This document shows, piece by piece, positions 1 through 64,000 of a DNA stretch of 64,000 nt. Below the pieces are notes generated by a model that was not told the DNA's origin, did no database searches, and saw only the letters and a list, made by a program, of their open reading frames with translations. Within the stretch, counting starts at the first letter, position 1. The number at the start of each line of letters is the position of its first letter. This DNA comes from an uncultured Gemmatimonadota bacterium (lineage in GTDB: Bacteria; JAAXHH01). The stretch lies in NCBI GenBank assembly GCA_951812955.1, contig OX638340.1, forward strand, positions 3,616,001-3,680,000, given 5' to 3'. A program made the position numbers and the translations under genes.

Positions 1-1
1 G

Positions 2-1069
2 GTCCGTTTCCCCTCGGATGATACCGCCCTCGACCGGATCGAACGCTTCATGCAGCGGCTGGGGATACCCGTGGTGGCCTCCGTGGGCGGAGAGGTCGCC
101 GTGTACAGCGCCATGGCGCTGAGTTCACTTTCGGGCCTGGGCAACCTGTTCATCCCCATGGTCGTGGCCGCGCTGATCATCCTGAACACCATGATGAACG
201 CCGTCTATGAACGCTTCAGCGAAATCGGCGTATACAGCGCCGTGGGCCTGGCGCCGGCGCACATTGGCGCGTTGTTCATGGCCGAAGCCGCCATGTACGC
301 CGTGATCGGCGGCATGTCCGGCTACCTCATCGGGCAGACCGTTGCCCGCGGCATCACGGAATACGAGATGCTTGCGGGGTTGACGCTGAACTATTCCTCC
401 CTGTCCGCGGTGGCCTCGACGGCCATGGTCATGGTGGTGGTCATGCTCTCGACGATTTATCCAGCGCGCAAGGCCTCCCAGATGGCCGTTCCGGACGTCA
501 ACAGGCAGTGGTCCTTCCCCGATCCCGAAGGCGACGACTGGCGTTTCGAGTTTCCCTTTACCATCAGCCGCACGGAGACGCTCGGCCTGTGTGCTTATCT
601 GACCCGGTTCTTCGAGTCCTACGGCGAGAGTACGCTGGGGAGTTTCATGACGGACGAGGTGGGCCTGACGGGCAGGAATGGCGGCGCGACCGGCGCAGAC
701 GCGGACTCCGCATCGGGCGCGGCTACTGATTCCGCAGCCGGCGGGAACTTCGAATCGGCAGACGCCGCGGCCACGTACGAAATCACCATGAAGACTTGGC
801 TGGCCCCTTACGACACGGGAGTCAGCCAGCAGGTGACCCTTCACGCGTCGCCCGCCGAGGACGAACACGACCTGTACGCCGTGTGGGTGCACATCTATCG
901 CCTGAGCGGCGACGTGGATTCATGGCAACGACTCAACCGCCGCTTCCTGAACGTGCTACGCAAGCAGTTCCTGGTCTGGCGCACCGTGGACCAGGAGGTC
1001 AAAACGGTCTACGCGGGTGAGGGGCGGGAGATGATTGCATCCGTAGCGGGAGACGCGGTCGAAGCTTGA
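2..1069 (+). CDS. ABC transporter permease, FtsX/MacB-like C-terminal 4-TM domain followed by ~200-aa soluble extension (5' partial; continues upstream of window)
   Basis: Frame open from position 2 with no upstream stop. Hydrophobic block ...IGVYSAVGLAPAHIGALFMAEAAMYAVIGGMSGYLIG... is typical of FtsX-family permease helices. Stop at 1067-1069. Confidence 0.7.
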   Translation, partial: VRFPSDDTALDRIERFMQRLGIPVVASVGGEVAVYSAMALSSLSGLGNLFIPMVVAALIILNTMMNAVYERFSEIGVYSAVGLAPAHIGALFMAEAAMYAVIGGMSGYLIGQTVARGITEYEMLAGLTLNYSSLSAVASTAMVMVVVMLSTIYPARKASQMAVPDVNRQWSFPDPEGDDWRFEFPFTISRTETLGLCAYLTRFFESYGESTLGSFMTDEVGLTGRNGGATGADADSASGAATDSAAGGNFESADAAATYEITMKTWLAPYDTGVSQQVTLHASPAEDEHDLYAVWVHIYRLSGDVDSWQRLNRRFLNVLRKQFLVWRTVDQEVKTVYAGEGREMIASVAGDAVEA

Positions 1070-1170
1070 GCGTTCCCCGGTCCCGCCGGGCTCGCAAACG
1101 CGCCAGAGCGCTCCCCGTGGCTGCGGCGGTAGAGATATTGGTTTGAGCGCGGTCCTGATTGTCAGGCTGA

Positions 1171-1176
1171 AGGAGG
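1171..1176 (+). promoter_or_regulatory. Ribosome binding site (AGGAGG) for cupin gene
   Basis: AGGAGG lies 6 nt upstream of ATG 1183. Confidence 0.6.
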
Positions 1177-1182
1177 AATTCC

Positions 1183-1653
1183 ATGGAAGGCGGCGGCAGC
1201 GAAGGCTCCTGGCTCAACACGCTCATGGGACAGAACGTTCGGGTTATGACGCCGGGATCCGCCACGGAGGATCGCGTGACGGTCATCGAGGCCGTCGAGC
1301 CGCCCCACAGCTCGCCGCCCGTCTTCACCCGCCACGCCTTCATCGAGATGTTCCTGGTCGTCAGAGGTGCCCTGACGTTTCAGTTTCTACACGAAAGCGC
1401 CTTTGTGATCGAAGCTGGCCAGATGGTGACCGTACCCGGCTACCGGCCCCATTCCTTCTGGAACGAGGGGGACGACCCGGCGGCGGTCATGCTGATCTGC
1501 ACGCCCGCGGGGTTGGACCGGTTCTTCGAGGCTTCCGATCGGCTGCTTCGGCGCATGCCGCCGGACACGACCGATCCCGATGAGTTGAAAGCGGAGATGG
1601 CACGCCTTCGGAAGGAGTTCGGGCTGGAACACGTGGCGCCGGCGCCGCGGTGA
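1183..1653 (+). CDS. Cupin-domain protein (small single-cupin barrel)
   Basis: 156-aa ORF with strong RBS; sequence resembles the cupin_2 fold (…EMFLVVRGALTFQF…GQMVTVPGYRPHSFWNEGDDPAAVMLICTP…). Confidence 0.75.
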   Translation: MEGGGSEGSWLNTLMGQNVRVMTPGSATEDRVTVIEAVEPPHSSPPVFTRHAFIEMFLVVRGALTFQFLHESAFVIEAGQMVTVPGYRPHSFWNEGDDPAAVMLICTPAGLDRFFEASDRLLRRMPPDTTDPDELKAEMARLRKEFGLEHVAPAPR

Positions 1654-1954
1654 GGCTTGATTGTCTTAAGGAGGTAACGCTGTCGTTCAGATATACGTAA
1701 CTTCCCGAAAAGAACGTTACGGTGTCGACGAAACACCGTGGAATAGCACACGATTGAAGGATTTGATGTATCCTATAAACTGAGTTGACCCCGTTTAGTA
1801 CGTATGAATTTTTGTACAACGAGGAGTGTTCGACACAACTCCAAGAAATGTGAATCTGTCTACAAACTGGTAATCTTGGTTTTATGTGCACCGGGTAAAG
1901 TCAGTCCGCGTGGGTATGACAGCGTTTATCGGAAAGCTCGGTCGTATGAGGATC

Positions 1955-1960
1955 AAGGAG
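1955..1960 (+). promoter_or_regulatory. Ribosome binding site (AAGGAG) for TIR-like gene N-terminal segment
   Basis: AAGGAG lies 8 nt upstream of ATG 1969 (GTG at 1966). Confidence 0.55.
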
Positions 1961-1968
1961 TTGGCGTG

Positions 1969-2768
1969 ATGGCGAGAGTCCGAAAGTCAACTGCAATTGA
2001 ACGATTGCAGAGGTTGGTTGATGAGGCTTCAGAGCTGGATATGGAGGATGATAGCTCTCAGGAAGTTCAAAAATGGATACAGGACGTTTATACCGCTTTT
2101 ATCAACATATTCGGTGAGGATAGTTCTCAGTTTTCACGACTTCCGCAAAGTCACAAAACAACCCCAAGTGGGGTTCGTGAATACCTGAGATCAATGGTTT
2201 CCTGCGTCGCGTCTAGTCTCGATGAGATCAAGTACTTTCGGGAGGATGAAACAGAAACTGTGAAACAACCCTCAGAACAGGGTGACTTAAAAGCACCAGA
2301 TAAGGATTGTTACGACCAGGGATCGGCGACAAAAAAGTCTTTGTCGTTCATGGTCACGACGAGGCCGTCCTGCAGGCGGTTGCGAGATTTCTAGAAAAGC
2401 TGAAACTCGAACCAGTAATCCTGCACGAACAGGCGAATCAAGGCCGCACGATCATAGAGAAATTTGAGGATCATTCGGATGCGAGTTTTGCCGTGGTTCT
2501 GCTGACACCTGACGACATAGGCGCGGCCGTTACGGATAAGGCCGATCTACGGCACCGAGCTCGTCAGAACGTAATTCTCGAACTCGGATTCTTCATTGGG
2601 AAGTTGGGTCGCAACAGGGTCTGTGCTCTGAAATCGCGTTGTGTCGAAAATCCGTCGGACGTCGATGGGATGGTCTATATCAACCTCGACGAGCCAGATG
2701 CATGGAAGACCGGACTCGTGCGGGAGTTAATGGCAGCTGGTTTCGCCATCGACGCTAACTGGGTTTAG
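1969..2768 (+). pseudogene. TIR-like domain protein (COG4271/PF10137-type 'predicted nucleotide-binding protein containing TIR-like domain'), split by a -1 frameshift in an A6 homopolymer (2331-2336)
   Basis: The frame-1 ORF (1969..2394, helical N-terminal part) and the frame-0 ORF (2307..2768) overlap. The frame-0 product KKVFVVHGHDEAVLQAVARFLEKLKLEPVILHEQANQGRTIIEKFE…FAVVLLTPDDIG…RARQNVILELGFFIGKLGRNRVCAL…PSDVDGMVYI matches my recollection of the TIR-like family consensus. Adding one A to the run gacAAAAAAgtc fuses the two frames (…ATKKVFVVHG…). Confidence 0.55.
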
Positions 2769-2773
2769 CAGCC

Positions 2774-3079
2774 ATGAACGCACAGTTGTCGATTTCCAAA
2801 ACCGAATTGTCAGCCTATTGTAAAAATCATGGCATCCGACGATTAGCAATTTTCGGATCGGTGCTCCGGCCAGATTTTGGCCCGGAGAGCGATATCGACG
2901 TACTGGTCGAGTTCGCACCGAGTCACACTCCCGGTCTGCTGGGCATGGCCGGATTGGAGATTGAACTATCCGAATTGTTTGGCGGTCGGAAGGTGGACCT
3001 GCGGACTCCTGAGGAATTGAGTCGTTATTTTCGACAGAAGGTCATTGACACGGCAGAAGTTCTATATGTGCAGGGATGA
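2774..3079 (+). CDS. mnt: Minimal nucleotidyltransferase (MNT), antitoxin partner of the HepT/MNT type II TA family
   Basis: 101 aa; contains the hallmark GS-x9-13-DxD motif (LAIFGSVLRPDFGPESDIDVLVEF). It starts 6 nt after the TIR-like stop codon and its 3' end overlaps the following HepT remnant. Confidence 0.8.
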   Translation: MNAQLSISKTELSAYCKNHGIRRLAIFGSVLRPDFGPESDIDVLVEFAPSHTPGLLGMAGLEIELSELFGGRKVDLRTPEELSRYFRQKVIDTAEVLYVQG

Positions 3080-3188
3080 CGAAATCCCATTACAGCACAT
3101 GTTGGACGCCGAGCGGGAGGCAGTGTGTTTTTCACGAGGACACAGTTGGTTGCAGCCGCTAAGTCAAGCCTACCATATCGCGCGTGAA
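3066..3188 (+). pseudogene. hepT: HepT (HEPN, DUF86) toxin remnant, truncated to ~40 codons
   Basis: An ATG at 3066 overlaps the MNT stop in the usual MNT-HepT arrangement. The translation MCRDDEIPLQHMLDAEREAVCFSRGHSW… resembles a HepT N-terminus, but a stop follows after 40 codons, before where the Rx4-6H HEPN motif would lie. Confidence 0.45.
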
Positions 3189-3550
3189 TAGTAATCCAGG
3201 ATGGTGGTGTCCGAAGTCACGAGCAGGCATTTGTTCAATTTGGCCGTGGCCACGATCGTGCGGTCGACAGGATCCCGGTGATCCCAGTCCAGTTCGAGAT
3301 TCCCAATCCATGTCCGCACGTCCACTGGACGTACTTCAATCCGTTCGGTCCGTTCCAGATTTTATGCGAAGTCCTGAATGGACAGGGGCAACACAAGATC
3401 GGCCTTTTTCACCCTAACGCCGATCTCCCAGATCGAGATCGAACTGATGCACACGCGGTCGGCTTGTGTAATCGTCTGGTCGTCGATTTTGGACAGGCGT
3501 TCGGGATCCAGTGTCCAGAAAACAAGCGCGGACGTATCCAGTACGACCAT
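3172..3550 (-). pseudogene. PIN-domain (VapC-like) toxin gene disrupted by an in-frame TAA and a frameshift
   Basis: The N-terminal 62 codons (MVVLDTSALVFWTLDPE…) end at TAA (3362-3364). Read in the same frame, the next stretch is …IEVRPVDVRTWIGNLELDWDHRDPVDRTIVATA, which carries the conserved PIN motif. The C-terminal …LLVTSDTTILDYYSRA lies in another frame. Confidence 0.55.
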
Positions 3551-3780
3551 TACGTTTCATCCCATTCGTCGATTGTCGGTGTGTCGATGTCTCCATGATA
3601 GACGATCTTTCCCCGCAGTCCATCGAAGATCCTGTCAACCGATTGCTTTGGCTTTATGGGTTTTACACTGAGAACTGGACTCCGGTTATGCGTTACGATC
3701 AGATCCTCGCCCGATTCCTCGATTTCTCGAAATACCCGAAGCATATTGGCCTTCAGCTTGCTCTTCGATTTGAACAGCAT
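3550..3780 (-). CDS. Phd/YefM-family type II antitoxin
   Basis: 76 aa. KLKANMLRVFREIEESGEDLIVTHNRSPVLSVKPI matches the Phd/YefM N-terminal consensus. It overlaps the downstream PIN start by 1 nt (ATGA). Confidence 0.65.
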   Translation of the reverse strand: MLFKSKSKLKANMLRVFREIEESGEDLIVTHNRSPVLSVKPIKPKQSVDRIFDGLRGKIVYHGDIDTPTIDEWDET

Positions 3781-3950
3781 ATGGACTCCAGTCTGTTTAG
3801 TAAAAGACTATGGGCATGACCCTGGTTATATTCGAAGGATTTCCTATGAACCGTCAAGGATTTATCTCATTCTCGGCAACTTAGAAGTCGGATTCCGTGC
3901 GACTATTCCGACTGTATAGGTATGATGTTCAATTCAATGTGTAAGACAGG

Positions 3951-3979
3951 TTGACAATCGACGTCCCGACGTCTAATAT
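3951..3979 (+). promoter_or_regulatory. Sigma70-like promoter TTGACA-N17-TAATAT; start codon 7 nt after the -10 (probably a leaderless transcript); spacer contains two GACGTC palindromes
   Basis: TTGACA at 3951-3956, 17-nt spacer atCGACGTCccGACGTCta, TAATAT at 3974-3979, ATG at 3986. Confidence 0.5.
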
Positions 3980-3985
3980 TAAAAT

Positions 3986-5122
3986 ATGGCCACTAACACC
4001 GAAAGATACGCTCCTGGTCGAGTACGAGATGCGATAATCCGGGTGATGAGACTAACGACAGAAGGTTTGTCTGCTAAACAGATCGCAGCGAGAGTTGCAA
4101 AGATAGAGGGCCACATGCCTGAGTCCTCGATCAGGTCTTATCTTCGTCTGAACACTCCAGAGACATTTGTTCGTGAAAGGAGGGGGGTATACCGCCTTAA
4201 GGTAGATCATGACAGCAGTCTGCAACGAACGATGTTCAGGAGTCCACCTTGGCAGGAACCCTTCAAGTTTGGATCGGCTACATTGTTTCATAGTGAATGT
4301 TTGGATTGGCTGGACGCAAGAGATGACCAATCAATCCACGCGATAGTTACCGATCCACCTTACGGTCTGCAGGAATACACAGCGAAAGAGCAGACGAAAC
4401 TCCGAAATAGGAAGGGGGGGATCTGGAGGATTCCTCCTGCATTTGATGGCCACGTTCGTTCGCCGTTACCAAGATTCACTACTTTAACCGATGAACAAAA
4501 ACTTTATCTTCGGGAGTTTTTCTATATCTGGTCTCGTCTACTGATCCCCAAGTTGGTACCTGGCGCCAACGTGGTCGTTGCCTCCAATCCACTACTCTCC
4601 CACATTGTCGCCGGCGCTATAGCGGATTCGGGGCTTGAAAGACGCGGCGACATCGTCAGGCTTGTTATGACTATGCGTGGCGGTGATCGGCCAAAAGCGG
4701 CACATGATGAATTCAAGGACGTCAGTGTGCTCCCCAGATCAATGTGGGAGCCATGGCTGATATTCCGTAGGCCTGTGGAGGGAAGAGTACAGGACAACCT
4801 CAGAAAATGGAAAACGGGAGGGTTTCGACGGCCGACTGGACTCAAGCCATTCGGAGATGTTATTCAATCTTCCCCGACCAGAAAAAATGAGAAGGCGATA
4901 GCACCTCACCCCAGCCTTAAGCCACAATCCTTCTTACGACGCCTCGTGAGGGGTGTTCTTCCACTAGGTGAGGGTATAGTTGTCGATCCCTTTGCCGGCG
5001 CTGGCTCTACTCTCGCGGCCGCTGAAGCAGTTGGGTACGAGTCAATCGGAATAGAAAAGGATTCTCTGTACTTCAATATGGCCAAGGAAGCACTACAGCC
5101 ACTAGCCGAGCTCGAAGTGTAG
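3986..5122 (+). CDS. DNA methyltransferase (N6-adenine or N4-cytosine; beta-class, motif IV DPPY before motif I) with N-terminal helix-turn-helix-like domain
   Basis: 378 aa. Motif IV is VTDPPYG (aa ~120). Motif I is VVDPFAGAGSTLAAA near the C-terminus. The N-terminal 70 aa (…LSAKQIAARVAKIEG…) look like a winged-helix domain. Confidence 0.8.
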   Translation: MATNTERYAPGRVRDAIIRVMRLTTEGLSAKQIAARVAKIEGHMPESSIRSYLRLNTPETFVRERRGVYRLKVDHDSSLQRTMFRSPPWQEPFKFGSATLFHSECLDWLDARDDQSIHAIVTDPPYGLQEYTAKEQTKLRNRKGGIWRIPPAFDGHVRSPLPRFTTLTDEQKLYLREFFYIWSRLLIPKLVPGANVVVASNPLLSHIVAGAIADSGLERRGDIVRLVMTMRGGDRPKAAHDEFKDVSVLPRSMWEPWLIFRRPVEGRVQDNLRKWKTGGFRRPTGLKPFGDVIQSSPTRKNEKAIAPHPSLKPQSFLRRLVRGVLPLGEGIVVDPFAGAGSTLAAAEAVGYESIGIEKDSLYFNMAKEALQPLAELEV

Positions 5123-5141
5123 GGACTGAAGGAATCCTCAA

Positions 5142-5672
5142 TTACCTGTCTAGGTAAATCCAGTTCTCGCGAAGTTTACTCACGCCAAAGCGGTCAAGTG
5201 TGGCAGTTCGTGTGCCGAGTTCCCCTCTCGGATTGCGTCTAAAGTCTTCGATGGTTACCCTAGATAGGTAGACTTCCCTAAACGTCATTGGAAGTCTTGA
5301 TGAAGAGGGTTCGGTTTTGTTATCGACCTCGTATACAAATACACACATCCACTGGTCGCGCGCGCCATGTGTATCGACCGCACCGCCTTTTTTCTTCGTG
5401 GTTTTGATTTCAAGACCCTGATCTCCCGACTTAACGGAGTTTTCTGCGTAAACTCCCTGAACGAGAAGGTCAGGATGGCCATTGAAGTAGTTGTTTTCAG
5501 TAAGCACCCTTGAATGTTTAGCCAGACTGGCCGTCAGCATGTCCGATAGCACACCAGACATGATAGCGGGTCTCAACATATCGTCAAGCCGTTCCAGTCC
5601 GCGGTCTACCAGATGAGAATTGACATCGTGGAAGAAATCATAAACGTCCTGCATTGCCGACTCGAAATCCAT
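5142..5672 (-). CDS. Putative type II restriction endonuclease (PD-(D/E)XK candidate) partner of the adjacent methyltransferase
   Basis: 176-aa ORF convergent with and 20 nt from the methyltransferase. Candidate catalytic motif …GHPDLLVQ…(20 aa)…GLEIKTTKKK. AT-rich like the rest of the island. Confidence 0.45.
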   Translation of the reverse strand: MDFESAMQDVYDFFHDVNSHLVDRGLERLDDMLRPAIMSGVLSDMLTASLAKHSRVLTENNYFNGHPDLLVQGVYAENSVKSGDQGLEIKTTKKKGGAVDTHGARDQWMCVFVYEVDNKTEPSSSRLPMTFREVYLSRVTIEDFRRNPRGELGTRTATLDRFGVSKLRENWIYLDR

Positions 5673-5864
5673 AATGCGGAGCTGATATGGTAAAGTCGAG
5701 TCAGGATTGAATGATTCTCTTACTACGACATTTCTGGATTGTTTGATCCGTTCGTCTCCTTCATGTTATCTGAATGCATGTTTCAACAAAATGTGATTTA
5801 CTGTGAATTTGTAAACCACTACCTACAATATCATGACCTAGAATCTCATGAAAGTAAAATCAAT

Positions 5865-7019
5865 CTATTCCTCCACGGCCCGCAGATCCAGCGCCAGGTC
5901 GCGGAAGCTCCGCACGCGGTGTAGGGTGACCAGGTTGGTGTCGTGCTGGTTCTTGCCGCCGCGCGCGGTGCGGGCGACGACGAGTAGATCGTCTCCGGAG
6001 ATGACCTGCGAGGCGTAGCTGAAGGACTCCATAATGCTCCTGCTCATGGCCACGCATCCGGCCTGGAACCAGTTGAGGGCGTCCATGCTGTACATAAGCA
6101 TTAGGATACGCCGCTCGTTTCCCGGCGGTCCGCTGAAACCGATTCGCCGAAGGGGTTCCCGGTCCTGCCACGGGTTCGTGGACAGGGTCACCGTGGTCCA
6201 GTAGAGACCGCCTTTATCGTCGTGGACGATCTGAAACTTGCACTGGGCGCCCGGCATGGGGTGGAACTGGAGGAAACGGTAGTCGAGGTTCCGACCGTCG
6301 TCCTCGACCCGTCCGATTGATGCCAGGCTCGACGTCGTGTGGCCATCGACGATCGTGCGCATGACCATCCGGATCTCGCCGTCCACCAGCACGATGTTGC
6401 CCTCCAGGAAGCTGTCGGCCGGCACCTTGTCCTTCAGGCTTTCGGGATATTTCCGCTGCGAGAGCACATCGGGGATACCAGGAAACCGGACGTGATTGGA
6501 CATGCGCCAGGCCGCCGGATCCAGGAGGTCTCGCGCCAGGTCGCCGGCCACCACCAGCGACTTCCAGTCGAAACGGCTGGGCGCGTCGCAGGTCTCGAAG
6601 GCGCGGTAGGCATGCCCGTTGTGGATCAATACCGGCGTCGGTGCGCAGTGGTGCTTCCCTTCGAAGAGCGTGACCGGCCCTTCCCAGGTGAAGCCGCCGT
6701 CCCGGGAGCGGCCGATGACGATGTCCCGGCTTTTGCGCTTGTTTCCGATGAGATAGGCGTCGTCCCCGTAGGCCCAGACGGTCGCCCAGATGAAATCCTG
6801 GCACGACGCGAGGGTCCACGTTGCGCCGTCGTCGTCACTGACCAGTACCTCGGTCTGATCCGGCACGGATTCCTTGAGCGGACTGGGACGGAACCATTCG
6901 TAACTGGCCAGCAGGCGTCCCGAGCGCATCCGCGCGATCGACGGTGAACCGGCGTATACGTTCTCCGGGTCGGGTGACGAGGCCAGTACCTGGTAGTCTT
7001 TGGCGAGCATTCGATTCAT
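5865..7019 (-). CDS. BNR-repeat (sialidase/neuraminidase-like) glycoside hydrolase family protein; no signal peptide
   Basis: 384 aa with Asp-box motifs SDDDGATW and SRDGGFTW. Confidence 0.75.
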   Translation of the reverse strand: MNRMLAKDYQVLASSPDPENVYAGSPSIARMRSGRLLASYEWFRPSPLKESVPDQTEVLVSDDDGATWTLASCQDFIWATVWAYGDDAYLIGNKRKSRDIVIGRSRDGGFTWEGPVTLFEGKHHCAPTPVLIHNGHAYRAFETCDAPSRFDWKSLVVAGDLARDLLDPAAWRMSNHVRFPGIPDVLSQRKYPESLKDKVPADSFLEGNIVLVDGEIRMVMRTIVDGHTTSSLASIGRVEDDGRNLDYRFLQFHPMPGAQCKFQIVHDDKGGLYWTTVTLSTNPWQDREPLRRIGFSGPPGNERRILMLMYSMDALNWFQAGCVAMSRSIMESFSYASQVISGDDLLVVARTARGGKNQHDTNLVTLHRVRSFRDLALDLRAVEE

Positions 7020-7286
7020 GTCTAACGACCTCCTGGTGATTGGGATGTAAAAACGATTCTACCCGGGTGCAACGCGCTTGTCAACGGGAAGGTACCCGCT
7101 GGATCCGCTCGAAATCGCGCTACCCGAATACGAGAGCGCGAGACCTTCCCATAGTTCTTTACACGCGGCGCCATATTGCCCTTGATCTGAATCGCCCCCG
7201 ACCTGTATCATAGAACCGATCACCAGGACAACCATTCCAGATACGAACATAGCGCATCGAACCGGGTCCGCCGGGAGGATACACTT

Positions 7287-8468
7287 ATGGCCGGAAAAAC
7301 CAACCTGTCCCGCAGAGACTTGCTGATCAAGGGAGGGCTCGCGACGGCCGGCATGGCGCTGCTGCCATCCCACGTACTGGCCCAGTTGGCCCAACTGGCG
7401 CGGGACGAGACGCCCGTGGACTGGATCGATGAATTCGGGCCGCCGCAAAGCCCCGATTTCGTCCTGCTGGACTGGAACGGACTCGAATCTTGGATTACGC
7501 CCGTAGACCAGTTCTTCTCGGCGAGCCACTATCCCGAGCCCACCGTGGCCGGAGAGGGCTACAGCCTGGAGGTTTCCGGCGCGGTAAGACAGAAGCTCAA
7601 TCTGAGCCTCGACGAAATCAAGTCCATGCCGAGCAAAGACGTTATCTTCACCCTCGAGTGCTCGGGTAACCGGGGCGTCCCCGTTTTCAGGGGCGGCGTG
7701 TACAACGCCCGGTGGACCGGCACGCCGCTGGCGCCGATCCTGGAACGGGCAGGGATGTGGGGGAACGGTATCGAGGTGGTTTTCTTCGGACACGATGAAG
7801 GGGTCGAGAACATCACGCCAATTCGAAGCGAACCGCTGGCGATGAAACAGAATTTCGCCCGGTCGCTGACCACGAAACAGGCGATGGATCCGGACATCCT
7901 GCTGGCCTATGAGGTTAACGGACAGACGCTGCCGCCGAAGCACGGATATCCCCTGCGGCTCATCGTACCCGGCTGGTACGGCATCACCCAGGTGAAGTGG
8001 CTGAAACGCATCGAGGTGCGCACTACCCGGTACATGGGCAGGTTCATTTCGCGGGATTACGTCACGGTCCGCGAGGAGACCCACAACGGGGAGACCGTAT
8101 GGCGCCAGGAATCTGTTGGAAAAGGCAGGATCAATTCCGTCACGGCACGGGTCACGCGGGTCGGTCCCCTGCACCGGATCTACGGCGCGGTATGGGGCGA
8201 ACCGCTCAGGGAGGTCCAGGTGCGCATCGATGACGGAGCATGGCAGACGGCCGAAATCATCGAGGGGCTGGACGCCGAACACGCCTGGAAGTTCTGGCGG
8301 TTGGACTGGGACAGGCCTTCAGCGGGCGAGCATACGATCACTTCACGGGGCGTAACGACGGGCGGCACGATACAGCCCGCGCCGGACGATCCCTACCTGG
8401 CCGGCAAGAAGACTTACTGGGAAAGTAACGGCCAGGTGACCCGGACTATTCAGATCTTCGAAAGCTAG
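7287..8468 (+). CDS. Sulfite-oxidase-family molybdopterin oxidoreductase with Tat signal peptide
   Basis: N-terminal SRRDLLIKGGLATAGMAL (twin-arginine). Moco-binding region …FTLECSGNRG…, plus a C-terminal dimerisation domain. RBS GGGAGG 8 nt upstream. Confidence 0.8.
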   Translation: MAGKTNLSRRDLLIKGGLATAGMALLPSHVLAQLAQLARDETPVDWIDEFGPPQSPDFVLLDWNGLESWITPVDQFFSASHYPEPTVAGEGYSLEVSGAVRQKLNLSLDEIKSMPSKDVIFTLECSGNRGVPVFRGGVYNARWTGTPLAPILERAGMWGNGIEVVFFGHDEGVENITPIRSEPLAMKQNFARSLTTKQAMDPDILLAYEVNGQTLPPKHGYPLRLIVPGWYGITQVKWLKRIEVRTTRYMGRFISRDYVTVREETHNGETVWRQESVGKGRINSVTARVTRVGPLHRIYGAVWGEPLREVQVRIDDGAWQTAEIIEGLDAEHAWKFWRLDWDRPSAGEHTITSRGVTTGGTIQPAPDDPYLAGKKTYWESNGQVTRTIQIFES

Positions 8469-8485
8469 GGAACGAATCCCGATCC

Positions 8486-9598
8486 ATGGTCATCGATTCC
8501 CACGCTTACTGTTTTCCTCCGGGAGACGCGAAGGCCGGGTACGCGGACGCAGGTGAACACCTCCGTTGGATACAGGCCGAGCACGCGGTCCACCACCAGC
8601 CGGCCTGGCGGGTCCGTGACCGGGCCGCCGCGTCGTCAGATGCGATCGCTCCCGCTTCGCCCGGGGACTGGTCCACGCTTCCCGACGTGGATTTCCGCGT
8701 CGATCGGACCCATGGCCGGGTGGTGTGGACGATCGACGGCGAAGACTGCACCAAGCAGTTCTACCCGCCCCACCTGCGCAACCTGGAATACACCCCCGAC
8801 GGCCTGATCGCCGAGATGGACTATGCGGGCGTGGACGCCGCCCTGCTCCATACCAATCCCATGCTGAACCGGGACAGCGCGTTTCAGGCCGAATGTATCG
8901 CCGCATTTCCCGACCGGCTGTACTCCATGGCGCCCGTGGAAGAGTGGCGCATCGCGGCGGAACCGGACCGGGTGATCAATGAGATTGAACGGGCCGTGCG
9001 CGTTCGCGGGCTGCACGCCGTCAAGTTCAACGCCACGCTGGCATATCGCGAAAGTGACGAACGCTGGTGCGGTGGCGCCTACCGCCCCTTCTGGGATGCC
9101 GTGGCCACGCTGAAGGTCCCGGTTTTCTTTACCCTGGGCGCCGGACCCGTACTCGGCTACCACAGCGATCTGACGCAGGGCTACTTCAACGAACTCCGCG
9201 TGCTCATGGAATGGATGGACCGGTACCCGGATTCGGTCTGCAGTATCACCCACGGTTTCCCCTGGCGCATGTTTCTCGAAGGCGACCGTCTCGTCTTGCC
9301 TGAGGATCTGTGGAAACCCTACGAGAACCGCAATCTCAGCATGGAAGTCTGCTTTCCCGTGCGCATCGGCGACCTCTTCGACTTTCCCTACAGCGAGGCC
9401 CTACCGGCCCTGGAGGAGTTGGTTGGCCGGATCGGTAGCGACAGGCTGCTGTGGGGCACGGACATGCCCTTCCAGAACAGGTTCTGCACGTATCGGCAGT
9501 CCCGGGACTGGATCGAGAAGTACGCGGGTTTTCTCAGCGAAGCGGACCGTGCCGCGATTATGGGCGGCACCGCCGCGCGAATATTGGGTATTGCGTAG
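8486..9598 (+). CDS. Amidohydrolase-2 family (PF04909-type TIM-barrel metal-dependent hydrolase)
   Basis: 370 aa; N-terminal VIDSHAY… and C-terminal …LLWGTDMPF… match the amidohydrolase-2 signatures. Confidence 0.75.
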   Translation: MVIDSHAYCFPPGDAKAGYADAGEHLRWIQAEHAVHHQPAWRVRDRAAASSDAIAPASPGDWSTLPDVDFRVDRTHGRVVWTIDGEDCTKQFYPPHLRNLEYTPDGLIAEMDYAGVDAALLHTNPMLNRDSAFQAECIAAFPDRLYSMAPVEEWRIAAEPDRVINEIERAVRVRGLHAVKFNATLAYRESDERWCGGAYRPFWDAVATLKVPVFFTLGAGPVLGYHSDLTQGYFNELRVLMEWMDRYPDSVCSITHGFPWRMFLEGDRLVLPEDLWKPYENRNLSMEVCFPVRIGDLFDFPYSEALPALEELVGRIGSDRLLWGTDMPFQNRFCTYRQSRDWIEKYAGFLSEADRAAIMGGTAARILGIA

Positions 9599-9675
9599 CG
9601 AGCAGCTGACGCAGTGGGAATGTGACGTTCTCGAAAACTGTTAAAAGAATAGATAACTTTGTGATACTTTAAGTA

Positions 9676-9726
9676 CCCGGACCTGCACCCGCACCCGGCC
9701 CCGCACCCGGCCCCGAGCCCGCAGGT
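9676..9726. repeat. GC-rich degenerate tandem repeat (gcacccggcccc-like, ~3-4 units) upstream of the uxuA-like gene
   Basis: cccggacctgcacccgcacccggccccgcacccggccccgagcccgcagg. Confidence 0.5.
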
Positions 9727-9747
9727 TTACATAACCCGGAGGATTCC

Positions 9748-10734
9748 ATGCACGTCGGTACCCAGCAGTTTAGCACGGCGGACGAAGACCTGGAGTATCT
9801 CGCCCGCCACGGCGTCTTCAACAAGAACGAGAATAACATTACCTTCCACAGGGAATATGGATGGGACGTGGAGGAACTGGCGGCCAAGAAGGAGAAGTGC
9901 GCCCGGTTCGGCATCAACATGGAGATGGTGGCCCTGCCTATCGCCCAGTTCAACGTCGACGGCGGCCAGGTGCCCAATTACATGCTGGGGAAATACGAGG
10001 AAGGCGACAAGGAAATCGAACTGGTGTGCAACATGGTGCGCCAGGCCTCGGAAGCGGGCATCCCCGCGATCAAATACTACCTTTGCGAGATGGAGAACCA
10101 GCGCACCGAGAGCGATCCGCCCGGACGCGGAGGTTCGATCTACAGCACCTGGGACCTGGAGAAGGCGAAGGACCGGCCGCCGCGGTACGACGAACCCGTA
10201 ACGGCCGAGATGAATTGGGCCCGCATAACCTACTTCCTTGAACGGGTGATCCCCGTGGCGACCGAGTGCAAAGTCCGCATGGCCTGCCATCCCTGCGATC
10301 CGTGGCTGCCGCCCGGCTATCGCTGCGTGGACCGCGTGCTCGGCGGCTTCGACGGGTTCAAGCAATTCATTGAGATCTGTCCCAGTCCGTACCACGGCAT
10401 GAATCTATGCCTGGGTTGCATGGCTGAGAGTTCGCTCGACCCGCGCAACGAGGTGCCTGACATTATTCGATACCTGGGATCGCGGAACAAGATCTTCCTC
10501 TGCCATTTCCGAAACATCGTGGGCGGGAGGAACAAGTTCCAGGAAGTCTGGCCCGACGAGGGCGTCATGAACATGCACCGCAACATGCAAGCGCTCAAAG
10601 AAGTCGGCTACGATCACATGTGCGTGCCCGATCACGCGCCTGGGCACAAGGATCCGGACAGCTACCGGCAGGCCTTCGCCTACGAGTTCGGCTATATTCA
10701 GGCGATGATCCAGGCGGTGATGGACGAGGGGTAG
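9748..10734 (+). CDS. uxuA-like: Mannonate dehydratase (UxuA)-family TIM-barrel protein (short form)
   Basis: 328 aa with the segments KVRMACHPCDP, IFLCHFRNI and VPDHAPGH. From memory these correspond to VRMAVHPDDP, IYFTHLRS and RPDHGHQ of E. coli UxuA. RBS GGAGGA 5 nt upstream. Confidence 0.6.
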   Translation: MHVGTQQFSTADEDLEYLARHGVFNKNENNITFHREYGWDVEELAAKKEKCARFGINMEMVALPIAQFNVDGGQVPNYMLGKYEEGDKEIELVCNMVRQASEAGIPAIKYYLCEMENQRTESDPPGRGGSIYSTWDLEKAKDRPPRYDEPVTAEMNWARITYFLERVIPVATECKVRMACHPCDPWLPPGYRCVDRVLGGFDGFKQFIEICPSPYHGMNLCLGCMAESSLDPRNEVPDIIRYLGSRNKIFLCHFRNIVGGRNKFQEVWPDEGVMNMHRNMQALKEVGYDHMCVPDHAPGHKDPDSYRQAFAYEFGYIQAMIQAVMDEG

Positions 10735-10813
10735 GGTGCTGTTTGGCCTGGCGCGGGCAATCGACATGAAGTGAGCCAAATTGCATGGCGGTCCTGTCTT
10801 CGACACGCCACGT

Positions 10814-12592
10814 TCAAATCTGCCACTCGATCAGTTGCTGGTCCTGTTTAAGGCGTGCACGCTGATGCTGGGCGGCAATGAAGATGTCTTCCAACCCGGG
10901 CGTATCGACTTCGAGCCCCGGCAGGGAGTACCGCGCTTCCATGAGAAACCGGTCCTCCTGCGGCGATTGGATCCATGCGTGCCGCCACCACTCCAACATG
11001 CGGCCTCTCGCGTCAGCCATGGCGATGGAGGAGGGCAGCCGGTCGCTCTTTCTGAGGTTGATGTTGCCGCGGGCCGGCAGCAGGTTCCAGAGATCGTTGT
11101 TGCGCCAGCGCGCCCACGGAAAACAGTGGTCGATGTGCGGAGCGGTTCGAATGCGCGACGCAGACCATACGCAGGTAAGCGCGAATCCGTCATCGCGCAA
11201 CTGCTTCGCCCGTTCCAGGGCAACGCTGGTGTCGTAGCGGCTCTCGGTCCATTCGAACGGGTCGTTTGATACCGTTTCAGCCCCGCGATCCCGAACCACA
11301 GCGGCAGATTGATCGGTGGGGGTCGTCCACCGCGCGGTGTTGCGCAGGCTTGCCGAGTCATCCCAATTTGTAGTCAGTTGCCGCCATTCCCTTACGATGA
11401 CCGGCTCCAGCCAGCAGGCGAACTGACCGAGTGACTGCCATAGCAATGCGGGAATCCTGAGGCGACCGAACTGCGTCAGATATTCGCGGGAGAGAACGAT
11501 GGGCCGGGCGGTCGCCTGCGCCCTGGTATATCCTGATTCGAACAACTGCCGGTTGCCGGAAGCTGGATAGGTGATGTAGCGTACAGGCATCCGCTCGATG
11601 TTTACGCAGGCGTCGTTTATAGCATGGGTAAGGATGACGGCCCGGTCCGAATCAAACCTGGCACCCAGCCGAAGGTCGGAAGGCGAGACGTTCCCGAGAC
11701 GGTAGAACGCATCCTTTGCCCAGCCGTATCCGCCCGGTCCCGATGGGCGTTGCGGCAGACGATGATGCAGGACCAGGGGAAGGTATTGCTTCAACCAGTA
11801 CAGACCGACAGCGCCGAAGGGGATTTCTACGTAGTCGTCCGTACGATTGATGACTAACCCCGGCGCCGTTTCAGCGAGTCGTACCAGGATCCGAAGCAGC
11901 CCCAGCTTGTAGGTCGAGGACTTGTTGTCATTCACGATCACGTGGCGCAGCAGCGGCAGGCTGCCGGTGCCATCGTCCGGCATAGAGAAAACCAGCGTTT
12001 CCCAATGTATGCCGGGTCGCGTCAGGTCCGGCTGCGTCGAGTGGTTGCGCAGCGCGATGGCTCGGCGGTTGGCAAAACCGATAAGTTCCTCTGCCGAAGT
12101 GTCATGAAATCCCCGGGCGACATTTTCCGCGGCATCTCCGCCGCGTCGCAGCGTGAATACCAGCAGTCCGGATGGATTGAGCAGCTCGGAAAGGATGCGG
12201 AAGGCCCGTTCCCGGACATTCTGCGCCACGTGCATCCACACAGCGCTCAGTAGAATCAGGTCGAACCGCCGACCGAGCGCACGCAGAACCCTTAGATCCG
12301 GTAGGGCATCATCCATCCAAACCACGCCTGGGTGGGAGCGTTCCGCAGCGAGGTTCCGCAACGCGCTCGGTTCCACTGCCACGACTTCCCATCCTCTGGC
12401 CGCGAGCCAGTTGGCATCGCGTCCCGAACCGGCGCCGATGTCGCAGGCGAATCCAGGTTCTTCACGCAGGTGGGTCGGAGCCCAGTCTTCATGGACGTCT
12501 GCAGCATCGACTCCGTCATACTGGGCGAAGAGAGCATCTGAATTGAGGTCGTAGTATCTGGTGCTGTTCATGCGGATAGGCAAGACTGGCAC
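10814..12592 (-). CDS. Three-part protein: N-terminal class I SAM-dependent methyltransferase, unassigned central domain, C-terminal HNH nuclease motif
   Basis: 592 aa. Rossmann motif CDIGAGSGRDANWLAARGWEVVAVEP…DLILLSAVWMH. Central ~250 aa unassigned (…STYKLGLLRILVRLAE…GLYWLKQYLPLVLHH…). C-terminus APHIDHCFPWARWRNNDLWNLLPARGNINLRKSDRLPS is the HNH pattern H-x-D-H…N…N. Start is GTG 12592 or ATG 12571. Confidence 0.7.
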   Translation of the reverse strand: MPVLPIRMNSTRYYDLNSDALFAQYDGVDAADVHEDWAPTHLREEPGFACDIGAGSGRDANWLAARGWEVVAVEPSALRNLAAERSHPGVVWMDDALPDLRVLRALGRRFDLILLSAVWMHVAQNVRERAFRILSELLNPSGLLVFTLRRGGDAAENVARGFHDTSAEELIGFANRRAIALRNHSTQPDLTRPGIHWETLVFSMPDDGTGSLPLLRHVIVNDNKSSTYKLGLLRILVRLAETAPGLVINRTDDYVEIPFGAVGLYWLKQYLPLVLHHRLPQRPSGPGGYGWAKDAFYRLGNVSPSDLRLGARFDSDRAVILTHAINDACVNIERMPVRYITYPASGNRQLFESGYTRAQATARPIVLSREYLTQFGRLRIPALLWQSLGQFACWLEPVIVREWRQLTTNWDDSASLRNTARWTTPTDQSAAVVRDRGAETVSNDPFEWTESRYDTSVALERAKQLRDDGFALTCVWSASRIRTAPHIDHCFPWARWRNNDLWNLLPARGNINLRKSDRLPSSIAMADARGRMLEWWRHAWIQSPQEDRFLMEARYSLPGLEVDTPGLEDIFIAAQHQRARLKQDQQLIEWQI

Positions 12593-12866
12593 GGGTAGCC
12601 AGAATAGGCGTGCTTAGACAGATAAGCGTTTTCCCGCTTCATGCGGGCGGGCATTGATTCTTGCGGGTATCCTGCGCACGTACATGATAAAGGCGGGAAA
12701 ACGGTTGAATATCCCATGTCGAAGTCATTATCTATGATCATGCCATATTAGTCGGAAAACGGTAGATGTCAAGCAATCCAATGCGTCTGCTAACCGCGAC
12801 TGTCGCTTGTGTTTGCCTGCAGCGATGGCCTGACGTGTTCTGTGTACGCGCCAATCCCGACAGGAG

Positions 12867-13670
12867 ATGACTGTGATCTCAAAACGCATACTGCCCGGCG
12901 AGCGTCTCGACGACGCCTGGATGGAAGAAATACTCACGGACTTTTACAGGGACGGTTTCGCCCTTATACCGGGTGTGTTGACCCGGGATGAAATCGATGC
13001 CCTCCGCGAGGTGACGGACCGCTGCTTCAACGATCCCGTGCTGGCCGGCACTGATTACCTGAGCGGGCAGGGGGACGGATTCGTGCTCCGCAATACATTG
13101 GAACTGGACGCCGTATTCGTGGACATGCTGATTCGGGAGCCGATCCTGAGTCTGGCTGAAGCCGTCGTGGGAGAGGACTGTAAGTTCTGCGGGCAGAACG
13201 TGATCCGGAACGCGCCGGGCCAGGCCATTTCGCTGTGGCACGTGGACGACCGGGTGGAGTTCCCGTTGCCGGAAGACGTGCACCGCCACGACCCCCGCAT
13301 CCGCATGCCGGTGCAGTGGTTCACCATCCAGATGGCCCTGACAGATATCGATTCGGTGGAGGATGGTCCTACGCAGTTCGTGCCGGGCAGCCAGTATTCC
13401 GGCAGAGATCCCAACAGCCAGGAAAATCCGGAGTTCGAAGGCAGAGGACCGGTCTCTGCGTTATGCAAGGCGGGCGACGTCTACCTGCAGAACAACCAGT
13501 GCTGGCACCGGGGAGCGCCCGTCACATCGGATCAGATGCGCTATGTCTTCCAGTCCCAGTACGCCGCCCGTTGGGCCCACAGGCGGTTCAACGAGTATAA
13601 CCACGTACCTGTGCCGCCCACGGTTCTAAGCCGGGCCTCGGACAGGCTGCGTGGGGTGCTGGGTGCGTGA
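12867..13670 (+). CDS. Phytanoyl-CoA dioxygenase (PhyH)-family Fe(II)/2-oxoglutarate oxygenase (paralog 1)
   Basis: 267 aa with HxD motif WHVDD and a distal His; start may be GTG 12873, better spaced from the AGGAG. Confidence 0.8.
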   Translation: MTVISKRILPGERLDDAWMEEILTDFYRDGFALIPGVLTRDEIDALREVTDRCFNDPVLAGTDYLSGQGDGFVLRNTLELDAVFVDMLIREPILSLAEAVVGEDCKFCGQNVIRNAPGQAISLWHVDDRVEFPLPEDVHRHDPRIRMPVQWFTIQMALTDIDSVEDGPTQFVPGSQYSGRDPNSQENPEFEGRGPVSALCKAGDVYLQNNQCWHRGAPVTSDQMRYVFQSQYAARWAHRRFNEYNHVPVPPTVLSRASDRLRGVLGA

Positions 13671-13760
13671 CGACATGTGCTCAGGTCGGCTTGGCTATTT
13701 AACGGGGCATCCGGCCGATTGCGCAGGCCGGTACCTGGCATGGCCTGATGTACGTCTTGA

Positions 13761-14966
13761 TTAGTGCACGATAGTATCGAACCGCGCGGGCAGCGCCACC
13801 TCGAGCAGCTCGAGGTCGTCGGAGCGGTCCGTGAGGGACGTTTTCGTGTGCGGCGGAATCACGTAGGCGTCTCCCGCCTCCAGCCGGTGTGCGCCCTGGT
13901 CATCCCCGTTCAGGGTCACCTCGCCTTCCATGACGAAGGTGAAGAGGATATCGCCAGTGTGGCTCGTGACCTGTTCCGCGCCTGACGGGCTTCCCTGTTC
14001 GCCTCCTCCGCCGGGGCCTGCGTATTCGCCGCTGATCGTGCCTCCTTGCGCGGAGCCATTCGAGCCGCTGTTCGCACGTGCGACCTGCACCGATGCTACG
14101 CCGCCCGTCGCCTCGCCGATCCCTGTTTCCCGGGCTTCGAATCCCGCTAGTCTCCAGGGTTTCCAGACCGCGTCTTTGAGCTGATGGCGGCAGAATGTCT
14201 GACCGCCGAAGACACGATCGGGGTTCAGCACTCCTGTCGGCAACTCGACCTCGTGGTCGATGGTGGTCACGTGGTCCGCGGGCACGCCGATTTCGATCAC
14301 CTGCAGGTTGTCGGAAGATTCGAGCACGCGATGCCGGATTTCCGGGGGTTGGATCACGCAGTCCCCCGCCTTGAGCATGAAAGGTGGCCCCTGGTCCTCG
14401 TAGACGAGCTTCACCTCGCCACGGTAACAGAAGATCAACTGGAATCCCACCGTATGATAGTGTACAACGTCGGGAACGGGACCGGCGTCGGGGATCCGGA
14501 TGTGGGAAGCAATGATGCTCCCACCCAGGCGGCCGGGCACCAGGTCGCGGTAGTGCATGCCGGCACGGCCGATTACCCAGGGCGTGTTGTCCTTCAGCCT
14601 CCGCACGAGGAAGGCGTGCTCCGTCGGCGGGATTTCCAGCGGCGGATCGGCCCGCACGATCTCGACCCGTGTGCCGTTCGGCGCGGTGAGTTCGGTCCGG
14701 CCGCCGGCCAGAACCGCCGGATCTCGACACAGGATTCGTATTGTGCCCGGCGGTTCGGACGCGCCCTGCTCCAGCCGGATGGTGAGCCCGTGGCCGGAAA
14801 GTACGGAAACTGACGGGTAGTCGGCGGGGTAGATCTTGTCCATACGGAAACCCAGGGTCTTCATGAAGAAGGCCAGGTCCGCGGACAAGTCCGAGGTCGG
14901 CAGCCGGATCTCGGCGCCCTGGATATTGTCCTCGCGGTTGGTCTGCTTGTCGTCATGCAATTGCAT
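13761..14966 (-). CDS. Bicupin protein (two cupin barrels)
   Basis: Two cupin-like cores in an ORF of ~400 aa. Start taken at the internal MQLHDDKQ so that it does not overlap the upstream enolase gene. Confidence 0.65.
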   Translation of the reverse strand: MQLHDDKQTNREDNIQGAEIRLPTSDLSADLAFFMKTLGFRMDKIYPADYPSVSVLSGHGLTIRLEQGASEPPGTIRILCRDPAVLAGGRTELTAPNGTRVEIVRADPPLEIPPTEHAFLVRRLKDNTPWVIGRAGMHYRDLVPGRLGGSIIASHIRIPDAGPVPDVVHYHTVGFQLIFCYRGEVKLVYEDQGPPFMLKAGDCVIQPPEIRHRVLESSDNLQVIEIGVPADHVTTIDHEVELPTGVLNPDRVFGGQTFCRHQLKDAVWKPWRLAGFEARETGIGEATGGVASVQVARANSGSNGSAQGGTISGEYAGPGGGGEQGSPSGAEQVTSHTGDILFTFVMEGEVTLNGDDQGAHRLEAGDAYVIPPHTKTSLTDRSDDLELLEVALPARFDTIVH

Positions 14967-14979
14967 ATCGCCAGCTCCC

Positions 14980-16101
14980 TTATCCTTCGAAACGATACTT
15001 CTCAACGACGTCCATGTTCAGCTCCGTACCCAGTCCGGGTTTCACGGGGAGCCGGAAATAGCCGCTTTCCACGACCGGCGGATCGGTCAGCAGGTCGTCG
15101 CGCCAGGGCGCGTCCCATTTTTCGTCCACGAACTCCAGCACCAGTGCGTTTGGGATATTGGCCATGACGTGAAGGCTCGCCGTCGTGGACACGGCGCTGT
15201 TCGGATTATGGGGCGAGACCTGCATGTAGTAGCTTTCCGCCATGGCGGCGATCTTCTTGGTCTCCATGATGCCGCCCGTGCGCACAACGTCGGGCATGAT
15301 CATGTCCACCGCCTGGGCGGCGATCAGGTCCCGGAAGCCGAAGCGCGTATACCGTCGTTCGCCCACGCAAACGGGCACGTTGACGGACGCGGTCACCCGG
15401 GCCAGGGCGTCGATGTTCTCCGGGTGGACCGGCTCCTCGTAGAACAGCAGGCCGATTTCCTCGAGCCGGTTGCCGATGCGGATCGCGGCGCTCGTGGTGT
15501 ACCGGCATCCCACGTCGGTACAGAGGTCCACCCCGTCGCCCACGGCCTCGCGGCACCGGCGCATGTGTTCCAGGGCCATCTTCTCTTCCTTCAGCGTGAC
15601 AGAGCGAGGCGAGTCAATGCGTTCCCCTTTGACCAGCGGATCCGAGGGGAAGTACGCCTTGATGGCGGTAACGCCCTTGGCGGCCAGTTCTGCGCACTCC
15701 TCCGGGTCGGAGGCATGGCTGTAGAACCGAATGCGGTTGCGGCACGGTCCGCCGATGAGATTGTAGATGGGCTGACCGGTGACCTTGCCCACGATGTCCC
15801 AGAGGGCGATCTCGATGCCGCTGATCGCCGCGATGACCGTACCAGTCTGCCCGATCTGCTCCAGGGCGTAGTACATACGGTGGTACAGGTACTCTATGTG
15901 GAACGGATCCTCGCCGATGATGAGCTTGCTCAGTTCGTCCACGGACTGTGCGATGATGGTGCCGCCCGGCCAGTTCGTCGCGTCCCCCAGGCCCACGACC
16001 CCCTCGTCCGTGTAGACCTGCACGAAGACCCACGGCGAGCCGATGTCCGTCGATTTGCGCCAGGACTCCACCAGGTGCACTTTCACATCGGTGATTTTCA
16101 T
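14980..16101 (-). CDS. Enolase-superfamily enzyme, mandelate racemase/muconate lactonizing family (D-mannonate/galactonate dehydratase-like)
   Basis: 373 aa; MKITDVKVHLV…VQVYTDEGVVGLGDATNW… N-terminal capping domain plus TIM barrel typical of the MR/MLE family. Confidence 0.8.
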   Translation of the reverse strand: MKITDVKVHLVESWRKSTDIGSPWVFVQVYTDEGVVGLGDATNWPGGTIIAQSVDELSKLIIGEDPFHIEYLYHRMYYALEQIGQTGTVIAAISGIEIALWDIVGKVTGQPIYNLIGGPCRNRIRFYSHASDPEECAELAAKGVTAIKAYFPSDPLVKGERIDSPRSVTLKEEKMALEHMRRCREAVGDGVDLCTDVGCRYTTSAAIRIGNRLEEIGLLFYEEPVHPENIDALARVTASVNVPVCVGERRYTRFGFRDLIAAQAVDMIMPDVVRTGGIMETKKIAAMAESYYMQVSPHNPNSAVSTTASLHVMANIPNALVLEFVDEKWDAPWRDDLLTDPPVVESGYFRLPVKPGLGTELNMDVVEKYRFEG

Positions 16102-16215
16102 GAGATGCCTTTGGACTCTTTCATACAGATTCCGGCCGATTTCGTCGCTGGGCGCGCCAGATCATCTCTCCTGACAGACCGCATCGTGCCCGAATTCGAT
16201 GTCAGCCTGCTGGCT

Positions 16216-17019
16216 TCAGTCCCGTCGCAGGTTGCTGAACTCCGGTTTCGGACCGCCCTCTTCACGGTCCCACTGCCACAGTTCCGTGTAGGGCGACTGG
16301 GCGTGGAAACCGAAGATGACCGGTCCGTCTTCGCCCGCCCGTTCGAGCACGTCCGGATTGACCACGCGGGGCATCTCGTACTCGCAACGGGTCCAACGCC
16401 TCCGCCAGGGGCTCAACACCGCATAGCGCGGCTGGTCGGTCTGGTTCTTCGTCGTACCATGCCAGGTATTCACGTCGAAGAGCACGAGCGATCCTTCCGG
16501 GGCGACGGCAGTCCGGGCGTTGCCATAGGCCGAATCGGGCACGTCGAGGTACTCGTACCGGTGGCTGCCCGGGACGAACTCCGTCGCGCCGTTGGTCTCG
16601 GTAAAGGGGCTCAGGCAGAAGATCGTGTTCAAGGCGATCGAGTGGCTCGTGATCCGCCGGCCCTCGTCGGCATCGGGCATGGATGCGTCCCGGTTGTGAC
16701 CGGTGATACCGCTGTCGGAATGCAGCCCGTGTCCGCCTTCACCGGGCATCACCACCGATCCGTACACGGCGCTCAAAAGCGCGTCGGGGCCCAGGAAGTG
16801 TCTCGTCAGCCTCAGATGGTCGGGAAGCTGGTAGAACCGTTCGAACACCCGCGCCTTGTTGAAGAGCCATTCGAAACTGCCCCGCTCGCGGTTGGGGTAA
16901 CGTGTTTCGAGTTCCCTTCGCGCTTCCGCGCATTCCTCTGCCGTCAACTGGTCCGTCAGGATGGTGTATCCCTCAACCTTCAGGTCCAGCACGTGGGCTT
17001 GAAAGGATTCGTCTGTCAT
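16216..17019 (-). CDS. PhyH-family dioxygenase (paralog 2)
   Basis: HxD motif GLHSDSG…; start placed at the internal MTDESFQ. Confidence 0.75.
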   Translation of the reverse strand: MTDESFQAHVLDLKVEGYTILTDQLTAEECAEARRELETRYPNRERGSFEWLFNKARVFERFYQLPDHLRLTRHFLGPDALLSAVYGSVVMPGEGGHGLHSDSGITGHNRDASMPDADEGRRITSHSIALNTIFCLSPFTETNGATEFVPGSHRYEYLDVPDSAYGNARTAVAPEGSLVLFDVNTWHGTTKNQTDQPRYAVLSPWRRRWTRCEYEMPRVVNPDVLERAGEDGPVIFGFHAQSPYTELWQWDREEGGPKPEFSNLRRD

Positions 17020-17120
17020 AGGTTGATTCCGGCTCTCATGTGATGCTTGTTCGACCAGCGCAGGGTTTGGCGGATCAACGGCCGGTATGGCCATCGCCCG
17101 GTCCGCGGCGTCCGCTCGAA

Positions 17121-17936
17121 TCAGCGTCCGGCCAGGTCGTCTCCGAGGTCGGTTGCGTCCACTTTGCCTTTCTCCAGGCTCACGCCGACGACGAAGAGCT
17201 CGAGGTCATCGTCCGTATGGTTGTAGATTCCGTGAGCACTGCCCAGGTTATTCAGAATGGCGTCCCCGCGGACGACCTCCTCGGTCTCGCCGTCCACCGT
17301 GATCCGGCCCCGGCCGTTCATGATCATGTAGGCTTCGTCCACGATCTCGTGCCGGTGGTAGCCCACGGAAGTACCCGGCGGCAGTAGGATATGGCAGAGG
17401 TATTCGAAATTTGTCGTGAAATCCCGACTTCCCCATACCTCCCGGAAAAGCACTTCGCCCTTTCCACCGTGATGCCGCCGGGGCTTCAGTAAGGCGCGGT
17501 TGAACCGTCCCACGGGCAATCGATCAGCGGACTCCAGCTTGACCTCTATGCGCGGGTCGTCGAAATCCTCGCACATCGGGGTGCGGGTGGGGTCCACACA
17601 GTGGAAGTTGAAGAACCAGGTATCCTGGTCCGAGTGGTTGTAGATGCCGTGGGATTCACCCGAGCGGAGGGGCACCGCCGCGCCGCCGTCGACTTCGGTC
17701 GTGCGGCCGTTGTGGGTGAACTGCATGGCGTTGTCGATGGTGACGAAGATCTCTTCCGAGTGGATGTGCGTGTGTTGCCCGATGCCGCTGCCGGGCGGGA
17801 AGATGACAGAGTGGATGAACGACCAGGGAGACTTGAACGCCGTCGCATCGAACCCCGGGTTGAAATAGCTCGCCGCGGCGCCGCCGTGGCTGACGCCCAA
17901 TCTCATCTCTTCGCGCCTTGTATGGGTTATCCGCAT
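17121..17936 (-). CDS. Bicupin protein
   Basis: 271 aa with two cupin_2-like halves (…IGQHTHIHSEEIFVTIDN… and …VGYHRHEIVDEAYMIMNGRG…). Confidence 0.7.
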   Translation of the reverse strand: MRITHTRREEMRLGVSHGGAAASYFNPGFDATAFKSPWSFIHSVIFPPGSGIGQHTHIHSEEIFVTIDNAMQFTHNGRTTEVDGGAAVPLRSGESHGIYNHSDQDTWFFNFHCVDPTRTPMCEDFDDPRIEVKLESADRLPVGRFNRALLKPRRHHGGKGEVLFREVWGSRDFTTNFEYLCHILLPPGTSVGYHRHEIVDEAYMIMNGRGRITVDGETEEVVRGDAILNNLGSAHGIYNHTDDDLELFVVGVSLEKGKVDATDLGDDLAGR

Positions 17937-17993
17937 GCGGACCGCTCCGGACTCCCCGACGATGGCATCATCCGGGGTGTATCTGTACCAAAG

Positions 17994-18794
17994 CTAAAGG
18001 GCGACTTCCTCGACAGGCTGCGTGCCGGTCTCGTAGGCGGGCCGCCACCGGTCGTGGGCCATGGACTCCTCCTCGCTGAGCCCGCACAGCCAGTTCCAGG
18101 TGTGGATGCGGCGTCTCAGGTCCCGGTAGGATTCCACTCCACTCGTGTATGGCGCGGCCGGCCGGTCGCGGTACACGGGGATTTCTTCCGAATCGATGAG
18201 CCAGTCGCGCTGCGGCGGTGCATTGCGGAAGTAGGAGAATTTGATCATGCTGCGGGGCTTGTGATTGAGCTTCGGGCCCGCCCGGTGCCAGATGCCGTAC
18301 CGGGTGATGGCCACGGTGCCGGCCTTCACTACGAGCGAAAGCTGGCCCGTGAGATCGCCGTAGTGGGCGAGGGCGTCGCGGTTGACCGCCCGGCAGTGGG
18401 AACCGGGCAGGATCATGGTCGGCCCGTCTTCGATCCCCACGTCCTGCGGATAATAGTAGCACTGGAGTTCGTTGATCTCGTAACCCTGGCCGGAAATGCC
18501 GTCCGAATGCCAGTCCTGACCCGCGACGGGCTCGTTTATGAGGTGGTGATGGCCGCCCGTCGGCATCAGGAAGTTGGCACCGAGCAGCGAACGTATCACG
18601 CCTGCCAGCCGCGGATGGAGCAGGACTTCGCGGACGAAATCCGGTGAACCGACCAGTTCCTTCGCGCGGCCGACCTTGACGTTGCGGCACTGCGCGTTGA
18701 AACCGGGATCCACCATTTCTTCAAGCACCGCGTAACCCTTCGCCACGAAATCCATCACGTCGTCGTCGGTCATTGTCGGTCTGATCTCCGCCAT
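17994..18794 (-). CDS. PhyH-family dioxygenase (paralog 3)
   Basis: 266 aa; …QDWHSDGISG… HxD motif. Confidence 0.8.
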   Translation of the reverse strand: MAEIRPTMTDDDVMDFVAKGYAVLEEMVDPGFNAQCRNVKVGRAKELVGSPDFVREVLLHPRLAGVIRSLLGANFLMPTGGHHHLINEPVAGQDWHSDGISGQGYEINELQCYYYPQDVGIEDGPTMILPGSHCRAVNRDALAHYGDLTGQLSLVVKAGTVAITRYGIWHRAGPKLNHKPRSMIKFSYFRNAPPQRDWLIDSEEIPVYRDRPAAPYTSGVESYRDLRRRIHTWNWLCGLSEEESMAHDRWRPAYETGTQPVEEVAL

Positions 18795-18806
18795 CGCAGC
18801 GCCTCC

Positions 18807-19169
18807 TCAGTTCCACTTCTCGAGTATGAAATCGAAACCCACGTAGTCGTTTTCCAGGTCCTTGTACTCGTACAGCTTGGGGATGGGGTACTGCACCACG
18901 CGCCACCCGTCGGCAACGGCCTCCAGCACGGAGTCGTACGGCGGCTCGTCGCCCGGCAGTCTCAGCACGGGCTTCTCGCCGGGAACGAATACCACCCAGC
19001 CCACGATCCCGGACCGCATATTGGTCGACCGTGCGGTCAGGTACATGATCTTCGGCCGGGGCGGGTTTTCCAAGAACGATTCCAGCTTGTCCAGGTCCCG
19101 TTCTTCCAGTGCGCCGTTTTCGAGTTTCCCGCGGCTTTCAGCGATCCACTGCCTGATTTCCGATTGCAT
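18807..19169 (-). CDS. Hypothetical protein, first gene of the minus-strand PhyH/bicupin/enolase cluster
   Basis: ~120 aa from the internal start MQSEIRQW…; no recognisable domain. Confidence 0.4.
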   Translation of the reverse strand: MQSEIRQWIAESRGKLENGALEERDLDKLESFLENPPRPKIMYLTARSTNMRSGIVGWVVFVPGEKPVLRLPGDEPPYDSVLEAVADGWRVVQYPIPKLYEYKDLENDYVGFDFILEKWN

Positions 19170-19533
19170 TTCGTGATGTCCCTTTGCCGAGTCTGACGTC
19201 GCGGACAATACAGATGCTAAAGGTGTAATGTACAAGGCGTTCTGATTATCGATGTCAGGAGTACGAATGCTCCTGCAATGGTACAGAGGCTACCGGTACC
19301 GTGTCAAGCAGGAATGAACCGTCTTTTTTGAAGGTGGTTTCGGCATGGAAGCCGCTGGTCTTGACAGCGTCCGGCACGCCGCTTAAGTTGCCTTCTGACG
19401 GTCATCGAAATGCGATCATCCAGGTCATTCAGTTCATTCCGACCAGCTGAACAGCGTGCGCAATTCGGGCAGAAACTTCCGGTCCGTCGATTTCCCGTTA
19501 CCAATTTCGATTCTCAGTTTAAAGGTATTCTAT

Positions 19534-20283
19534 ATGTCCCACGCGCAACCCCTGAATGCCCAGCAGATCGCCTACTTCAAGCTAAACGGCTACCTGGTCC
19601 TGAAGAACGTTTTCGACGAGGGAACCCTGGAGGCATGGCGGCGGCAGATCTGGCGGGCGCTCGATGGCTGCCTCGAAGATCCCGCGACCTGGCCCAGGGA
19701 AACGAGCGGTCTAGACGGGTACGATTACGATCCGCCCGAATCGGCCCTTGTGCACCATCCACAGATGATGGCGATCATCGACCAGCTCAGCGGGGGAACT
19801 TTCGTCGCTGGCGACGGCATTCCGATCATTCGGTGGCCCGATCCAGGAAAGTCCTGGGAAATGCCCCAAACGGGACATATCGATGCCTACGGGGGACGCT
19901 GGCTGCCCTTCATGATCGGCGCGACGACCTACCTGTACGACGTGGAACCCGGCGGCGGAGCCTTGATCTACTGGCCGGGAAGCCACCACGCCGCTCACCG
20001 GTACTTTCTCGAGCATCCCTCGCATGTCGACGGCAGCTTCCTGGAGATCGAGGGGTTTTCGTGGGACGTGTTCTGCGACAACCCGGCCACCGGCGGCCAG
20101 GAGTTTACCGCGAAGGCCGGCGACGTGGTGCTCTGGCATGCCTACCTGACCCACAACGGATCGGAAAATACCAGTCATTCGCCGCGCTTCGCCCTCTTCG
20201 CACGCTGGAACCATGAGAAACACCTGGAGCAGTCCTTCAGATACGAGATCCCCGAGGATCTGTGGAAGTATTGGGCGGTGTGA
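19534..20283 (+). CDS. PhyH-family dioxygenase (paralog 4)
   Basis: Start at MSHAQPLNAQQIAYFKLNGYLVLKNVF… (typical PhyH N-terminus); TGHIDAY HxD motif. Confidence 0.8.
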   Translation: MSHAQPLNAQQIAYFKLNGYLVLKNVFDEGTLEAWRRQIWRALDGCLEDPATWPRETSGLDGYDYDPPESALVHHPQMMAIIDQLSGGTFVAGDGIPIIRWPDPGKSWEMPQTGHIDAYGGRWLPFMIGATTYLYDVEPGGGALIYWPGSHHAAHRYFLEHPSHVDGSFLEIEGFSWDVFCDNPATGGQEFTAKAGDVVLWHAYLTHNGSENTSHSPRFALFARWNHEKHLEQSFRYEIPEDLWKYWAV

Positions 20284-20452
20284 GAGAGAACGCCTAAACT
20301 GCGGTTGTTTGATAGAAAACCGTCGTCTCGTGTAATGAGGCATACCTTAGAGCTGAAGATCCGTACAGAGATTCCCGGTTCAAGCCGGTTCGCTGTCTCG
20401 CCGTCGACAATATGATTTCGAGAACAGTCGCTGTTCCCCGACTATACTGTCA

Positions 20453-20863
20453 ATGAGCTCAGTACCGGAACCGGATCAAGAGGAAGATCTTATGGGGAAA
20501 ATCATGAATGATTCCGCGAGCGTATCCGTTTTCGAGGTCGTTGGCAACGCTCTTTGCGTTGCTTCCGACGACGGCCAGAGAGTACACGACCGACTTTCGA
20601 CTGCATTGAAGGATAGCCGCCATGTGAATCTTTCTTTTCGCAACGTGACATCGCTTACTTCGGCTTTTCTGAACACCGCGGTCGGCCAATTGTATGGAAC
20701 CTTCAGCGAAGATCATATACGTACGCAGTTGAACATCGAAGAAATGTCCCTGGATGATCTGGTGTTACTCGAGCGTGTGGTCGACACAGCGAAGCAATAC
20801 TTCAAAGACCCTCAAAGATTCGAACAAGCGCTTCGTGAGGAAATGGATGACTATGACGACTGA
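20453..20863 (+). CDS. STAS-like small protein (DUF4325-like), in a low-GC patch
   Basis: 136 aa. …HVNLSFRNVTSLTSAFLNTAVGQLYGTF… resembles the DUF4325/STAS-like consensus. Lower GC than flanks. The 3' end overlaps the next gene's start. Confidence 0.5.
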   Translation: MSSVPEPDQEEDLMGKIMNDSASVSVFEVVGNALCVASDDGQRVHDRLSTALKDSRHVNLSFRNVTSLTSAFLNTAVGQLYGTFSEDHIRTQLNIEEMSLDDLVLLERVVDTAKQYFKDPQRFEQALREEMDDYDD

Positions 20864-21395
20864 TTCCAAGGCGCTCGCGGTGAATGAACACGAATTCAGT
20901 CGTAGAGATAGGTTGTTTCTTGATACTAATATCTGGTTGTATCTATTCGGTCCGCATAAACCCAAGGCAAGAGCGATCGACACGTATTCAAGTGTGCTTA
21001 AGCGGATTCTGGATGCGGGTAGCAGAATCTATATCGACGTTCTGATCGTTTCAGAGTTCATCAACGCATGCGCCAGGTTGAATTGGCATCTTGCAACAAA
21101 CAGGAAAATTGGTTTCAAAGCATTTCGAAATTCGTCATCTTTCAAATCAGTCGCCAGGTCGGTGTCAAGCGACGCCGCGCGGGTTATGTCCCACTGCTTG
21201 CGTGTGGAAAGTGGATTCTCGGACATGGCCGCGACCGAATTGCTCAATGAATTTGTCACCGGAAAATGCGACTTCAACGATCAAGTTATCATAAGACTCT
21301 GTAAAAAAGAAGAACTAACCCTGATTACACACGACGCCGATTTCAAAGGCGCGGGGATTCCGATTTTGACAGCGAACCATCGTCTTCTGAACTAA
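20847..21395 (+). CDS. PIN-domain protein (VapC-like ribonuclease fold)
   Basis: LFLDTNIWLYLF (Asp-1 motif), YIDVLIVSEFINACAR (Glu motif), LTLITHDADFKG (C-terminal Asp motif). Start MTMTTDSK overlaps the preceding stop. Confidence 0.65.
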   Translation: MTMTTDSKALAVNEHEFSRRDRLFLDTNIWLYLFGPHKPKARAIDTYSSVLKRILDAGSRIYIDVLIVSEFINACARLNWHLATNRKIGFKAFRNSSSFKSVARSVSSDAARVMSHCLRVESGFSDMAATELLNEFVTGKCDFNDQVIIRLCKKEELTLITHDADFKGAGIPILTANHRLLN

Positions 21396-21399
21396 TCCC

Positions 21400-22227
21400 A
21401 TGCCCGCCTACCCCCGCTACCTCACCAAAGCTCAATTGGAGCAGTTCTGGTCCGACGGCTACCTGGTTTTGAAAGGCACGCTGGATCAAGAAGTGGTAGA
21501 AAAAGCCCGCGAATTCCTGCTGGACCTGATCCCGCGGGACCTGGTCATCCCGGACCACTACCACGCGAACCACGGCCGGTTCAAGCCCCACCACCCCGAC
21601 GGGAATGGCAGCTTTTTTGAACCTGCGATGCTGCCCCTGATGCAGAACGAAGCACTTTACGGCGCTGCCGTGGATATACTGGAGACAGAATACATCCGGG
21701 TGTGGGACGGTTCGGCGGGGATAACGCTAAGAAACCGCGCCATGGAAGGACGGCTCCAGAACCTCCACCTCGACGCTGTACCGGGAGGGCCCGAAGACCT
21801 GAATGAGGGGTTCCTTCGCACGGGAATAGGTATCGGCGGATGTTATTACCTGAACAAGGTTGAAGGTGAGGGCGGCGGCATCCACGTGGTTCCCGGCGGG
21901 CCGAACCGGGTGAGGGATATCATGCTTAACGAACCGGACGGTCTGACGCGCAACAACGGCTGGGGTCATATCACCGATTTTTCGTCGTCCATGGAGGTAA
22001 CCGGTGATGCCGGCGATTTCGTGCTGATGCATCACCTGATGCCCCACTCGGCCAGCGCCAATCACAACGCCGCGCCACGGATCGCCCAGTTCACCCGTCT
22101 GCAGGCCCTGACGGACGATGACGCCCGCCTCGCTCCGGGTCCCGACCGACCCCTGGACCCCGCAGCGCTTGGCGCCCTGACACCCCTGGGACGCAAACTG
22201 TTCCGCCTGGCCCCGTGGATCGGGTAA
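21400..22227 (+). CDS. PhyH-family dioxygenase (paralog 5)
   Basis: 275 aa; YLTKAQLEQFWSDGYLVLKG… N-terminus; LHLDAV motif. Confidence 0.8.
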   Translation: MPAYPRYLTKAQLEQFWSDGYLVLKGTLDQEVVEKAREFLLDLIPRDLVIPDHYHANHGRFKPHHPDGNGSFFEPAMLPLMQNEALYGAAVDILETEYIRVWDGSAGITLRNRAMEGRLQNLHLDAVPGGPEDLNEGFLRTGIGIGGCYYLNKVEGEGGGIHVVPGGPNRVRDIMLNEPDGLTRNNGWGHITDFSSSMEVTGDAGDFVLMHHLMPHSASANHNAAPRIAQFTRLQALTDDDARLAPGPDRPLDPAALGALTPLGRKLFRLAPWIG

Positions 22228-22242
22228 TTTGTAGTTCCGCAA

Positions 22243-24216
22243 TTGGAACGGACGTACTCCATGTCCTCTGAACCTCCCCGGTCCCGTGGCCCTTCGGCCA
22301 TATCCCTGCGGGCCGGGATCATCGGGCTCGCGCTCTCCGCCGTGGTGGCTTTCTGGGGCCAGTTCGCCGCCGATCACGCCGGTTACAACTATACCACCTA
22401 CGCCCATATCCCCTCGGCGCTGCTGATCCCCTTCCTGATCCTGATCCTGGGTCCCCACGTCCTGCTCAAGAGGCTGGCGCCCGGGTACGCCCTGACGACT
22501 TCCGAGCTGATCGTGATTTTCGTCATGGGCCTGATCGGTTCGATGGTGCCCGACTGGGGCATGACGAGATACCTGGTCTCCCTCATCACGGGGCCCTTCT
22601 ACCATGCGAGTCCCGAGAACCGCTGGGCGGAGACTTTTTTCGAGACCTTGCCCGGGTGGCTCGTGATCAGCGGCAAGACGGACGCGGTACGGGTTTTCTA
22701 CGAAGGCGCCGCGCCGGGTTACCGGATCCCGTGGATGGCCTGGATCTCGCCCCTGCTGTGGTGGATGTCGTGTTTCGCCGCCCTGATGTGGACGGGCGCA
22801 TGCATCGTGGTCATCCTGCGAAAGCAATGGGTCAGCCACGAAAGGCTGCGCTTTCCCCTGGGGGAGGTATCGCTCAACCTGATGGGCGTGGCGAAGGACC
22901 CGAACGAGCCGCCCATGGTCCGCACGACTGCCTTTCGTATCGGCGCCGGCCTGTCGCTGGCCGTCGTGTGCTGGAACATCGCCTCCTACTGGGACATCGT
23001 TACCCCTATCCCCATCATGGGGCCGGACCTGCTGTATCTGAAGGTCCATCCGTCGATACCGGATCTTCCCATCCGGCTGAATGTCTTCGTACTGTGTTTC
23101 GCTTTCTTCATAAACGCCGAGATCCTGTTCAGCCTGTGTTTCTTCCTGCTCTTCACCACGCTGCAGCGGGGGCTGATGAACATGCTCGGGATCACGGCGG
23201 CCACGACCATGTCTCCTACCGGGCTCGTGGGCACCCAGTCCATCGGTGCCCTGATCGCCCTGGTGGTGTGGGGATTGTGGATGGCCCGTCGTCACCTGGC
23301 CGGTGTGGCCCGGCGGGCGTTTCGAAAGGATCCGTCGATCGATGACAGCAGTGAGTTCTTCTCGTACCGGGTGGCGGTTTTCGGATTGATCTTCGGCATG
23401 CTCTACCTGCTGGCATGGCTTTACAGCATCGGCATGTCGCTGCCCGTCAGCCTTGTCCTCCTGGCCGTACTCTTCATCGTCTACATCGGAATGGCCCGGA
23501 TCGTTGCGGAGGCGGGTCTGGTCGCCATGGACCTGCCGGTAACAGCCAACAACTTCACCGGGGGCATTATCGGCGCCGACAACCTGGACCCGTCCTCGAT
23601 CACCGCTATGGGCATGACGAACGCCTTCGCCCGGAACTGGCGGACCTTTACGATGATCGGGCTGTCTCACGCCGCCTACCTGCAGCGCTGGATGGGGCCG
23701 TCCACCCGGCACCTCTTCCTCTGGATCTGCCTGGCCTTCGCCGTCAGTGTCGTAACTTCCCTCTACTACTACATCAGCGCGGGTTATGCAGTCGGCGCCG
23801 ATAATCTGCTGTCCAAGCCCGGCGACCTCGTACCCTTCTTCTACAACACGATCATGACGTGGAACAGCAGCGCAAGCAGTGTCTCGGAACTGGAACTGAT
23901 CTTCTTCGGGAACGGTATCGTCCTGTACATGCTGATGATCCTCGGACGCTTCATGTTTCTCTGGTGGCCGCTGCATCCCATCGGCCTGGTCGCCGTGGCC
24001 GCGGACACCGTGCGGTTCATGTTCCTACCCTTCCTGCTGGCCTGGCTCGTCCAGGTAATCCTGCTGCGCCTGGGTGGAGGAGCCCTTTACCGCAGAGCGC
24101 AGCCCCTGTTTCTCGGCATCCTGGTTGGATATGTCCTTGGGATGGCCCTCTCATTCCTGGTGGACAGCCTGTGGTTTCCGGCCGCACCGCACCAGTTCGA
24201 ATCCTTTATCAACTGA
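22243..24216 (+). CDS. Large polytopic membrane protein of unknown function (paralog A of 28259..30250)
   Basis: 657 aa with >12 hydrophobic segments. Shares ITGPFYHASPENRWAETFF… and RKQWVSHERLRFPL blocks with the 28259 gene. Confidence 0.7.
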   Translation: MERTYSMSSEPPRSRGPSAISLRAGIIGLALSAVVAFWGQFAADHAGYNYTTYAHIPSALLIPFLILILGPHVLLKRLAPGYALTTSELIVIFVMGLIGSMVPDWGMTRYLVSLITGPFYHASPENRWAETFFETLPGWLVISGKTDAVRVFYEGAAPGYRIPWMAWISPLLWWMSCFAALMWTGACIVVILRKQWVSHERLRFPLGEVSLNLMGVAKDPNEPPMVRTTAFRIGAGLSLAVVCWNIASYWDIVTPIPIMGPDLLYLKVHPSIPDLPIRLNVFVLCFAFFINAEILFSLCFFLLFTTLQRGLMNMLGITAATTMSPTGLVGTQSIGALIALVVWGLWMARRHLAGVARRAFRKDPSIDDSSEFFSYRVAVFGLIFGMLYLLAWLYSIGMSLPVSLVLLAVLFIVYIGMARIVAEAGLVAMDLPVTANNFTGGIIGADNLDPSSITAMGMTNAFARNWRTFTMIGLSHAAYLQRWMGPSTRHLFLWICLAFAVSVVTSLYYYISAGYAVGADNLLSKPGDLVPFFYNTIMTWNSSASSVSELELIFFGNGIVLYMLMILGRFMFLWWPLHPIGLVAVAADTVRFMFLPFLLAWLVQVILLRLGGGALYRRAQPLFLGILVGYVLGMALSFLVDSLWFPAAPHQFESFIN

Positions 24217-24368
24217 GTACTACCCTCATAAACTCACCAGAACACAGGATCGCGGAACCGTAAATGAAGCCCTGATATCGAAACCGTAAAAGAACGTCTG
24301 ACGAAAGTTCGCAATCATCCGAAACGGAAGCGAGACGCAATCATCCGAAACGGAAGCGAGACGCAACC

Positions 24369-25733
24369 ATGGCCACGAAATCCGGACGCCCCAATCTCCT
24401 GTTTATCATGGACGACCAGCACCGGCACGACTACCTGTCCGCGGCGGGAGCGACCTTCGTGCGCACGCCGAACCTGGACTGTTTGGCGGAACGCGGGGTC
24501 CGATTCAGCCAGTGCATAACCAACGCCCCGGTCTGCGCGCCCGCGCGCATCGGCCTGGCCAGCGGCTACCAGCCCGCGCGGCTGGGGTGCCTGGACAACA
24601 ACTGCTACCTGCCCCGCCATATCACGCCCTATTACGTCCGGCTTCGGGACGCGGGATACCGGGTCGGGTGCGTGGGGAAACTCGACCTGGCCAAGCCGGA
24701 TCCCTACAACGGCCGCCACGGCGACCGAGCCCGGGTGTTCGGTTGGGGTTTCACCCATCCCGTGGAATGCGAAGGCAAGATGCACGCGGGCATGGCGGAC
24801 CAGCCGCGGGGACCTTATGGATTCTGGCTTCAGGAGCAGGGACTCTTCGAACGCTTCCGGACGGATTACGCGGCCCGGGGAGCGCGGGGCTGGATCGAGG
24901 GTGCTTCCCATGATTCTATATTGCCTGAGGACGCTTTCGAGGATGCCTACATTGGCCGCCGCGCCGTGGAATGGATGGACACCGTCCCCGACGATTACCC
25001 GTGGCATCTCTTCGTCAGCTTCGTGGGGCCGCACGATCCCTTCGATCCGCCTACGTCATACGCGGAACGATACCGGGGCGCTGCCGTGCCGCCGGCAATA
25101 CGAAGCAACGAAGAGGGGAAGCCGTCCTGGGTCAACGCCCGTCGGCGCGACCTGTCCGAAGATGAAGTGGCAGTTACGCGCCGGCAGTATTGCGCGGTCA
25201 TCGAACTGATCGACGACCAGGTAGGCCGGATCATCGAAGCCGTAGAACGGCGGGGCATGGCGGAGGATACCATCGTCGTGTTCGCCAGCGACCACGGCGA
25301 AATGCTGGGCGACCATGGCCTGTACACCAAATCCGTTCCCTACGAGGTGGCCCTGCGCGTGCCGCTCATTGCCGCTGGACCAGGCATAGCGGGAGGGCGT
25401 ACTTCCGACGCCCTCGTGGAACTGATCGACGTCAATCCGACCCTGTGCGGTCTGGCGGGTCTGCCCGCCCAGGAAGGGCTCGACGCCAGCGACTTCAGCG
25501 CCGTGCTCACCGGGGATCGTTCGACCCACCGCGAGGAAGCGGCCAGCGCGCTTCGCGAATTCCGGCTCGTACGCACGGCGGATCACAAGCTTGTGGTGCA
25601 CCACACGGGTGAAACGGAGCTATACGACCTGAAAAACGATCCTGAAGAGCTTGAAAACGTGGCGGCCGATCGGCCCGATGCGGTCAACGCGCTGCGAAGG
25701 CGTCTGCAGCGGCGATTTCACTTCCCGCCCTAA
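24369..25733 (+). CDS. Sulfatase (formylglycine-dependent, Cys-type), no signal peptide
   Basis: 454 aa; NLLFIMDDQHR…NAPVCAPARIGLASG (C-x-P-x-R motif), followed by a typical sulfatase core. Confidence 0.85.
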   Translation: MATKSGRPNLLFIMDDQHRHDYLSAAGATFVRTPNLDCLAERGVRFSQCITNAPVCAPARIGLASGYQPARLGCLDNNCYLPRHITPYYVRLRDAGYRVGCVGKLDLAKPDPYNGRHGDRARVFGWGFTHPVECEGKMHAGMADQPRGPYGFWLQEQGLFERFRTDYAARGARGWIEGASHDSILPEDAFEDAYIGRRAVEWMDTVPDDYPWHLFVSFVGPHDPFDPPTSYAERYRGAAVPPAIRSNEEGKPSWVNARRRDLSEDEVAVTRRQYCAVIELIDDQVGRIIEAVERRGMAEDTIVVFASDHGEMLGDHGLYTKSVPYEVALRVPLIAAGPGIAGGRTSDALVELIDVNPTLCGLAGLPAQEGLDASDFSAVLTGDRSTHREEAASALREFRLVRTADHKLVVHHTGETELYDLKNDPEELENVAADRPDAVNALRRRLQRRFHFPP

Positions 25734-25787
25734 CGCCGGCGATTTCACTTCCCGCCGTGACCCTCCGTGACCATGCCGGACATGCCG

Positions 25788-26624
25788 TCAAGACCGGCCG
25801 TAAGGCGCGCCATCGGGCGAGGCATGTTGCGGTGAGACGATCTGGCGTCGTTCGGGCGTAAGACGGTCCAGCAGTTCGGGCGAGGGCTGGTACCCGTGGC
25901 GGAAATTGCCCCAGGAAGGTCCGTACCGGTAGACCACGATACGGCGCGTTCCCGCGTTTCGCCGGGTGGCCGAACCGTGGGAGATGCCATCCACGAACAA
26001 CAGGGCGTCGCCGGCCTCCATAAACAGTTCCGCGGAACCGGTAATGCCCTCCACGGAAGCGCCCTTGGGCTTCATGGCGTGCCGGGCGAATTCTGGGTGG
26101 ATGAAGTTGGATTTGTGACTGCCCGGGATGACCATGGTGGCGCCGTCCCCGGGACCGATGTCGGTCAGGGCCATGAGCACATTGACCTGCCCGCACATGA
26201 ACCGGCCGCCGTGGTAGCGGAAGCCGTTGCGCATGATGGGCGGGTATCCCCCGGAATGCAGCCCGATCGCCTCTCCCGGCTCCCGGAAATTTGCGAAGTT
26301 CTCGTCGATGAACAGCGGGCCGTGTGCGTAGTCGAAGGTACCCTCCCCGCCCACGAAATGCTTGACCCGGTCGAACCACGAAGGATGGTCGATCAGGGCT
26401 TCGAACGGGGCGCCCGCTTCGTAAATCTGCTGGAGGTTCAGGCCGTCCACGGTGCCGTAGGTATGGGCGTTGACGAATCCGTGCCATTCGCCCGGCGACA
26501 GGGCCGGGAATTCGTCCAGGGAGGCGTTCAGTTCCGCCACTTCCGCCCTCGACAGGGCCTGCTTCAGATGGAGGAATCCGTTCAGGTCGAAGAGATAGAC
26601 ATCCAGGTCGTCAAGATTGCTCAT
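25788..26624 (-). CDS. PhyH-family dioxygenase (paralog 6)
   Basis: Start at MSNLDDLDVYLFDLNGFLHLKQ (26624); sits between the two sulfatase/membrane-protein pairs. Confidence 0.8.
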   Translation of the reverse strand: MSNLDDLDVYLFDLNGFLHLKQALSRAEVAELNASLDEFPALSPGEWHGFVNAHTYGTVDGLNLQQIYEAGAPFEALIDHPSWFDRVKHFVGGEGTFDYAHGPLFIDENFANFREPGEAIGLHSGGYPPIMRNGFRYHGGRFMCGQVNVLMALTDIGPGDGATMVIPGSHKSNFIHPEFARHAMKPKGASVEGITGSAELFMEAGDALLFVDGISHGSATRRNAGTRRIVVYRYGPSWGNFRHGYQPSPELLDRLTPERRQIVSPQHASPDGAPYGRS

Positions 26625-26808
26625 GGGATTGTACCGTTTCTCCAGGGAAATCCTGTTGATTTGTCCCGCCCGATTCGTTACTCTCTTGATCGGCAATATA
26701 TCTCGCCAACCAGCGATACACAACCCAATTGCACTGGGAACCGCGCGAGACGCCGGCCGGATCCATTCCATCCCGAAATATCCGCGTAGACAGGACGAGG
26801 TAACCTGA

Positions 26809-28182
26809 ATGAAGGCCGTTTCACAGCCCAACGTGCTGATTGTGCTGAGTGATCAACTGCGGCGGCAGGCCCTGTCCACCTACGGCGATCCGAACATCGT
26901 CACGCCTCACGTCGACGACCTGGCCGGCCGGGGTGTTCGATTCGAGAACGCCAGTTCTACCTGTCCCATCTGCGTCCCTTTCCGTTTCACTTTCATGACG
27001 GGGCTGTACGCCCATGACCGGAAGGTACCTGGTATCGAGTACAGGATGTCTCCCGCGGAACGCACCCTGGCCGACGAGTTCAACGAGGCGGGGTACGAAA
27101 CGATCTATACGGGCAAATGGCATCTCGACGGAGGTCACGGCCGCATGGGGTCCGCCCGGCAGTGCGGGCGGATGCCCGTGAAGAAGGCCTACCGGGGCCG
27201 CTGGCAGAAGTGGATGGGTTTCGAACTCAGAAACGGCCCCTTCGATACCTTTTATTTCGAAGACGACGACCCGACGCCAAAACCGGTAGAAGGATACCAG
27301 ACCGACGGGCTTTTCGAGCTCGCCATGGACTACCTCGAGACCCGGGATCCGTCCCGTCCCTTCTGCATGGTGGTTTCCGTCGAGCCGCCCCACGATCCTT
27401 TCGAGGCCCCGGAGGCGATGCAGCGCACCTGGGAGGCGATGGACATCGTGCTTCCGCCCAACGTCGACGCGGCCGACGCCGAGGCCATGGAACGGATCAT
27501 GCTCAACCGGAAGCGGTATTACGCCATGGTGGAAAACCTGGACTGGAACATGGGGCGCCTCGGCGCATTTCTGCTGCGAACCGGCCTCCACGGCGAGACC
27601 GTGGTCGTGTTTCTTTCGGATCACGGAGAACTCGGCGGCGCCCATGGACTCCGGGGAAAGCAGTGGCCTTACGAGGAGTCGACGGGAATCCCCCTGATCG
27701 TGGCGGATCCACGGCACCCGGACCGGGCCGGTGCCTTGATCGAAGATCCGGTCTCCACCGAGGACCTGTTCCCCACCATACTCGGTCTGGCCGGGCTGCG
27801 ACCACGGGACGCCCTTCCCGGCGAAAACCTTGCACCGTTGATACACGGCAACACCGGACGGCTGGAGCGGGAAGGCGTGATGCTCGAGTTCGTGGCTGAA
27901 CTGCGTCAGGGCATGGCCTTCTACGACCAGGTCTGGCGTGGGTACCGATCCGCTCGGTACAAGTATACCGTGTGCGGGGACAACCTCGGCGGCGCCGGGC
28001 CGTGGCAGTTCTTCGATCTGGCGGAGGATCCCTGGGAACAGCGAAATCTCATTGACGATCCCGCTTTCCGGCCGGAGATCACGCGTCACCATGGCCTTCT
28101 CCTGGACAGGATGAAGGAGACCGACGACCACTTCGTACTCCTACCCGCCTTCGGAATGGAAGGATTGAATACCTGGGATTGA
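26809..28182 (+). CDS. Sulfatase (Cys-type), no signal peptide
   Basis: 457 aa; NVLIVLSDQLR…STCPICVPFRFTFMTG (C-x-P-x-R). Confidence 0.85.
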   Translation: MKAVSQPNVLIVLSDQLRRQALSTYGDPNIVTPHVDDLAGRGVRFENASSTCPICVPFRFTFMTGLYAHDRKVPGIEYRMSPAERTLADEFNEAGYETIYTGKWHLDGGHGRMGSARQCGRMPVKKAYRGRWQKWMGFELRNGPFDTFYFEDDDPTPKPVEGYQTDGLFELAMDYLETRDPSRPFCMVVSVEPPHDPFEAPEAMQRTWEAMDIVLPPNVDAADAEAMERIMLNRKRYYAMVENLDWNMGRLGAFLLRTGLHGETVVVFLSDHGELGGAHGLRGKQWPYEESTGIPLIVADPRHPDRAGALIEDPVSTEDLFPTILGLAGLRPRDALPGENLAPLIHGNTGRLEREGVMLEFVAELRQGMAFYDQVWRGYRSARYKYTVCGDNLGGAGPWQFFDLAEDPWEQRNLIDDPAFRPEITRHHGLLLDRMKETDDHFVLLPAFGMEGLNTWD

Positions 28183-28258
28183 ACCCCGCGATCCTCGCTA
28201 AGCACCGCACAGGATCCGTCGGCGGCTGTGTCTGAATCCAGAGGAAATCGAAGCATAC

Positions 28259-30250
28259 ATGTCCCAAACCAGCGAGACGACGCCACAGACCGGCGAAACC
28301 GGAAGCGGTGGCGCGGCTAAAACACTGACGACCGGTCTCACCCGCAGGGCCCTGCTGATCGGCATCTTTCTGTCTGTCCTGCTGAACATCTGGACGATTC
28401 ACGCGGGCTACATCAGCCAGTCGTCGTTCATCAGCCTGACCCACCTGCCCGTTTCCGCCCTGTTCCCCTTCCTGCTGGTGCTGCTGGGGCTCAATCCGCT
28501 GTTGAAAGTCTTCTGGCCGTCCAGGGTACTGCACCGCAATGAACTGATAATCGTGTTCTTCCTGGTCTTTACCGCGTCGACCATTCCCGCGTGGCCCTTC
28601 AGTTCCTACTGGATCAGCGGTATCACGGGGCCGTACTATAACGCCACCACGGAGAACCAGTGGGCGGAGCTCTTCTTCCAGTATCTGCCCTCCTGGCTGA
28701 TCGTCCAGGACGAGCAGCGCGCCCTCTCGTGGTTTTTCGAAGGCATCCCTGACAGCCGCCCCCCGGTCTTCGGCATCATTCGCAATGCCTGGACCGTACC
28801 GATGTTCTGGTGGGTCACCTTCTTCCTCGCCATCTTCGTGGTCGGCGCGTCGGCCATGGTCATGCTTCGCAAACAGTGGGTGGAACACGAGCGGCTGTCC
28901 TTCCCGCTCGCCCAGATTCCGCTGATCCTGGTCGAAGAGGAGAAGGGCCGCGCGTTGCCCGCCGTGATGCAATCGAAGCTGTTCTGGTACGCTTTCGGCA
29001 TCACGTTGTTTATTTTCCTCTGGAACATCGTCGGTTTCTTCAACTGGGTCAGCGCCATCCCCATTGGGCCGCTGCACAACTTCCCCGTTGTGATCGCCCG
29101 GGCGTTTCCCGCTATTCCCGTCAAGTTCAATTTCCTGGTTGCGGGCGTTGGATACTTCACGAACCTGAACGTCCTTTTCAGCATATGGGTGTTCTTCGTC
29201 ATCATGACCATTCAGCAGGGCATCATGACCCGCCTCGGCGTGCCCAATGCCTTCGCGGTCGTCAAGTCGCAGCATTCCGGCGGGTTTCTCGTGTTTGCTC
29301 TGTACGCTTTGTGGGCGGCGCGGCGGCACCTGAAGGACGTCGTGATGAAAGCACTGGGCAAGGCGCCCCACGTGGATGATTCGAAGGAGTTCTTTTCCTA
29401 CCGGATGGCCGCGCTGGGCGTCCTGGGTGGCGTTACCTACATCGTGTGCTGGCTTTATGCCACGGGCATGTCCCTCGGAATCATCGCCTTCATGATGGGG
29501 TCGTTGCTGATCATGTTCGTGGGCGTGACGCGCATCGTGGCGGAAACGGGCATCGTGTTCCTTGACCTGCCCTTCGAGACCCACGACTTCACGGTGGCCG
29601 TCATCGGTTCGGGGAGTATCAGTACGCGGGATCTGACAAACCTCGCCATAGCCAATTCCTACGCCCGCAACTGGCGGACGCTCGGCATGTGTTCCATGGG
29701 GCATATCGCCAAGGTCGACGACGAGATGGGCGGTACGGGTAAAGGATCCTTCAAGACGATCACGGCCGTTCTCGCCCTGAGTATAGTCGTGTCGTTGATA
29801 TTCACGATTTACCTGGGATATAACCACGGAGGGGCTTCGCAGTTCTTCGAGCCTGCGTTCACCAACGGGACCAAGCTACCTTACGACAACCTGGTCAAAT
29901 GGATCAATAACAGGGAGGCGATCACCGGGACCGAGTTCTGGTTCATGGTCTTCGGAGGTGTGATTACCACACTGCTGATCCAGGCTCACCACCGGTTCAC
30001 CTGGTGGTCGCTGCACCCCATCGGATTCACCGTTGTGCTGACGCCGGGCATGGCCAGTTCGGCTTTCTCGCTGTTTGTGGTCTGGTGCGTGAAGGCCCTG
30101 CTCCTGAAGATCGGGGGCATCCAGCTGTACAGAAAGGCCGTACCCGCTGTCATGGGCATGCTCGTTGCGTTCGTACTTGGCGTGTTTCTTTCGTACGTGG
30201 CCGACGTCGCCTGGTTTCCCAGGGCAGGCCATCCCGTTCAGAACTGGTAA
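28259..30250 (+). CDS. Large polytopic membrane protein of unknown function (paralog B of 22243..24216)
   Basis: 663 aa; ISGITGPYYNATTENQWAELFF… and RKQWVEHERLSFPLAQI align with paralog A. Confidence 0.7.
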   Translation: MSQTSETTPQTGETGSGGAAKTLTTGLTRRALLIGIFLSVLLNIWTIHAGYISQSSFISLTHLPVSALFPFLLVLLGLNPLLKVFWPSRVLHRNELIIVFFLVFTASTIPAWPFSSYWISGITGPYYNATTENQWAELFFQYLPSWLIVQDEQRALSWFFEGIPDSRPPVFGIIRNAWTVPMFWWVTFFLAIFVVGASAMVMLRKQWVEHERLSFPLAQIPLILVEEEKGRALPAVMQSKLFWYAFGITLFIFLWNIVGFFNWVSAIPIGPLHNFPVVIARAFPAIPVKFNFLVAGVGYFTNLNVLFSIWVFFVIMTIQQGIMTRLGVPNAFAVVKSQHSGGFLVFALYALWAARRHLKDVVMKALGKAPHVDDSKEFFSYRMAALGVLGGVTYIVCWLYATGMSLGIIAFMMGSLLIMFVGVTRIVAETGIVFLDLPFETHDFTVAVIGSGSISTRDLTNLAIANSYARNWRTLGMCSMGHIAKVDDEMGGTGKGSFKTITAVLALSIVVSLIFTIYLGYNHGGASQFFEPAFTNGTKLPYDNLVKWINNREAITGTEFWFMVFGGVITTLLIQAHHRFTWWSLHPIGFTVVLTPGMASSAFSLFVVWCVKALLLKIGGIQLYRKAVPAVMGMLVAFVLGVFLSYVADVAWFPRAGHPVQNW

Positions 30251-30298
30251 TCTTGCTGCGTCCTGCTGATCTCCAGCAGGCGCGTGGGAGCGTTGAAA

Positions 30299-30688
30299 AT
30301 GTCGGAAGAACAGGATCCCCAGGAAATACTCGACCGCATCCTGGAAAACGACGGCCGATATCCCAGGAGGGCCTACCTCTTCGTCCTTGAGGCGGTTTCG
30401 TATACGGTGGAGAAACTGTCAGAACGCAGGCACATATCGGGGAAGGAACTTTCCATGGGCATCAGGGATCTCGCCCTCGAAAGGTTCGGCATCGCGGCGA
30501 AACTGGTGTTCGAAGAGTGGAACCTCACCAGAACCCGTCACTTCGGCGACATCGTCTTCAATCTGGTCAACGAGGGGTTACTGCGGAAAACCGAAGAGGA
30601 CGACATCGAGGATTTCGACGAGGTGTTCGACTTCACCACCGCGTTCGAAACCGAGTTCCGGATCACCGTGGAATCGAAGGACGGCTGA
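30299..30688 (+). CDS. Conserved hypothetical small acidic protein
   Basis: ~130 aa (MSEEQDPQEILDRILENDGRYPRRAYLFVLEAV…); no catalytic motifs. Confidence 0.45.
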   Translation: MSEEQDPQEILDRILENDGRYPRRAYLFVLEAVSYTVEKLSERRHISGKELSMGIRDLALERFGIAAKLVFEEWNLTRTRHFGDIVFNLVNEGLLRKTEEDDIEDFDEVFDFTTAFETEFRITVESKDG

Positions 30689-30797
30689 TCACCGTTCCCC
30701 ATGGTGTTGTTTCGGTCTGCTTCGGCATCATCCCCCGGGCCTGAATTAGATGGGGCCTTCAGGCCTCAGCGGAATCCCTGACGCCAGATCTTTGGCC

Positions 30798-32717
30798 TTA
30801 TGCCCTCCGGACCGTGCGCTGCCGTCTCCCGAAAGTAGGTTTCGGCGCCTGAGTTTGCGATTCGGACCCGCTTTGGGTATTCGAACCTTCGTCCCGGGAA
30901 TCCGAGCTTGTCTCCGATTGAATGGATGGTTCGTTCACGGCTTCGGGCTTGTCTCCGGCAGCCTTCGCGGTCCTGGATCCGGGCTTGTCTCCGGCAGCCT
31001 TCCTGGTCCTGGATCCGGGCTTGTTTCCGGCAGCCTTCCTGGTCCTGGATCTGGGCTTGTTTACGGTCGCCTTCACGTCCTTGGTCTCGGGTTCATCTCC
31101 GGCAGCCTTTGCGTCCTTAGCCTCGGGCTCGTTTTCGGCAATCTTCACGGCCTTGGTCTCGGGTTCATCTCCGGCAGCCTTTGCGTCCTTGGCCTCGGGC
31201 TCATTTCCGGCAGCCTTCGCGGTCTTGGTTTCGGACTCATTTCCGGCAGTCTTAGCGGTCTTGGTTTCAGACTCATTGGCCACCGCGGTCTCACCGCCGG
31301 ATTCCTCGGCGGTTTCAGCAATGACTGGTTGCGTTTCCACAGTTTCCGGCGAATCGTCCTTTTTCGGTGCAGCATCCTTGCCTCTTCGGGTTCTGCCGGT
31401 CCTGCTCCCTTGACCGTTACCTCTGGAGGCGCGGCTTTTCTTACCGTCGCCTTTTTCCCCGGCCGCGGATGTGTCGCGGTCGCTTCCATCATCGGGCGTG
31501 AGGGCTTTCTCTTCCTGCTGTACGGTTTCATCCTGCGTGTTCGTTTCGTCGGCCGCGGAGGAAGGTGCACCGTTCGTCTGCTGTCGCGTGCCGCGCCGGC
31601 CTCCTGACTGTCGGGGCTTGCCCGATGAGCGCTTTGAACGGCTCGTGCCGGATCTCGCGGATGAACGGGAAGCGGACGGTTTCGCTTCGGCCGCCACCGT
31701 CTCGTCGCCGGTGTCTCCGTTGGCCGCGGGGGGCAGGGAACGGAAGTTGAGCCGGCCGGAAGCGGTCGGCACGGATTTAAGCTTGTTGATCAGTCGCTTC
31801 GGAAAGACCATGCGGGCCGTGATCAGCGGATTCCCCCACTGGCTGACGCGGAGTCCGCCCCCCAGGCTGACCAGGGCGTAGGCCGTATCGTAATCCAGTC
31901 CCTTGTCCTGCGAGATCCATTTCACCATCTCGGTGATCGCCAGTCTGGCAGCCTGGTCGACCGAGGACGCGGAAGTAATGGTGACCCATTCGCCCTTCGA
32001 TTCGACCCGGGGCCAGGAAAACCGGCCGCCGGGTTGCGTGTCCACCCGGAGCGTGACCTCGGCCGCGACTTCCACGCCCGATCCGGAAATCTGTCCGTCG
32101 CCCATGCAGGCCTTTACATCGCCCAGCGACAGCAGGGCGCCGTTGACCTGGACGGGAAGGTAGACCCTGGACCCGGTCGTGATCTCCAATGTGTCCATGT
32201 TGCCGCCGTGTCTGCCGGGGTAGACGGTTTCGATCTCCCCGTGCTTCGTGGCCACGCCAAGGACGCCGATCACCGGGCGCACCGGAAGGGCAAGCCGGTC
32301 GTCCAGCTTGACTTGATTGTCGTCTACTTCCAGGACACGTACATTGTGATTCTGGATGTCCTGCCCGGGGACGCCCGCTTCCGAACGGACGGCGAACACG
32401 CCGGTATCCGACGTTTTGATCTCCTTCACCTGAATGGAAAGCACGTCGCCGATATGGGCTTCTTCTATGCATATGGGACCGGATACGGGAATACCGTCGG
32501 ACTTGTCAACGTCACCATGGGTTCGGGGTTCTTCCGTAAGGAGACCCCGGAAACAGTCCTGTGTTTCCACGACGACGGTCTCACCGCGGTTCACAGTAAT
32601 GGCGGGTGAGACGTTCGGGCCGAATACCTGGTGTAACTGGTCTCTGGTTACCCGTCTGGTCAGGACTGCTTGCTCGTTCTTGGACGTCCGCGACGTCCTG
32701 GATGATCTGCGAAACAA
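30798..32717 (-). CDS. Acetamidase/formamidase (FmdA/AmdA) family enzyme fused to a ~330-aa low-complexity Lys/Ala/Glu/Thr-rich repetitive C-terminal tail
   Basis: N-terminal 300 aa: …VVETQDCFRG…GPICIEEAHIGDVLSI…GGNMDTLEITTGSRVYLPV…SLGDVKACMGDGQISGSGVE. C-terminal tail carries tandem repeats (…PETKAVKIAENEPEAKDAKAAGDEPETK…; …KPGSRTRKAAGDKPGSRTAKAAGDKPEA…). Confidence 0.7.
   Translation of the reverse strand: MFRRSSRTSRTSKNEQAVLTRRVTRDQLHQVFGPNVSPAITVNRGETVVVETQDCFRGLLTEEPRTHGDVDKSDGIPVSGPICIEEAHIGDVLSIQVKEIKTSDTGVFAVRSEAGVPGQDIQNHNVRVLEVDDNQVKLDDRLALPVRPVIGVLGVATKHGEIETVYPGRHGGNMDTLEITTGSRVYLPVQVNGALLSLGDVKACMGDGQISGSGVEVAAEVTLRVDTQPGGRFSWPRVESKGEWVTITSASSVDQAARLAITEMVKWISQDKGLDYDTAYALVSLGGGLRVSQWGNPLITARMVFPKRLINKLKSVPTASGRLNFRSLPPAANGDTGDETVAAEAKPSASRSSARSGTSRSKRSSGKPRQSGGRRGTRQQTNGAPSSAADETNTQDETVQQEEKALTPDDGSDRDTSAAGEKGDGKKSRASRGNGQGSRTGRTRRGKDAAPKKDDSPETVETQPVIAETAEESGGETAVANESETKTAKTAGNESETKTAKAAGNEPEAKDAKAAGDEPETKAVKIAENEPEAKDAKAAGDEPETKDVKATVNKPRSRTRKAAGNKPGSRTRKAAGDKPGSRTAKAAGDKPEAVNEPSIQSETSSDSRDEGSNTQSGSESQTQAPKPTFGRRQRTVRRA
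30944..31270. repeat. Imperfect 33-36 bp in-frame tandem repeats (~9 units) encoding the repetitive tail of the acetamidase gene
   Basis: Repeats of gggcttgtctccggcagccttcctggtcctggatcc and related gggttcatctccggcagcctttgcgtccttggcctc units. Confidence 0.7.
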
Positions 32718-32765
32718 AATAGTATTACCTCTCTTGGATGGGTTGGTGAATCCAACTGGAGCGGC

Positions 32766-33785
32766 TCAACCGAAGAGCTCATCTCCATATGCGAATATGG
32801 CGGGCGTACCTCCCGTGTGCAGGAAGACGATGGTGTCGTCTGGCTGGAAGCGCCCTTCCCTGATGTGTATGGCCAGGCCGTCCATGGCCTTGGCCGTGTA
32901 TACCGGGTCGAGTACGATGCCCTCGGTCCGCGCCACCAGGCGCATGGTCTCGAGGCTGGTGCGCGACGGTTCGCCGAAATCCGGTTTGGCGTATTCGCAC
33001 GTGACATCGAAATCTTCCGGCGTGAACGTTTGTTTCAGTCCGATGACCGAGGCGCATTCGTTGGCCACGGGTGCGAGACGTTCCTGCATTTCCCGGTCGT
33101 CCCCCACCCAGTAGTTGAGCCCGACGGCCTTGAAGCAGGCGGATACGGCGCGCAGTCCGACCACCAGGCCGACGATGGTATAGGTCATGGAACTCGTGTA
33201 GATTGCCTTGGGCGCAATGCCCCGCTGTGCCAGTTGCTCGCACAGTTCCAGGGTGGCGTCCACATAGGCCACGGCGCGCAGGATCGCACCGTCGCTGCTC
33301 GTGTCGTAGGGTTTCGATCCCTTTGTTTCCAGCTCCTTCATCTGCTTTTTCAACTCGTCCTTCACGGTCAGGGGAAAGACGTACTTGATCTGGTCCGCCA
33401 TGAGGTGGTTGAGCAGCAGGTTGCCGGAAACGGGGTAGGATCTATGGTCCCGCGGGATGACCACGATGGACTTCATGCCGAGCCGTGCGGCGGCGGCAGC
33501 GGTCTGCGCGGACTGGTTGGACTGGGAATCGGACCCGTGGAGCAGGCAGTCGCAACCCCTGTCGAGGGCTGGACCCAGCGAGTAGGTGAACTGGCGGGCC
33601 TTGTTTCCGCCCATGGCCAGTCCGGTCATGTCATCGCGTTTGACGAGAATTCGGGGGCCCCCAAGGGCTTTCCCGAGGCGAGGACAGTCCTGTAGCGGAG
33701 TGGGCAGGTGGGCCACCGGCGCTCGGGTGAACCTGCCCAGCAGGTGACGCAGTTTCTGCGCGGCGTCACGGTCGTACAACTTCAA
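32766..33785 (-). CDS. PLP-dependent ACC deaminase / D-cysteine desulfhydrase family enzyme
   Basis: 339 aa; …KRDDMTGLAMGGNKARQF… (PLP-Lys region) and C-terminal FLHTGGTPA (TGGT motif). Confidence 0.75.
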   Translation of the reverse strand: MKLYDRDAAQKLRHLLGRFTRAPVAHLPTPLQDCPRLGKALGGPRILVKRDDMTGLAMGGNKARQFTYSLGPALDRGCDCLLHGSDSQSNQSAQTAAAAARLGMKSIVVIPRDHRSYPVSGNLLLNHLMADQIKYVFPLTVKDELKKQMKELETKGSKPYDTSSDGAILRAVAYVDATLELCEQLAQRGIAPKAIYTSSMTYTIVGLVVGLRAVSACFKAVGLNYWVGDDREMQERLAPVANECASVIGLKQTFTPEDFDVTCEYAKPDFGEPSRTSLETMRLVARTEGIVLDPVYTAKAMDGLAIHIREGRFQPDDTIVFLHTGGTPAIFAYGDELFG

Positions 33786-33845
33786 TATGACTGCTCCAAC
33801 AGGCGGTACGCGGGACCTCCGCTTGGAAAGGTCCGTCGCGTTCGC

Positions 33846-35618
33846 CTAATGACCGAATGCAGCGCCCTCGATCCGGGGGTCCGGCGCACCCAGGCGATAG
33901 CCTGTGTCGGGGTCCACCATGATACTGTGGCCGTCACCCTGGCGGTAGGATCCACCGCCGAATCCGCGGCTGCTGAGCTCATGGCCCTTGGCCTGCAGTG
34001 CGTCCGCTGTCTCGCGCCCCACTCCGCCTTCCAACCGAAGGAAGTCCGGAAACCACTGGTGGTGTACACGCGGCGCGTCGACCGCTTCCTGGATGTTCAT
34101 GCCGTGATCGACGACATTCAGGATCAGCTGCATAGTCGTATTTATGATAGTGCGTCCTCCGGGGCTGCCCACGACCAGGTACAGATCGCCGTTACGCGTA
34201 ACGATGGTCGGCGACATCGAACTCAGCATACGCTTGTTCGGTTCGATGATATTCGGCGGCGTGCCGATCTGTCCGGTGGTTCTCGTGATCCCCGGCTGAG
34301 GATTGAAATCGCCCATCTCATTATTCGTGATCATGCCCGTTCCCGCGATGACGATGTGGGAGCCGTACCCGCCTTCGAGCGTGTAGGTGTTCGATACGCC
34401 GTTACCCCACTGGTCGACAACGGAGTAGTGCGTGGTCTGGTCGCTCTCGCTCGGCATCGTCAAATCGGGTCCCAGTTCTTCGCTGGGCGTGGCGAAGAAG
34501 GGATCGATCGTGGACCGGAGCTCTGCCGCGTACTCCTTCGTCGTTAAGTGTTCCGGTATCTCGACGAAGTCCGCGTCTCCAAGGTGCCGGGCACGGTCGG
34601 CGTAAGCCCGGCGCATCGCTTCGGCCATGATATGTAGTGTATTGGAGGAGTTATGGCCCATCCGGCCCAGGTCGTAACCTTCAAGCATGTTGAGCATAAG
34701 CGACATGGTGATGCCGCCGGAGCTCGGAGGGGGCATGGAAATGATCTCGTATTCCCCCCGATACTTGTTTCTAACGGGTTCCCGAATGATCGCCTGGTAG
34801 TTCGCCAGGTCGGTCCGGTCGATCATCCCTCCCCCGGCTTTCATATCCTTTTCAATCAATTCGGCGGTCACACCCTTGTAGAATCCGTCGTGGCCGTCCC
34901 GGGCGATGTGCTTCAGGGTTTCCGCCAGGTCTTTCTGAACCCACCGGTCGCCTGCCTGCCAGGCCTCGCCGTCGCTCCGGAGCATGGCCGCCTTGCTAGC
35001 CGGGATCTGATTGAATATGACCGTTCGGCTGTTCAATCCCCGGGCGATGCGCTCTGTCAGAATGAACCCGTTTTCGGCGAGATCGATGGCGGGCTGGATG
35101 ACTTCCGCCATGGACATGGTGCCGTATTTCTCCAGGGCCAGGGCGAATCCGGCCACTGTACCCGGCACGCCGATGGCCAGGTGGTGTATGCGGTTGGTCG
35201 GAGGATGGTAGGTTGAACCGTCGCGGCGGGTGAGGGTGATGTTCGGGTTCACCGCGCGGTTGCCGTCTTCATCCAGGTACATCCGGGCATGGGCCTTGCC
35301 CGGCGCTTTCTCGCGGTAGTCGACCGCCACGGCCGTTCCGTCGGCCATGCGTATGATCATGAACCCGCCGCCGCCGATGTTGCCGGCGGATGGGTGGGTC
35401 ACCGCCAGGGCCAGTCCGAGCCCCACGGCGGCGTCTACGGCGTTACCGCCCTTCTTCAGGATGTCCGCGGCGATCTGTGTGGCCAGAGGTTCCACCGCGA
35501 CCGCCATGCCTTTCTTGCCGACGACCGGCTTGCGGGACGCCGCATTGGCATCATAGATCGATAAGGCCGAGATAAACAGGCCGCATATTGCGACCAGGAT
35601 TGTCAGGCGATGCTTCAT
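33846..35618 (-). CDS. ggt: Gamma-glutamyltranspeptidase with signal peptide
   Basis: Start MKHRLTILVAICGLFISALS (signal). …GMAVAVEPLATQIAADILKKGGNAVDAAV…GGGGFM… and the catalytic Thr region …TTHYSVVD… are characteristic of GGT. Confidence 0.85.
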   Translation of the reverse strand: MKHRLTILVAICGLFISALSIYDANAASRKPVVGKKGMAVAVEPLATQIAADILKKGGNAVDAAVGLGLALAVTHPSAGNIGGGGFMIIRMADGTAVAVDYREKAPGKAHARMYLDEDGNRAVNPNITLTRRDGSTYHPPTNRIHHLAIGVPGTVAGFALALEKYGTMSMAEVIQPAIDLAENGFILTERIARGLNSRTVIFNQIPASKAAMLRSDGEAWQAGDRWVQKDLAETLKHIARDGHDGFYKGVTAELIEKDMKAGGGMIDRTDLANYQAIIREPVRNKYRGEYEIISMPPPSSGGITMSLMLNMLEGYDLGRMGHNSSNTLHIMAEAMRRAYADRARHLGDADFVEIPEHLTTKEYAAELRSTIDPFFATPSEELGPDLTMPSESDQTTHYSVVDQWGNGVSNTYTLEGGYGSHIVIAGTGMITNNEMGDFNPQPGITRTTGQIGTPPNIIEPNKRMLSSMSPTIVTRNGDLYLVVGSPGGRTIINTTMQLILNVVDHGMNIQEAVDAPRVHHQWFPDFLRLEGGVGRETADALQAKGHELSSRGFGGGSYRQGDGHSIMVDPDTGYRLGAPDPRIEGAAFGH

Positions 35619-35958
35619 TGATCTTATCCTCTGTTCCGCTGTTAGGTACTTAGGGAAGCTTCGAGTTTGATGCGAACTTCGGAGTTTACTACACTTCACC
35701 ACTGGATTTCATGCCTGCCCTTCACACTCGCCTGGAAAGCAGGCACAGGCAATTAAGGCGGGGTTCCCGGTCAAGTCAAGGTCTATATGTTCTAATTTGC
35801 CGAAGAACGATCACTATAAATGTACGCCGTACTGCCTTTTTGCCTTCAGTTTTTCTCTGTTGATCGGCCCGGCTCACCATCGTATATTCGAACGATGTTT
35901 CAAACACAGAAAAACGACGGCTGAACTCATCCGCGAGACCCATCCACAGGTGCCCTTC

Positions 35959-37104
35959 ATGCGTAAACACTACCGTTTGATGATCCCAGGTCCCATCGAA
36001 ATAAGCCCCGACGTGGCGGCCCACATGGGCGATCCGATCACCGCCCACTACGGAGATCGCTGGGTGGAGATCTGGCGCAAGACCATTTCCAATCTTCAGC
36101 GCGTCATCGGGACGGAAGGCGATGTTTTCGTACTCGTGGGATCGGGTCACACGGCCAACGACGTGGTCGTGAACAGCCTGTTCAATCCCGGCGACCGGAT
36201 TCTGACCCTCGACAATGGCCTGTTCGGCCGGCGTCTGGATGATCTCGCCAGGGCGTTCGGCCTTGATTCCGTGGTGTTGGAGAAGCCCTGGGGCGTTCCC
36301 TTCGAAGCTTCCGACATCCACGAAGCGGCCGCGGCCAATCCCGGCCTGAAGGCGGTATTCATGGTGCACGGGGAAACTTCAACTGGCGTGGCCAACCCGG
36401 TACGCGAGCTGGCCGCCGCCGCGAAGGAACACGGCATGCTCGTCCTGGCGGACACGATCGCGTCCCTGGGCGGAGAGCAGTACCTGATGGACGCCTGGGA
36501 CATCGACGTCACGGTCTGCGCCTCTCAGAAGGCACTTGGCGCGCCGCCGGGCCTGGCCCTCGTGGCCGTGAGCGACCGGGCATGGGACGTCATGAAAGAC
36601 CGGCGCGAGCCCCGCGGATTCATGGGCGATCTTCAGAACCTGCGCCATTTCGCCGTTACTCAGGCCGACGTCCATCCCCATCCAGGCACCATGCCCGTCA
36701 ACAACTTCGTCGCCCTGGAGAAGAGCACCGCTTCGATCCTGGAGGAAGGTCTCGAGGCGACCTGGACCCGCCACAGAAAGATCGCCCGCGTGGTGCGGGA
36801 AGGGGTCCGCGCCATGGGACTGAAGATCATGGCCGAGGAACGGGCCGCCTGCGTCAACATGACGGTTATCCTTTCGGAAGACCGGTTCAAACCCGTCGCT
36901 TTTTCCGATTTCATGAAGGCCGAGTACGGCATGCACGTCGGCCTGGGCCTGGGTGACTACGTGAATCGGTCGATCCGAGTGGGCCACATGGCGCACAACG
37001 CCAACCTGGAGGCCGTAACGCCGTTCCTGGTCGGCCTGGAACAATACCTGCGCCGGCAGGGCTTCGACGTGGCGCGCGGAGCGTGTCTGGCCGGCCTTGA
37101 CTGA
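35959..37104 (+). CDS. Class V aminotransferase (serine-glyoxylate/alanine-glyoxylate aminotransferase-like)
   Basis: Start MRKHYRLMIPGPIEISPDV (typical AGT N-terminus); PLP-lysine region …VTVCASQKALGAPPGLAL…. Confidence 0.8.
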   Translation: MRKHYRLMIPGPIEISPDVAAHMGDPITAHYGDRWVEIWRKTISNLQRVIGTEGDVFVLVGSGHTANDVVVNSLFNPGDRILTLDNGLFGRRLDDLARAFGLDSVVLEKPWGVPFEASDIHEAAAANPGLKAVFMVHGETSTGVANPVRELAAAAKEHGMLVLADTIASLGGEQYLMDAWDIDVTVCASQKALGAPPGLALVAVSDRAWDVMKDRREPRGFMGDLQNLRHFAVTQADVHPHPGTMPVNNFVALEKSTASILEEGLEATWTRHRKIARVVREGVRAMGLKIMAEERAACVNMTVILSEDRFKPVAFSDFMKAEYGMHVGLGLGDYVNRSIRVGHMAHNANLEAVTPFLVGLEQYLRRQGFDVARGACLAGLD

Positions 37105-37150
37105 GCTGCCGGCCTTGACTGAACTGCCGGTCTGGACTGCCGGCCTGGAC
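37087..37150. repeat. Short degenerate tandem repeat (ctgccggccttgactga x2 plus 2 partial units) at the 3' end of the aminotransferase gene
   Basis: ctggccggccttgactgagctgccggccttgactgaactgccggtctggactgccggcctggac. Confidence 0.5.
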
Positions 37151-37237
37151 CGACCTCTGGGGCCTGGAAAGAATGCCTCTGGTCGGCTTGTACTGATTCT
37201 ACTTCAATCTCCACCGACGATTCGGGAGAAACCGATC

Positions 37238-37564
37238 ATGATCTACGAAGAACGCATCTATAAAATCATGCCTGGCCGCGTGCCGGACATCCTGGACCGG
37301 TTCACCAACCACGCCCTGCCCCTCTTCGAGAAGCACGGCATGAAGCTGGTGGGCTTCTGGCAGACCGTGATCGGACCCAGCAACCACGAACTCACCTACC
37401 TGCTGGCCTTTGAGGACGCGAACCACCGCGACCGCACCTGGGCGGCGTTCATGGCCGATCCCGCCTGGATCAAGGCCAAGGCCGAAAGCGAAACGAACGG
37501 TCCGCTGGTGGCGGACGTGGCCAACCGGCTCCTCGCGCCGGTTCCTTTCTCTCCCCTGAAATAG
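37238..37564 (+). CDS. NIPSNAP-family protein
   Basis: 108 aa; MIYEERIYKIMPGRVPDILDRFTNHALPLFEKHGMKLVGFW… matches the NIPSNAP/dimeric alpha-beta-barrel consensus. Confidence 0.7.
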   Translation: MIYEERIYKIMPGRVPDILDRFTNHALPLFEKHGMKLVGFWQTVIGPSNHELTYLLAFEDANHRDRTWAAFMADPAWIKAKAESETNGPLVADVANRLLAPVPFSPLK

Positions 37565-37582
37565 ACTGTCCCTTTCGGATTC

Positions 37583-39658
37583 ATGGTAAAATCCCCAAGA
37601 CTCAAAAAAGAACTCGGTTTCTTCGAAGTGTACGCCGTGGCGACGGGCACGACGCTGAGCGCAGGCTTCTTCCTGTTGCCCGGCCTGGCCGCGATGGAAG
37701 CCGGTCCGTCCCTCGTGCTGGCCTATCTCCTGGCGACCCTCCCCCTCATTCCGGCCATGCTGTGCATCGTGGAACTGGCCACAGCCATGCCCCGTGCCGG
37801 CGGCGTGTATTACTTCATCGACCGCTCTCTGGGTCCTTACGTCGGACTGATTACCGGTGTCGGAACCTGGCTTGCGCTCATCCTCAAGGTCACCTTCGCC
37901 CTTGTGGGAATGGGCGCCTATATTGCCCTGTTCTTCCCCGGCCTGCCGCAGAAACCCCTAGCCATTGTCCTGGCCGCTGGCCTCGGCGCGGTGAACTATT
38001 TCGGTGCCCGGAAGAGCGGCCGTCTACAGATCTACCTGGTGTTGGGCCTGTTGCTCCTCCTGGCCGGCTTTATTGGTGGTGGAGTACCGGCATTGGAATC
38101 TGCTGCTTTCGAGGGACTCTTCGACGTCGAGGTTACTACGCTCATGGGGACGGCCGGTATGGTCTACATCAGCTACGTGGGCGTAACCAAGGTCGCAAGC
38201 CTTTCGGAAGAAATCGAAAAACCGGAGAAGACCCTTCCCCTGGGCGTGTTCCTTGCCCTGGCCACCTCCGTCCTGGTATATGGTCTCGGCACGGCTATTA
38301 TGGTGGGTGTGATTCCCATCGAACGCCTTTCGGGCGACCTTACGCCGGCGGCAACTGCGGCCGAAATACTGTATGGCTGGTGGGGAAGCCTGTTCATCTC
38401 GGTCGCGGCCCTGCTCGCTTTCGTCTCCGTGGCGAACGCAGGCATCCTGAGCGCTTCGCGCTATCCGCTGGCGATGAGCAGGGACCAGTTGCTGCCCGGC
38501 AGAATCAGCCACGTAACTTCCCAGGGCGTGCCGGTCATCTCGCTGCTGCTTACCGTAGCAAGCATCCTCGTCATCCTGGTGGCCCTGGACCCCGTGGGCA
38601 TCGCCAAGCTGGCTAGCGCCTTTCAACTGGTCGTCTTCGCGTTCGTGTGCCTCGCGGTCGTCGTGATGCGGGAGAGCAGAATCGTCGAGTACGACCCGGG
38701 ATACCGATCGCCCTGGTACCCCTGGATGCACATCGCGGGCATGGTCCTGCCCTTCTTCGTGGTCTGGCAGATGGGTTGGCCCGCCATACTGTTCATCGCC
38801 GGGTTCATTGTCGCCGGGACCCTGTGGTATTTCTACTACGCACGGTTCCGGGCCGACCGCAATGGCGCCATCTACCACATCTTCGAACGGTTGGGTCGCC
38901 TGCGACATAAGGGCCTGGATTCGGAGATGCGGGATATCCTGAAGGAAAAGGGTCTCCGGGACGAAGACCCTTTCGAAGACATGATCACGCGATGCCAGGC
39001 CGTCGATCTGGAGCATGAAATCGAATTCGGGCGGGTTGCCAATGAGGCGGCAGAGAGGTTGTCGGCCCGTATCGGGCTTTCAGTCAATGATATCAGCGAT
39101 CGATTCATGCAAGGGACCCGTGCAGGCGGAACGCCCGTGGCAAAAGGCGTGATGCTGCGCCATTTTCGAATACCGGATCTCGCCCTGCCTGAGCTGGTGC
39201 TCGTCCGTTCGTTCGAGGGCGCACGTGTGAACTACCAGAACCCCGTGACCGGCTTGCAGGATTCAGACGAGATTCATGCGTTTTTCTTTCTGGTCAGCCC
39301 CTTGGAAAACCCCGCGTTGCACCTGCGCATGCTGGCCAGGATTGCGAATCGGGCCGATGACGAGAACTTCGGCCAGGTGTGGATCGCCGCGGTCGATGAG
39401 CACTCCCTTCGCGACATATTTCTGCGTCATGATCGGTACCTTACCGTCCCGGTCCTCCCCCAATCGCCCGCAAGCGTCCTGATTGGAAAGCGAATCTCGG
39501 AGATAGATATCCCCGAAGGATGTCGAATCGTGTGGATACGCCACTTCGATGAGGTTATCATCCCCAGGGGCGATACCGTGATCCAATCCGGCACGCTGCT
39601 GACCGTTATCGGAGAGCCCAACGACGTGAACGTTTTCCGACGAAAGTACCACGCCTAG
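37583..39658 (+). CDS. APC-superfamily amino acid permease with two C-terminal TrkA-C-like regulatory domains
   Basis: 691 aa with 12 TM segments (…FFEVYAVATGTTLSAGFFLLPG…); the cytoplasmic C-terminal ~250 aa look like RCK_C/TrkA_C repeats. Confidence 0.8.
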   Translation: MVKSPRLKKELGFFEVYAVATGTTLSAGFFLLPGLAAMEAGPSLVLAYLLATLPLIPAMLCIVELATAMPRAGGVYYFIDRSLGPYVGLITGVGTWLALILKVTFALVGMGAYIALFFPGLPQKPLAIVLAAGLGAVNYFGARKSGRLQIYLVLGLLLLLAGFIGGGVPALESAAFEGLFDVEVTTLMGTAGMVYISYVGVTKVASLSEEIEKPEKTLPLGVFLALATSVLVYGLGTAIMVGVIPIERLSGDLTPAATAAEILYGWWGSLFISVAALLAFVSVANAGILSASRYPLAMSRDQLLPGRISHVTSQGVPVISLLLTVASILVILVALDPVGIAKLASAFQLVVFAFVCLAVVVMRESRIVEYDPGYRSPWYPWMHIAGMVLPFFVVWQMGWPAILFIAGFIVAGTLWYFYYARFRADRNGAIYHIFERLGRLRHKGLDSEMRDILKEKGLRDEDPFEDMITRCQAVDLEHEIEFGRVANEAAERLSARIGLSVNDISDRFMQGTRAGGTPVAKGVMLRHFRIPDLALPELVLVRSFEGARVNYQNPVTGLQDSDEIHAFFFLVSPLENPALHLRMLARIANRADDENFGQVWIAAVDEHSLRDIFLRHDRYLTVPVLPQSPASVLIGKRISEIDIPEGCRIVWIRHFDEVIIPRGDTVIQSGTLLTVIGEPNDVNVFRRKYHA

Positions 39659-39729
39659 GGCTCGTAGCTGGCAGCCACATCGCGCATGTCGGCGTCGGCG
39701 ATGCCCGCTTCCCGGCGCATGTGCCACGC

Positions 39730-40680
39730 CTAGGGCACGTAGGGCGTCCCTGTCCGGTGCAGTTCCTTGGTTACCGCCATCTGACACGTCACGTAGGCGT
39801 GCACATCCGCGTTGCCGCGGCGGTTCAGCAGGCCGGCGGAGTAGCCCGGGCGGGCATCCGCGATGGTGCCCACGATGAGGTTTGCGTATTCCACGGTAGT
39901 CTCGTACCGGTCCGCGATGAGGGCGTTCATCTCGCTCCAGGCGATCTTGACGGCTTCCTCCCAGTTGTAGCCCTGTCCGCTGGTCAGGTATTCCTCCCGC
40001 GACTCCACGATCCGGGTTTTCTCCACGACCGGCGCACTGCACGGAAACCCCTGCGATTTATCCACCTTCATCGTGATCGTCGAATCGATTTCCACGCCCG
40101 TGCCGGTCAACTCGCCGTCCCCCATCCGCGCATGCACGTCGCCCAGGGTGAGCAGTCCCCCCGGTTTCTGGGCGCGGATGTGCACCGTGCTCCCCGGTTG
40201 GATCGCATTGAAATCCATGTTGCCGCCCGTATCGATCTGGTGGGGAGCTACCGATTCCAGCTGTACGACGCCGATCATGGGCCGGACCGGCACTACGAAG
40301 TCGGGTGGGAAATGAACGAGTCCGTCTCGCACCGGCGCGATCAGTCGCAGGCTGCCCCAGTGCGGTCCGCCGTTGCGGTAGAAGCCGTAGGGACCGACTT
40401 CCATGTCGATGATCTCCACGGACACCCAGTCCCCGGCCTCGATACCCTCGATGAAAAAGGGGCCACACGGACGCGAATGCCGATAGGGGTCCACGTCCAT
40501 GACCGCCCCGGCCCGCAGGTCCTTCTTGGCGAGGTAGTCCTGGTCGTGTCCCCCGTAGGTCTCCACCTGGACCGTCTCTCCAGGCTGGAGCACGCCCCGG
40601 TTTACACGGTATGCCGGGTCTTCGGGGCCGGACAGGTAAGGGGTGCGGGTGAATCGGCGCATGAGATACTCCTTCCTCAC
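39730..40680 (-). CDS. Acetamidase/formamidase (FmdA/AmdA) family enzyme (second copy, no tail)
   Basis: 316 aa; …VQVETYGG…GPFFIEGIEAGDWVSVEI…GGNMDFNAIQPGSTVHI…LGDVHARMGDGELTGTGVE. Confidence 0.8.
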   Translation of the reverse strand: MRKEYLMRRFTRTPYLSGPEDPAYRVNRGVLQPGETVQVETYGGHDQDYLAKKDLRAGAVMDVDPYRHSRPCGPFFIEGIEAGDWVSVEIIDMEVGPYGFYRNGGPHWGSLRLIAPVRDGLVHFPPDFVVPVRPMIGVVQLESVAPHQIDTGGNMDFNAIQPGSTVHIRAQKPGGLLTLGDVHARMGDGELTGTGVEIDSTITMKVDKSQGFPCSAPVVEKTRIVESREEYLTSGQGYNWEEAVKIAWSEMNALIADRYETTVEYANLIVGTIADARPGYSAGLLNRRGNADVHAYVTCQMAVTKELHRTGTPYVP

Positions 40681-40859
40681 TGGGCTGACAGATTATGGAG
40701 TAATAGAAATCATTCTGTATTGCCTTGATGTGTTTTTTGTCACCTTCGGGCGATTGTGCGTTATATTCCGGATTGTATTCGTTCCTTCGACCCCTTACAA
40801 GCCCAAAAACAGCGCCAATGCGCGACCAAATACGCGCTGCGCGCTGCGGAGAACTGCCC

Positions 40860-41711
40860 ATGCGACTGACGGAACAGCAACATGCGTTTGTGGATACCTT
40901 CGGCTACCTCGGTTTTCCTGGGTTATTGAAAGACCGGATCGACGAGATCATCGACGCCTTCGAGTCCGTGTGGACCGAGCGCGGCGGCGGGCACGACGGA
41001 AGGCCCCACGACGGTACGGCGCGGTCCTGCATCGTGCCCTTCATCGATCAGCATCCGGTGCTGTCCTCGCTCATAGACGATCCTCGGGTCAACGGCATCT
41101 TCAGCAGCCTCCTGGGCGATGATTTCGTCTACCTGGGCAGCGACGGCAATTTCTACGTCAGCGATACCAACTGGCATTCCGACACGGACTGGTCGGGCAA
41201 GATGCGTGGCAAGCCGCCCCGCATCTACTTCAAGATGGCCTTCTATCTCGATCCCCTGACGCGGGATTCGGGTGCGCTTCGGGTGATTCCGGGCAGCCAC
41301 CGGTACGGCGACGCCTATGCCGAAGCGCTGGAAACCCGGATCAGGAAGTCGGGGGAAAACTGGGGCGTCGAGGGCTGGGAGGTGCCCGCGGTGGCGCTCG
41401 AGACGCAACCGGGCGACGTCGTCGTATTCAACCAGAACACCAAGCACAGCGCCTGGGGAGGAAGCGACCGGCGCAGGATGTTCACGATCAATTGTACGGC
41501 GCGTTTCGCCGAGAAGGATATGCAACTACTGAAGAACGAGATCGCCGCGGGCGCCCGGTTCTGGCTCGACAGCGTCTACGGCGAAGCCATGCTGGAGACG
41601 GCCGGTCCGGCGCGCATGAAGCACCTGGAGCAGCCCCTGGCCCACCAGGACCACCTGGCGGAGGAAGTGCGGAAGGCTAAACTGCGGATGGCGGAGCCGT
41701 CGAGGGGTTAA
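40860..41711 (+). CDS. PhyH-family dioxygenase (paralog 7; close paralog of 53932..54720)
   Basis: Start MRLTEQQHAFVDTFGYLGFPGLLKDRIDEI…; …NWHSDTDW… HxD motif. Confidence 0.8.
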   Translation: MRLTEQQHAFVDTFGYLGFPGLLKDRIDEIIDAFESVWTERGGGHDGRPHDGTARSCIVPFIDQHPVLSSLIDDPRVNGIFSSLLGDDFVYLGSDGNFYVSDTNWHSDTDWSGKMRGKPPRIYFKMAFYLDPLTRDSGALRVIPGSHRYGDAYAEALETRIRKSGENWGVEGWEVPAVALETQPGDVVVFNQNTKHSAWGGSDRRRMFTINCTARFAEKDMQLLKNEIAAGARFWLDSVYGEAMLETAGPARMKHLEQPLAHQDHLAEEVRKAKLRMAEPSRG

Positions 41712-42712
41712 CGCCAGGTCTGACGGGCGCGGACTTCGGAGAGGAACCGCTTCGCGTTGCCTGAGAAATGGTCCTCGATCTCCCGCGCGGTCAGACCCAG
41801 CATGTCCGCCACCTGTTTTTCCTGCCTGAGCTGCTCGTAGATGACCAGCGTCGCCCTGGAATCGCAGTGGGGCGTCGTTTCCGTCGTGCCCTCGTAGTAG
41901 GTCCACGCACGCCCGTAGGTCACGTACTTGCCGCGTGCGCATCCCGCCACAACGTTGTCCGAGCCAAACATGACGCGCGAGCGGTCCTCGTGTTTCATCA
42001 GCAGGTATTGGGTGTACAGGTCGTTCACGGCCGAGGTGTCGTACCAGATATTGGGCAGGCCGGTCAGGAACTGGATCGCCCGCTCCATCATGAAGCAGTT
42101 GAAGGCCCTTGCGCAGTGGGCAAGGATCCACTGGGCGCGGGGATACCGCTTCGTGTAATCTGCGAGGTCCCGCTGGTTGTCGGGGTCCGCCGGTCCTTCG
42201 GGCTTGGACATGTGCATCGTGATGGCAAGCCCCATGTCGTGGGCCACCTCGATGAAGGATTCGGGCAGAAAATCGCGGATGCGGCAGTAGGTGGGATCCG
42301 GGGCGAAGGTCCGGTACGGCTTCAGGCCCAGGAAGCCGTGTCTTTTTACCTGCGCGGCCACGTATTCCGGCGTCATGTCGGGCGTGACCATCATGTTGAT
42401 CCCCGATACGGGATCCTGCTTCATCTCCTCGGCCATCCAGTCGTTATGCCCTTCCGTGTCGATCCCCCCCGGGATCGGTGTACCGAGGACCAGGTAGTGC
42501 ATCTCGCGGCCGGGATACATTTTATTCGCCCAGTCCAGGTGGTCCTGGTAGTCGATTTCAAGGCGGAGCCCGGAGGGGTCCGGGTCCAGTCTTCCCCTGT
42601 GCCGCTCAGACCACATGTGGACGTGCATGTCGTAGACGGTGTCCGGTACGTAATCGGCCAGTTCTTCGTCCCATATGCCCCGATCGAATTCCTGGTAGTC
42701 CGGCGCTCGCAT
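41708..42712 (-). CDS. Amidohydrolase-2 family protein
   Basis: Start MRAPDYQEFDRGIWDEE… with GGAG RBS; …VYDMHVHMW… N-terminal metal-ligand His pair and …VMFGSDNV… C-terminal motif. Confidence 0.75.
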   Translation of the reverse strand: MRAPDYQEFDRGIWDEELADYVPDTVYDMHVHMWSERHRGRLDPDPSGLRLEIDYQDHLDWANKMYPGREMHYLVLGTPIPGGIDTEGHNDWMAEEMKQDPVSGINMMVTPDMTPEYVAAQVKRHGFLGLKPYRTFAPDPTYCRIRDFLPESFIEVAHDMGLAITMHMSKPEGPADPDNQRDLADYTKRYPRAQWILAHCARAFNCFMMERAIQFLTGLPNIWYDTSAVNDLYTQYLLMKHEDRSRVMFGSDNVVAGCARGKYVTYGRAWTYYEGTTETTPHCDSRATLVIYEQLRQEKQVADMLGLTAREIEDHFSGNAKRFLSEVRARQTWR

Positions 42713-42924
42713 GTTGTCTCCTCGAGTTTTGGTCGGATCGCGCGGATTTACGCTTCTCGGGCACAACGTCCGGTATGCTTTGTGTGAACCCGAGCCATAC
42801 ATTAGTGGAACACCCATTTTAGTAGAAGTGGGCCGGAGTTTCAAGGCAAAAGAGTCTTTGACAACACCTCGTCCCGTCCACTTATTGCCCACGAGATCAA
42901 CTCCCTTAAATACCGCCATCTACG

Positions 42925-44097
42925 TTGGAGGCTATCATGGCTGAAACACACGAAATGGACCGGCGGAATTTCCTGCGTAACACCGTCCTGGGCGGCGCGG
43001 GTGTTTCGCTGATCGGCACGCCGGTATGGGAAGCCGCGGCCCAAATGGTCAACGAACCCCAGATGCCGGCAGTAAACGGTGTCGGACTCGATGATCCCCT
43101 GCTGGTCCAGCTCAGCATCAATGAGAATCCCCTCGGCGCTTCGCACCGCGCCATCGAGGCGGTCGCGAGCAAGATGTTCGGCATGAACCGGTATACCATG
43201 CACAACGAGCTCGAGGAAGCCCTCGCCGACTTTCACGGCGTCGATCCCGAGTCGGTCTTCATGGGCGTCGGTTCATCGGAAATCCTGTTGACGGCGACGC
43301 TGGCGGCCTTCTGGGATCAGCCAGGCAATACGGTGACGGCCTTTCCATCCTATCGTTCCATACCGAGGACGACCGAGGAACTCGGACAGGCGGTCAAGAA
43401 AGTGCCCCTGACCGGAGACTGGCAGATGGACCTGTCCGCCATGGCTGCGGCGGTCGATGACCAGACCCGGATCGTCAGTATCTGCAATCCCAACAACCCA
43501 ACGGGCCAGATACTCGATGCCTCGGCGCTGGAGCAGACGATCAGGGCGATGCCGAAGGACGTAATCGTCTGCGTCGACGAAGCCTATATTCAGTTCGTGG
43601 ACGATCCGGACTACCCGTCGATGATTCCGTTGACGAAGGACGTCGAGAACCTGCTGATCTCCCGCACGTTCTCTAAGGCGTATGGACTGGGTGGCATGCG
43701 TGTCGGTTATGGCGTCGCGCACCCGTCGCTGTTGGAGAAAATGCAGCGGTTCAGCATCGGAATGCTCAACAAGAACACCCTATCGACCGTTGCGGCCCTC
43801 GCCGCGCTGGGAGACCAGGAGCACGTGAGGCGTTCGGCAGCGCTTGCACGGGAAGGCAAAGCGTATCTCTACGAAGAGCTCGAAGGCATGGGATACAGCC
43901 CCTTGCGCACGCAGACCATCTTCGTCACCGTCGAGGTCGGCCCCAACGTGCAGACTCTCATAGATCGCCTCTGGGAGAAGAAGGTCCAGGTCCGTCAGGC
44001 TTTCGACATGGAAGGCTTCATGCGGATTTCAGTCGGCCTGCCCCGGGAGAACGAAGCCTTTATCTCCGCCTTCAAGCGGGAACGCAGCGCGTTGTAG
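42925..44097 (+). CDS. Histidinol-phosphate aminotransferase (HisC)-like class I/II PLP aminotransferase with an N-terminal twin-arginine (Tat) signal
   Basis: N-terminus …HEMDRRNFLRNTVLGGAGVSLIGTPVWEAAAQ, then …LSINENPLGASHRAIEAV…NPNNPTGQ…SRTFSKAYGLGGMRVGY (PLP-Lys). Confidence 0.75.
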   Translation: MEAIMAETHEMDRRNFLRNTVLGGAGVSLIGTPVWEAAAQMVNEPQMPAVNGVGLDDPLLVQLSINENPLGASHRAIEAVASKMFGMNRYTMHNELEEALADFHGVDPESVFMGVGSSEILLTATLAAFWDQPGNTVTAFPSYRSIPRTTEELGQAVKKVPLTGDWQMDLSAMAAAVDDQTRIVSICNPNNPTGQILDASALEQTIRAMPKDVIVCVDEAYIQFVDDPDYPSMIPLTKDVENLLISRTFSKAYGLGGMRVGYGVAHPSLLEKMQRFSIGMLNKNTLSTVAALAALGDQEHVRRSAALAREGKAYLYEELEGMGYSPLRTQTIFVTVEVGPNVQTLIDRLWEKKVQVRQAFDMEGFMRISVGLPRENEAFISAFKRERSAL

Positions 44098-44165
44098 ACA
44101 ACAGTCATTCAGGCAACAGGACCGGAGCGCGTCTTAGGCGCGTTACAGAAAGGTATTTCAATCCG

Positions 44166-44930
44166 ATGAATTACCCGAACACGCTCAAGCGGCGCATCCG
44201 CGACGGCGAACTGCTGCTGGGTACGGTCCTGACCGCCCATAATTCGTTTGACGCCTCGGTGGTCTGCGGTTCGGATATCGACTTCCTCTGGATCGATACC
44301 GAGCACTCCGCGAGTGCCGTAGAAGACCTGGGCATGGTGCCGGTGATCGCCCGCCAGCGGGACGTGGCGCCCATGATCCGGATCGCGTGGAATGATCCCG
44401 CCTTGATCAAGAAGGCCTACGATATCGGTGCCGTGGCGGTCATGATCCCCCAGGTCAACACGGCCGAGGAGGCGGAGCACGCGGTTCGGCACGCCCGGTA
44501 CGCTCCCGAAGGACAGCGCGGGATTTCCCCCTACTGGGCGATGATGGCGGGACTGGACTTCAAGCACGTAGTTAAAACGGCCAACGCGGAGACCGTCACC
44601 GTGCTGCAGATCGAAAGCGTCGAAGCCCTGGATAACCTGGACGAAATCAAGCAGGTGGAAGGAATCGACGTCCTCTTTCTCGGTCCCACGGACCTGTCCG
44701 CGACGATGGGCGTGATCGCTGAGACCGAATCACCCGAGGTACAGGGCGCTATGCGCGAGTTTCCCGGCCGGCTGGAAGGTTCCGGGATCATGGCGGGGAC
44801 GACGCTGGCCGATTTGCAGGATATCCAGCAGAAAATTGAATGGGGTTACCGATTCATCAACGTGGGCAGCCCCATGGGTTACGGTATGCAGGTGCTGAAG
44901 GACAACCTGGATGCGCTGCGGAGTGGATGA
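44166..44930 (+). CDS. HpcH/HpaI-family aldolase (2-keto-3-deoxy acid aldolase-like)
   Basis: 254 aa; …LLGTVLTAHNSFDASVVCGSDIDFLWIDTEHSA… matches the HpcH/HpaI aldolase signature. Confidence 0.75.
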   Translation: MNYPNTLKRRIRDGELLLGTVLTAHNSFDASVVCGSDIDFLWIDTEHSASAVEDLGMVPVIARQRDVAPMIRIAWNDPALIKKAYDIGAVAVMIPQVNTAEEAEHAVRHARYAPEGQRGISPYWAMMAGLDFKHVVKTANAETVTVLQIESVEALDNLDEIKQVEGIDVLFLGPTDLSATMGVIAETESPEVQGAMREFPGRLEGSGIMAGTTLADLQDIQQKIEWGYRFINVGSPMGYGMQVLKDNLDALRSG

Positions 44931-44934
44931 GCGG

Positions 44935-45741
44935 ATGATCAACGAAGAACAGGTCCGGAAATTCCAGGAAATGGGATGGCTGGTGGTGGAGGGCGTCTAC
45001 ACCCACGAGGAAGCCGACGAGGTGGCGCGACTGGCACTGCAGACGGCGGATTCCATGGATGTAGAGGAATCCATGGCCGGCTATCTGCTGGACCGTTCCG
45101 AATCGGGAGAATCCGCGCCCCGGAAGATCGACAGTCCCTACCTGCGGAATCCGCTATTTCGCGATTTTGCCCTGGATGGCAGGCTTCGGGAGATACTCCG
45201 GCGAATCACCGGCGAAGAACCCCTGCTCAAGAGCGACCAGCTTTTCATGAAACCGCCGCGGTTCGGATCGGAGAAACCTTACCACCACGACAATTTCTAC
45301 TTCCGTTGCACGCCGGGCGGCCACGTGATCACGGCCTGGATCGCCCTCGACGACGTGGACGAGGAGAACGGCTGCCTTCGATACATCTCCGGTTCGCACA
45401 AGAAGGGGATCATCGAGCACGTGGAGGTCCCCGGCCAGCCCTACAACCTGGCTCCTCCGGACGACTTGATCGATTGGGAGAACGAGGCCTCAGCGCCGGT
45501 GCGCAAGGGCGGCGTGGTCTTCCACCACTCGGAGACCCTCCACTCGTCGCGTCGCAATACGTCAGATCGATGGCGGCGCGGCTACGCGACGCATTGGGTT
45601 ACCGCTGCGGTGACCAGCGAGACCGACAACCTGGACGGCGCATATTTTCAAAGCGACGAGTACGCGGAGTACGTGCGGGCCGTGGACCGGACGAAGGATG
45701 ACGCGGCGCAAGTTGGTACCGCCGATTCGGGAGGGGCCTGA
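44935..45741 (+). CDS. PhyH-family dioxygenase (paralog 8)
   Basis: MINEEQVRKFQEMGWLVVEGVYT…; YHHDNFYF HxD motif; start 5 nt after the aldolase stop. Confidence 0.8.
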   Translation: MINEEQVRKFQEMGWLVVEGVYTHEEADEVARLALQTADSMDVEESMAGYLLDRSESGESAPRKIDSPYLRNPLFRDFALDGRLREILRRITGEEPLLKSDQLFMKPPRFGSEKPYHHDNFYFRCTPGGHVITAWIALDDVDEENGCLRYISGSHKKGIIEHVEVPGQPYNLAPPDDLIDWENEASAPVRKGGVVFHHSETLHSSRRNTSDRWRRGYATHWVTAAVTSETDNLDGAYFQSDEYAEYVRAVDRTKDDAAQVGTADSGGA

Positions 45742-45743
45742 CT

Positions 45744-46427
45744 TTGACGACGGCAACGGTGGCCGGAACTATCACCGATCTCATGTGGTCGGAGACGGCT
45801 TCGATCTACGACGCGATCCTCGCGCACCCTTTTATCAAGGGACTAACCTCCGGGGATCTCGACCGGTCTGCTTTCGAGTTCTACACCGTGCAGGACGCGC
45901 TCTACCTGAAGGACTACGCCCGGGCCCTGAGCCTTGCCGCCGTGAAAGCGCCGGATGAGGAGACCATCATCCTCTTCAACGAGCATTCGAAGGGCTGTCT
46001 CGTGGAAGAGCGGGCCATGCAGAAGAACTTCTTCGACGTCTTCGGCCTTTCGGCGGAACAGGTGTGGGCGACGCCCAAGGCACCCGCTTGCCAGGCCTAT
46101 ACGAGCTACCTGCTATCGGTAGCCTACGCCCGGCCCTTCCACGAGGTCGTGGCCGTGGTGCTTCCCTGTTACTGGATCTACTGGGAGGTGGGCAAGGCGC
46201 TGGCCGAGAAGGGATCGCCCGATCCCATGTACCAGCAGTGGATCGACACCTACGCAGGCGAGGAGTTCGCCGAGGCCGTCGTGGCCGTCCTCGAAATCAC
46301 GAACCGGGTCGCACGGGGACTTCCGGATGTGGATCGAGCAGCCATGCTACATCATTACGTCACGACCAGCCGGTACGAGTGGATGTTCTGGGACATGGGG
46401 TATCGGAAGGAAGCCTGGCCGGTGTGA
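45744..46427 (+). CDS. tenA-like: TenA/THI-4/PQQC-family protein (thiaminase II / aminopyrimidine aminohydrolase-like)
   Basis: …ILAHPFIKGLTSGDLDRSAFEFYTVQDALYLKDYARAL… and a conserved Cys (…VVLPCYWIYWEVG…). Start is TTG 45744 or ATG 45783. Confidence 0.65.
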   Translation: MTTATVAGTITDLMWSETASIYDAILAHPFIKGLTSGDLDRSAFEFYTVQDALYLKDYARALSLAAVKAPDEETIILFNEHSKGCLVEERAMQKNFFDVFGLSAEQVWATPKAPACQAYTSYLLSVAYARPFHEVVAVVLPCYWIYWEVGKALAEKGSPDPMYQQWIDTYAGEEFAEAVVAVLEITNRVARGLPDVDRAAMLHHYVTTSRYEWMFWDMGYRKEAWPV

Positions 46428-46462
46428 GGAGGGCACCACGCCGGTGTCTATGGACCCAGTTA

Positions 46463-47245
46463 CTACGCTCGATCGTCGTCGCTAATCAGGTTACGCAGGA
46501 TGTCCACCAGCGCCCGTCCGGGTGCCTTCTCAGCGTATCCAGCAGATTCAAATCCCCGTTGTCCATTTCTCCGCACCTCAATCTCGCCCCACGGGACAAA
46601 GAACCCCTCTTTCAACCGGACTTCCACCAGGTCGCCGATGTCGTACAGCGTCGAGGTGTTGTTGTTAACTAGCCGGTTCGACCGGGTAATGGCCATGCCT
46701 TCTTCTCCTGAACCATCGATATCGTAGAACACCAGCAGGTCGGCCACCGTGGCGGCCACCCCGCGAAACAGGGCGTTGTTCTGAAGCGATACGATGAAGT
46801 TGGCCCCCCTGTCGGCGTCGATATCCGGGTGGATGTATAGACCGGCTCTGGTATTGGTCCAGATCCCGCGGGCGGCCCGTCGTACACGCTGGACAGCCGG
46901 GTCAGTGGATGATCCGTTTCCCGTTCGACTGGAGGCGCCGGTCCGGGCATGCTCTCTCCGTTCATGGGCAGTCTGCGAGGAAGTACGGTAACGAGGCGGC
47001 TGTTGCCGTTGGGAGGACGCCCTGGAAGACGAAGGCATCCGCAGCTTTTCCGGATTTCGGACGAGCCACTGGTAGGCCTCATTGATCTCCGTGAACTTGG
47101 CCGTGGCGCGGTCTTTCACACGGTCGGGCACCTTGTCCGGGTGCCAGATCAGCGCCAGCTCCCGGTACGACTTCTTCACGTCGTCAATAGACGCGCCTGG
47201 AGCGAGGTCGAGCGAATGAAGCGCCCTGTTCGTGGTATCGTCCAT
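46463..47245 (-). CDS. J-domain (DnaJ-like) protein with uncharacterised C-terminal domain
   Basis: N-terminal …IDDVKKSYRELALIWHPDKVP…FTEINEAYQWL is a J domain with HPD motif; the remaining ~150 aa are unassigned. Confidence 0.65.
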   Translation of the reverse strand: MDDTTNRALHSLDLAPGASIDDVKKSYRELALIWHPDKVPDRVKDRATAKFTEINEAYQWLVRNPEKLRMPSSSRASSQRQQPPRYRTSSQTAHERREHARTGASSRTGNGSSTDPAVQRVRRAARGIWTNTRAGLYIHPDIDADRGANFIVSLQNNALFRGVAATVADLLVFYDIDGSGEEGMAITRSNRLVNNNTSTLYDIGDLVEVRLKEGFFVPWGEIEVRRNGQRGFESAGYAEKAPGRALVDILRNLISDDDRA

Positions 47246-47375
47246 ACAGGGTTATTTAACCGATACAAAGGGTTGTCTCAAGGTTTTTGTGCCGGTATAT
47301 TCACCTCGTAGATTTTTCTGACCAGTGTGACCACTCTTTCGATTCAATATTCGTTCTTATGAACAAGGTCTAGAC

Positions 47376-48209
47376 ATGCCCATTACCGACGCCCTGCCCG
47401 ATATGAAGCGGGAACTTCGTTTTTTTCCGGCAAGATCCGAAAATCCGAAAGCGCTTTCCCGTGAACAGATCGACTTCTTCAACACGAACGGGTATCTGTG
47501 CCCCCTCGATGTATTTACGCCGCGGGAAGCCGAAGCGAACCGCCTGTATTTCGAGGACCTGATGGCCCGTGCAGAGAAGGAAGGGTACAACAGCTACTCC
47601 ATCAACGGCTGGCATCGGCATTGCGAGGGCATCTACAACCTGGCCATGAACGAGAGGATTCTGGACTACGCGGAGGACCTGGTCGGCGAGACGTTGATCT
47701 GCGAGATGACCCACTATTTCTGCAAGATGCCGGGCGACGTGCAGCGGGTGAGCTGGCACCAGGACGCCTCCTACTGGCCTCTGACCCCGAGCAAAGTGGT
47801 GACGATCTGGCTGGCCATAGACGACGTGGACGGGGAAAACGGACCCATGACGGTCATCCCCGGTTCACACCTTCACGGACAAATCCCCTTCGAGAACAGC
47901 ACGAAAGCCGAACGCAACGTGCTGGGACAGTCCGTCCACGACCCGCTCAGGTGGGGTGGCGATCCCGTGCCCTTTACCATGAAGGCGGGCCAGATCTCCA
48001 TGCACACCGACCTGCTGCTGCACGGTTCCGAGCCGAATGTTTCCGACCGCCGCCGCTGCGGACTGACGATACGGTATCTGCCGCCGGACGTCCGGGGCCG
48101 CTACCCGGAATACCACAGGGCCATCATCTGCCGAGGCAGCGATCCCTCGGGTTATTGGAGACCCATACCCCGCCCGACGGGCGACCAGATTCCTCCACGC
48201 AATCGCTAG
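47376..48209 (+). CDS. PhyH-family dioxygenase (paralog 9)
   Basis: 277 aa; …VSWHQDASYWPL… HxD and …GSHLHG…. Confidence 0.8.
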   Translation: MPITDALPDMKRELRFFPARSENPKALSREQIDFFNTNGYLCPLDVFTPREAEANRLYFEDLMARAEKEGYNSYSINGWHRHCEGIYNLAMNERILDYAEDLVGETLICEMTHYFCKMPGDVQRVSWHQDASYWPLTPSKVVTIWLAIDDVDGENGPMTVIPGSHLHGQIPFENSTKAERNVLGQSVHDPLRWGGDPVPFTMKAGQISMHTDLLLHGSEPNVSDRRRCGLTIRYLPPDVRGRYPEYHRAIICRGSDPSGYWRPIPRPTGDQIPPRNR

Positions 48210-48297
48210 TATCTACATTGTATCGACGGCGCATTGTCGGTATCTACGGCAAGAGTGGTATCAACGCCGCAATTGTGGTATCTACGGCGCAATAGTA
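48209..48297. repeat. Array of 4 degenerate ~20-bp direct repeats (GTATCTACGGCGCAATTGTG-like) in the convergent intergenic region
   Basis: gtatctacattgtatcgacggcgcattgtcg / gtatctacggcaagagtg / gtatcaacgccgcaattgtg / gtatctacggcgcaatagta, contiguous with no spacers. Confidence 0.55.
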
Positions 48298-48335
48298 CTC
48301 AAATTCAGCTATCCGCGCCGACTTAGAGACCAAAT

Positions 48336-49229
48336 CTATGCCGAAAGCGGCCTGCAGTTTTTACACGGCCGGCATCCGCCGTTCGTTGCGTCCTCCGTAC
48401 TGCTGAATTCAAGGCGGTGCTCCCGCTTGATGCGCCGCGCATCACGGCAGGTGGGGTAACAGTAAATTCCTGTAGTTCGGCTTCCGATGTAGCGTACACC
48501 CCGCTGCTTCCAATTAGCGAGATCTTCCCTCGGTATTCCTTCCCGTTCCAGCAGCGTCCATTTCATTTCCGGACCGTAGTAGTAGTTTCCCACGCCCCCG
48601 GTCGAGGGTACAAGCCGGTGGCAGGGCACCAGGAAGGGAACGGGATTCCGGGCCATGACCGTTCCAACGGCACGGACCGCCTTCGGTCTGCCCACCTCCC
48701 GGGCCAGCCAGGCATAGGGACGGACCTCTCCAGACGGTATCCTGGCCAGGTGTACCAGCACGGTCTGTTCGAATTCGGTAAGTCCCTCAAGGGTAACCGG
48801 TGGCTGAGCGATCTTTTCTCCTCTTATGGCCCGTCTGACTGCCAGGGCGTAGGTTTCCGGCAAGGAACCACGTACTACGGAACGCCCGAGCCTGTCTTTG
48901 TAAAATGACTCGAAGGCGCCGTCCTCCGCCACGTCGAGTTTAACCGCGGATATGCCCTTTGGCGTGAAACCTACGTGCGCCGGCCCGAAATCCGTGTCGA
49001 TGACATCGTACCGATCTGCAATCCTGATCATAACTTCCTCCATGAGCCCCGCGGGGGCGGTCAGTATCAGTTTGGGAGATGCCGCTGCGAGATGCCCCAT
49101 GAATGCGGCCTCTTCGCGGCATGCGGCACACACTTCCAGGTGTTCCACCACGGCCCGGCTCGCCTTATCGTACGCCTCGCCGGTTCTGATTTGATCCAGT
49201 TGCTGTCTTGCTTCGTTACAGTCCACTGG
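48336..49229 (-). CDS. Anti-sigma factor fusion: N-terminal zinc-binding (ZAS / zf-HC2) anti-sigma domain, complete O6-alkylguanine-DNA alkyltransferase (MGMT; N- and C-domains, PCHRL active site), and C-terminal Ada-type Cys4 zinc domain
   Basis: ZAS motif …VDCNEARQQLD…HLEVCAACREE (C…H-x3-C-x2-C). MGMT C-domain LTEFEQTVLVHLARIPSGEVRPYAWLAREVGRPKAVRAVGTVMARNPVPFLVPCHRLV…GNYYYG. C-terminus IYCYPTCRDARRIKREHRLEFSSTEDATNGGCRPCKNCRP matches my recollection of the Ada N-terminal metal-binding consensus. Start is probably GTG ~49229, overlapping the sigma-factor stop (ORF track opens at 49328). Confidence 0.7.
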   Translation of the reverse strand, partial: PVDCNEARQQLDQIRTGEAYDKASRAVVEHLEVCAACREEAAFMGHLAAASPKLILTAPAGLMEEVMIRIADRYDVIDTDFGPAHVGFTPKGISAVKLDVAEDGAFESFYKDRLGRSVVRGSLPETYALAVRRAIRGEKIAQPPVTLEGLTEFEQTVLVHLARIPSGEVRPYAWLAREVGRPKAVRAVGTVMARNPVPFLVPCHRLVPSTGGVGNYYYGPEMKWTLLEREGIPREDLANWKQRGVRYIGSRTTGIYCYPTCRDARRIKREHRLEFSSTEDATNGGCRPCKNCRPLSA

Positions 49230-49770
49230 GGTCGTCCTCCATGATTTTGCGAAGTCTGCGTAGCGCCCGGTACACCTTGCCCCGCAGCGCCGATTCCGAC
49301 GAACCGGTGACTGCCGCGATATCCGCATAGGTGTATTGCTCGATGAATCGCAGAATGATCAATTCCCGGCTTTCTCTGCCCAGTCTTTCGAGAGCCTTCC
49401 GGATCGCCCTGGCCTGGTCGTTTTGGGGGACGAAGGCCTGCTCTTGAAGGTCGTCCTTCATCCGCTCTACCGCGCCTGTCATGCGTTTGCGCGACCTCAG
49501 CCTGTTCAACGCCAGGTTCCGCACGATGCGGTACAGCCAGGGACGGATTTCGAGCGTCCGGCACCGCTCCGAGTCGTACTTACCGGAGAGTGTTTCGTAG
49601 GCCTTGACAAAGGCTTCCTGCGTAACGTCGAGGGCATCGTCCGAACCACCGAGCATGTGGAAGGCGTAGGTGAAGAGTCTGTCCTTGTATGCCGCCACCA
49701 GGTTTGCCACCGCGCCTCTGTTGCCGCGATGGATTTCCAGCGCGATGCATCGTCCCTCTTCCTGCGTCAT
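49216..49770 (-). CDS. ECF-subfamily RNA polymerase sigma-70 factor
   Basis: 184 aa. Region 2 …DALDVTQEAFVKAY… and region 4 …YTYADIAAVTGSSESALRGKVYRALRRLR… are present. It overlaps the downstream anti-sigma gene. Confidence 0.85.
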   Translation of the reverse strand: MTQEEGRCIALEIHRGNRGAVANLVAAYKDRLFTYAFHMLGGSDDALDVTQEAFVKAYETLSGKYDSERCRTLEIRPWLYRIVRNLALNRLRSRKRMTGAVERMKDDLQEQAFVPQNDQARAIRKALERLGRESRELIILRFIEQYTYADIAAVTGSSESALRGKVYRALRRLRKIMEDDPSGL

Positions 49771-49972
49771 GCAAAGTCCTTTGTTGTCCTGACTACCGTC
49801 CCAGTCACAGATAAAACACCGTCGAGGCGGATTACGTTCGGATCAAAACGAATTCGAGTATCCTTCTTGACAGCTTCTTTGCTGTTTCTTTCCTTACCAA
49901 TAAGATCCTTGTTTTCTTATCTTACTGCACATCAGTCGCAATTCGGCGAAATTCATTGTCCCATCTACGCCA

Positions 49973-50170
49973 ATGCCTCGAAAAGTCAGAGAGCTGATTA
50001 AGGATTTGGTAGATGCGGGATTTGTTGAAACAGGTGGGAAAGGCAGCCATAGGAAATTCACACATGTACGAGTATCGAAAATCGTGGTCCTATCTGGCCA
50101 CCTTGGAGACGATTCGAAAAGCTATCAGGAACAGGCCATTAACGTAGCAATCAAGGAGTCACAGAAATGA
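49973..50170 (+). CDS. hicA: HicA-family toxin (type II TA; mRNA interferase)
   Basis: 65 aa; MPRKVRELIKDLVDAGFVETGGKGSHRKFTH…VVLSGHLGDD matches HicA/YcfA-like. In a low-GC patch. Confidence 0.75.
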   Translation: MPRKVRELIKDLVDAGFVETGGKGSHRKFTHVRVSKIVVLSGHLGDDSKSYQEQAINVAIKESQK

Positions 50171-50406
50171 AGACGAGTGCTCAATATGTGAAGATAGTGG
50201 AATGGTCAGAAGAGGATCAGTGTTTCGTCGGCAGCTGTCCCGGCCTGCTCTACGGTGGGTGTCATGGTGATAACGAACAGGAAGTGTTCTCCGAGTTATG
50301 CCGGATCGTAGAGGAAACCATAAATTTGTATAGACGAGACGGCCGGTCCCTTCCTTCACCGACATCGGGAAAAGACTACGCCAATAAAATGCTGGATATC
50401 GTCTGA
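50167..50406 (+). CDS. hicB: HicB-family antitoxin
   Basis: 79 aa; MKTSAQYVKIVEWSEEDQCFVGSCPGLLYGGCHGDNEQEVFSELCRIVEE matches the HicB RNase H-like N-domain. Overlaps the hicA stop by 4 nt. Confidence 0.75.
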   Translation: MKTSAQYVKIVEWSEEDQCFVGSCPGLLYGGCHGDNEQEVFSELCRIVEETINLYRRDGRSLPSPTSGKDYANKMLDIV

Positions 50407-50424
50407 TTTGCCTGCAGCTTCTGC

Positions 50425-52215
50425 CTACCCGCCTCCCCCTAGCACCCTCTCCCAGAATCCGGACGATCCAGAGTTCCGATTCCCATCCTCGGCGATGTAG
50501 ATCGTGAAGGCCGTGTTCCCGATCTGCTCGCCCCGCCAGGACCGGAATCCCCTGCGGTTCGGTTCGAGGGCGTCTCCCCGGATGTCCGATTTCCATATCT
50601 GGTTCATCGTTGGGTACCACACGAACAGACCGCCGACCTCCTCCACCAGGATCCGCTCGGCCTGCCGGTAGACGTCCATGCGCTTTCCGTGGTCACCGAC
50701 CACGCCGCCCGCCTGGACCACGAGCCGGTCGAAGAGATCGTGTTTCCAGGCGTGTCGGCCGGAGGATAGCCACAGGTTCATCAGGCTGCTGGGATCGATG
50801 AAGTCGGCCCCGAAACGGACAAGGCCCAGGGGAAGCTGGTGGCTGTTGATCGCGTCCATGAAGATCTTGACCTCCATGTTCCGCACCACCAGTTCGATCC
50901 CCAGGTTCTGCTTGATCATGGCTTGGATCGCCTCGCCCGCCTCGTGTACCGGACGCACGTCGCGCCGGACCCACATTTCCACCCGCGGGAATCCCTTACC
51001 GTCCGGATAACCCGCTTCGGCCAGCAGCTTGCGGCCCAGTGCGGGGTCGTATCGCTGGATGGGCTTCAGCGCTTCCGTCGCATCTGCCGGGAAACCGGGC
51101 GGCAGCATGGAGTAGGCCGGTGTCGCGAAGCCCTGCAGTGCGGAATTGCAGACGGCGTTCCGGTCGATGGAGTGGCTGAAGGCCTGGCGGACCTTGAGGT
51201 TGTTGAAGGGCGGGTTGTACGTGTCCATCGTGAGGTAGTAGGTGGCGAAGTCGGTGTATGAGTGCAGTTCGCCGTTCAGCTTCGGATCGGTCTTAATCCG
51301 GGCGAGCTCCGCGTTGTTTGTGATGAGGGCGAAGTCGATCTCGTCCGCCTCGTAGGAGGCGAGCAGGGGCGGCGGTGTCGACGCGTTGTACAACTTGGCT
51401 ATAATCGTTTCCAGGTAGGGGCGCGCGGCGCCGTGGTACCTCGGATTGGCCTTGAGCACGACGCGGTCGGCCTTGGTCCATTCCTCCAGGTAGAACGGTC
51501 CGCTGGCGATGGAAGTCTCTGAGCTGGTGGACCAGGTGTCGCCGTGCTTCTCGACCGCCTGGCGGGGAGAGACCCAGCTGTCGACCATCAGGTCAGGCAT
51601 GTAGGCGCAGGGTTCGTCGGTCTCGATCAGCAGGGTGTAATCGTCGATCGCGTGCACACCGAGCGAGTCGAGGGGAAGCTCCCGGCCGACTACCCTGCTC
51701 CAGTTTTTGATCGGCCGGTAGTACCACTCCACGTCGTAGGCGTTTTCCGGGTCGGCCCCGCGACGCAGGGTGAAGACCCAGTCGTGGGCGGTCAGCGGTT
51801 TGCCGTCGGAAAACTCCAGGTCGTCGCGGAGATAGAAGTACCAGCCCAGTCCGTCGGCAGTGGGCTCCCAGCTGTTCGCCGCCGCCGGGATCAGGTTGAA
51901 ATCCTTGTCAAATCGAATAAGCGGTTCCGCGATGATCCGGTGGCCGTAGGTGCCCTTGTAGATCGTGCGGAACCATTCCATGTAGGTGTTGTCGAGCTGG
52001 AACAGGCGGACGTACTGCTCCGAAGGAGGCGCCGCGTCGGGGGGCAGCGTAACGCCCGCGGAATTAACGTAGCGCGCGGACTGCCCGGACTGCCCGGACT
52101 GCCCGAACTGCCCGGATGTCCCTGACTGCCGGTCGACTGCCAGGACATGCAGGATCCCTGCCGCGGTGGCGCAGCAAACCAGGATGATAGCAATAGCGCG
52201 GGCAGTTGAGATCAT
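50425..52215 (-). CDS. ABC transporter substrate-binding protein, family 5 (peptide/nickel/oligosaccharide-type)
   Basis: 596 aa with signal peptide MISTARAIAIILVCCATAAG…, then a (GQS)n linker, then an SBP_bac_5-like core (…NSWEPTADGLGWYFYLRDDLEFSDGKPLTAHDWVFTLRRG…). Confidence 0.8.
   Translation of the reverse strand: MISTARAIAIILVCCATAAGILHVLAVDRQSGTSGQFGQSGQSGQSARYVNSAGVTLPPDAAPPSEQYVRLFQLDNTYMEWFRTIYKGTYGHRIIAEPLIRFDKDFNLIPAAANSWEPTADGLGWYFYLRDDLEFSDGKPLTAHDWVFTLRRGADPENAYDVEWYYRPIKNWSRVVGRELPLDSLGVHAIDDYTLLIETDEPCAYMPDLMVDSWVSPRQAVEKHGDTWSTSSETSIASGPFYLEEWTKADRVVLKANPRYHGAARPYLETIIAKLYNASTPPPLLASYEADEIDFALITNNAELARIKTDPKLNGELHSYTDFATYYLTMDTYNPPFNNLKVRQAFSHSIDRNAVCNSALQGFATPAYSMLPPGFPADATEALKPIQRYDPALGRKLLAEAGYPDGKGFPRVEMWVRRDVRPVHEAGEAIQAMIKQNLGIELVVRNMEVKIFMDAINSHQLPLGLVRFGADFIDPSSLMNLWLSSGRHAWKHDLFDRLVVQAGGVVGDHGKRMDVYRQAERILVEEVGGLFVWYPTMNQIWKSDIRGDALEPNRRGFRSWRGEQIGNTAFTIYIAEDGNRNSGSSGFWERVLGGGG
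52072..52125. repeat. 9-bp tandem repeat (ctgcccgga x4-5) encoding the (GQS)n linker of the SBP
   Basis: gcgcgcggactgcccggactgcccggactgcccgaactgcccgga. Confidence 0.7.
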
Positions 52216-52385
52216 GGAGGGACCATCCGTTGGTCACAATGGCCACAATCGTCACTATAGAAGGATTGCAACGTACCTTATCCCCTTTCCTACCCCGCGT
52301 CAAGTATATGACGGTGATTCGGCTTGACCCCCATCGGGCGGTCTTTATTTTGCACGTGGACCTCAACAGGCCGGTGAATCACCCC

Positions 52386-52886
52386 ATGGATTCCTTCCTC
52401 ATATCTCAGGCGCTCGCCGCCGTCGCATTCACCTGCGGCGTGATCTCCTTCCAATACAAGAAGCGACGCAACGTGTTGCTCTGGTTGAGCGCCTCGGCGC
52501 TGACCAATGCGTGCCACTTCTTCGTGCTTGGCAGAAACGGCGCGGGAACCCTGTACGTCGTGATGGGCGTGCGTGTCTTCACGGCGGCTTTCACGACCGA
52601 CCAGCGCCTGATGTACGTTTTCATGGCGCTGATCGTGGCCGGATTCTTCGTGTCCTATGAACGGCCACTGGACATACTGGCGCTTTTCGGATCGCTACTG
52701 CCGACCTACGGGAACTTTCAGAAATCCGACCGCAAGATACGGCTGATCTACATGGCCTGCGCGCTGATCTGGATGATCCACAACTACATCGCCGGCAGTC
52801 CGGTCGCCGTCCTCATGGAAACCACGTTCCTGGTCAGCAACCTGGTCGGATACTACCGGATTTACCGGTTCGCGCTAAAGGCCTGA
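52386..52886 (+). CDS. YgjV-like inner membrane protein
   Basis: ~166 aa with 5-6 TM helices (MDSFLISQALAAVAFTCGVISFQYKKRRNVLLWLSASALTNACHFFVLG…), resembling the Imp-YgjV family. Confidence 0.55.
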   Translation: MDSFLISQALAAVAFTCGVISFQYKKRRNVLLWLSASALTNACHFFVLGRNGAGTLYVVMGVRVFTAAFTTDQRLMYVFMALIVAGFFVSYERPLDILALFGSLLPTYGNFQKSDRKIRLIYMACALIWMIHNYIAGSPVAVLMETTFLVSNLVGYYRIYRFALKA

Positions 52887-52946
52887 TCAGGCACACCCGA
52901 TTCACACTGAAGCCTGATAGTAGTTGCCCAGTTGGTCTTTGCGGGA

Positions 52947-53900
52947 TTACCCGTACATCCGGATCGGGGTGGGCTCGGTGGGACGGTTCTTTCGGGGCGG
53001 ACGCTGCGTAGTGACCTTCAGCGCCTCCTCCCAGCCCCGGCTCCACGTGTTGTAGTCCGCTAGCACGAATTCGGGATGGCGCTGGCTGCGGACGATGAAG
53101 TTGGGGTAGAAGGATCGTCCCGTGGGCAGGCCGGTCTGCTGATACCGCAGGTCGAGACTCCACCGGATCGATCCCGATCGGTTGGGGATGGACCGGTGCG
53201 GGATCAGCTTGTGCATGAGCAGCACGTCGCCCTTCTTCATCGGCAAAGACAGGACCTTGCCTTCGGGCAACCCGCTTTCTTCGATGCCGAATCCTTCGCT
53301 CCAGTATACGGTGCCGCGGTGGTGTACGCGGGGGATGATCTGCAGGCATCCGTTCTCTTCGTCGGTATCGCACAGGGGCAGCCAGACGGTGAGAATAAAG
53401 ACCGGATCGGCGTCTTCTTGGTGCACCTGCGCGTCCTGGTGCCAGGGCGCCACATTTTCTTTGACACGCGCAGCCAGGGCGTTCTCGTCGCCGCTGCCGT
53501 TGCCGCCACTATCGCCACTGGCCACGGCCTCCGGCAACTTCGCCCGCAGATGCTGTATGGGGCTGCACGTGATTTCGGGTCCGACGAGAGACCCCACCAG
53601 GTTCAGCATCCGGTCGTTACCGAGAAATCGGAATACCGCTTCGGCACGCATGTGCATGATGTCGATATCGTCATAGATCGAGGGGTTTTCCCGGGTGATC
53701 AGGGCCAGCCGTCGCTCGAAGGGTTCTCCCTCGTGAAGTTCGGTAATTCGTCCTTCTTCATGGAGACTGCGCGCCCGTCCGTCCACGAACGCTTCGATCC
53801 CGGCGATGACGGGATCCAGATCATCACCGGTGAGCGCTCCCTTTACGATGACGTATCCTTCATCTACAAAATGCTGAAACTGATCCTGTGTGAGTGCCAT
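52947..53900 (-). CDS. PhyH-family dioxygenase (paralog 10)
   Basis: 317 aa; MALTQDQFQHFVDEGYVIVKG…; …APWHQDAQV… HxD. Confidence 0.8.
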   Translation of the reverse strand: MALTQDQFQHFVDEGYVIVKGALTGDDLDPVIAGIEAFVDGRARSLHEEGRITELHEGEPFERRLALITRENPSIYDDIDIMHMRAEAVFRFLGNDRMLNLVGSLVGPEITCSPIQHLRAKLPEAVASGDSGGNGSGDENALAARVKENVAPWHQDAQVHQEDADPVFILTVWLPLCDTDEENGCLQIIPRVHHRGTVYWSEGFGIEESGLPEGKVLSLPMKKGDVLLMHKLIPHRSIPNRSGSIRWSLDLRYQQTGLPTGRSFYPNFIVRSQRHPEFVLADYNTWSRGWEEALKVTTQRPPRKNRPTEPTPIRMYG

Positions 53901-53931
53901 GTTATTGTATTCCCCGGTCCGTGTAGTTTGT

Positions 53932-54720
53932 TCAAGCCGCTTTCGGGATGTGAGAGATCAAGTTCTGCAGGTGCCGTAGTCGTTCGGGCGTGGCCGTGGA
54001 AACCAGGGGGCCGTTCTCCCTGCCAAAAACTTCCCGCGTCGTATAGCCGTGTTGACGGATGATCTTCTTGTACGCCTCGAGCGCAGGGCCTTCCGTATGA
54101 TGACCTGTAAATACGATCGTGAACATGCGCCGCCTTGTCCCCCCGCCCCACGCGCTGTGCTTGGTGGAATGATTGAACACGGCCAGGTCGCCGGGTTGGG
54201 TCTCGACGGCGACTGCGGGAACCTCGCTGCCGTGGAGCCCACCCCACCCTCCCTTCCTGCCCGTAAGGTGTTCGTGGACCGATTCCGCGTAGCCTTCGCC
54301 GAACCGGTGGCTACCCGGGATGACCCGGAGCGCTCCCGTGTCCCTCGTCATGGGATCCAGGTAGATCGCCATCTTGAAGAACCGGATCGGTTCGGGCCAC
54401 TGGGTGTCGGAGTGCCATCGCGTGTCGCCCACATACAGATTGCCGTCGCTGTTCCAGTACTGGTATTGATCGCCCAGCAGGCCGGCTGCGATGCCGTGTA
54501 TGCGGGGATCGTCCAGCAGCGTGCACAGGTAGGGATCATGGTTGATAAACGGCACGATGGCCAGCCGCTCCACGCCTGCGTGGTCGTCGCTCCCGTTTTT
54601 TTTCAGCAGCCCATCGAAAGCCGCTGCTATTTCATCGATCCTGTCGTTGAGCAGACCGGGAAAGTGTAGATACCCGAAGGTATCCATGAATTCCTTCTGG
54701 TGTGATTCAAGTTGAAACAT
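53932..54720 (-). CDS. PhyH-family dioxygenase (paralog 11; close paralog of 40860..41711)
   Basis: 262 aa; MFQLESHQKEFMDTFGYLHFPGLLNDRIDEI…; …RWHSDTQW…. Confidence 0.8.
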   Translation of the reverse strand: MFQLESHQKEFMDTFGYLHFPGLLNDRIDEIAAAFDGLLKKNGSDDHAGVERLAIVPFINHDPYLCTLLDDPRIHGIAAGLLGDQYQYWNSDGNLYVGDTRWHSDTQWPEPIRFFKMAIYLDPMTRDTGALRVIPGSHRFGEGYAESVHEHLTGRKGGWGGLHGSEVPAVAVETQPGDLAVFNHSTKHSAWGGGTRRRMFTIVFTGHHTEGPALEAYKKIIRQHGYTTREVFGRENGPLVSTATPERLRHLQNLISHIPKAA

Positions 54721-54787
54721 CGTAGTTCCTCATATTCGCCAGATGTCCATTGGCGCCAGCCGACAGGCTTCTTTACCTCGGGATCCG

Positions 54788-55867
54788 TCAGTATTCTTCG
54801 AGCACGGATCCCTCGATGCCCCGTGTTCCATCTTCATAAACATAATAGTAAACGACCAGCACCCGTCCATCATTCAATTCGAGCGACCAGGGATACCCGC
54901 AGTCCGGTTCCAGGGAATCGGCGCGCACGACGATTTCCGGCGCGGTATCCAGGTCGCCGGCTTCGGGATCGAGGACACGCGCCAGGCATCCCATCTGTCC
55001 TTCCCACCGGGTTCCCACCGTGGCCAGGATGCGGCCGTCCCGCAGCCCGAGCAGGTGTCCGGGACATCCCCGCATCGTCGTCGACCGCCATGGGGACCAG
55101 GTCTCGCCTCCGTCATCCGAATGGACTTCCACCAGGTGCACGTCCTGTCCTGGTGGTTGGTTCGGATGACAACGGAAGAGTACCAGGATACGGCCGGACG
55201 GCGTCATGTGGATCGCCGGTTCGCTGAAATGAGCGACGTCGTCCACGGCAATGCGCCCGGCATAAGTCCAGGTATGTCCGCCATCGGTCGACGATTGCAT
55301 CATGCCGAAAAAGGGTGGCCTGCCTTCTGGATGATCCGTCGCCTTGCCAGGTAGCAGAAGACGCCCGTCCGGCATCTCCAGCAAACCGCTCCGGCAGACC
55401 CCGGAGTGCGACGCGGGATGGCCGTTCACGGCGTCCGGCATTGGTGGAAAGCTTTCGGGATGTGTCCAGGTCGTCCCATCGTCCAGCGATCGTACGTTGA
55501 AACCCACTCCCGGGCGGGACACCCAGGTATGCTTGGAGACCTCCGGCGGATCGGCGGGTAACAAATCCACCGTGCTGGCGTGCAGGAAGATTTCACCGGA
55601 TGAAAGGGGATGGGTGCCGAAATCGACCACGCCGCCGAAGGGGTAGGCCGTTACCAGTTCAACCGGCCCCCAGGACTGCCCTTCATCTTCGGACCGGCAG
55701 GCCCGCACGTCGAAGAGGGGATGGCTGTGGTGACTGAATCCCGTGGCGGGTGACCGGTGAAATAACGTCAGCAGGTCACCGCCGGGTGTCCGGATAATGT
55801 TCGGATGGGCGCCGTACCAGCCCTCATCGCGGTAGATCGTAATATGATCCGCTACGCGCCAGCTCAT
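54788..55867 (-). CDS. BNR-repeat (sialidase-like) beta-propeller protein, no signal peptide
   Basis: Four Asp-box motifs: SEDEGQSW, SLDDGTTW, STDGGHTW, SDDGGETW. Confidence 0.8.
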   Translation of the reverse strand: MSWRVADHITIYRDEGWYGAHPNIIRTPGGDLLTLFHRSPATGFSHHSHPLFDVRACRSEDEGQSWGPVELVTAYPFGGVVDFGTHPLSSGEIFLHASTVDLLPADPPEVSKHTWVSRPGVGFNVRSLDDGTTWTHPESFPPMPDAVNGHPASHSGVCRSGLLEMPDGRLLLPGKATDHPEGRPPFFGMMQSSTDGGHTWTYAGRIAVDDVAHFSEPAIHMTPSGRILVLFRCHPNQPPGQDVHLVEVHSDDGGETWSPWRSTTMRGCPGHLLGLRDGRILATVGTRWEGQMGCLARVLDPEAGDLDTAPEIVVRADSLEPDCGYPWSLELNDGRVLVVYYYVYEDGTRGIEGSVLEEY

Positions 55868-56018
55868 GTGGACTCAGTCCTTCCGGTGTTCGATCCAATT
55901 TGTTCACGTTGGATTGAATTTCAACGAAATCGACGATGGATTCAAGCACAAACCTGTGGCAGCCTTGCGGAAAACGAAAATATGGTCAGATTTCTCGACA
56001 AATCCGGACTGGCGGTTC

Positions 56019-56088
56019 CGTCTCAGGTGGACATCGCGGCAAGCCGCCTGCATGCGTCTGTCTCAGGTGGACATCGCGGCAAGCCGCC
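56019..56088. repeat. Two copies of a 28-30 bp direct repeat (tctcaggtggacatcgcggcaagccgcc) separated by 12 bp
   Basis: Copy 2 (56061-56088) contains the last 8 codons and the stop of the minus-strand kinase-like gene; copy 1 (56021-56048) lies just downstream and duplicates them. Confidence 0.7.
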
Positions 56089-56725
56089 GGAGCGCGTCGG
56101 GCGCTCGTCCAGTTTCAATATGCCTCAGGATCATGCCGCCACCAGTTTCGGCGCTCATTTCGGATGTATCGATCTCGAGGTCATAGATGCCGGGTTTATG
56201 TACTTCCCGGTCCCAGATCCGTACGAGATCCGGGACAGGCGCGTCGGCCGGTATATCCTCTCCCCTGTGCCAGGTTTCCCTGCGGCGTCGCCACACTTCG
56301 TCAACCGGGCACCGCACGCCTACGAAATACACCCGCAGTCCGTTCAGCCGCTTCGCGCAGTCGTAGAGGATACCGCTCACGGTAGCGTAATCATCATGAT
56401 GCGCGACGTCAGAAACCACGTTCAGGCCCTTGCGAAGCTGGACTGCGATGGAATCGTAGAGCGCTTCGTACATGTTGGGTATCAACGGTTCGAGGTCGGG
56501 CCGTTCGCCGCCTGGCCGGTTCACGATAGCGGCGGGCCGCAGCCCGATCCCTGGGCGAAACCGCGGCGGCGTGATATCTATGAATCGATCGGCGCCGAGG
56601 TTCATCCATGGCTCCCGCGACATCTGCTGGATGGCGGACGCGATACTGGATTTCCCGGATCTGGGCGCTCCGTTGAGTATCACGGCTGTGCCTTGTACGG
56701 TCGTGGAATCAGGCAAGGCGCTCAT
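56063..56725 (-). CDS. P-loop kinase-like protein, chloramphenicol phosphotransferase (Cpt)-like / zeta-toxin-like fold
   Basis: Walker A VILNGAPRSGKSSIA close to the N-terminus, as in Cpt-family proteins. Start chosen at MSALPDSTTVQG; upstream in-frame M codons extend to 56902. Confidence 0.55.
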   Translation of the reverse strand: MSALPDSTTVQGTAVILNGAPRSGKSSIASAIQQMSREPWMNLGADRFIDITPPRFRPGIGLRPAAIVNRPGGERPDLEPLIPNMYEALYDSIAVQLRKGLNVVSDVAHHDDYATVSGILYDCAKRLNGLRVYFVGVRCPVDEVWRRRRETWHRGEDIPADAPVPDLVRIWDREVHKPGIYDLEIDTSEMSAETGGGMILRHIETGRAPDALRRLAAMST

Positions 56726-56912
56726 CTCCTTAATGACGTGCCGCAACACTCCCGAAAGCAACCCCTGTCGCCCTGCTGGAAACAGGTCCATCGGCGTCCC
56801 TGTTTCGTTGTGGATTCTCCGGAATATAGGACTTATCTTCGATGAGAGGAATTGGTATTTATCTTCTACGGCCGCGCTGTACAGGTATCCTTGTAACGGC
56901 AATTATCAGCCA

Positions 56913-58283
56913 ATGACGACTCGACTAATAACGGGCAACTACGAACTCAACGCGAGAATCACCGGCGCAGGTTCGGCGCCGGCTGCGACCATCCGTTTTT
57001 CCGGAGGCGAACAGGCAAACGCTGTCCTGGAAATCGACGGCCGTGGCTTTCGCGTAGTCCGGCGGGCCGGGAGAGCTTGCACCGTGCTGAAGGACTATAC
57101 CGGCGGGGGACCGCCCCCCTGGGAGGTACGCGTGCTGAAGAAGGGCAACTTCTTCCGTTTCCGCGTAAACGGAAACACGGGCTGGATCCGGGGCCCAACG
57201 GGCGAATGGGTCGGATTGTACGATCCATGGGAGAACACGCTGGTTCTGGAGGGGTCCGGGGGATGCGGATACGAATCCTGCACGGTCACGACGCTGCCCT
57301 GGCTGAGCCAGATGACGGAACCGGTCATTTCCCTGGGCCCGGCGGGCAGTCACTACGAAAAGCAGATCATTCCAGGCGCGAACATTGAAATAGACGGGCG
57401 CTACTACATGTACTGCATGGCGGGCATGGAAGGCGACCAGGAAGGGTCCTCGCGGCGTACCATCGCCGTGGCGGAAAGCACAAATCTTATAACGTGGAAA
57501 GTGCACCCTTCGCCCGTCCTTTCCCATGCGGACGCGCCGGGAGACAATATCTACGTGAACGGCGCGGTCGTCACGCCCGAGGGGCAGGTTGCCATCATGT
57601 ACGCCGTGCAGCAGTATCCGTCCTGGATCGGATTCATGATCGCCTTGGCCGATGATCCACTGGGCCCATTCACGCCCTTCGCGGGAGATCCCGTCTACCG
57701 GCATTTCAACGACGCCGCACACGAATTCGACCTGCGGCGGGTGGACCATCCGGATTACCGTTACATCATGTTCTACGCGGGTTACACGCCGCGGCAATCG
57801 GGGGGCTGGCCGGGCGGAGACCGGGGCTACCTGCTTTACAGCGACGACCTCGTGGACTGGCGCGAGGACGCGACCAATCCCGTATTCGGTCCGGAGACGA
57901 GGGACGACTGGGACGCCGTGCACGTCCGGCCACGGTCGCTCGATCGTATCGGCGACACGTGGTATCTCTGGTACGAAGGGTGCAACGCATGGACGCCGCC
58001 GGGCACGGCAGGGCGGGAACAGTGGTGCGATTCGGTCGGACTCGCCCGTTCGGCGGACCTTGAAAACTGGTCATACTATCCCCGAAATCCAGCGCTGCCG
58101 GCACTGGGAATCGGAGCTGAGCGTTTCGACAATACCTGGACCGGCTGGCCTCGCATGGTCGTAAAAGACGAGGTAGGATACGTGTTCTACACAGGAAACG
58201 CCCAGGTTGGCCTCAGAACGATTCCGATCCGTCGCCTGGTGGACTGGGAGTCCGAAGGCGGGGAGACGCTTCGGATGTTTTAG
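56913..58283 (+). CDS. Putative glycoside hydrolase with 5-bladed beta-propeller (GH43/GH32/GH130-like) and N-terminal beta-sandwich domain
   Basis: ~457 aa from ATG 56913; …GRYYMYCMAGMEGDQ…TIAVAESTNLITWKVHP…MFYAGYT…GDTWYLWYEGCNAW… resembles a furanosidase-type propeller. Confidence 0.5.
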   Translation: MTTRLITGNYELNARITGAGSAPAATIRFSGGEQANAVLEIDGRGFRVVRRAGRACTVLKDYTGGGPPPWEVRVLKKGNFFRFRVNGNTGWIRGPTGEWVGLYDPWENTLVLEGSGGCGYESCTVTTLPWLSQMTEPVISLGPAGSHYEKQIIPGANIEIDGRYYMYCMAGMEGDQEGSSRRTIAVAESTNLITWKVHPSPVLSHADAPGDNIYVNGAVVTPEGQVAIMYAVQQYPSWIGFMIALADDPLGPFTPFAGDPVYRHFNDAAHEFDLRRVDHPDYRYIMFYAGYTPRQSGGWPGGDRGYLLYSDDLVDWREDATNPVFGPETRDDWDAVHVRPRSLDRIGDTWYLWYEGCNAWTPPGTAGREQWCDSVGLARSADLENWSYYPRNPALPALGIGAERFDNTWTGWPRMVVKDEVGYVFYTGNAQVGLRTIPIRRLVDWESEGGETLRMF

Positions 58284-59092
58284 GCGGGTTTTCCTGGGTC
58301 GTTCGGGGAAGATGGCTCGCGCGGGGCGGACGGGGCGCGCGGGGCGGACGGGGCGCGCGGGGCGGACGGGGCGGCCGCCCGCATCTTCCGCGCCTGGTAC
58401 CGGCGCGCCAGGTAAACCGGCAGGTACACCGCGAAGAACATGACAAGCGCCACGGCGTCGAGGATGGGGATGTACCACGGCCACGGCGCGAAGAAGAAAG
58501 GCGACACCGTACCCCAGGGCGGCTTCGAGAGGTACATGTAGTTCGACCCCAGGAGCAGATTGACGATACCCACGGCCATGGCGAATACATTCAGGGCTAT
58601 AAAGGCGCGAAAGAGTCCGGCCAGCGTGGGCCGCATGCCCAGGCCCCAGGTGGCGTAAAGGACGCCCACCACGATACCGGAGTGGACGATGAAGTACTGG
58701 AAGAAACGCCACGAAGGGAAACCGGCATCCATGGCACCCGGCGTGATCACGGCGTTGGCGGAACCGACCAGGCCCCAGAAGTAGGCGATCTCGTAGGTCC
58801 GCCGGCTGCGGAACAACAGGGTAGCGGCCGTGACCAGATTCGCGACACCGCAGATATGCAGCGGCAGGTGATTCCGTATGAAGTAGTCCAGGCCGAACTG
58901 CAGGAGGCGCTGTCCCCCGGCCGAGACTTCATTGATCAACAGCATGGCGGCGAGCAGGTAGCCGATGGCGGCGGCCACACGGCCGTCCGGGTTTCTTCGC
59001 GCCAACTTAGATAGCACGACGGCGAAGATCAGGGTCAGGCCCATCACCACGAGGTGCGGGGTCCCGAATGTCTGGAATTGGGATGGGTTCAT
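58280..59092 (-). CDS. Polytopic membrane protein (YwaF-like / TMEM164-like intramembrane family) with (APSAPR)n C-terminal tail
   Basis: Start MNPSQFQTFGTPHLVVMGLTLIFAVVL…, ~7 TM segments. C-terminal …AAAPSAPRAPSAPRAPSAPREPSSP is encoded by 18-bp repeats. Confidence 0.6.
   Translation of the reverse strand: MNPSQFQTFGTPHLVVMGLTLIFAVVLSKLARRNPDGRVAAAIGYLLAAMLLINEVSAGGQRLLQFGLDYFIRNHLPLHICGVANLVTAATLLFRSRRTYEIAYFWGLVGSANAVITPGAMDAGFPSWRFFQYFIVHSGIVVGVLYATWGLGMRPTLAGLFRAFIALNVFAMAVGIVNLLLGSNYMYLSKPPWGTVSPFFFAPWPWYIPILDAVALVMFFAVYLPVYLARRYQARKMRAAAPSAPRAPSAPRAPSAPREPSSPNDPGKPA
58318..58371. repeat. Perfect 18-bp tandem repeat x3 (cgcgcggggcggacgggg)
   Basis: Encodes the APRAPS repeats at the 3' end of the minus-strand membrane protein gene. 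Confidence 0.8.
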
Positions 59093-59248
59093 GATGTAGA
59101 ATGGGTGAGGTGGCATTGCCCGATCTACCGAAGATACATCGCGAAGCATTCCGGTCAAGGCGGCGGGCTGATCAGGCCGGTGCCGCCCCCGGCGATGGAT
59201 CCGGCTTTTCCGGCAGGCATCCATAACCTGAAGAGATGACCATACTCC

Positions 59249-62053
59249 ATGATTACGTTGTTTAAAAACGGACTACCACAGTCACAGATCGTGCTGTCCC
59301 CTTCGTCCGGACCGGCAGAACGGCGTGCCGCTCTCGAGTTCCAGCGCATCGCGAAATGCATGTGCGGTGTTGAACTGCCCATACATAAGGTGTCGGACGG
59401 ACAATCTCCAGCCGGCGCCGATGGATCTCCAGCCGGCGCCGATGGATCAGATCCCGTCCCCGGAGACGCCTCAGGTCGGGTATACATCGGGTGGGCGCCT
59501 CAGGATCTCGCCATCAATCTCTCCGAAACCGCCCTGGGCTACGACGGTTATGTCATCCTGTGCGCCGGCAACATACTGGTGCTGACAGGACGAAAGCCCT
59601 ACTCGGCGCTTTATGCCGCGTACCGCCTGTTCGAAGAACATCTTGGCTGCGGTTTCTTCGAAGAAGGCGAGCAGATTCCCCGGACGGATACCGTCTCGAT
59701 TGGCGAACTGACGGACTACCGCAAGCCCCGGTTCAAGTGGCGGATGTATTTTGCGAACATGCAGGATGCCTACAGCGGCATGCGCTGGTGGACCTGGGAG
59801 GAGTTCAAACCCTGGATCGACTACCTGGTCAAGAAACGGTTCAACATCCTCGAGAGCGGCAACATCGCGGACTGTTGCGGCATCGGCGCGCTGGCGGCCA
59901 ACCGGCTGGGCGTACCGGTGGAACTGACCGACTGGCAGAAAGCGCGCATCGCGTTGCTGCGGCGCGTCTTCGACTATGCCCGGGAGGCCGGAATCCGGAT
60001 CCGGTACCGCATGCAGCTTCACGTGGGCACGCCCGCGGTCAATCCCGGTTTTTCTCCCTACGCTGACGGCCGACAACTCCAGGAATTCGTGGACGGGTAC
60101 GAGGCCATGACCGGCGCGAAGATCCGCGTGGCGCCCCTGGAGTGGTGCGGCGAGTCCGAGATCGTCCTCGACCCGCGGGACCCGGTGACCCGGCGGTTCA
60201 CAACCGCCGTGGTGGAGTCTTACGGACAAGCGCTGGGTACGGACCATCTCTACAGCCTGTGGCTGCCCACGGAGGAGACCTGGGTGGAGGATGACCCGGA
60301 CCGGGCCGCGGAACTGACCCGCGCGTCCGTCGACGGCATGATCCAGGCCATCCGGGAAGGCGACCCGGACGCGGTGCTGTTCAGCCCACGGGTGTGCACG
60401 GACAATCCCACGGCGGCCGCACAGGCGCAGGCGGTCCGGGACGCAGGCCTGCCCGTGATCGGCAACATGTTCCTCAACCACGGCGGCCGCATGTACGACT
60501 TCCTGCGGTGCGACTACTACTGGGGCCTGCCGTGGTCCACGGGCATGTGCGGCCAGTGCGGCCGGGAGACCAACCCCAACGGCGATATCGAAACGGCGAT
60601 CAACAATGCCCGGTCGCTGGCGGATCACCCAAAGGCGCGGAACCTCCAGGGCTTCATGGTGTCGACCGAAACCAACCATCGGAACGTCATGACCATGGAT
60701 CTCTACGCGGAGCTGTCGTGGAATCCAGCGGACCTGGATCCCGACGACTACATCGAACGGTGGAACCGCAGGAGATACGGACCGGCGGCCGAAGGCACCC
60801 GTCCAGCCGTCCGGATATTCGCCGAAACGATCATGGCCTACTTCGACCCGTGCACCCACAACGGTCCGCTTTACCGAAACTGGGACGGCACCCTGCTGCC
60901 CGGTCTCACTTCCGGGTCCGTCAAACGGCTCATCGGATTCCTGCCGTCCCTACACGAGATGCTCGAGATCCTGCTTTCCCCGTACGATAAACTCGGAGAT
61001 TCCCCCATGTACCGCTTCGACCTGGTGGATATCGGACGCACCTACCTGGCGGGCATCTTCAACCATCGCCTGGCTGACGCGCGCAAGGCCTTTCGCGCCG
61101 GGGACAGGGAAAGGTTCGAGCGAATGGCCGGGGAGACGGAGCAGGTAATGCTCGCCATGGCCCGGTACTGCAGTGCCCATGAGCAGTTCAGGCTGAAGAC
61201 CCACGACGAATGGGCGGCGCGGTGGCCCGAGATCGTGCCCGGCCACGCCAACGGCGAAAGCAACTGGATCACCTTCACCGCGCTGATTTCCCTGGAAAAC
61301 TGGCAGGTGCTGCTGGACTACCTGCCGGAAGATTTCGCCGAGATGATCGTCCACTATTTCCTCCCCCGCGTGCGGCAGTACATCGACCGGATGCGGACGA
61401 TGATGGACCGGGGCGAGGATATTTCGGAACGGCTGGTGGACCGGGATTCAGACGTGGATCTGCCGTCCCGCGTGGCGAATTGGTCGACGCCCCAGGGCAA
61501 CACGCCCTGGTCGCCCTACGGGGACACCTGCGAGCCCGAGTTGACCGAAGAGGACGAAGCACTCGCCCTTAGGCTCATCAAGGCCGGATCCGTAAGCGGC
61601 AGCTACGACTATTATGAGGGTCCACTCGATACGCTCGTCCGCGAGATGCTGGACGAGTTCCCGTCCCCCGGGGACATCGAGGAGATCCTCGCGGAGGAAG
61701 ACTACGCGCCGCCGAGTAACCGGCTGGTATTGCACGGCGTCCCCGGTGAGACGATCGAGGGCTTCAACGTGCCCGGTTTCGTGGAAAGGGTCGAGGTCCC
61801 GCGAGAACTCCAGAATCTCATCGCGGTGCGCGAGGTACGCAGGGAGTACAATATCGCCCGGGGTGAGATCGCCCTGTACCAGGTGACCGTACCGCCGGAG
61901 GTCGAACTGACCCGCCTCGAAGACGTATCCGCTTCCTCGGACGGCCACGATGTTGCGGTATTCACCTTCCAGGAGGGAGCAACTGATTACAAGGTATGGT
62001 TCGACAGCGGGACGGACCTGGACGTGGCCTCTTTGGTAGTGAAACGGATTTAG
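59249..62053 (+). CDS. Large (934 aa) putative glycoside hydrolase, TIM-barrel type (GH20/GH89-like or DUF4838-like)
   Basis: Long uninterrupted ORF with aromatic-rich blocks (…MRWWTWEEFKPWIDYLVKKRFNILE…). Family assignment is tentative. Confidence 0.45.
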   Translation: MITLFKNGLPQSQIVLSPSSGPAERRAALEFQRIAKCMCGVELPIHKVSDGQSPAGADGSPAGADGSDPVPGDASGRVYIGWAPQDLAINLSETALGYDGYVILCAGNILVLTGRKPYSALYAAYRLFEEHLGCGFFEEGEQIPRTDTVSIGELTDYRKPRFKWRMYFANMQDAYSGMRWWTWEEFKPWIDYLVKKRFNILESGNIADCCGIGALAANRLGVPVELTDWQKARIALLRRVFDYAREAGIRIRYRMQLHVGTPAVNPGFSPYADGRQLQEFVDGYEAMTGAKIRVAPLEWCGESEIVLDPRDPVTRRFTTAVVESYGQALGTDHLYSLWLPTEETWVEDDPDRAAELTRASVDGMIQAIREGDPDAVLFSPRVCTDNPTAAAQAQAVRDAGLPVIGNMFLNHGGRMYDFLRCDYYWGLPWSTGMCGQCGRETNPNGDIETAINNARSLADHPKARNLQGFMVSTETNHRNVMTMDLYAELSWNPADLDPDDYIERWNRRRYGPAAEGTRPAVRIFAETIMAYFDPCTHNGPLYRNWDGTLLPGLTSGSVKRLIGFLPSLHEMLEILLSPYDKLGDSPMYRFDLVDIGRTYLAGIFNHRLADARKAFRAGDRERFERMAGETEQVMLAMARYCSAHEQFRLKTHDEWAARWPEIVPGHANGESNWITFTALISLENWQVLLDYLPEDFAEMIVHYFLPRVRQYIDRMRTMMDRGEDISERLVDRDSDVDLPSRVANWSTPQGNTPWSPYGDTCEPELTEEDEALALRLIKAGSVSGSYDYYEGPLDTLVREMLDEFPSPGDIEEILAEEDYAPPSNRLVLHGVPGETIEGFNVPGFVERVEVPRELQNLIAVREVRREYNIARGEIALYQVTVPPEVELTRLEDVSASSDGHDVAVFTFQEGATDYKVWFDSGTDLDVASLVVKRI
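59405..59446. repeat. 21-bp tandem duplication (tctccagccggcgccgatgga x2) encoding SPAGADG x2
   Basis: Direct perfect duplication inside the large ORF, near its N-terminus. Confidence 0.7.
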
Positions 62054-62195
62054 CGCGGGCCGCATATAACGCCAGCGGTTTGTATGACGCGTAACGGCGG
62101 AGTTTCCTTTTGACAGCCGCTGACCTCGCCGCTTAACATTGCATAGGGTTTAGCATACCGTCTGCACCGCGGAACATTGTCCGGAGCATCGACCT

Positions 62196-63002
62196 ATGAT
62201 GCCTGCACCGGAAGACTACGACCTCGACCTCAAAGTAGCGGAACTCAAGATCAATGGGTTTACGGCCTTTGAAGATCTCATTCCGCCAGAGAAGATCGAC
62301 CGGATTCGTGAGGCGTTCCTGCCCAGACTGAACCGGCTCAGGGATCGCGAGAAAGGCGGGATTCATCCGGAAGAGCGGGGTGAGGTGAGCACGGGAAAGG
62401 GGCGCCAGCAGTTCATCAACCGCTTTACGATGCACGTGCCCTGGGAGACTCCTTTCTCCGATCCGGATATCTACGAGAACCCGGTCGTGCTGGCCTTTCT
62501 CGAGAGATACTGGGGCGCGGACGATTTTCAAATCACCTGCTATCATTCCAACAACCCCTACCCAGGCAGTGAATTTCAACCGTGGCACCGGGACATCCAC
62601 CTGATCACGCCCCACGTGGGCCTGCCGGTCTGTCCCCACTTCGGCATCAAGTTTCCCCTCGTGGACACGAACGAGGAAAACGGCAGCTTCGAGGTCATGC
62701 CCGGCACCCAGTACCTGGCGGACCCGGAAATGGAGAAGGCGTACGACGAGATCCTGTGCAACGGCCATTTCCCGGGCGCGCACCGGATGAACCTGAAGAA
62801 AGGGACCATGTGGGTGCAGGACCCAAGAACCCTGCACCGGGGTACGCCGAACCGGTCCGATCACGCCCGCATGGAACTGGTCATCTGCTATTCCCGGCCG
62901 TGGTTCCGTCCGTCGACCGTAGAGATATCGCAGGCGGAATATGACAAACTATCTGAACGCGGCCGGGCAATGCTGACACGCAGCATCATCACGGCGTCCT
63001 GA
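62196..63002 (+). CDS. PhyH-family dioxygenase (paralog 12)
   Basis: 268 aa; …FQPWHRDIHL… HxD and …HRG… distal His. Confidence 0.8.
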   Translation: MMPAPEDYDLDLKVAELKINGFTAFEDLIPPEKIDRIREAFLPRLNRLRDREKGGIHPEERGEVSTGKGRQQFINRFTMHVPWETPFSDPDIYENPVVLAFLERYWGADDFQITCYHSNNPYPGSEFQPWHRDIHLITPHVGLPVCPHFGIKFPLVDTNEENGSFEVMPGTQYLADPEMEKAYDEILCNGHFPGAHRMNLKKGTMWVQDPRTLHRGTPNRSDHARMELVICYSRPWFRPSTVEISQAEYDKLSERGRAMLTRSIITAS

Positions 63003-63044
63003 CCCCTTTCATCTGCCTACCGCGATCTGTATGAGGAGCAGCCC

Positions 63045-63839
63045 ATGTTGACCGAGGCCCAGATCGCCCATTTCCAGACCTTCGGATTCCTGGTCATACG
63101 ACAGGCCTTCACGCGTTCGGAGGTGGAGGCACTGATCCGGGAGGCCGATGCGGCTTACGCGGCGAAATCGGACCGCGAAAAAGACGGCTCGTCTTCGATG
63201 TGGACATCTGAGTTAGTAGAGGAACGCCCGGCCTTGATGAAGCTGATGGAGGACGACCGGATCTACCTGTCCATAGGCGGACTCCTGGGCCGGGATTTCA
63301 TCTGGAACGGGTCCGAAATCATGTGGGGGATCGACCCGACGCTGGCCGATCACACCTGGCATTTCGATGGCCATAAGACCTCGCGGAATCTCGACTATCC
63401 GCGGACCAAGGTCATGCTGTACCTCGATCCCCAGCGGAGGGACACCGGCGCGCTGCGCGTCATCCCCGGTTCCCATCGGGATCCTCTTCACAAAGCGCTG
63501 TTCCCCCTTCAGGACGCCCACCTGGGCGGAGACCCCAACCCTTACGGCGTCGAGGGACCGCAGATTCCCGCCTGCGCCATCGAAACGGATCCGGGCGACA
63601 TCGTCTTCTTCAACCAGTGGCTGTATCACGCGGTGTACGGCAAGGAGGGAAAACGGAGGGTCATCGTCCTCAAGTTCGGACCCCGGCCACGGACGCACGC
63701 CCATCTGGCCATGCTGCGGGACGGCGCACCTGCCGGGTTTGCGCCACATCCGGCTTTAAGCAACAGCAAGCGTCTCCGTATCAGGCGACTGGCCGAGGCG
63801 TGCTCCGAACTCGAAGCGCAGGTTGAAAAACTGGATTGA
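63045..63839 (+). CDS. PhyH-family dioxygenase (paralog 13)
   Basis: 264 aa; MLTEAQIAHFQTFGFLVIRQAF…; …HTWHFDGHK… HxD. Confidence 0.8.
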   Translation: MLTEAQIAHFQTFGFLVIRQAFTRSEVEALIREADAAYAAKSDREKDGSSSMWTSELVEERPALMKLMEDDRIYLSIGGLLGRDFIWNGSEIMWGIDPTLADHTWHFDGHKTSRNLDYPRTKVMLYLDPQRRDTGALRVIPGSHRDPLHKALFPLQDAHLGGDPNPYGVEGPQIPACAIETDPGDIVFFNQWLYHAVYGKEGKRRVIVLKFGPRPRTHAHLAMLRDGAPAGFAPHPALSNSKRLRIRRLAEACSELEAQVEKLD

Positions 63840-63858
63840 AGCGCGGACCGGCCGGCGG

Positions 63859-64000
63859 TCACACCGGCTGCCGGATCCTGGCCACTACGCCCCGCCACCA
63901 GTTCCGGAGGTCTTCGAAGGCGCTGTAGACCAGGGGCAGCGCGACCATGGCGCCAATAGTGGAGAAGATCAGGCCGCCCATAACGGATCGCCCCATGGGA
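63859..64000 (-). CDS. RND-type efflux permease (AcrB/CzcA-like), C-terminal end only (3' partial; gene body lies beyond window end)
   Basis: Minus-strand translation …MGGLIFSTIGAMVALPLVYSAFEDLRNWWRGVVARIRQPV* resembles the last TM helix and C-terminus of RND permeases. Confidence 0.45.
   Translation of the reverse strand, partial: PMGRSVMGGLIFSTIGAMVALPLVYSAFEDLRNWWRGVVARIRQPV

Follow-up and report, generated by a model that had tools for sequence, protein, structure and literature searches.

A bounded hot-spot of 13 anciently diverged PhyH-family oxygenases that may serve several catabolic modules in a Latescibacterota/Gemmatimonadota-labelled bacterium

The window analysed here, i.e. the whole stretch of 64,000 nucleotides, contains 13 open reading frames (ORFs) that exceed the Pfam gathering score of the PhyH family (PF05721; 29.8-124.9 bits, gathering score 22 bits). 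An HMM of the 13 paralogs, run against all six-frame ORFs of the window, returns exactly the same 13, the next match having E = 0.23. The count of 13 given in an earlier note on this DNA is thus correct, with no further member in the window and none of the 13 assigned to an unrelated family. The HxD...H motif, which the note had ascribed to most paralogs, is present in 12 of the 13, the exception being 25788, and in all 13 the distal His is conserved and followed 10-12 residues later by an Arg. The genes lie on both strands and in many transcription units among ~55 genes within a 51-kb stretch. If the poribacterial minimum density of PhyH genes (1.9% of genes) is taken as background, ~1 is expected per ~55 genes and the chance of finding at least 13 is ~1e-10; a hypothetical density of 8% still gives ~7e-4. 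A very high clade-wide background may nevertheless account for part of the local density. No PhyH gene is found by the same HMM among the six-frame ORFs of positions 1-12,866, nor in the 10 kb that follow its right end in an assembly of 97% identity, and thus the hot-spot is bounded. The view of a single cluster does not hold, as the genes are distributed over at least four modules (A-D) on both strands.

Module A (12.9-20.3 kb) is of the acid-sugar type and combines four PhyH genes with those for two bicupins and an enolase-superfamily dehydratase:

12867..13670, + strand: PhyH paralog 1 (267 aa, HVD...H; PF05721 70 bits)
13761..15005, - strand: bicupin, last gene of the minus-strand operon (Cupin_2, two matched stretches, and AraC_binding)
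14980..16101, - strand: enolase-superfamily acid-sugar dehydratase (MR_MLE_N and MR_MLE_C)
16216..17094, - strand: PhyH paralog 2, directly upstream of the enolase gene (PF05721 70.3 bits)
17121..17936, - strand: bicupin (Cupin_2, two matched stretches)
17994..18794, - strand: PhyH paralog 3 (PF05721 41 bits)
18807..19235, - strand: conserved hypothetical protein, first gene of the operon (same-position orthologs 61-92%); start probably at 19169
19456..20283, + strand: PhyH paralog 4 (PF05721 56.7 bits); start probably at 19534

Pfam annotation bears out the minus-strand order described earlier (hypothetical, PhyH, bicupin, PhyH, enolase, bicupin), the hypothetical protein having no Pfam match. 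The starts that the note had preferred (19534, 40860, 44935 and 19169) agree with internal Met codons and ortholog lengths and are probably better choices than the longest ORFs; the true start of 16216 is probably 17019 (267 aa). The top NCBIfam match of the dehydratase is galactonate dehydratase (249 bits, under the cut-off of 311), its PDB matches are putative dehydratases, and its orthologs (73-97% identity) occur at 51 loci. PhyH genes are present at 47 of these 51 loci (enolase identity at least 73%) and lie within 300 bp at 28; where the enolase is at least 80% identical, a PhyH gene is found at a distance of no more than 300 bp in 24 of 25 loci. In the loci inspected gene by gene this neighbour is the 16216 ortholog, from a subfamily with only 52 clusters among 5.8 billion proteins. 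As an empirical control, none of 28 loci with distant enolase homologs (504 kb from 28 other genomes) carries a PhyH gene. The bicupins have generic cupins as their only PDB matches, the one at 13761..15005 having orthologs at 68-91%. The nearest PDB entry of 12867 is KanJ (E 5e-5) and its orthologs within the clade are 79-95% identical, those of 17994 being 74-99% identical. The nearest relative of paralog 4 in the window is 21400 (E 3e-8).

A dense array of one family in a single window might result from recent local amplification or from collapsed or chimeric repeats in the assembly, and 52947/53932 and 62196/63045, each pair being adjacent, look at first sight like tandem duplicates. However, these adjacent pairs are ~28% identical or can be aligned over 28 aa alone, and pairwise identity among the 13 paralogs is 17-49%, which argues against both artefacts and recent copies. 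Even the closest pair, 40860/53932, is only 49% identical over 266 aa and thus not the clearly recent duplication it had been taken for. Each paralog has its own ortholog in related genomes (71-99% identity), and dN/dS is far below 1 (0.02-0.23, similar to neighbouring genes; 0.05-0.11 for 12867, 0.10-0.23 for 16216, 0.02-0.14 for 17994, 0.07-0.14 for 21400 and 0.11 for 52947). Moreover, the gene order at 5.9-25.3 kb and 53-64 kb is repeated in two independent assemblies, OY762445.1 (94% nucleotide identity) and a 2.47-Mb contig from ENA (97%), so that the locus itself is no artefact, and GC is even across the PhyH region, with a sole dip at a PIN insertion (~20.3-21.4 kb). Near-identical collapsed repeats, which the note had named as a possible objection, are therefore absent, and amplification or misassembly is refuted as a source of the density, being exceedingly improbable. 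Judged from sequence comparison, the paralogs are old, functional and under purifying selection.

Module B (21.4-30.7 kb) combines import and desulfation, with one PhyH and one HygX-type PhyH gene as its oxygenases:

21400..22227, + strand: PhyH paralog 5 (PF05721 29.8 bits, weakest of the 13, above the cut-off of 22)
22243..24216, + strand: DUF6785+DUF6784 polytopic membrane protein, putative importer (Pfam 358 and 64 bits; ~14 TM-like segments)
24369..25733, + strand: Cys-type sulfatase, cytoplasmic, with SGSH_C domain (CAPAR at residue 56)
25788..26624, - strand: PhyH paralog 6, HygX-type variant (PF05721 70.8 bits; H-S-G...D-x3-H)
26809..28182, + strand: second Cys-type sulfatase, cytoplasmic (CVPFR at residue 55)
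28259..30250, + strand: second DUF6785+DUF6784 membrane protein (Pfam; ~11 TM-like segments)

Orthologs of 21400 are 73-96% identical, and the second membrane protein shares 35% identity with orthologs of the first. Both sulfatases open directly with the catalytic domain and thus lack a signal peptide, just as the note had read them. The ORF of 25788 reaches 26831, but the protein probably starts at 26624 (278 aa). Its top PDB match is HygX (4XC9/4XCA/4XCB/4ZPI; E 4e-13 by sequence, 3.8e-15 by fold), the orthoester-forming Fe/2OG oxygenase of hygromycin B biosynthesis, for which a variant triad has been described (PMC13374393). In both proteins the usual acidic residue is replaced by Gly and the acid is moved to four residues before the distal His, the triads being H-X-G...E-X3-H in HygX and H-S-G...D-X3-H, i.e. 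Asp instead of Glu, in 25788. Among 121 sequences of the 25788 type, HSG is found in all and D-x3-H in 120. Nevertheless, 25788 and HygX are only 22-24% identical, and 25788 is not part of an orthosomycin gene cluster. Its subfamily (68-97% identity among the best 120 matches) comprises at least five differently labelled lineages among matches with a source name, and three distant members examined have unrelated gene contexts, which is unlike a specialised antibiotic enzyme such as HygX. As 25788 has no conserved neighbourhood outside its clade, its proximity to sulfatase genes may be incidental.

Module C (30.8-47.2 kb) is of the amide and amino-compound type, its two PhyH genes being accompanied by genes for amidases, aminotransferases and an aldolase:

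30798..44097, strand not specified: amide/amino-compound module enclosing PhyH 40725 (two FmdA/AmdA amidases, PALP enzyme, GGT, two aminotransferases, NIPSNAP, amino-acid permease, Amidohydro_2)
40725..41711, + strand: PhyH paralog 7 (PF05721 50.3 bits); start probably at 40860
44166..44930, + strand: HpcH/HpaI-type aldolase, immediately upstream of PhyH 44911 (Pfam)
44911..45741, + strand: PhyH paralog 8, PHYHD1-like (PF05721 124.9 bits); start probably at 44935

Paralog 7 is 49% identical to 53932 and 32% to 63045. The pairing of PhyH and HpcH recurs in L084/L085. The best PDB match of 44911 is human PHYHD1 (E 1e-23), and SnoK matches it at E 2e-18. A poribacterial PF05721 protein of the PHYHD1/FJS type has demonstrated 2'-O-methyl nucleoside demethylase activity (PMC12709175), and it exemplifies how members of this family can free a sugar hydroxyl of its O-methyl group by oxidation. 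However, 44911 shares just 25-26% identity with the two tested bacterial enzymes compared (26% with the poribacterial one; the other is from S. colocasiae), and it sits behind an HpcH aldolase; orthology is unsupported.

Module C suggests amino compounds rather than glycans and counts against a purely glycan-based reading. The main substrates for hydroxylation or demethylation by the PhyH enzymes might be not glycan-derived molecules but small nitrogenous osmolytes, amines and amino acids, e.g. ectoine-, betaine-, taurine-, creatinine- or amino-acid-like compounds, which are plentiful in sponge tissue, the nearby sugar genes being a general catabolic island. The amidases, PALP enzyme, GGT, aminotransferases and permease around 40725 and 44911 fit this idea, as do distant homologs of 63045 near creatininase, DAO and an Opp-type peptide transporter, the presence of EctD, GriE (leucine hydroxylase) and MysH among the PDB relatives, and the enolase superfamily, which includes amino-acid/betaine epimerases and hydroxyproline dehydratase (weak NF043002 match). 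However, the EctD and PhnY models yield 19-37 bits, where their cut-offs are 336-500, the enolase protein best matches acid-sugar dehydratases, and the commonest cross-phylum neighbours are of the sugar type (GFO/IDH/MocA, AP_endonuc_2, GH4, GH32, HpcH). Mainly nitrogenous substrates are therefore unlikely.

Module D (47.4-63.8 kb) is of the glycan type and contains five PhyH genes along with genes for a solute-binding protein, a BNR propeller and a GH89/NAGLU-like protein:

47376..48209, + strand: PhyH paralog 9 (PF05721 98.5 bits)
52947..53900, - strand: PhyH paralog 10 (PF05721 78.8 bits; also in L080)
53932..54720, - strand: PhyH paralog 11 (PF05721 49.8 bits)
54788..55867, - strand: BNR_2 beta-propeller, sialidase-like (64 bits; no signal peptide)
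59249..62053, + strand: GH89/NAGLU-like protein, 934 aa (Pfam; no signal peptide)
62196..63002, + strand: PhyH paralog 12 (PF05721 66.5 bits; also in L080)
63045..63839, + strand: PhyH paralog 13 (PF05721 53 bits; 215 homologs)

Paralog 9 matches 6ZYK (1e-18) and SyrB2 (9e-14); it retains HQD and is thus not a halogenase, despite the SyrB2 match. For 53932, no PDB match improves on E 2e-3. Regarding the BNR/sialidase-like proteins reported earlier, the one at 54788-55867 is solid, whereas a second candidate at 5865-7019 falls below threshold.

None of the 13 paralogs reaches any NCBIfam curated cut-off, and the similarity to characterised enzymes does not go beyond 20-28% identity. For several paralogs, the nearest solved relatives have glycosides or nucleoside sugars as substrates (HygX, EvdO2, KanJ, SnoK/SnoN, PHYHD1). 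KanJ (kanamycin B dioxygenase), EvdO/AviO and SnoK/SnoN, PhyH-like enzymes acting on sugar moieties, are the best, though remote, PDB matches of 12867, 44911 and 47376 (from E 5e-5 for 12867 with KanJ to 2e-18 for 44911 with SnoK); they share fold and cofactors, but are biosynthetic and have no gene context in common with the paralogs. That the nearest solved relatives are tailoring enzymes (HygX, EvdO2, KanJ, SnoK, SyrB2, MysH) counts against a catabolic role and would suit biosynthetic tailoring, e.g. of an oligosaccharide, an aminoglycoside-like or a cell-surface glycan product; PDB sampling of the family is, however, skewed to natural-product enzymes. Tailoring is very unlikely, as the Pfam-scanned gene calls contain no PKS, NRPS, glycosyltransferase, sugar-nucleotide or terpene cyclase/synthase genes, the genes nearby encode hydrolases, dehydratases, an aldolase, amidases and uptake systems, the oxygenase genes occupy both strands and four or more modules, and the genome-wide poribacterial expansion (>1.9% of genes) is atypical of a single pathway.

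In other genomes (a Moanabacter-like ocean contig, genomes of 5.4-6.4 Mb, Poribacteria and other MAGs of the p16216 subfamily) PhyH homologs occur at 2-4 per locus of ~17-21 kb. Their neighbours are MR_MLE, GFO/IDH/MocA, AP_endonuc_2, GH4, GH32, HpcH, sulfatase, TauD and ABC transporters, and distant homologs of two paralogs, among them 63045, are located in multi-PhyH clusters with sugar-catabolic genes. This co-occurrence across phyla with enolase-superfamily, GFO/IDH/MocA, xylose-isomerase-like, GH4, GH32 and HpcH genes strengthens the link to glycans and sugars. Glycan-derived substrates, as suggested earlier, are thus favoured by the cross-phylum linkage, but not by the roughly one third of the region (30.8-47.2 kb) that resembles amide and amino-acid metabolism; nothing at the locus points to branched compounds of the phytanoyl type, branched substrates having been suggested as well.

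With moderate confidence we propose that the PhyH proteins are cytoplasmic oxidative "unblocking" enzymes, 13 anciently diverged Fe(II)/2-oxoglutarate oxygenases distributed among four or more distinct cytoplasmic modules for the catabolism of imported compounds. The context is catabolic and cytoplasmic (dehydratases, aldolase, amidases, aminotransferases, signal-peptide-free sulfatases and BNR/NAGLU-like proteins), with uptake-type neighbours (permeases, a binding protein, polytopic DUF6785 proteins), although co-location of 13 genes does not equal co-expression. In each enzyme Fe(II) would be held by a triad of two His and one carboxylate, and 2-oxoglutarate would be decarboxylated with O2 to give a ferryl species that takes a hydrogen from an unactivated C-H of the imported small substrate. 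Hydroxylation may then yield an unstable hemiacetal or hemiaminal whose collapse results in the oxidative loss of an O-methyl, N-methyl, amino or sulfate group, or may install a hydroxyl needed by an adjacent dehydratase, aldolase or hydrolase. The targets might be decorated host-derived sugars, sulfated compounds and amino compounds, each PhyH being specific for its substrate. The diversified oxidative catabolism put forward in the note stands in so far as a real expansion lies in catabolic-looking cytoplasmic gene sets, whereas its substrates, the outcomes of the reactions and their catabolic direction are our reading of gene context.

The window is ordinary chromosome of a clade labelled Latescibacterota/Gemmatimonadota, the closest genomes being MAGs of 3.5-3.9 Mb with these labels and not Poribacteria. 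The isolate names of the closest MAGs presumably point to sponge and coral hosts, which agrees with the sponge-type association proposed earlier. Sponge-associated Latescibacterota of class UBA2968 are documented (Robbins 2021), and the source clade is probably sponge- or coral-associated and probably consists of UBA2968/PAUC34f-type symbionts. A PhyH expansion was described in 2014 for sponge-associated Poribacteria, where it is genome-wide and exceeds 1.9% of genes (Kamke et al. 2014, PMC3909097), whereas the literature searched holds no description for the present lineage. Thus, the phenomenon is known from Poribacteria, and what is new is the lineage and the unusually dense, bounded locus: the local density (13 per ~55 genes) is ~tenfold the poribacterial genome average of about 2%, and the locus is syntenic in comparable parts of related genomes. 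Both systems have many highly divergent PhyH genes in a sponge-type symbiont, most without assignable function and tied to carbohydrate-degrading, sulfatase-rich genomes. Moreover, they share some orthologs, namely the 12867 type at 54-55% identity, located in Poribacteria near the linked enolase ortholog, which is 77-79% identical.

The window carries thirteen genes of the PhyH family, as the earlier note had proposed. Genes were called by codon-position GC and the 13 claimed ORFs were then scanned with Pfam; all of them match PF05721 (PhyH) with 29.8-124.9 bits (curated gathering cut-off, 22 bits), i.e. the HMMs do not assign them to unrelated families, which, if true of many of the ORFs, would have refuted the note's claim. 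When every six-frame ORF of the window is searched with an HMM built from the 13 sequences, these same 13 are all that it finds; the next match has E = 0.23. The paralogs are named here by window coordinate. For 19456, 40725 and 44911 the starts read previously (19534, 40860 and 44935) are internal Met codons that agree with the lengths and N-termini of the orthologs, and the same reasoning puts the probable start of 16216 at 17019 (267 aa) and that of 25788 at 26624 (278 aa). The canonical facial triad HxD...H, which had been ascribed to most of the proteins, is present in 12 of 13, and only 25788 has H-S-G...D-x3-H, with the acidic residue relocated as in HygX. As read from the alignment, all 13 have an Arg 10-12 residues past the distal His, where a basic residue binds the C5 carboxylate of 2OG, and the AlphaFold2 model of 25788, the sole paralog modelled, supports a double-stranded beta-helix fold. 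Judged by sequence, the 13 genes thus encode bona fide Fe/2OG oxygenases.

The paralogs are only distantly related to each other. Exceptions aside, pairwise identity is 17-39%, and the maximum of all pairs is the 49% over 266 aa between 40725 and 53932, to which 63045 is 30-32% identical. As their identity is just 49%, the description of 40725 and 53932 as a clearly recent pair was mistaken, and with this maximum each of the 13 copies is a cluster of its own at a 60% identity threshold. Neighbouring PhyH genes are not mutual closest relatives, except for a weak link between 19456 and 21400 (E 3e-8). Window positions 5,872-25,259 are colinear with OY762445.1, a closed 3.9-Mb MAG chromosome (~94% nucleotide identity), and positions 53,056-64,000 with a 2.47-Mb ENA contig (ERZ18545484:ptg000768l; 97.4%). 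Each PhyH paralog has a separate ortholog in those relatives, with 71-99% amino-acid identity within the clade and dN/dS values of 0.02-0.23, a range also spanned by the flanking enzyme genes. The individual paralogs are therefore old, orthologously maintained and under purifying selection. The low identity (17-49%), the separate orthologs, the colinear assemblies and the dN/dS values rule out an assembly artefact or a recent amplification, and the near-identical collapsed repeats that had been considered beforehand are excluded by the maximum of 49% and by a gene order that recurs in two assemblies.

These genes, 13 of ~55 in the window, are far denser than expected. PF05721 accounts for >1.9% of the genes in Poribacteria and for <0.049% in all other genomes available at the time (Kamke et al. 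2014, PMC3909097). At the poribacterial density ~1 PhyH gene would be expected in ~55 genes, and the probability of at least 13 is ~1e-10, or ~7e-4 even with a hypothetical background of 8%. Full-length 21 kb loci of the relatives carry 5-6 PhyH genes each, and 504 kb around distant homologs of the enolase-superfamily gene of the window, from 28 other genomes, carry none. The hot-spot is bounded: a profile of the 13 finds no PhyH among the six-frame ORFs of window positions 1-12,866, and in the 97.4%-identical contig the 10 kb past the right edge contain genes for RND efflux, an amidohydrolase and an EamA protein instead of PhyH.

Within these bounds the PhyH region is not one cluster but consists of at least four modules, A to D, distributed over both strands.

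Features of the PhyH region (coordinates, strand where assigned, content)
12.9-20.3 kb, both strands: module A, with PhyH 12867 (+) first, PhyH 19456 (+) last and a minus-strand operon between them
Minus-strand operon of module A (-), in order: hypothetical, PhyH 17994, bicupin, PhyH 16216, enolase-superfamily dehydratase, bicupin
21.4-30.7 kb: module B, with PhyH 21400, two DUF6785+DUF6784 proteins and two SGSH_C sulfatases flanking the divergent PhyH 25788
30.8-47.2 kb: module C, first part, with two FmdA/AmdA amidases, PALP enzyme, GGT, two aminotransferases, NIPSNAP, amino-acid permease
To 47.2 kb: module C, second part, with PhyH 40725, Amidohydro_2, HpcH aldolase directly before PhyH 44911, TENA/PQQC
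47.4-63.8 kb: module D, first part, with PhyH 47376, SBP_bac_5 binding protein, YgjV, PhyH 52947 and 53932, BNR_2
To 63.8 kb: module D, second part, with CPT-like kinase, 456-aa unknown, TMEM164-like, GH89/NAGLU-like, PhyH 62196 and 63045
56063-56902 (-): CPT-like (chloramphenicol-phosphotransferase-like) gene, called from a related contig and Pfam
56913-58283: 456-aa protein, sub-threshold GH32-like match only

The neighbouring genes agree with the earlier note and include two bicupins, a single cupin, the enolase-superfamily gene, a UxuA-like gene, an HpcH aldolase and a GH89/NAGLU-like gene; of the sulfatase and BNR genes, two sulfatases and one BNR_2 were confirmed, and the second BNR is weak. 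Both sulfatases are of the Cys type (motifs CAPAR and CVPFR) with the catalytic domain at the very N-terminus, in line with the proposal that they have no signal peptide, and as the ORFs open with the catalytic domain, the sulfatases are cytoplasmic. Hydrophobic N-termini are absent from the BNR and NAGLU-like proteins, too, all signal-peptide and TM calls being crude hydropathy estimates. Both sulfatases are flanked by the DUF6785+DUF6784 proteins, which have 11-14 TM-like segments and are candidate importers of sulfated substrates; no paper on DUF6785 was found in the literature searched. These two paralogs (22243-24216 (+) and 28259-30250 (+)) are ~35% identical, as judged via the orthologs of the first copy. 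The enolase gene belongs to the acid-sugar dehydratase group, with galactonate dehydratase as best NCBIfam match (249 bits, under the cut-off of 311) and putative dehydratases as PDB matches, and the bicupins gave generic cupin matches only in PDB and NCBIfam.

Some features of module D may be mentioned separately. The longest ORF at 56472-58283 (603 aa) is probably not a gene, being countered by the related contig and Pfam, and CPT-like genes occur near PhyH in a second locus (L083) as well. The GH89/NAGLU-like protein and the TMEM164-family membrane protein (58280-62053) share the region with the two SGSH_C sulfatases (24369-28182), and all of them are without signal peptides. NAGLU, SGSH and a membrane acetyltransferase form the lysosomal set for heparan-sulfate degradation, which the NAGLU-like/TMEM164/SGSH_C combination recalls.

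Comparison with characterised enzymes gives the paralogs no established names, as NCBIfam names none of the 13 at any curated cut-off, and the EctD, PhnY* and PtlH equivalogs reach best scores of 19-37 bits versus cut-offs of 336-550. The nearest structures are PHYHD1 (1e-23), SnoK and EvdO2 for 44911, 6ZYK, a 'monooxygenase' (1e-18), SyrB2 (9e-14) and MysH for 47376, and KanJ (5e-5) for 12867; 53932 has no PDB match better than 2e-3. The identity of these solved relatives is the one argument for regarding the PhyH genes as biosynthetic tailoring enzymes, a reading that is opposed by the gene content and that we consider very unlikely; no PKS, NRPS, glycosyltransferase or terpene synthase is present among the Pfam-scanned gene calls. 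A SyrB2/CytC3-type halogenase was rejected for 47376, because the carboxylate ligand is present in its H-Q-D motif; its score against the chlorinating family TIGR01762 is 77.9 bits (cut-off, 226). Demethylation of 2'-O-methyl nucleosides has been shown for PF05721 enzymes of the PHYHD1 type, one of them poribacterial (2025, PMC12709175). The best window match to the tested Poribacteria demethylase is 44911 with 26% identity, and 44911 is 25-26% identical to two tested bacterial demethylases (sequences machine-read from the supplement PDF); at 26% identity orthology with the Poribacteria enzyme is unsupported.

The divergent paralog 25788 has L-H-S-G-G at the place of the usual acidic triad residue, and all six orthologs from the clade keep this. 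By sequence, HygX is the top PDB match (E 4e-13); a triad H-X-G...E-X3-H with relocated acid has been described for HygX (2026 review, PMC13374393), and its segment n-E-a-l-m-H aligns to v-D-g-i-s-H of 25788. Among 25788 and its top 120 database homologs (P0121-P0240) H-S-G is invariant (121/121 sequences), and D-x3-H is missing from one sequence only (120/121). The AlphaFold2 model (pLDDT 75.7, pTM 0.81) has 405 Foldseek matches in the PDB at E <= 1e-3, the best 50 of which are all 2OG oxygenases, with HygX chains as the top 15 (E 3.8e-15, TM ~0.6-0.65). Because of the conserved D-x3-H, the HygX alignment and these top ranks, 25788 is classified, on sequence and model, as a HygX-type variant-triad oxygenase, and a halogenase, as the HxG motif might imply, is rejected. 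HygX itself, which forms an orthoester by oxidative cyclisation on an oligosaccharide, is set in an orthosomycin gene cluster, whereas no orthosomycin-type genes lie near 25788. With 25788 as query, 3,680 PhyH-family matches were obtained at E <= 1e-5, the top 120 being 68-97% identical and their named sources comprising Gemmatimonadota, Latescibacteria, Zixibacteria, Handelsmanbacteria, Anaerolineae and Chloroflexota. Such strong conservation, which is unusual for a PhyH enzyme, suggests either one specific widespread substrate or a recent horizontal spread. No conserved neighbourhood was found across the contexts of three distant members of the subfamily (loci L086-L090), and since these neighbourhoods are unrelated, the position of 25788 between sulfatases is a clade-specific placement.

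The association of PhyH with the enolase gene was followed outside the window in 79 loci fetched around enolase homologs and binned by enolase identity. PhyH lies within 300 bp in 19/19 loci with an enolase at least 88% identical (2.6 PhyH per 10 kb), and is present in 6/6 loci at 80-87%, in 22/26 at 73-79% (Poribacteria and MAGs labelled Gemmatimonadaceae, Latescibacterota or Chloroflexi-type) and in 0/28 below 50%. The enolase orthogroup itself, with 73-79% identity between the clade, Poribacteria and MAGs labelled Chloroflexia, Anaerolineaceae or Gemmatimonadaceae (L021-L048), is followed by homologs of 37-43%; this sharply bounded cross-phylum group suggests horizontal transfer among marine/host-associated heterotrophs or very strong constraint. 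One Poribacteria locus has a PhyH-HEAT fusion and a tandem of three PhyH genes, and their neighbours are GH32, an aldo-keto reductase, the ortholog of the enolase gene and a GFO/IDH/MocA oxidoreductase. The fusion (479 aa, L023:1094-2533 (+), OZ252032.1), located upstream of the tandem genes and carrying C-terminal HEAT repeats, is weakly related to window PhyH 17994 (28-32%). The 16216 subfamily comprises 52 clusters in 5.8 billion proteins, of which the 50 near-full-length ones are all at least 48% identical. In distant members (48-56%) the pairing with the enolase gene is gone, and they still adjoin GFO/IDH/MocA, AP_endonuc_2, sulfotransferase, sugar ABC transporter and another PhyH. Several divergent PhyH genes in sugar-type catabolic neighbourhoods are thus a recurring pattern under several phylum-level labels.

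As the oxygenases are old, diverse, selected, cytoplasmic and repeatedly tied to uptake and to sugar-acid, sulfate-ester and amino-compound enzymes, we lean towards the PhyH set providing substrate-specific oxidative 'unblocking' steps in catabolism, or a hydroxylation that prepares substrates for the neighbouring enzymes. Hydroxylation beside a heteroatom would yield an unstable intermediate, from which a methyl, amino or sulfate group would be lost; alternatively, hydroxylation may ready the substrate for the adjoining dehydratase, bicupin or aldolase. Precedents among 2OG oxygenases are the deamination by KanJ and AtsK-type desulfation. O-demethylation by PHYHD1/FJS is a further one (PMC12709175).

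Homologs of 63045 with 40-46% identity, found on a contig with a protein named Candidatus Moanabacter tarae and in 5.4-6.4 Mb genomes, form clusters of two or three PhyH genes next to MR_MLE, DAO, AP_endonuc_2, TPP enzymes, creatininase and sulfatase as well as TauD, Opp/SBP_bac_5, CPT, GH4, HpcH and GFO/IDH/MocA. An exact-match lookup of the 63045 protein returned no record, and its context was read from a 99%-identical homolog. Creatininase, DAO and Opp in the distant contexts and the content of module C favour the main rival to unblocking, namely that most of the substrates would be nitrogenous osmolytes and amino compounds rather than glycan pieces. We regard this as unlikely, and the two readings may both be true, for different paralogs. 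Extending the unblocking reading, we speculate, as a conceivable though rather doubtful scenario, that the PhyH arrays are a new class of cytoplasmic carbohydrate-active Fe/2OG oxygenases, in which each paralog would strip one decoration (O-methyl, sulfate, amino, N-acyl) from imported host-glycan fragments, or hydroxylate them, and so supply the enolase-type dehydratases, the bicupins and the aldolases. Sponge-associated Latescibacterota, Poribacteria and other marine heterotrophs would have this toolkit in common, in part through horizontal transfer, and the HSG...Dx3H subfamily (closest 120 members 68-97% identical, several phylum labels) would represent a widespread enzyme of its own, acting on one conserved substrate.

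The enolase gene is 88-97% identical to genes of ~20 species-representative MAGs, among which are several closed chromosomes of 3.5-3.9 Mb. These MAGs are labelled Candidatus Latescibacterota, Gemmatimonadetes or 'bacterium' and have isolate names with APA_bin, IRC1_bin, SB0665_bin or Plut_, prefixes that we take to denote sponge and coral (Porites lutea) metagenomes. Poribacteria come next (enolase 77-79%, orthologs overall 54-79%), and the window contains no phylogenetic marker genes. Robbins et al. 2021 name sponge-associated Latescibacterota (class UBA2968; Anck6, PAUC34, SAUL) and Poribacteria as the lineages in which glycoside hydrolases and carbohydrate esterases are enriched. Based on MAG names and this literature context, the nearest genomes are probably host-associated (sponge/coral).

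That a diverse PhyH family can be massively expanded in sponge symbionts has been known from Poribacteria since 2014. The present locus resembles that expansion in the high diversity of copies, most of which are separate at 60% identity (Kamke et al. 2014), but its nearest genomes (88-97% enolase identity, 94% nucleotide identity) do not bear a Poribacteria label. Full-text searches for PhyH/phytanoyl dioxygenase together with sponge, Latescibacteria or PAUC34f yielded only the Poribacteria work as relevant, and PhyH or dioxygenases go unmentioned in the PAUC34f and sponge-MAG papers searched. New here are the lineage (Latescibacterota-labelled, ~3.5-3.9 Mb genomes) and a bounded locus of extreme density, with the order kept wherever comparable, as well as the orthologous upkeep of single paralogs, the cross-phylum tie to one enolase orthogroup and the widespread HygX-type subfamily.

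The locus shows that the PhyH expansion reaches beyond Poribacteria, and that some paralogs are tightly and repeatedly partnered, i.e. 16216 and 17994 with the acid-sugar dehydratase and two bicupins, and 44911 with the HpcH aldolase; in this clade, the HygX-type PhyH is partnered with two cytoplasmic sulfatases and putative importers. A vague 'many dioxygenases' thereby becomes a few small syntenic operons, amenable to cloning and screening. The expansion itself will not surprise a sponge-microbiome specialist; the small operons give a handle on the decade-old question of PhyH function. Should decorated sugars prove to be the substrates, marine/host-glycan degradation, which is now described almost wholly via hydrolases, lyases and sulfatases, would gain an oxygenase layer.

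Three further observations concern other parts of the window. Positions 2000-5700 are a low-GC insertion (GC ~0.50 versus 0.61), a small defence-type islet that is mostly missing from the related loci examined.

Features of the low-GC insertion
2307-2768: TIR-domain protein of the CAP12/Pycsar-effector type (137 bits)
3986-5122: N6/N4 DNA methylase

A PIN-domain gene (20754-21395) lies inside a 1.1-kb segment of lower GC (20284-21396) between PhyH 19456 and 21400, which, as related loci have no counterpart, is an insertion. In an unrelated genome (L092:7062-7708) two PhyH genes likewise have a PIN/RHH toxin-antitoxin pair between them, which is probably a coincidence. Finally, a 592-aa protein (10814-12592 (-)), which is 84-92% identical in relatives, has a SAM methyltransferase domain at its N-terminus and an HNH_4 nuclease motif at its C-terminus.

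Follow-up and report, generated by a model that had tools for sequence, protein, structure and literature searches.

Two overlapping genes lie on the forward strand of the window (the whole 64 kb stretch of DNA analysed here), and we designate them vapS and vapC. The features of the locus are listed below.

20284..20459, no strand assigned: spacer of 176 nt between the stop codon of the upstream PhyH gene and the vapK remnant
20460..20491, forward strand: candidate vapK remnant of about 30 nt, which aligns with the last vapK codons of the related locus L088 (MAFFT) and now lies in the vapS leader
20504..20863, forward strand: vapS, STAS-like (DUF4325) antitoxin of 119 aa, matching Pfam DUF4325 and chain A of PDB 9Z7O
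20660..20662, forward strand: codon of VapS Ser53 (119-aa numbering; within LTSAFLN), which aligns with the phospho-acceptor S48 of Escherichia VapS
20786..20860 (approximate), forward strand: helical, acidic C-terminal region of VapS, about residues 95–119, equivalent to residues 94–116 of Escherichia VapS
20837..20842, forward strand: Shine-Dalgarno-like GAGGAA within the 3′ end of vapS and 5′ of the vapC start, read from the sequence
20853..20863, forward strand: vapS/vapC overlap of 11 nt (ATGACGACTGA), read from the sequence
20853..21395, forward strand: vapC, PIN-domain toxin of 180 aa, matching Pfam PIN and, by profile, chain C of 9Z7O

The longest open reading frames at the locus are 20453..20863 (forward strand, 136 aa) and 20754..21395 (forward strand), which are in different frames. 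The earlier note gave the STAS-like protein as 136 aa. The corresponding frame exists, but the family-consistent start is the ATG at 20504, giving 119 aa, with an in-frame alternative ATG at 20492 (123 aa). Most of the 709 VapS homologs found are 119–123 aa long, and the 136-aa start is therefore considered over-extended; its residues 1–13 are encoded by a stretch alignable with the 3′ terminus of an upstream gene that has been lost (discussed below). For vapC, the ATG at 20853 fits the family and yields the 180 aa noted previously, and the ATG at 20847 (182 aa) is also possible.

The overlap is exactly 11 nt in 40 of 73 non-redundant related pairs and 8–20 nt in 66 of them, and it indicates translational coupling of the two genes, as had been proposed. 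Motifs resembling GGGGGA or GGAGGA occur in related loci at the place equivalent to the Shine-Dalgarno-like GAGGAA. VapS is acidic (pI 4.5), as the earlier note had stated, and VapC is basic (pI 9.1). That note also described a low-GC patch between two PhyH genes. Both flanking genes are indeed PhyH (Pfam), and the GC content of the pair is 0.476, compared with 0.606 in the left flank and 0.615 in the right flank; the same drop in GC relative to the flanks was seen in each of the 49 related loci that have long flanks.

A neighbourhood survey, as suggested earlier, revealed strict synteny. A DUF4325 gene lies directly upstream of the PIN gene, on the same strand, in 72/72 of the related PIN loci whose upstream sequence spans 330 nt or more, and the DUF4325–PIN pairing is more than chance. 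The related loci came mainly from an alignment-based metagenome scan; a single-sequence scan of genome contigs yielded three loci. Phage or plasmid carriage is not typical of the module, which occurred on a single viral contig and in one record each for a plasmid and a phage. Public records name the genes just "STAS-like domain-containing protein" and "PIN domain-containing protein". Scans of both proteins with PADLOC and NCBIfam gave nothing useful; PADLOC 2.0 holds no VapS or VapC model, and NCBIfam gave no match for the upstream protein.

Relationship of VapC and VapS to the VapKSC proteins

VapKSC is a three-gene system in which the toxin VapC is counteracted by the antitoxin VapS and set free when the GHKL kinase VapK phosphorylates VapS (Chambers et al., EMBO J 2026, PMC13373217). 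The experiments, including those on activation by DNA damage, were performed with proteins of Escherichia sp. E4736 (PMC13373217). Escherichia VapC is toxic whereas its D28A mutant is not; VapS restores growth and associates with VapC in a 2:2 complex (PDB 9Z7O), and the operon guards against phage Bas42 (Chambers et al., EMBO J 2026, PMC13373217). Unlike many VapB antitoxins, Escherichia VapS leaves the active-site Mg2+ in place (PMC13373217). The operons of Deinococcus gobiensis I-0 and Nitrotoga AM1P, which are listed in Dataset EV3 of that study (PMC13373217), were also recovered here, and the families are thus the same.

The vapC frame matches PIN (PF01850) in Pfam with an E-value of 1.1e-9. 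Its acidic positions (180-aa numbering) are D24 (LDTN), E68 (SEF), D140 and D143 (DFNDQ), and D161 and D163 (THDADF). The motifs quoted in the earlier note are all present, and all six positions are invariant or nearly so in the family alignment. D24 (codon 20922–20924) aligns with the catalytic D28 of Escherichia VapC. The window protein as a single sequence gave no match to Escherichia VapC; the homology was detected with the profile of the PIN family, which hits chain C of 9Z7O (Escherichia VapC) with an E-value of 5e-10. The AlphaFold model of VapC has a pLDDT of 89.6, and its best PDB fold matches are all VapC toxins, including 7vwo, 2fe1 and 3zvk. The top Foldseek matches are toxins from VapBC complexes, with target-normalised TM-scores of 0.6–0.7.

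The sole significant Pfam match of the vapS frame is DUF4325 ("STAS-like", 3.6e-14), in agreement with the earlier assignment. VapS matches chain A of 9Z7O (Escherichia VapS) with 30% identity (phmmer, 3e-14), and the VapS profile matches it at 4.7e-21 over positions 3–119 of 121, so that the alignment extends almost to the C-terminus. Residues 94–116 of Escherichia VapS extend to the active site of VapC (Chambers et al., EMBO J 2026, PMC13373217). The residues invariant in the C-terminal region in the family alignment are V96, V97, A100, Y103, F104, P107 and F110 (123-aa numbering). For VapS, AlphaFold gave a poor model (pLDDT 61), and the top match in the fold search with this model, RsbV in an RsbV/RsbW complex, was not significant (E = 0.34). 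Because of the low confidence of the model and the lack of significance, we gave the fold search no weight.

The alignment of Ser53 with S48 of Escherichia VapS is ungapped (HMM alignment). This column holds Ser in all of the approximately 64 readable VapS sequences from VapK-bearing loci. In loci lacking the kinase gene, it is still Ser in the window and in L084, and Pro in L001, L002, L004 and L085–87. The Ser-to-Pro change is thus confined to the kinase-less relatives, and in the present sample it was probably a single event.

The missing kinase gene and its probable deletion scar

A vapK gene lies directly upstream of vapS in 50 of 56 sampled loci. In the window, a VapK HMM found no match over the whole 64 kb, nor was there a GHKL match, and tblastn with the VapK of L088 gave nothing significant. 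The nearest kinase-bearing relative, L088, and its companion L089 are situated at the same chromosomal position as the window locus and carry genes for an AAA_15 ATPase and for proteins of 153 aa and 83 aa, together with vapK, vapS and vapC. The upstream genes of L088 are absent from the window locus. The blastn match between the window and L088 resumes at 20466, which corresponds to L088 position 7614, 29 nt inside the L088 vapK gene. The candidate remnant translates as 'SSVPEPDQEEDL', compared with 'SSEVDPEDVF*' at the VapK C-terminus, and its identity to the 3′ end of vapK, counted on the alignment, is only about 64–71% over approximately 30 nt. It is probably the scar of a vapK deletion; as a short aligned stretch, it supports the deletion but is no proof alone. 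The earlier note, made from the sequence alone, could not show that the module normally consists of three genes, vapK-vapS-vapC, and that the window copy is a kinase-lost derivative.

The spacer upstream of the remnant is similar to kinase-less relatives only. It matches nothing in Rfam, folds unremarkably (z-score −0.23) and contains neither a gene remnant nor a sigma-70-like promoter on the forward strand. We discounted a weak blastx match (E = 0.007) between its reverse strand and a Mod protein. A search for mobile-element boundaries flanking the pair found no promoter or terminator consensus, no tRNA and no meaningful direct or inverted repeats. As to VapK itself, its only PDB sequence match is a weak one to a histidine kinase, and a profile–profile comparison of VapK with VapS revealed no similarity, so that the N-terminal STAS domain expected of VapK, a STAS plus GHKL kinase, was not confirmed.

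The switch might nevertheless persist in trans, if another part of the genome encoded a VapK- or CapK-like GHKL kinase that phosphorylated Ser53 of VapS upon DNA damage and freed VapC. The window and L084 keep the phospho-acceptor together with an adjacent invariant Thr, and paralogous kinases are plausible, given the size of the VapK family (1509 matches) and the existence of related CapK kinases. We consider this unlikely. No VapK homolog was found in the 64 kb window, and among the best 120 of the 1509 VapK matches, none is on a contig sized like those of window-like genomes, although this is a weak test. Moreover, sister loci that share the deletion encode Pro at the acceptor position yet remain under purifying selection, which shows that the pair can be maintained without this switch.

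Selection on the remaining pair

The kinase-less clade is monophyletic; its sister is the kinase-bearing L088/L089, and it is nested among kinase-bearing lineages. At least two independent kinase-less lineages appear in the sample. All clade members have retained both reading frames intact at a dS of approximately 0.5. In comparison with L085, dN/dS is 0.16 for vapS and 0.28 for vapC at this divergence, and 0.13–0.15 for the flanking genes. The kinase-less pair is therefore under purifying selection, and the view that it is a decaying pseudogene remnant was rejected on the basis of dN/dS and the kept catalytic residues.

A less probable reading than a kinase acting in trans holds that a degraded defence island has left behind an inert or solely selfish pair without host function, which either persists only because the cell would die if vapS were lost ahead of vapC or is already decaying. 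The disappearance of the upstream genes found in L088 and the low GC content, a feature shared by the 49 long-flank loci and typical of horizontally acquired selfish modules, are compatible with it, as is a vapC dN/dS somewhat above that of the neighbours. Under pure addiction, however, toxin-inactivating mutations would be neutral or beneficial and should have piled up. Instead, the frames are intact across the clade with dN/dS well below 1, and the six acidic residues of VapC and the C-terminal motif of VapS are conserved.

A role of the STAS protein as an anti-sigma-factor antagonist in SpoIIAA/RsbV-type partner switching, with the PIN gene as an unrelated neighbour, would suit the STAS-like label of DUF4325 and the nonsignificant RsbV fold match, but we rejected it as effectively refuted by the synteny (72/72, with overlapping frames) and by the crystallised direct complex of a homologous pair (9Z7O), and the adjoining genes are PhyH rather than an anti-sigma kinase or sigma factor gene.

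Proposed function and comparison with known systems

Based on the homology of VapS and VapC, the strict synteny, the deletion history and the purifying selection observed here, the locus is likely a kinase-less VapSC toxin–antitoxin pair derived from a three-gene VapKSC module by loss of vapK. The earlier note had suggested a toxin–antitoxin or small defence module with a STAS protein as the partner of the PIN nuclease, to be doubted if the genes were not syntenic elsewhere and the PIN protein alone were non-toxic. Experiments on homologs support the suggestion, and a homologous PIN protein is toxic by itself (PMC13373217). The note did not recognise a named system. The pairing had been catalogued in 2017 as PIN.4 and was named VapKSC in 2026, although the kinase-less form does differ from the latter; the new part is thus modest, being a kinase-less variant of an already known system.

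By analogy with the Escherichia homologs, acidic VapS would be produced together with basic VapC via translational coupling and would bind it through the STAS domain, with the C-terminal helix positioned beside the active site. In this position, VapS may keep the nuclease, probably an RNase, inactive. Without VapK, the Ser53 switch of the window copy would have no cognate kinase, and VapC might then be released only upon depletion of VapS by proteolysis or by a shut-off of synthesis, as in ordinary type II toxin–antitoxin systems. The outcome would be growth arrest triggered by stress or phage, and the pair would also be hard to delete.

A more tentative proposal, which we regard as quite possible, is that the VapS–VapC core is an autonomous two-gene toxin–antitoxin or defence module that needs no kinase, was kept by selection after the loss of VapK, and constitutes a distinct, recurrent architecture. 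Because the phospho-acceptor Ser has been dispensed with in some lineages, a second, phosphorylation-independent means of VapC release would be implied, such as turnover of VapS.

The window locus shares with VapKSC the homologous VapS and VapC, encoded in the same order and in overlapping frames, as well as the catalytic Asp, the C-terminal region of VapS, the phospho-acceptor Ser, and a nearest kinase-bearing relative at the same chromosomal site. It differs in the absence of the defining vapK at the locus and across the window, so that the route from ssDNA through VapK to phospho-VapS cannot operate in cis, and in its low identity to the characterised proteins (30% for VapS; VapC by profile only). 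With canonical VapBC, it has in common a VapC-fold PIN toxin, a small acidic antitoxin encoded upstream in an overlapping frame and, presumably, neutralisation by direct binding. In contrast to VapB, the window antitoxin has a STAS fold and no DNA-binding domain (AbrB, RHH, PHD/YefM or HTH), and classic VapB-type autoregulation is therefore not expected.

The PIN.4 subgroup comprises PIN proteins of the PF01850 type that have five to six conserved acidic residues and whose genes are coupled to one for DUF4325 (Matelska, Steczkiewicz, Ginalski, NAR 2017); its function was given as unknown, and no kinase was mentioned in the entry (Matelska et al. 2017). The six acidic positions and the DUF4325 coupling in 72/72 loci agree with this description. 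In CapK–CapS, SpoIIAB–SpoIIAA and RsbW–RsbV, as for VapS, a GHKL kinase phosphorylates a STAS protein on a conserved Ser/Thr located where a helix begins, and this modification breaks a protein–protein interaction. CapS is a STAS plus winged-HTH repressor of transcription with an HTH-STAS-GHKL kinase, CapK, encoded upstream, whereas window VapS has 119 aa, DUF4325 only, no HTH and no adjacent kinase gene. SpoIIAA and RsbV act on anti-sigma factors, whereas the partner predicted by analogy for the window protein is a nuclease.

In the loci surveyed here, vapKSC is often nested inside Type III restriction–modification operons, with Mod on one side and Res on the other, which is unrecorded in the published census. 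This arrangement fits the idea of its authors that DNA damage from restriction–modification could feed the kinase (PMC13373217).

The window locus and many others can now be annotated as VapS and VapC. The kinase-less clade represents a natural experiment in which the sensor was deleted, the toxin–antitoxin core was kept and the acceptor became Pro in some members; it bears on whether a useful core needs VapK and on other triggers of VapC. The published census of VapKSC was seeded on VapK (Chambers et al., EMBO J 2026, PMC13373217), and kinase-less VapSC pairs therefore fall outside it. If the core is indeed an autonomous module, VapK-seeded surveys would miss the kinase-less VapSC architecture.

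The gene pair and its named relatives

ORF calling gave two plus-strand reading frames in different frames (20453..20863 and 20754..21395), which were refined with the window DNA and homolog comparison.

Features of the pair and its flanks in the window
19456/19534..20283: PhyH gene upstream of the pair
20492, plus: in-frame alternative ATG of vapS, 123 aa (window DNA)
20504, plus: most likely ATG of vapS (STAS-like), 119 aa (window DNA and homolog comparison)
20837-20842, plus: GAGGAA, before the vapS/vapC overlap (window DNA)
20847, plus: possible alternative ATG of vapC (window DNA)
20853, plus: most likely ATG of vapC (PIN), 180 aa (window DNA and homolog comparison)
11-nt vapS/vapC overlap, plus, including the TGA at 20861-20863 (refined gene models)
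21400..22227: PhyH gene downstream of the pair

The earlier note described a 136-aa acidic STAS-like protein overlapping a 180-aa PIN protein. The overlap, the PIN length and the acidity (VapS, pI 4.5; VapC is basic, pI 9.1) hold, and the most likely, family-consistent start shortens the first product to 119 aa. Both domain identities were borne out by Pfam (DUF4325, "STAS-like", 3.6e-14; PIN, 1.1e-9), and the quoted PIN acidic residues (D24, E68, D140, D143, D161 and D163) are present and show little or no variation in the family alignment. The low-GC patch wedged between two PhyH genes is likewise real (0.476 versus 0.606 and 0.615 in the flanks). Neither a promoter near the pair nor a mobile-element boundary around it was found in the window. 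In the spacer upstream of vapS, 21 nt (20357-20377; agatccgtacagagattcccg) are 95% identical in the related loci L085-L087, and conservation is much lower in the remaining spacer. This stretch may be a regulatory element; it showed neither a promoter consensus nor an Rfam match, and no stable fold.

A PDB profile search retrieved 9Z7O, with matches to "Escherichia VapS" (4.7e-21) and "Escherichia VapC" (5e-10). The window VapS matched this entry as a single sequence (3e-14), and the likeness of the window VapC to the characterised VapC is detectable by profile only. Entry 9Z7O comes from Chambers et al. (EMBO J 2026), who named the three-gene operon vapKSC (PMC13373217). VapC is toxic in E. 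coli, whereas its D28A mutant is non-toxic; VapS, the antitoxin, binds VapC in a 2:2 complex that brings the VapS C-terminal helix to within ~6 Å of the VapC active site (PMC13373217). The conserved Ser48 of VapS is buried in the interface, and the phosphomimetic S48E abolished binding and rescue (PMC13373217). VapK is a CapK-like STAS+GHKL kinase with predicted activation by ssDNA, and the operon protected against phage Bas42 by ~2 logs (PMC13373217). Two operons in Dataset EV3 of that paper, those of Deinococcus gobiensis I-0 and Candidatus Nitrotoga sp. AM1P (PMC13373217), were independently recovered here (a plasmid locus encoding ATP-binding, STAS-like and PIN proteins; VapK match P0268, a protein-search homolog), and the families analysed here are therefore those of the paper. 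The type of module proposed in the earlier note is supported, its homologs being antitoxin and toxin; the system the note could not name is already known as vapKSC. The window copy differs in lacking vapK, a defining component; we therefore classify it as a kinase-less derivative, VapSC, and do not count it as a full member of VapKSC.

Recurrence and neighbourhood

The sample comprised 80 metagenome loci from a PIN family alignment search and 3 genome loci; it is skewed to relatives of the query, with some redundancy. Homologs of VapS and VapC are many and very uniform in length. In the neighbourhood survey proposed earlier, every PIN gene preceded by 330 nt or more of sequence (72/72) had a DUF4325 gene as its immediate upstream neighbour in the same orientation. 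Among 73 non-redundant pairs, the overlap is 8-20 nt in 66 and exactly 11 nt in 40. In each of the 49 loci flanked by 2 kb or more, the GC of the pair is below that of its surroundings (mean gap 6.6 points). Neighbouring-ORF clustering placed a ~290-aa protein, VapK, directly upstream of the pair in 50 of 56 loci; its HATPase_c matches are weak and its GHKL N-box, G1 and G2 motifs are invariant. The survey showed that the pair rarely stands alone among the sampled loci. The order is S-C-K at L061:5640-7558, where a VapK homolog lies downstream of vapC, and the homolog P0001 (228 aa) contains the whole VapS sequence tandemly duplicated in one polypeptide.

Restriction-modification genes bracket about half of the sampled loci, with a Type III methyltransferase (Mod) upstream of the cassette in 15/29 (PADLOC MTase_III, 1e-110) and a Type III restriction helicase-nuclease (Res) downstream in 20/37. 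Type III restriction-modification operons with the vapK-vapS-vapC cassette between Mod and Res, on the same strand, occur at L007:2448-5638, L008:6551-9259 and L028:585-7308 and in many further metagenome loci. In some loci a DUF488 gene precedes Res; its product (PADLOC candidate PDC-M19A, 2e-95) is encoded between vapC and Res at L006:6625-7584 and also in L009, L026 and L056. An RM_type_III entry is absent from Dataset EV3 (PMC13373217), perhaps because the insertion breaks up the operon that PADLOC looks for.

Probable loss of vapK at the window site

HMM searches of the whole 64 kb window gave no match for VapK, Mod or Res. The pair is equally bare, and flanked by the same PhyH genes, in the close relatives L084-L087, L001, L002 and L004 (PIN identity 76-98%). 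The related genome of L088/L089 shares the PhyH/cupin/DUF6785/sulfatase synteny of the window and carries additional genes at exactly this site.

Gene order at the compared loci
L088/L089 (window site): AAA_15 ATPase, 153-aa gene, 83-aa gene, VapK (290 aa), VapS, VapC
L053: Mrr, Type III Mod, VapS, VapC, then PD-T4-4-like ATPase
L024: pair alone amid housekeeping genes

The extra island (L088:4628-7642) occupies the site of window 20284-20503. Its AAA_15/AAA_21 ATPase is AriA-like (PADLOC NsnB, 4e-46), and its 153-aa and 83-aa proteins have no family matches. In this lineage, the interval separating the two PhyH genes has the look of a hotspot for variable defence genes.

The window-L088 DNA match runs to the PhyH stop codon (20283) and restarts at 20466, 29 nt inside the 3′ end of L088 vapK. 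The extended part of the 136-aa ORF translates to "SSVPEPDQEEDL", which is similar to the C-terminal end of VapK ("SSEVDPEDVF*"). Because this remnant is short (~64-71% identity over ~30 nt, counted manually on the alignment), it supports loss, short of proof. In neighbour-joining trees of both VapS and VapC, the kinase-less clade is monophyletic; its sister, L088/L089, has the kinase, and further lineages with the kinase branch outside. A single loss of vapK in the window lineage is the parsimonious reading. L053 and L024 form a second, unrelated kinase-less lineage.

The surrounding region (16216-25733) is densely filled with genes for PhyH-family dioxygenase paralogs, cupins, sulfatases and DUF6785/DUF6784 membrane proteins, in an order repeated in L084-L089. 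It contains a conserved minus-strand ORF (18807-19235) without a family match. Among named relatives of the pair, the nearest is in a Candidatus Latescibacterota MAG (L001).

Selection and possible mode of action

Taken together, our analysis indicates that the window pair is probably a functional kinase-less toxin-antitoxin pair. The VapC structure model is confident (pLDDT 89.6) and best matches VapC toxins; that of VapS is unreliable. Control by a kinase acting in trans is an unlikely alternative. At the VapS position that aligns with Escherichia S48, all readable VapS from VapK-bearing loci (~64) have Ser; this Ser is kept in the window and L084 and replaced by Pro in L001, L002, L004 and L085-L087. 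The replacement, probably one evolutionary event, is consistent with a phospho-switch under weaker constraint once the kinase was lost, though it is not statistical proof.

That the pair is an inert or purely selfish remnant appears more doubtful still. Between the window and L085 (dS ~0.5), vapS and vapC have dN/dS values of 0.16 and 0.28, compared with 0.13-0.15 for the flanking PhyH and DUF6785 genes, and the kinase-less clade keeps every catalytic residue of VapC as well as the C-terminal motif of VapS. These sequence features argue against decay, and mildly against pure addiction, since addiction alone would let the toxin decay. Anti-sigma partner switching is very improbable. Against L088, dS reaches 1.97 and 1.07 for the 3′ two-thirds of vapC (21087-21395) and the downstream PhyH gene (21400-22227), versus 0.49-0.76 for vapS and other flanking genes, which suggests a recombination tract ending inside vapC.

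For a functional kinase-less pair, homology predicts that translational coupling would yield VapS and VapC in fixed proportion, and that VapS binding would block substrate access to VapC, a presumed Mg2+-dependent PIN nuclease that probably cleaves RNA. Without its cognate kinase, VapC might be released through VapS depletion or by a kinase encoded elsewhere.

Follow-up and report, generated by a model that had tools for sequence, protein, structure and literature searches.

A conserved locus pairing two putative OPT/YSL-like transporters with cytoplasmic sulfatases around a HygX-like oxygenase in an uncultured Gemmatimonadota bacterium

The sulfatases of PUL-type loci typically reside in the periplasm or are secreted, and they are coupled to SusC/D or TonB uptake. 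Choline sulfatase is cytoplasmic, and in yidJ–yidK of Escherichia coli a putative sulfatase is paired with a sodium:solute symporter; here, an importer adjoins a cytoplasmic sulfatase, which is the same logic as proposed below. HvYS1 is a proton symporter of the OPT/YSL superfamily. OPT proteins possess 16, occasionally 17, transmembrane segments, and the OPT/YSL substrates characterized comprise peptides and metal chelates but no sulfated sugars (PMC3061005). For HygX-type oxygenases, an iron-site motif of the form H-x-G…(E/D)-x3-H has been described (PMC13374393).

The locus described in this article lies in a window of 64 kb, meaning the whole stretch of DNA that was analyzed. It comprises the following features:

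21400..22227, plus strand: PhyH-family Fe(II)/2-oxoglutarate oxygenase (PF05721, E 9.1e-07, 29.8 bits vs a cutoff of 22)
22243..24216, plus strand: membrane protein A, DUF6785 + DUF6784, predicted OPT/YSL-like transporter fold
24310..24361, plus strand: perfect tandem repeat (2 x 26 nt) in the intergenic spacer from membrane protein A to sulfatase 1
24369..25733, plus strand: sulfatase 1, cytoplasmic Cys-type (CAPAR) S1-family sulfatase (PF00884, E 5.8e-39)
25788..26624, minus strand: HygX-like PhyH-family oxygenase (PF05721, E 2.5e-19)
26809..28182, plus strand: sulfatase 2, cytoplasmic Cys-type (CVPFRFTFMTG) S1-family sulfatase of another subfamily (PF00884, E 1.6e-47)
28259..30250, plus strand: membrane protein B, DUF6785 + DUF6784, of another subfamily than A (Pfam E 1.7e-108 and 6.9e-18)
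30284..30688, plus strand: Minf_1886-family hypothetical protein (TIGR04138, E 1.9e-39, 134.5 bits vs a cutoff of 60)

The original prediction had placed the two membrane protein and two sulfatase ORFs at these positions and the central PhyH gene on the minus strand, and this placement holds. The true start of membrane protein A is probably the ATG at 22261, giving a protein of 651 aa. The upstream PhyH gene, which encodes a canonical H-x-D motif (H-L-D in the alignment), stops 15 bp 5′ of membrane protein A, and transcription unit 1 probably opens with this gene. The ORF of the central PhyH gene reaches 26831, and the gene call in a near-identical contig is 278 aa long, i.e., 25788–26624; it is transcribed toward sulfatase 1 and away from sulfatase 2. 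The Minf_1886-family gene begins 33 bp 3′ of membrane protein B, and a Pfam scan of its product gave no match. Membrane protein A and sulfatase 1 are 20–152 bp apart across the window and its relatives, and sulfatase 2 and membrane protein B 76 bp. From this gene spacing alone we infer the operon structure; promoter and terminator scans were uninformative. The tandem repeat ends 7 nt ahead of the sulfatase 1 ATG and occurs only in the window and in locus L001, the corresponding spacers of the relatives (20–82 bp) being devoid of it. It is a recent microduplication and not a conserved element.

Six related loci (L001 and L006–L010), from genomes of the Latescibacterota/PAUC34f type, retain all seven genes of the block, the Minf_1886-family gene included, intact and in synteny. 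Block proteins of the window and of these loci are ~80–92% identical. Hence, the co-location of the block genes is not due to chance.

Both sulfatases exhibit intact catalytic motifs of the S1 family. Within the PF00884 domain, the Cys-type motif C/S-x-P-x-R reads CAPAR at residue 56 of sulfatase 1 and CVPFR at residue 55 of sulfatase 2, and the metal-binding residues are represented by the D-Q N-terminal and S-D-H-G-E motifs in both translations. As predicted, neither protein carries a signal peptide, since no start codon lies between the preceding stop and the start of either ORF, and the domain begins as early as residue 7–8. That this is unusual, as had also been stated, does not hold for these subfamilies: hundreds of homologs are equally short, and among solved structures the closest are choline sulfatase for sulfatase 1 (6fny, E 1.3e-47) and a YidJ-type putative sulfatase for sulfatase 2 (2qzu, E 1.6e-41). 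An identity as choline sulfatase (BetC, TIGR03417 equivalog) was rejected at 230.5 and 181.7 bits vs a cutoff of 433.45, and because these scores lie far under the cutoff, the substrates presumably differ from choline sulfate. Sulfatase 1 misses the cutoffs of all NCBIfam equivalogs. Distant orthologs of both sulfatases are found in Planctomycetota and Kiritimatiellae, where they adjoin glycoside hydrolases; their neighbors include GH38, rhamnosidase, apiosidase, fucose isomerase, GFO/IDH/MocA, and BNR genes. Pfam scans of ~48 genes and a motif screen found no FGE/anSME maturase in the 64-kb window.

The membrane proteins, which the original prediction could not assign to a family, both consist of Pfam DUF6785 followed by DUF6784 (358.5 and 63.8 bits for A, 363.8 and 65.1 bits for B, at gathering cutoffs of 25 and 26.4; E ~1e-107 and ~1e-17), and each of the 46 aligned homologs is matched by the two HMMs. 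The family has undergone strong expansion and numbers several paralogs per genome, chiefly in MAGs labeled Latescibacterota or Gemmatimonadota. Its membrane-embedded invariant charged residues are E88, R193, R349, E371, R376, R419, E423, D430, R464, and D641. An AF2 model (pLDDT 87.5, pTM 0.88) yields HvYS1 as the single significant Foldseek match (E 6.9e-08, probability 1.0, TM 0.63/0.68) and sole whole-chain structural match, the next match being at E 0.02. The model has the OPT/YSL fold, with core and scaffold domains as in HvYS1. DSSP on the model gives ~14 long helices and four short broken helices at residues 435–483—an approximate count that is compatible with 16—and a strict hydropathy scan gives 13 peaks in A and 11 in B. 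On the level of sequence, PF03169 (OPT) is seen in one of 46 family members (E 0.68), OPT models of NCBIfam are absent at E ≤ 10, and a profile search against PDB sequences returns no match, so that HvYS1 is not recovered. Because this sequence-level link is absent, the transporter assignment is based on one predicted structure compared with one experimental structure. Given the predicted OPT/Yellow-Stripe fold, DUF6785/DUF6784 proteins are most likely proton-coupled, elevator-type secondary importers.

The central PhyH protein contains the iron site H-S-G…D-G-I-S-H with a relocated carboxylate, as in HygX. Its closest solved sequence is HygX itself (4xc9, E 2e-13), and herein its Asp aligns with the HygX Glu. 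It is the sole one of the 13 PhyH paralogs in the window that lacks H-x-D. The AF2 model of this protein is of moderate quality (pLDDT 65.8).

Across the ~36-kb stretch from ~1.1 to 37.5 kb of the window, which constitutes a dense catabolic island, no polytopic membrane proteins other than A and B are encoded. Gene content of the window includes UxuA-like, MR_MLE, HpcH-aldolase, NAGLU-like, and BNR genes, and GGT, amidase, and aminotransferase genes lie just downstream of the block. DUF6785 genes elsewhere are likewise embedded among catabolic enzymes (SDR, GFO/IDH/MocA, xylose-isomerase-like TIM barrel, epimerase, enolase superfamily, and PhyH). Their neighbors within ±2 genes belong to 159 Pfam families, of which PhyH, not sulfatase, is the commonest. 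Sulfatases account for 0/64 of the immediate neighbors of DUF6785 genes in other orthogroups; outside this block, they occur within five genes in 5/270 cases and further away in 0/136. Within 6 kb of five distant orthologs of sulfatases 1 and 2 (64–69% identity), no DUF6785 gene is present. All sulfatase-family genes near DUF6785 genes, at any locus and from at least five subfamilies, lack a signal peptide, and several unrelated DUF6785 subfamilies have unrelated sulfatases of this kind within a few genes. A general pairing of membrane protein and sulfatase across the family is, thus, not supported by these neighbor counts, which give no statistical enrichment of sulfatases. The functional unit postulated earlier is plausible insofar as the block is kept in the six related loci, but not as a family-wide pairing. 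A pairing not conserved was one of two findings said in advance to speak against that unit; the other was membership of a well-characterized family unrelated to sulfatases, whereas DUF6785/DUF6784 is no well-characterized family unrelated to uptake.

For the block, a lineage-specific role in the import and desulfation of small sulfated compounds is most likely. Specifically, we lean with moderate confidence toward two side-by-side uptake and desulfation modules, which would have been assembled in one lineage and not by duplication. Unit 1 would run from the upstream PhyH gene via membrane protein A to sulfatase 1, and unit 2 from sulfatase 2 via membrane protein B to the Minf_1886-family gene, with the HygX-like Fe(II)/2-oxoglutarate oxygenase lying divergently between the units. 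Each importer would serve a substrate of its own, a small sulfated organic compound, and deliver it to the cytoplasm, where the adjoining signal-peptide-free formylglycine sulfatase, if functionally coupled to it, would cleave the sulfate ester. The carbon skeleton would then be handled by PhyH-type oxygenases together with the cupin, enolase-superfamily, dehydratase, and aldolase enzymes nearby. Import followed by cytoplasmic desulfation had already been suggested for the locus, and it is reasonable for this lineage because of the predicted transporter fold, the absence of other polytopic proteins, the signal-peptide-free sulfatases, and the conserved block; it is not a property of the family. 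As a best guess, the substrate might be a sulfated sugar or sugar-derived metabolite, since the sulfatase orthologs adjoin sugar genes, the window has UxuA-like and related genes, and HygX, to which the central oxygenase is closest, oxidizes a sugar moiety.

Other explanations of the arrangement were considered. The original prediction had read it as a mirror-image duplication of an ancestral membrane protein and sulfatase pair around the PhyH gene, for which the palindromic gene order and the paralogy of both gene types speak; the ~660-aa membrane proteins are indeed paralogs (BLASTP, 35% identity over 649 aa, E 3e-138). However, all four genes lie on the plus strand, so that the palindrome exists in gene order alone, and a DNA comparison of the block halves yields only short direct matches, in register and spaced ~6035 nt apart, where protein motifs are conserved, and no meaningful inverted arms. 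Membrane protein A is 45–53% identical to at least nine other orthogroups as opposed to 35% to B, which ranks 17th among 37 orthogroups (the reverse comparison being similar, at ~16th–17th), and the closest orthogroups of B (49–53% identity) are located at other loci. The sulfatases, at 28% identity, belong to different subfamilies, are no closer to each other than to unrelated sulfatases at other loci, and score higher against solved sulfatases, different ones for each (166 and 146 bits), than against each other (126 bits). Such a local duplication is extremely improbable, and as a recent event it is refuted. It is also very unlikely that the central H-x-G protein is an Fe(II)/2-oxoglutarate halogenase, with halogenated metabolites being produced or processed by the module. 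In favor of this, Gly takes the place of the facial triad's acidic ligand, which is also the case in 2-oxoglutarate halogenases, and some MAGs among the relatives bear labels that point to sponge metagenomes, the sponge environment being rich in halometabolites. Yet a halogenase lacks the carboxylate and has an open halide site, whereas here a compensating Asp is placed four residues before the distal His, like the Glu of HygX, an oxygenase rather than a halogenase. Among 83 PhyH proteins, covariation is perfect in this respect, with D/E at that position in 10/10 H-x-G vs 2/72 H-x-D proteins, and the neighboring genes are catabolic and not biosynthetic.

Two further alternatives concern the membrane proteins and their partners. 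Coupling to the sulfatases could be coincidental in a crowded catabolic island, since distant sulfatase orthologs have no DUF6785 neighbors; DUF6785 proteins would then be general importers that bring in sugar acids, amino-acid derivatives, peptides, or similar non-sulfated substrates for the many PhyH, cupin, enolase, and amidohydrolase enzymes of the island, with the sulfatases acting on other compounds. This fits the lack of family-wide sulfatase enrichment, the breadth of neighbor families headed by PhyH, the known OPT substrates with the GGT, amidase, and aminotransferase genes just downstream, and the 13 PhyH genes and many catabolic enzymes of the window, which require substrates as well. 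Against it stand the direct adjacency that occurs twice within one 8-kb block, with short spacers and intact across six related loci, the need of cytoplasmic sulfatases for an importer where other transporters are absent nearby, and the recurrence of unrelated signal-peptide-free sulfatases near unrelated DUF6785 subfamilies, so that we regard coincidence as possible but rather unlikely. Improbable, in turn, is that DUF6785 proteins are exporters of released sulfate or of a product, membrane enzymes, or sensors with an OPT-like architecture. Sequence similarity to OPT is absent, and in one locus type a DUF6785 pair adjoins a complete ABC uptake system, next to which a second importer would be redundant. 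However, the whole chain matches a fold that is known so far solely from an uptake symporter, the genomic contexts are overwhelmingly catabolic, and the proteins are uniformly ~650 aa long, devoid of extra catalytic or sensor domains.

Extending the reading of two uptake and desulfation modules, we tentatively suggest that DUF6785/DUF6784 may be a large unrecognized bacterial branch of the OPT/Yellow-Stripe fold, diversified to many paralogs per genome and serving as a principal organic-solute uptake system of Latescibacterota/PAUC34f-type bacteria. The two paralogs of this locus could herein be specialized for two different host- or algal-derived sulfated metabolites that are desulfated in the cytoplasm and oxidized by the HygX-like oxygenase. 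If true, this would be a catabolic use of relocated-carboxylate oxygenase chemistry, hitherto known from antibiotic biosynthesis only.

Compared with the OPT/YSL superfamily (TC 2.A.67; PF03169; barley HvYS1, PDB 7wsr/7wst), the membrane proteins share the size of ~650–680 aa, long helices and broken-helix hairpins in the model that are compatible with 16 transmembrane segments, and a stand-alone secondary-transporter architecture. Prokaryotic OPT genes, by genome context, also adjoin hydrolases, including a proposed oligosaccharide-uptake subgroup. In contrast, DUF6785 and DUF6784 form a separate Pfam pair without detectable sequence similarity, neighbor oxygenases, sugar-type oxidoreductases, and sulfatases instead of peptidases or metal-chelate genes, and belong to a family heavily expanded within genomes. 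With choline-O-sulfate utilization (BetC) and yidJ–yidK, the locus has in common Cys-type formylglycine sulfatases without signal peptides; however, the putative transporter is OPT-like and not of the BCCT, ABC, or SSS type, and two modules flank a HygX-like oxygenase. PUL-type sulfatase loci of Bacteroidota and of sulfatase-rich Planctomycetota/Kiritimatiellota similarly contain S1 sulfatases among carbohydrate-active and sugar-processing genes, whereas the sulfatases described here are cytoplasmic and the only transporters nearby are the inner-membrane OPT-like proteins. The central PhyH protein resembles HygX, the orthoester-forming Fe(II)/2-oxoglutarate oxygenase of hygromycin B (PDB 4xc9/4xca/4xcb), in its PhyH-subfamily fold and in the rare iron site common to both, and HygX is its best PDB sequence match and among its best structural matches. 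The two differ in that they are only ~20–22% identical, in the Asp that replaces Glu, and in their surroundings, which are catabolic for the central PhyH protein and those of antibiotic biosynthesis for HygX.

The membrane proteins A and B, for which the original prediction could name no family, both match the Pfam domains DUF6785 (E ~1e-107) and, after it, DUF6784 (E ~1e-17). No NCBIfam model was found for either protein, and no mention of DUF6785 or DUF6784 in the literature searched. Clustered at 50% identity, the family comprises 6,614 representatives (E ≤ 0.001), or 2,155 with the threshold set to E ≤ 1e-30, and its length is uniform, almost all members having ~650 aa. At least 588 DUF6785 loci were confirmed in a species-level genome collection. 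Among the matches listed, most lie in MAGs labelled Latescibacterota or Gemmatimonadota, and a few come from Zixibacteria, Planctomycetota, and Desulfobacterales; as read from the MAG labels, the lineages with DUF6785 seem to be uncultured bacteria of marine and sponge-associated habitats. Multiple paralogs occur per genome, some of them in tandem.

A template-free AlphaFold2 (AF2) model of A, calculated from 46 diverse homologs, is confident (pLDDT 87.5, pTM 0.88). Its single real PDB match in Foldseek is barley Yellow Stripe 1 (HvYS1), a proton symporter of the OPT/YSL superfamily, with E 6.9e-08, a probability of 1.00, and TM 0.63/0.68; the runner-up has E 0.02. A profile search of PDB sequences with the DUF6785 family gave no matches, PF03169 (OPT) was hit by 1 of 46 members in a Pfam search at E ≤ 10 (E 0.68), and an NCBIfam search at E ≤ 10 returned no OPT model. 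Since the kinship is invisible to sequence methods, DUF6785/DUF6784 proteins are described herein as OPT/YSL-like in fold and, judging from the model, in probable mechanism, and not as demonstrated members of the OPT family. The novelty lies in the fold-based function assigned to DUF6785/6784 and in a lineage-specific module; that the family exists was already known from its cataloguing as a DUF.

A and B belong to a block of seven genes, which consists of an upstream PhyH gene, A, sulfatase 1, a central PhyH gene, sulfatase 2, B, and an ORF of the Minf_1886 family. The gene positions originally predicted for A, the sulfatases, and B, and the PhyH gene on the minus strand, are borne out by the ORF list.

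Core genes of the block (position in the window, strand, gene, source)
22243-24216, +, membrane protein A, ORF list
24369-25733, +, sulfatase 1, ORF list
25788-26624 (most likely extent), -, central PhyH-family gene of 278 aa, gene called in the near-identical contig
26809-28182, +, sulfatase 2, ORF list
28259-30250, +, membrane protein B, ORF list

GC3 analysis favors the frames of the block over long antisense shadow ORFs, and the true start of A is probably the ATG at 22261. Upstream of the sulfatase 1 ATG, and ending 7 nt before it, lies a perfect tandem repeat of 2 x 26 nt (24310-24361); apart from the window, only its nearest relative, the near-identical contig L001, has it, so that the repeat is a recent microduplication. 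Across the sulfatase 1 stop codon runs another tandem repeat, of 25 nt and with 92% identity (25710-25761). A promoter/terminator scan gave counts no higher than shuffled sequence, and an Rfam scan of the window gave no matches.

The arrangement had been proposed to be a mirror-image duplication of a membrane protein–sulfatase pair. The underlying paralogy of A and B is clear, with 35% identity over 649 residues in BLASTP (E 3e-138), but the duplication itself finds no support. A, B, and both sulfatases lie on the same (+) strand, and the palindrome is one of gene order alone. DNA matches between the halves of the block are short, direct, and in-register, lie at conserved protein motifs, and are ~6035 nt apart; no meaningful inverted DNA arms were found between the halves. 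When 111 DUF6785 genes from 79 loci were clustered at 60% identity, 37 orthogroups resulted. A reaches 45-53% identity with several orthogroups elsewhere, while the group of B ranks only 17th for it; B, in turn, reaches 49-53% with two other groups, and the group of A ranks 16th. The two sulfatases share 28% identity (E 4e-36, 126 bits), which is exceeded by the match of sulfatase 1 to choline sulfatase 6fny (166 bits) and of sulfatase 2 to YidJ-type 2qzu (146 bits); their mutual similarity is no greater than that of either to unrelated sulfatases at other loci. Because A and B have closer orthogroups elsewhere and the sulfatases are closer to other solved sulfatases, the block unites members of different subfamilies and is not the product of a pair duplication. 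Unlike in the window, genuine local duplications of DUF6785 genes occur at other loci. Tandem or convergent pairs are frequent (L035, L036, L076, L078, L084, and L002-type loci), and locus L068 contains a triplet (5907-11950), three copies in a row with 60%+ identity.

The recurring pair of the original prediction is conserved within a close clade but not family-wide. By tblastn, the seven genes are intact and kept in order in L001 and five further loci, each of the five from a different species-representative genome. Among these six related loci, block proteins are ~80-92% identical, and A and sulfatase 1 are separated by as little as 20 bp; sulfatase 1 is intact in L007 and L008 (tblastn). 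Across the family, sulfatases account for 0/64 immediate DUF6785 neighbors (one representative locus per orthogroup, window excluded), 5/270 genes within five genes, and 0/136 further away (window excluded); an enrichment of sulfatases near DUF6785 is not convincing. A Pfam census of the ±2 neighbors of all 37 orthogroups yielded 159 families among 123 proteins, with PhyH as the commonest (7, of which 3 from the window) and sulfatase occurring three times (2 from the window). Other contexts include SDR, GFO/IDH/MocA, xylose-isomerase-like TIM barrel, epimerase, 2-oxoacid:ferredoxin oxidoreductase, luciferase-like monooxygenase, a DMF-amidase-like protein, and an ABC uptake system. Functional coupling of membrane protein and sulfatase is favored in this lineage for three reasons: A and B are the sole polytopic membrane proteins of a dense enzyme island from about 1.1 to 37.5 kb, all sulfatase-family genes near DUF6785 genes (at least five unrelated subfamilies) are without signal peptide, and the two gene types directly adjoin each other twice within one conserved block.

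Both sulfatases are ordinary S1 enzymes that match PF00884 and SGSH_C in Pfam, and a nucleophile motif of the Cys type lies at residues 55-56 (CAPAR in sulfatase 1, CVPFRFTFMTG in sulfatase 2). Their predicted lack of a signal peptide is confirmed: both ORFs open at the first start codon downstream of an in-frame stop, with residue 7-8 already marking the beginning of the Pfam domain, which leaves no room upstream and makes a signal peptide impossible. The subfamilies of both sulfatases are widespread, and members with 64-70% identity are equally short and come from Planctomycetota, Kiritimatiellae, Anaerolineae, and Latescibacterota. No DUF6785 gene lies within 6 kb of five such orthologs, which neighbor GH38, rhamnosidase, apiosidase, fucose isomerase, GFO/IDH/MocA, BNR, and 2-hydroxyacid dehydrogenase genes. 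Pfam scans found no FGE or anSME maturase in the 64-kb window, and a crude supplementary regex screen of the window for FGE and radical-SAM motifs returned nothing. The sulfatase-family protein at L048:17328-18776 and its orthologs in L052, L054, L056, L057, and L059 lie five genes from a DUF6785 gene and are without any C/S-x-P-x-R nucleophile motif; such proteins may be non-formylglycine members of the alkaline-phosphatase superfamily.

The window contains 13 PhyH-family genes, a striking local expansion in which cupins, amidohydrolases, an enolase-superfamily gene, and an aldolase lie among the paralogs; 12 of the 13 have a canonical H-x-D…H triad.

PhyH paralogs besides the central gene, and H-x-G…D/E-x3-H PhyH genes at other DUF6785 loci
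12867-13670, PhyH
16216-17094, PhyH
17994-18794, PhyH
19456-20283, PhyH
21400-22227, PhyH
40725-41711, PhyH
44911-45741, PhyH
47376-48209, PhyH
52947-53900, PhyH
53932-54720, PhyH
62196-63002, PhyH
63045-63839, PhyH
L076:6698-7582, H-x-G PhyH
L078:169-1101, H-x-G PhyH
L084:6491-7351, H-x-G PhyH

The other paralogs in the window are 14-23% identical to the central PhyH, the iron site of which reads H-S-G…D-G-I-S-H. Among PDB sequences, HygX is the best match to this protein (E 2e-13), whose Asp aligns with the HygX Glu. HygX is the documented example of an H-x-G…E-x3-H site with a relocated carboxylate ligand and oxidizes a sugar moiety of hygromycin (PMC13374393). Covariation is perfect: among 83 PhyH proteins from all retrieved loci, D/E stands four residues before the distal His in 10/10 H-x-G versus 2/72 H-x-D proteins, and the H-x-G variant is confined to the block and a second DUF6785 locus type (L076, L078, L084). 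In the latter, unrelated loci, it precedes a tandem DUF6785 pair by two genes. An AF2 model of the central PhyH, calculated from the 13 window paralogs, is moderate (pLDDT 65.8); HygX is among its top structural matches, tied with SptF and other oxygenases, which gives no more than soft support. A halogenase is unlikely, because the central PhyH has the compensating Asp four residues before the distal His.

The block would comprise two transcription units, PhyH–A–sulfatase 1 and sulfatase 2–B–Minf_1886, with the HygX-like oxygenase gene between them in divergent transcription. Going by the structural model, each unit would combine an OPT-like proton-coupled importer with a cytoplasmic formylglycine sulfatase. 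A and B would each probably import a distinct small sulfated compound, whose sulfate ester would then be cleaved in the cytoplasm by the sulfatase of the unit. The skeleton would be degraded by the oxygenases and the nearby cupin, enolase-superfamily, UxuA-like, amidohydrolase, and aldolase enzymes. Our best guess is a sugar-derived substrate, given the contexts of the sulfatase orthologs, the affinity to HygX, and the NAGLU-like and BNR genes of the window. The NAGLU-like (alpha-N-acetylglucosaminidase) protein (934 aa, 59249-62053, +) and the BNR-repeat protein (54788-55867, -) are consistent with degradation of glycosaminoglycan-like glycans.

In NCBIfam, a PLP enzyme of the window matches D-cysteate sulfo-lyase CuyA best, at 256 bits, which is under the cutoff of 450. 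The window also encodes a sulfite-oxidase-like molybdopterin oxidoreductase and a gamma-glutamyltranspeptidase (all three jointly 32766-33785, -; 7287-8468, +; 33846-35702, -). Together the three hint at organosulfur metabolism beyond sulfate esters. An acetamidase/formamidase-family protein (30798-32717, -) ends in a low-complexity, repeat-rich C-terminal tail of about 300 aa (…ETKTAKAAGNEPE…). PAUC34f and Poribacteria are reported to be relatively enriched in sulfatases, which are associated with utilization of marine sulfated polysaccharides, and in the NIPSNAP domain compared with Latescibacteria (PMC7081726); a NIPSNAP-domain gene (37097-37564, +) fits a PAUC34f-type origin of the window. 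Immediately upstream of the block, between two PhyH genes, an inserted segment of lower GC (0.53) at 20453-21395 contains a STAS-like DUF4325 gene and one with a PIN domain, where the counterpart in L001 is an AAA_15 ATPase plus a small ORF; this is a variable toxin- or defense-type islet. A low-GC (0.50) island at ~2000-6000 contains a CAP12/Pycsar-type TIR effector domain protein (2307-2768, PF10137, E 4e-40) and is probably a mobile defense island.

The structural match suggests a testable function, that of an OPT/YSL-type secondary importer, for a Pfam family of thousands, and the best-conserved DUF6785 neighborhood provides concrete candidate substrates, namely small sulfated compounds. 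If part of the sulfatases of these organisms is indeed cytoplasmic and supplied by a dedicated importer family, this would alter models of how they turn over sulfated organic matter. A second and lesser lead is the occurrence of a HygX-type oxygenase in a catabolic setting.

The known systems closest to the block are OPT/YSL transporters, pairings of an importer with a cytoplasmic sulfatase, and HygX. Compared with OPT/YSL transporters, DUF6785/6784 proteins are alike in fold, whereas they are without sequence similarity and differ in gene context. HygX and the central PhyH both have a relocated-carboxylate iron site, but the context of the central PhyH is catabolic. Choline-O-sulfate utilization is a system of an importer and a cytoplasmic sulfatase; in contrast to it, both sulfatases of the block score well under the choline-sulfatase equivalog cutoff.
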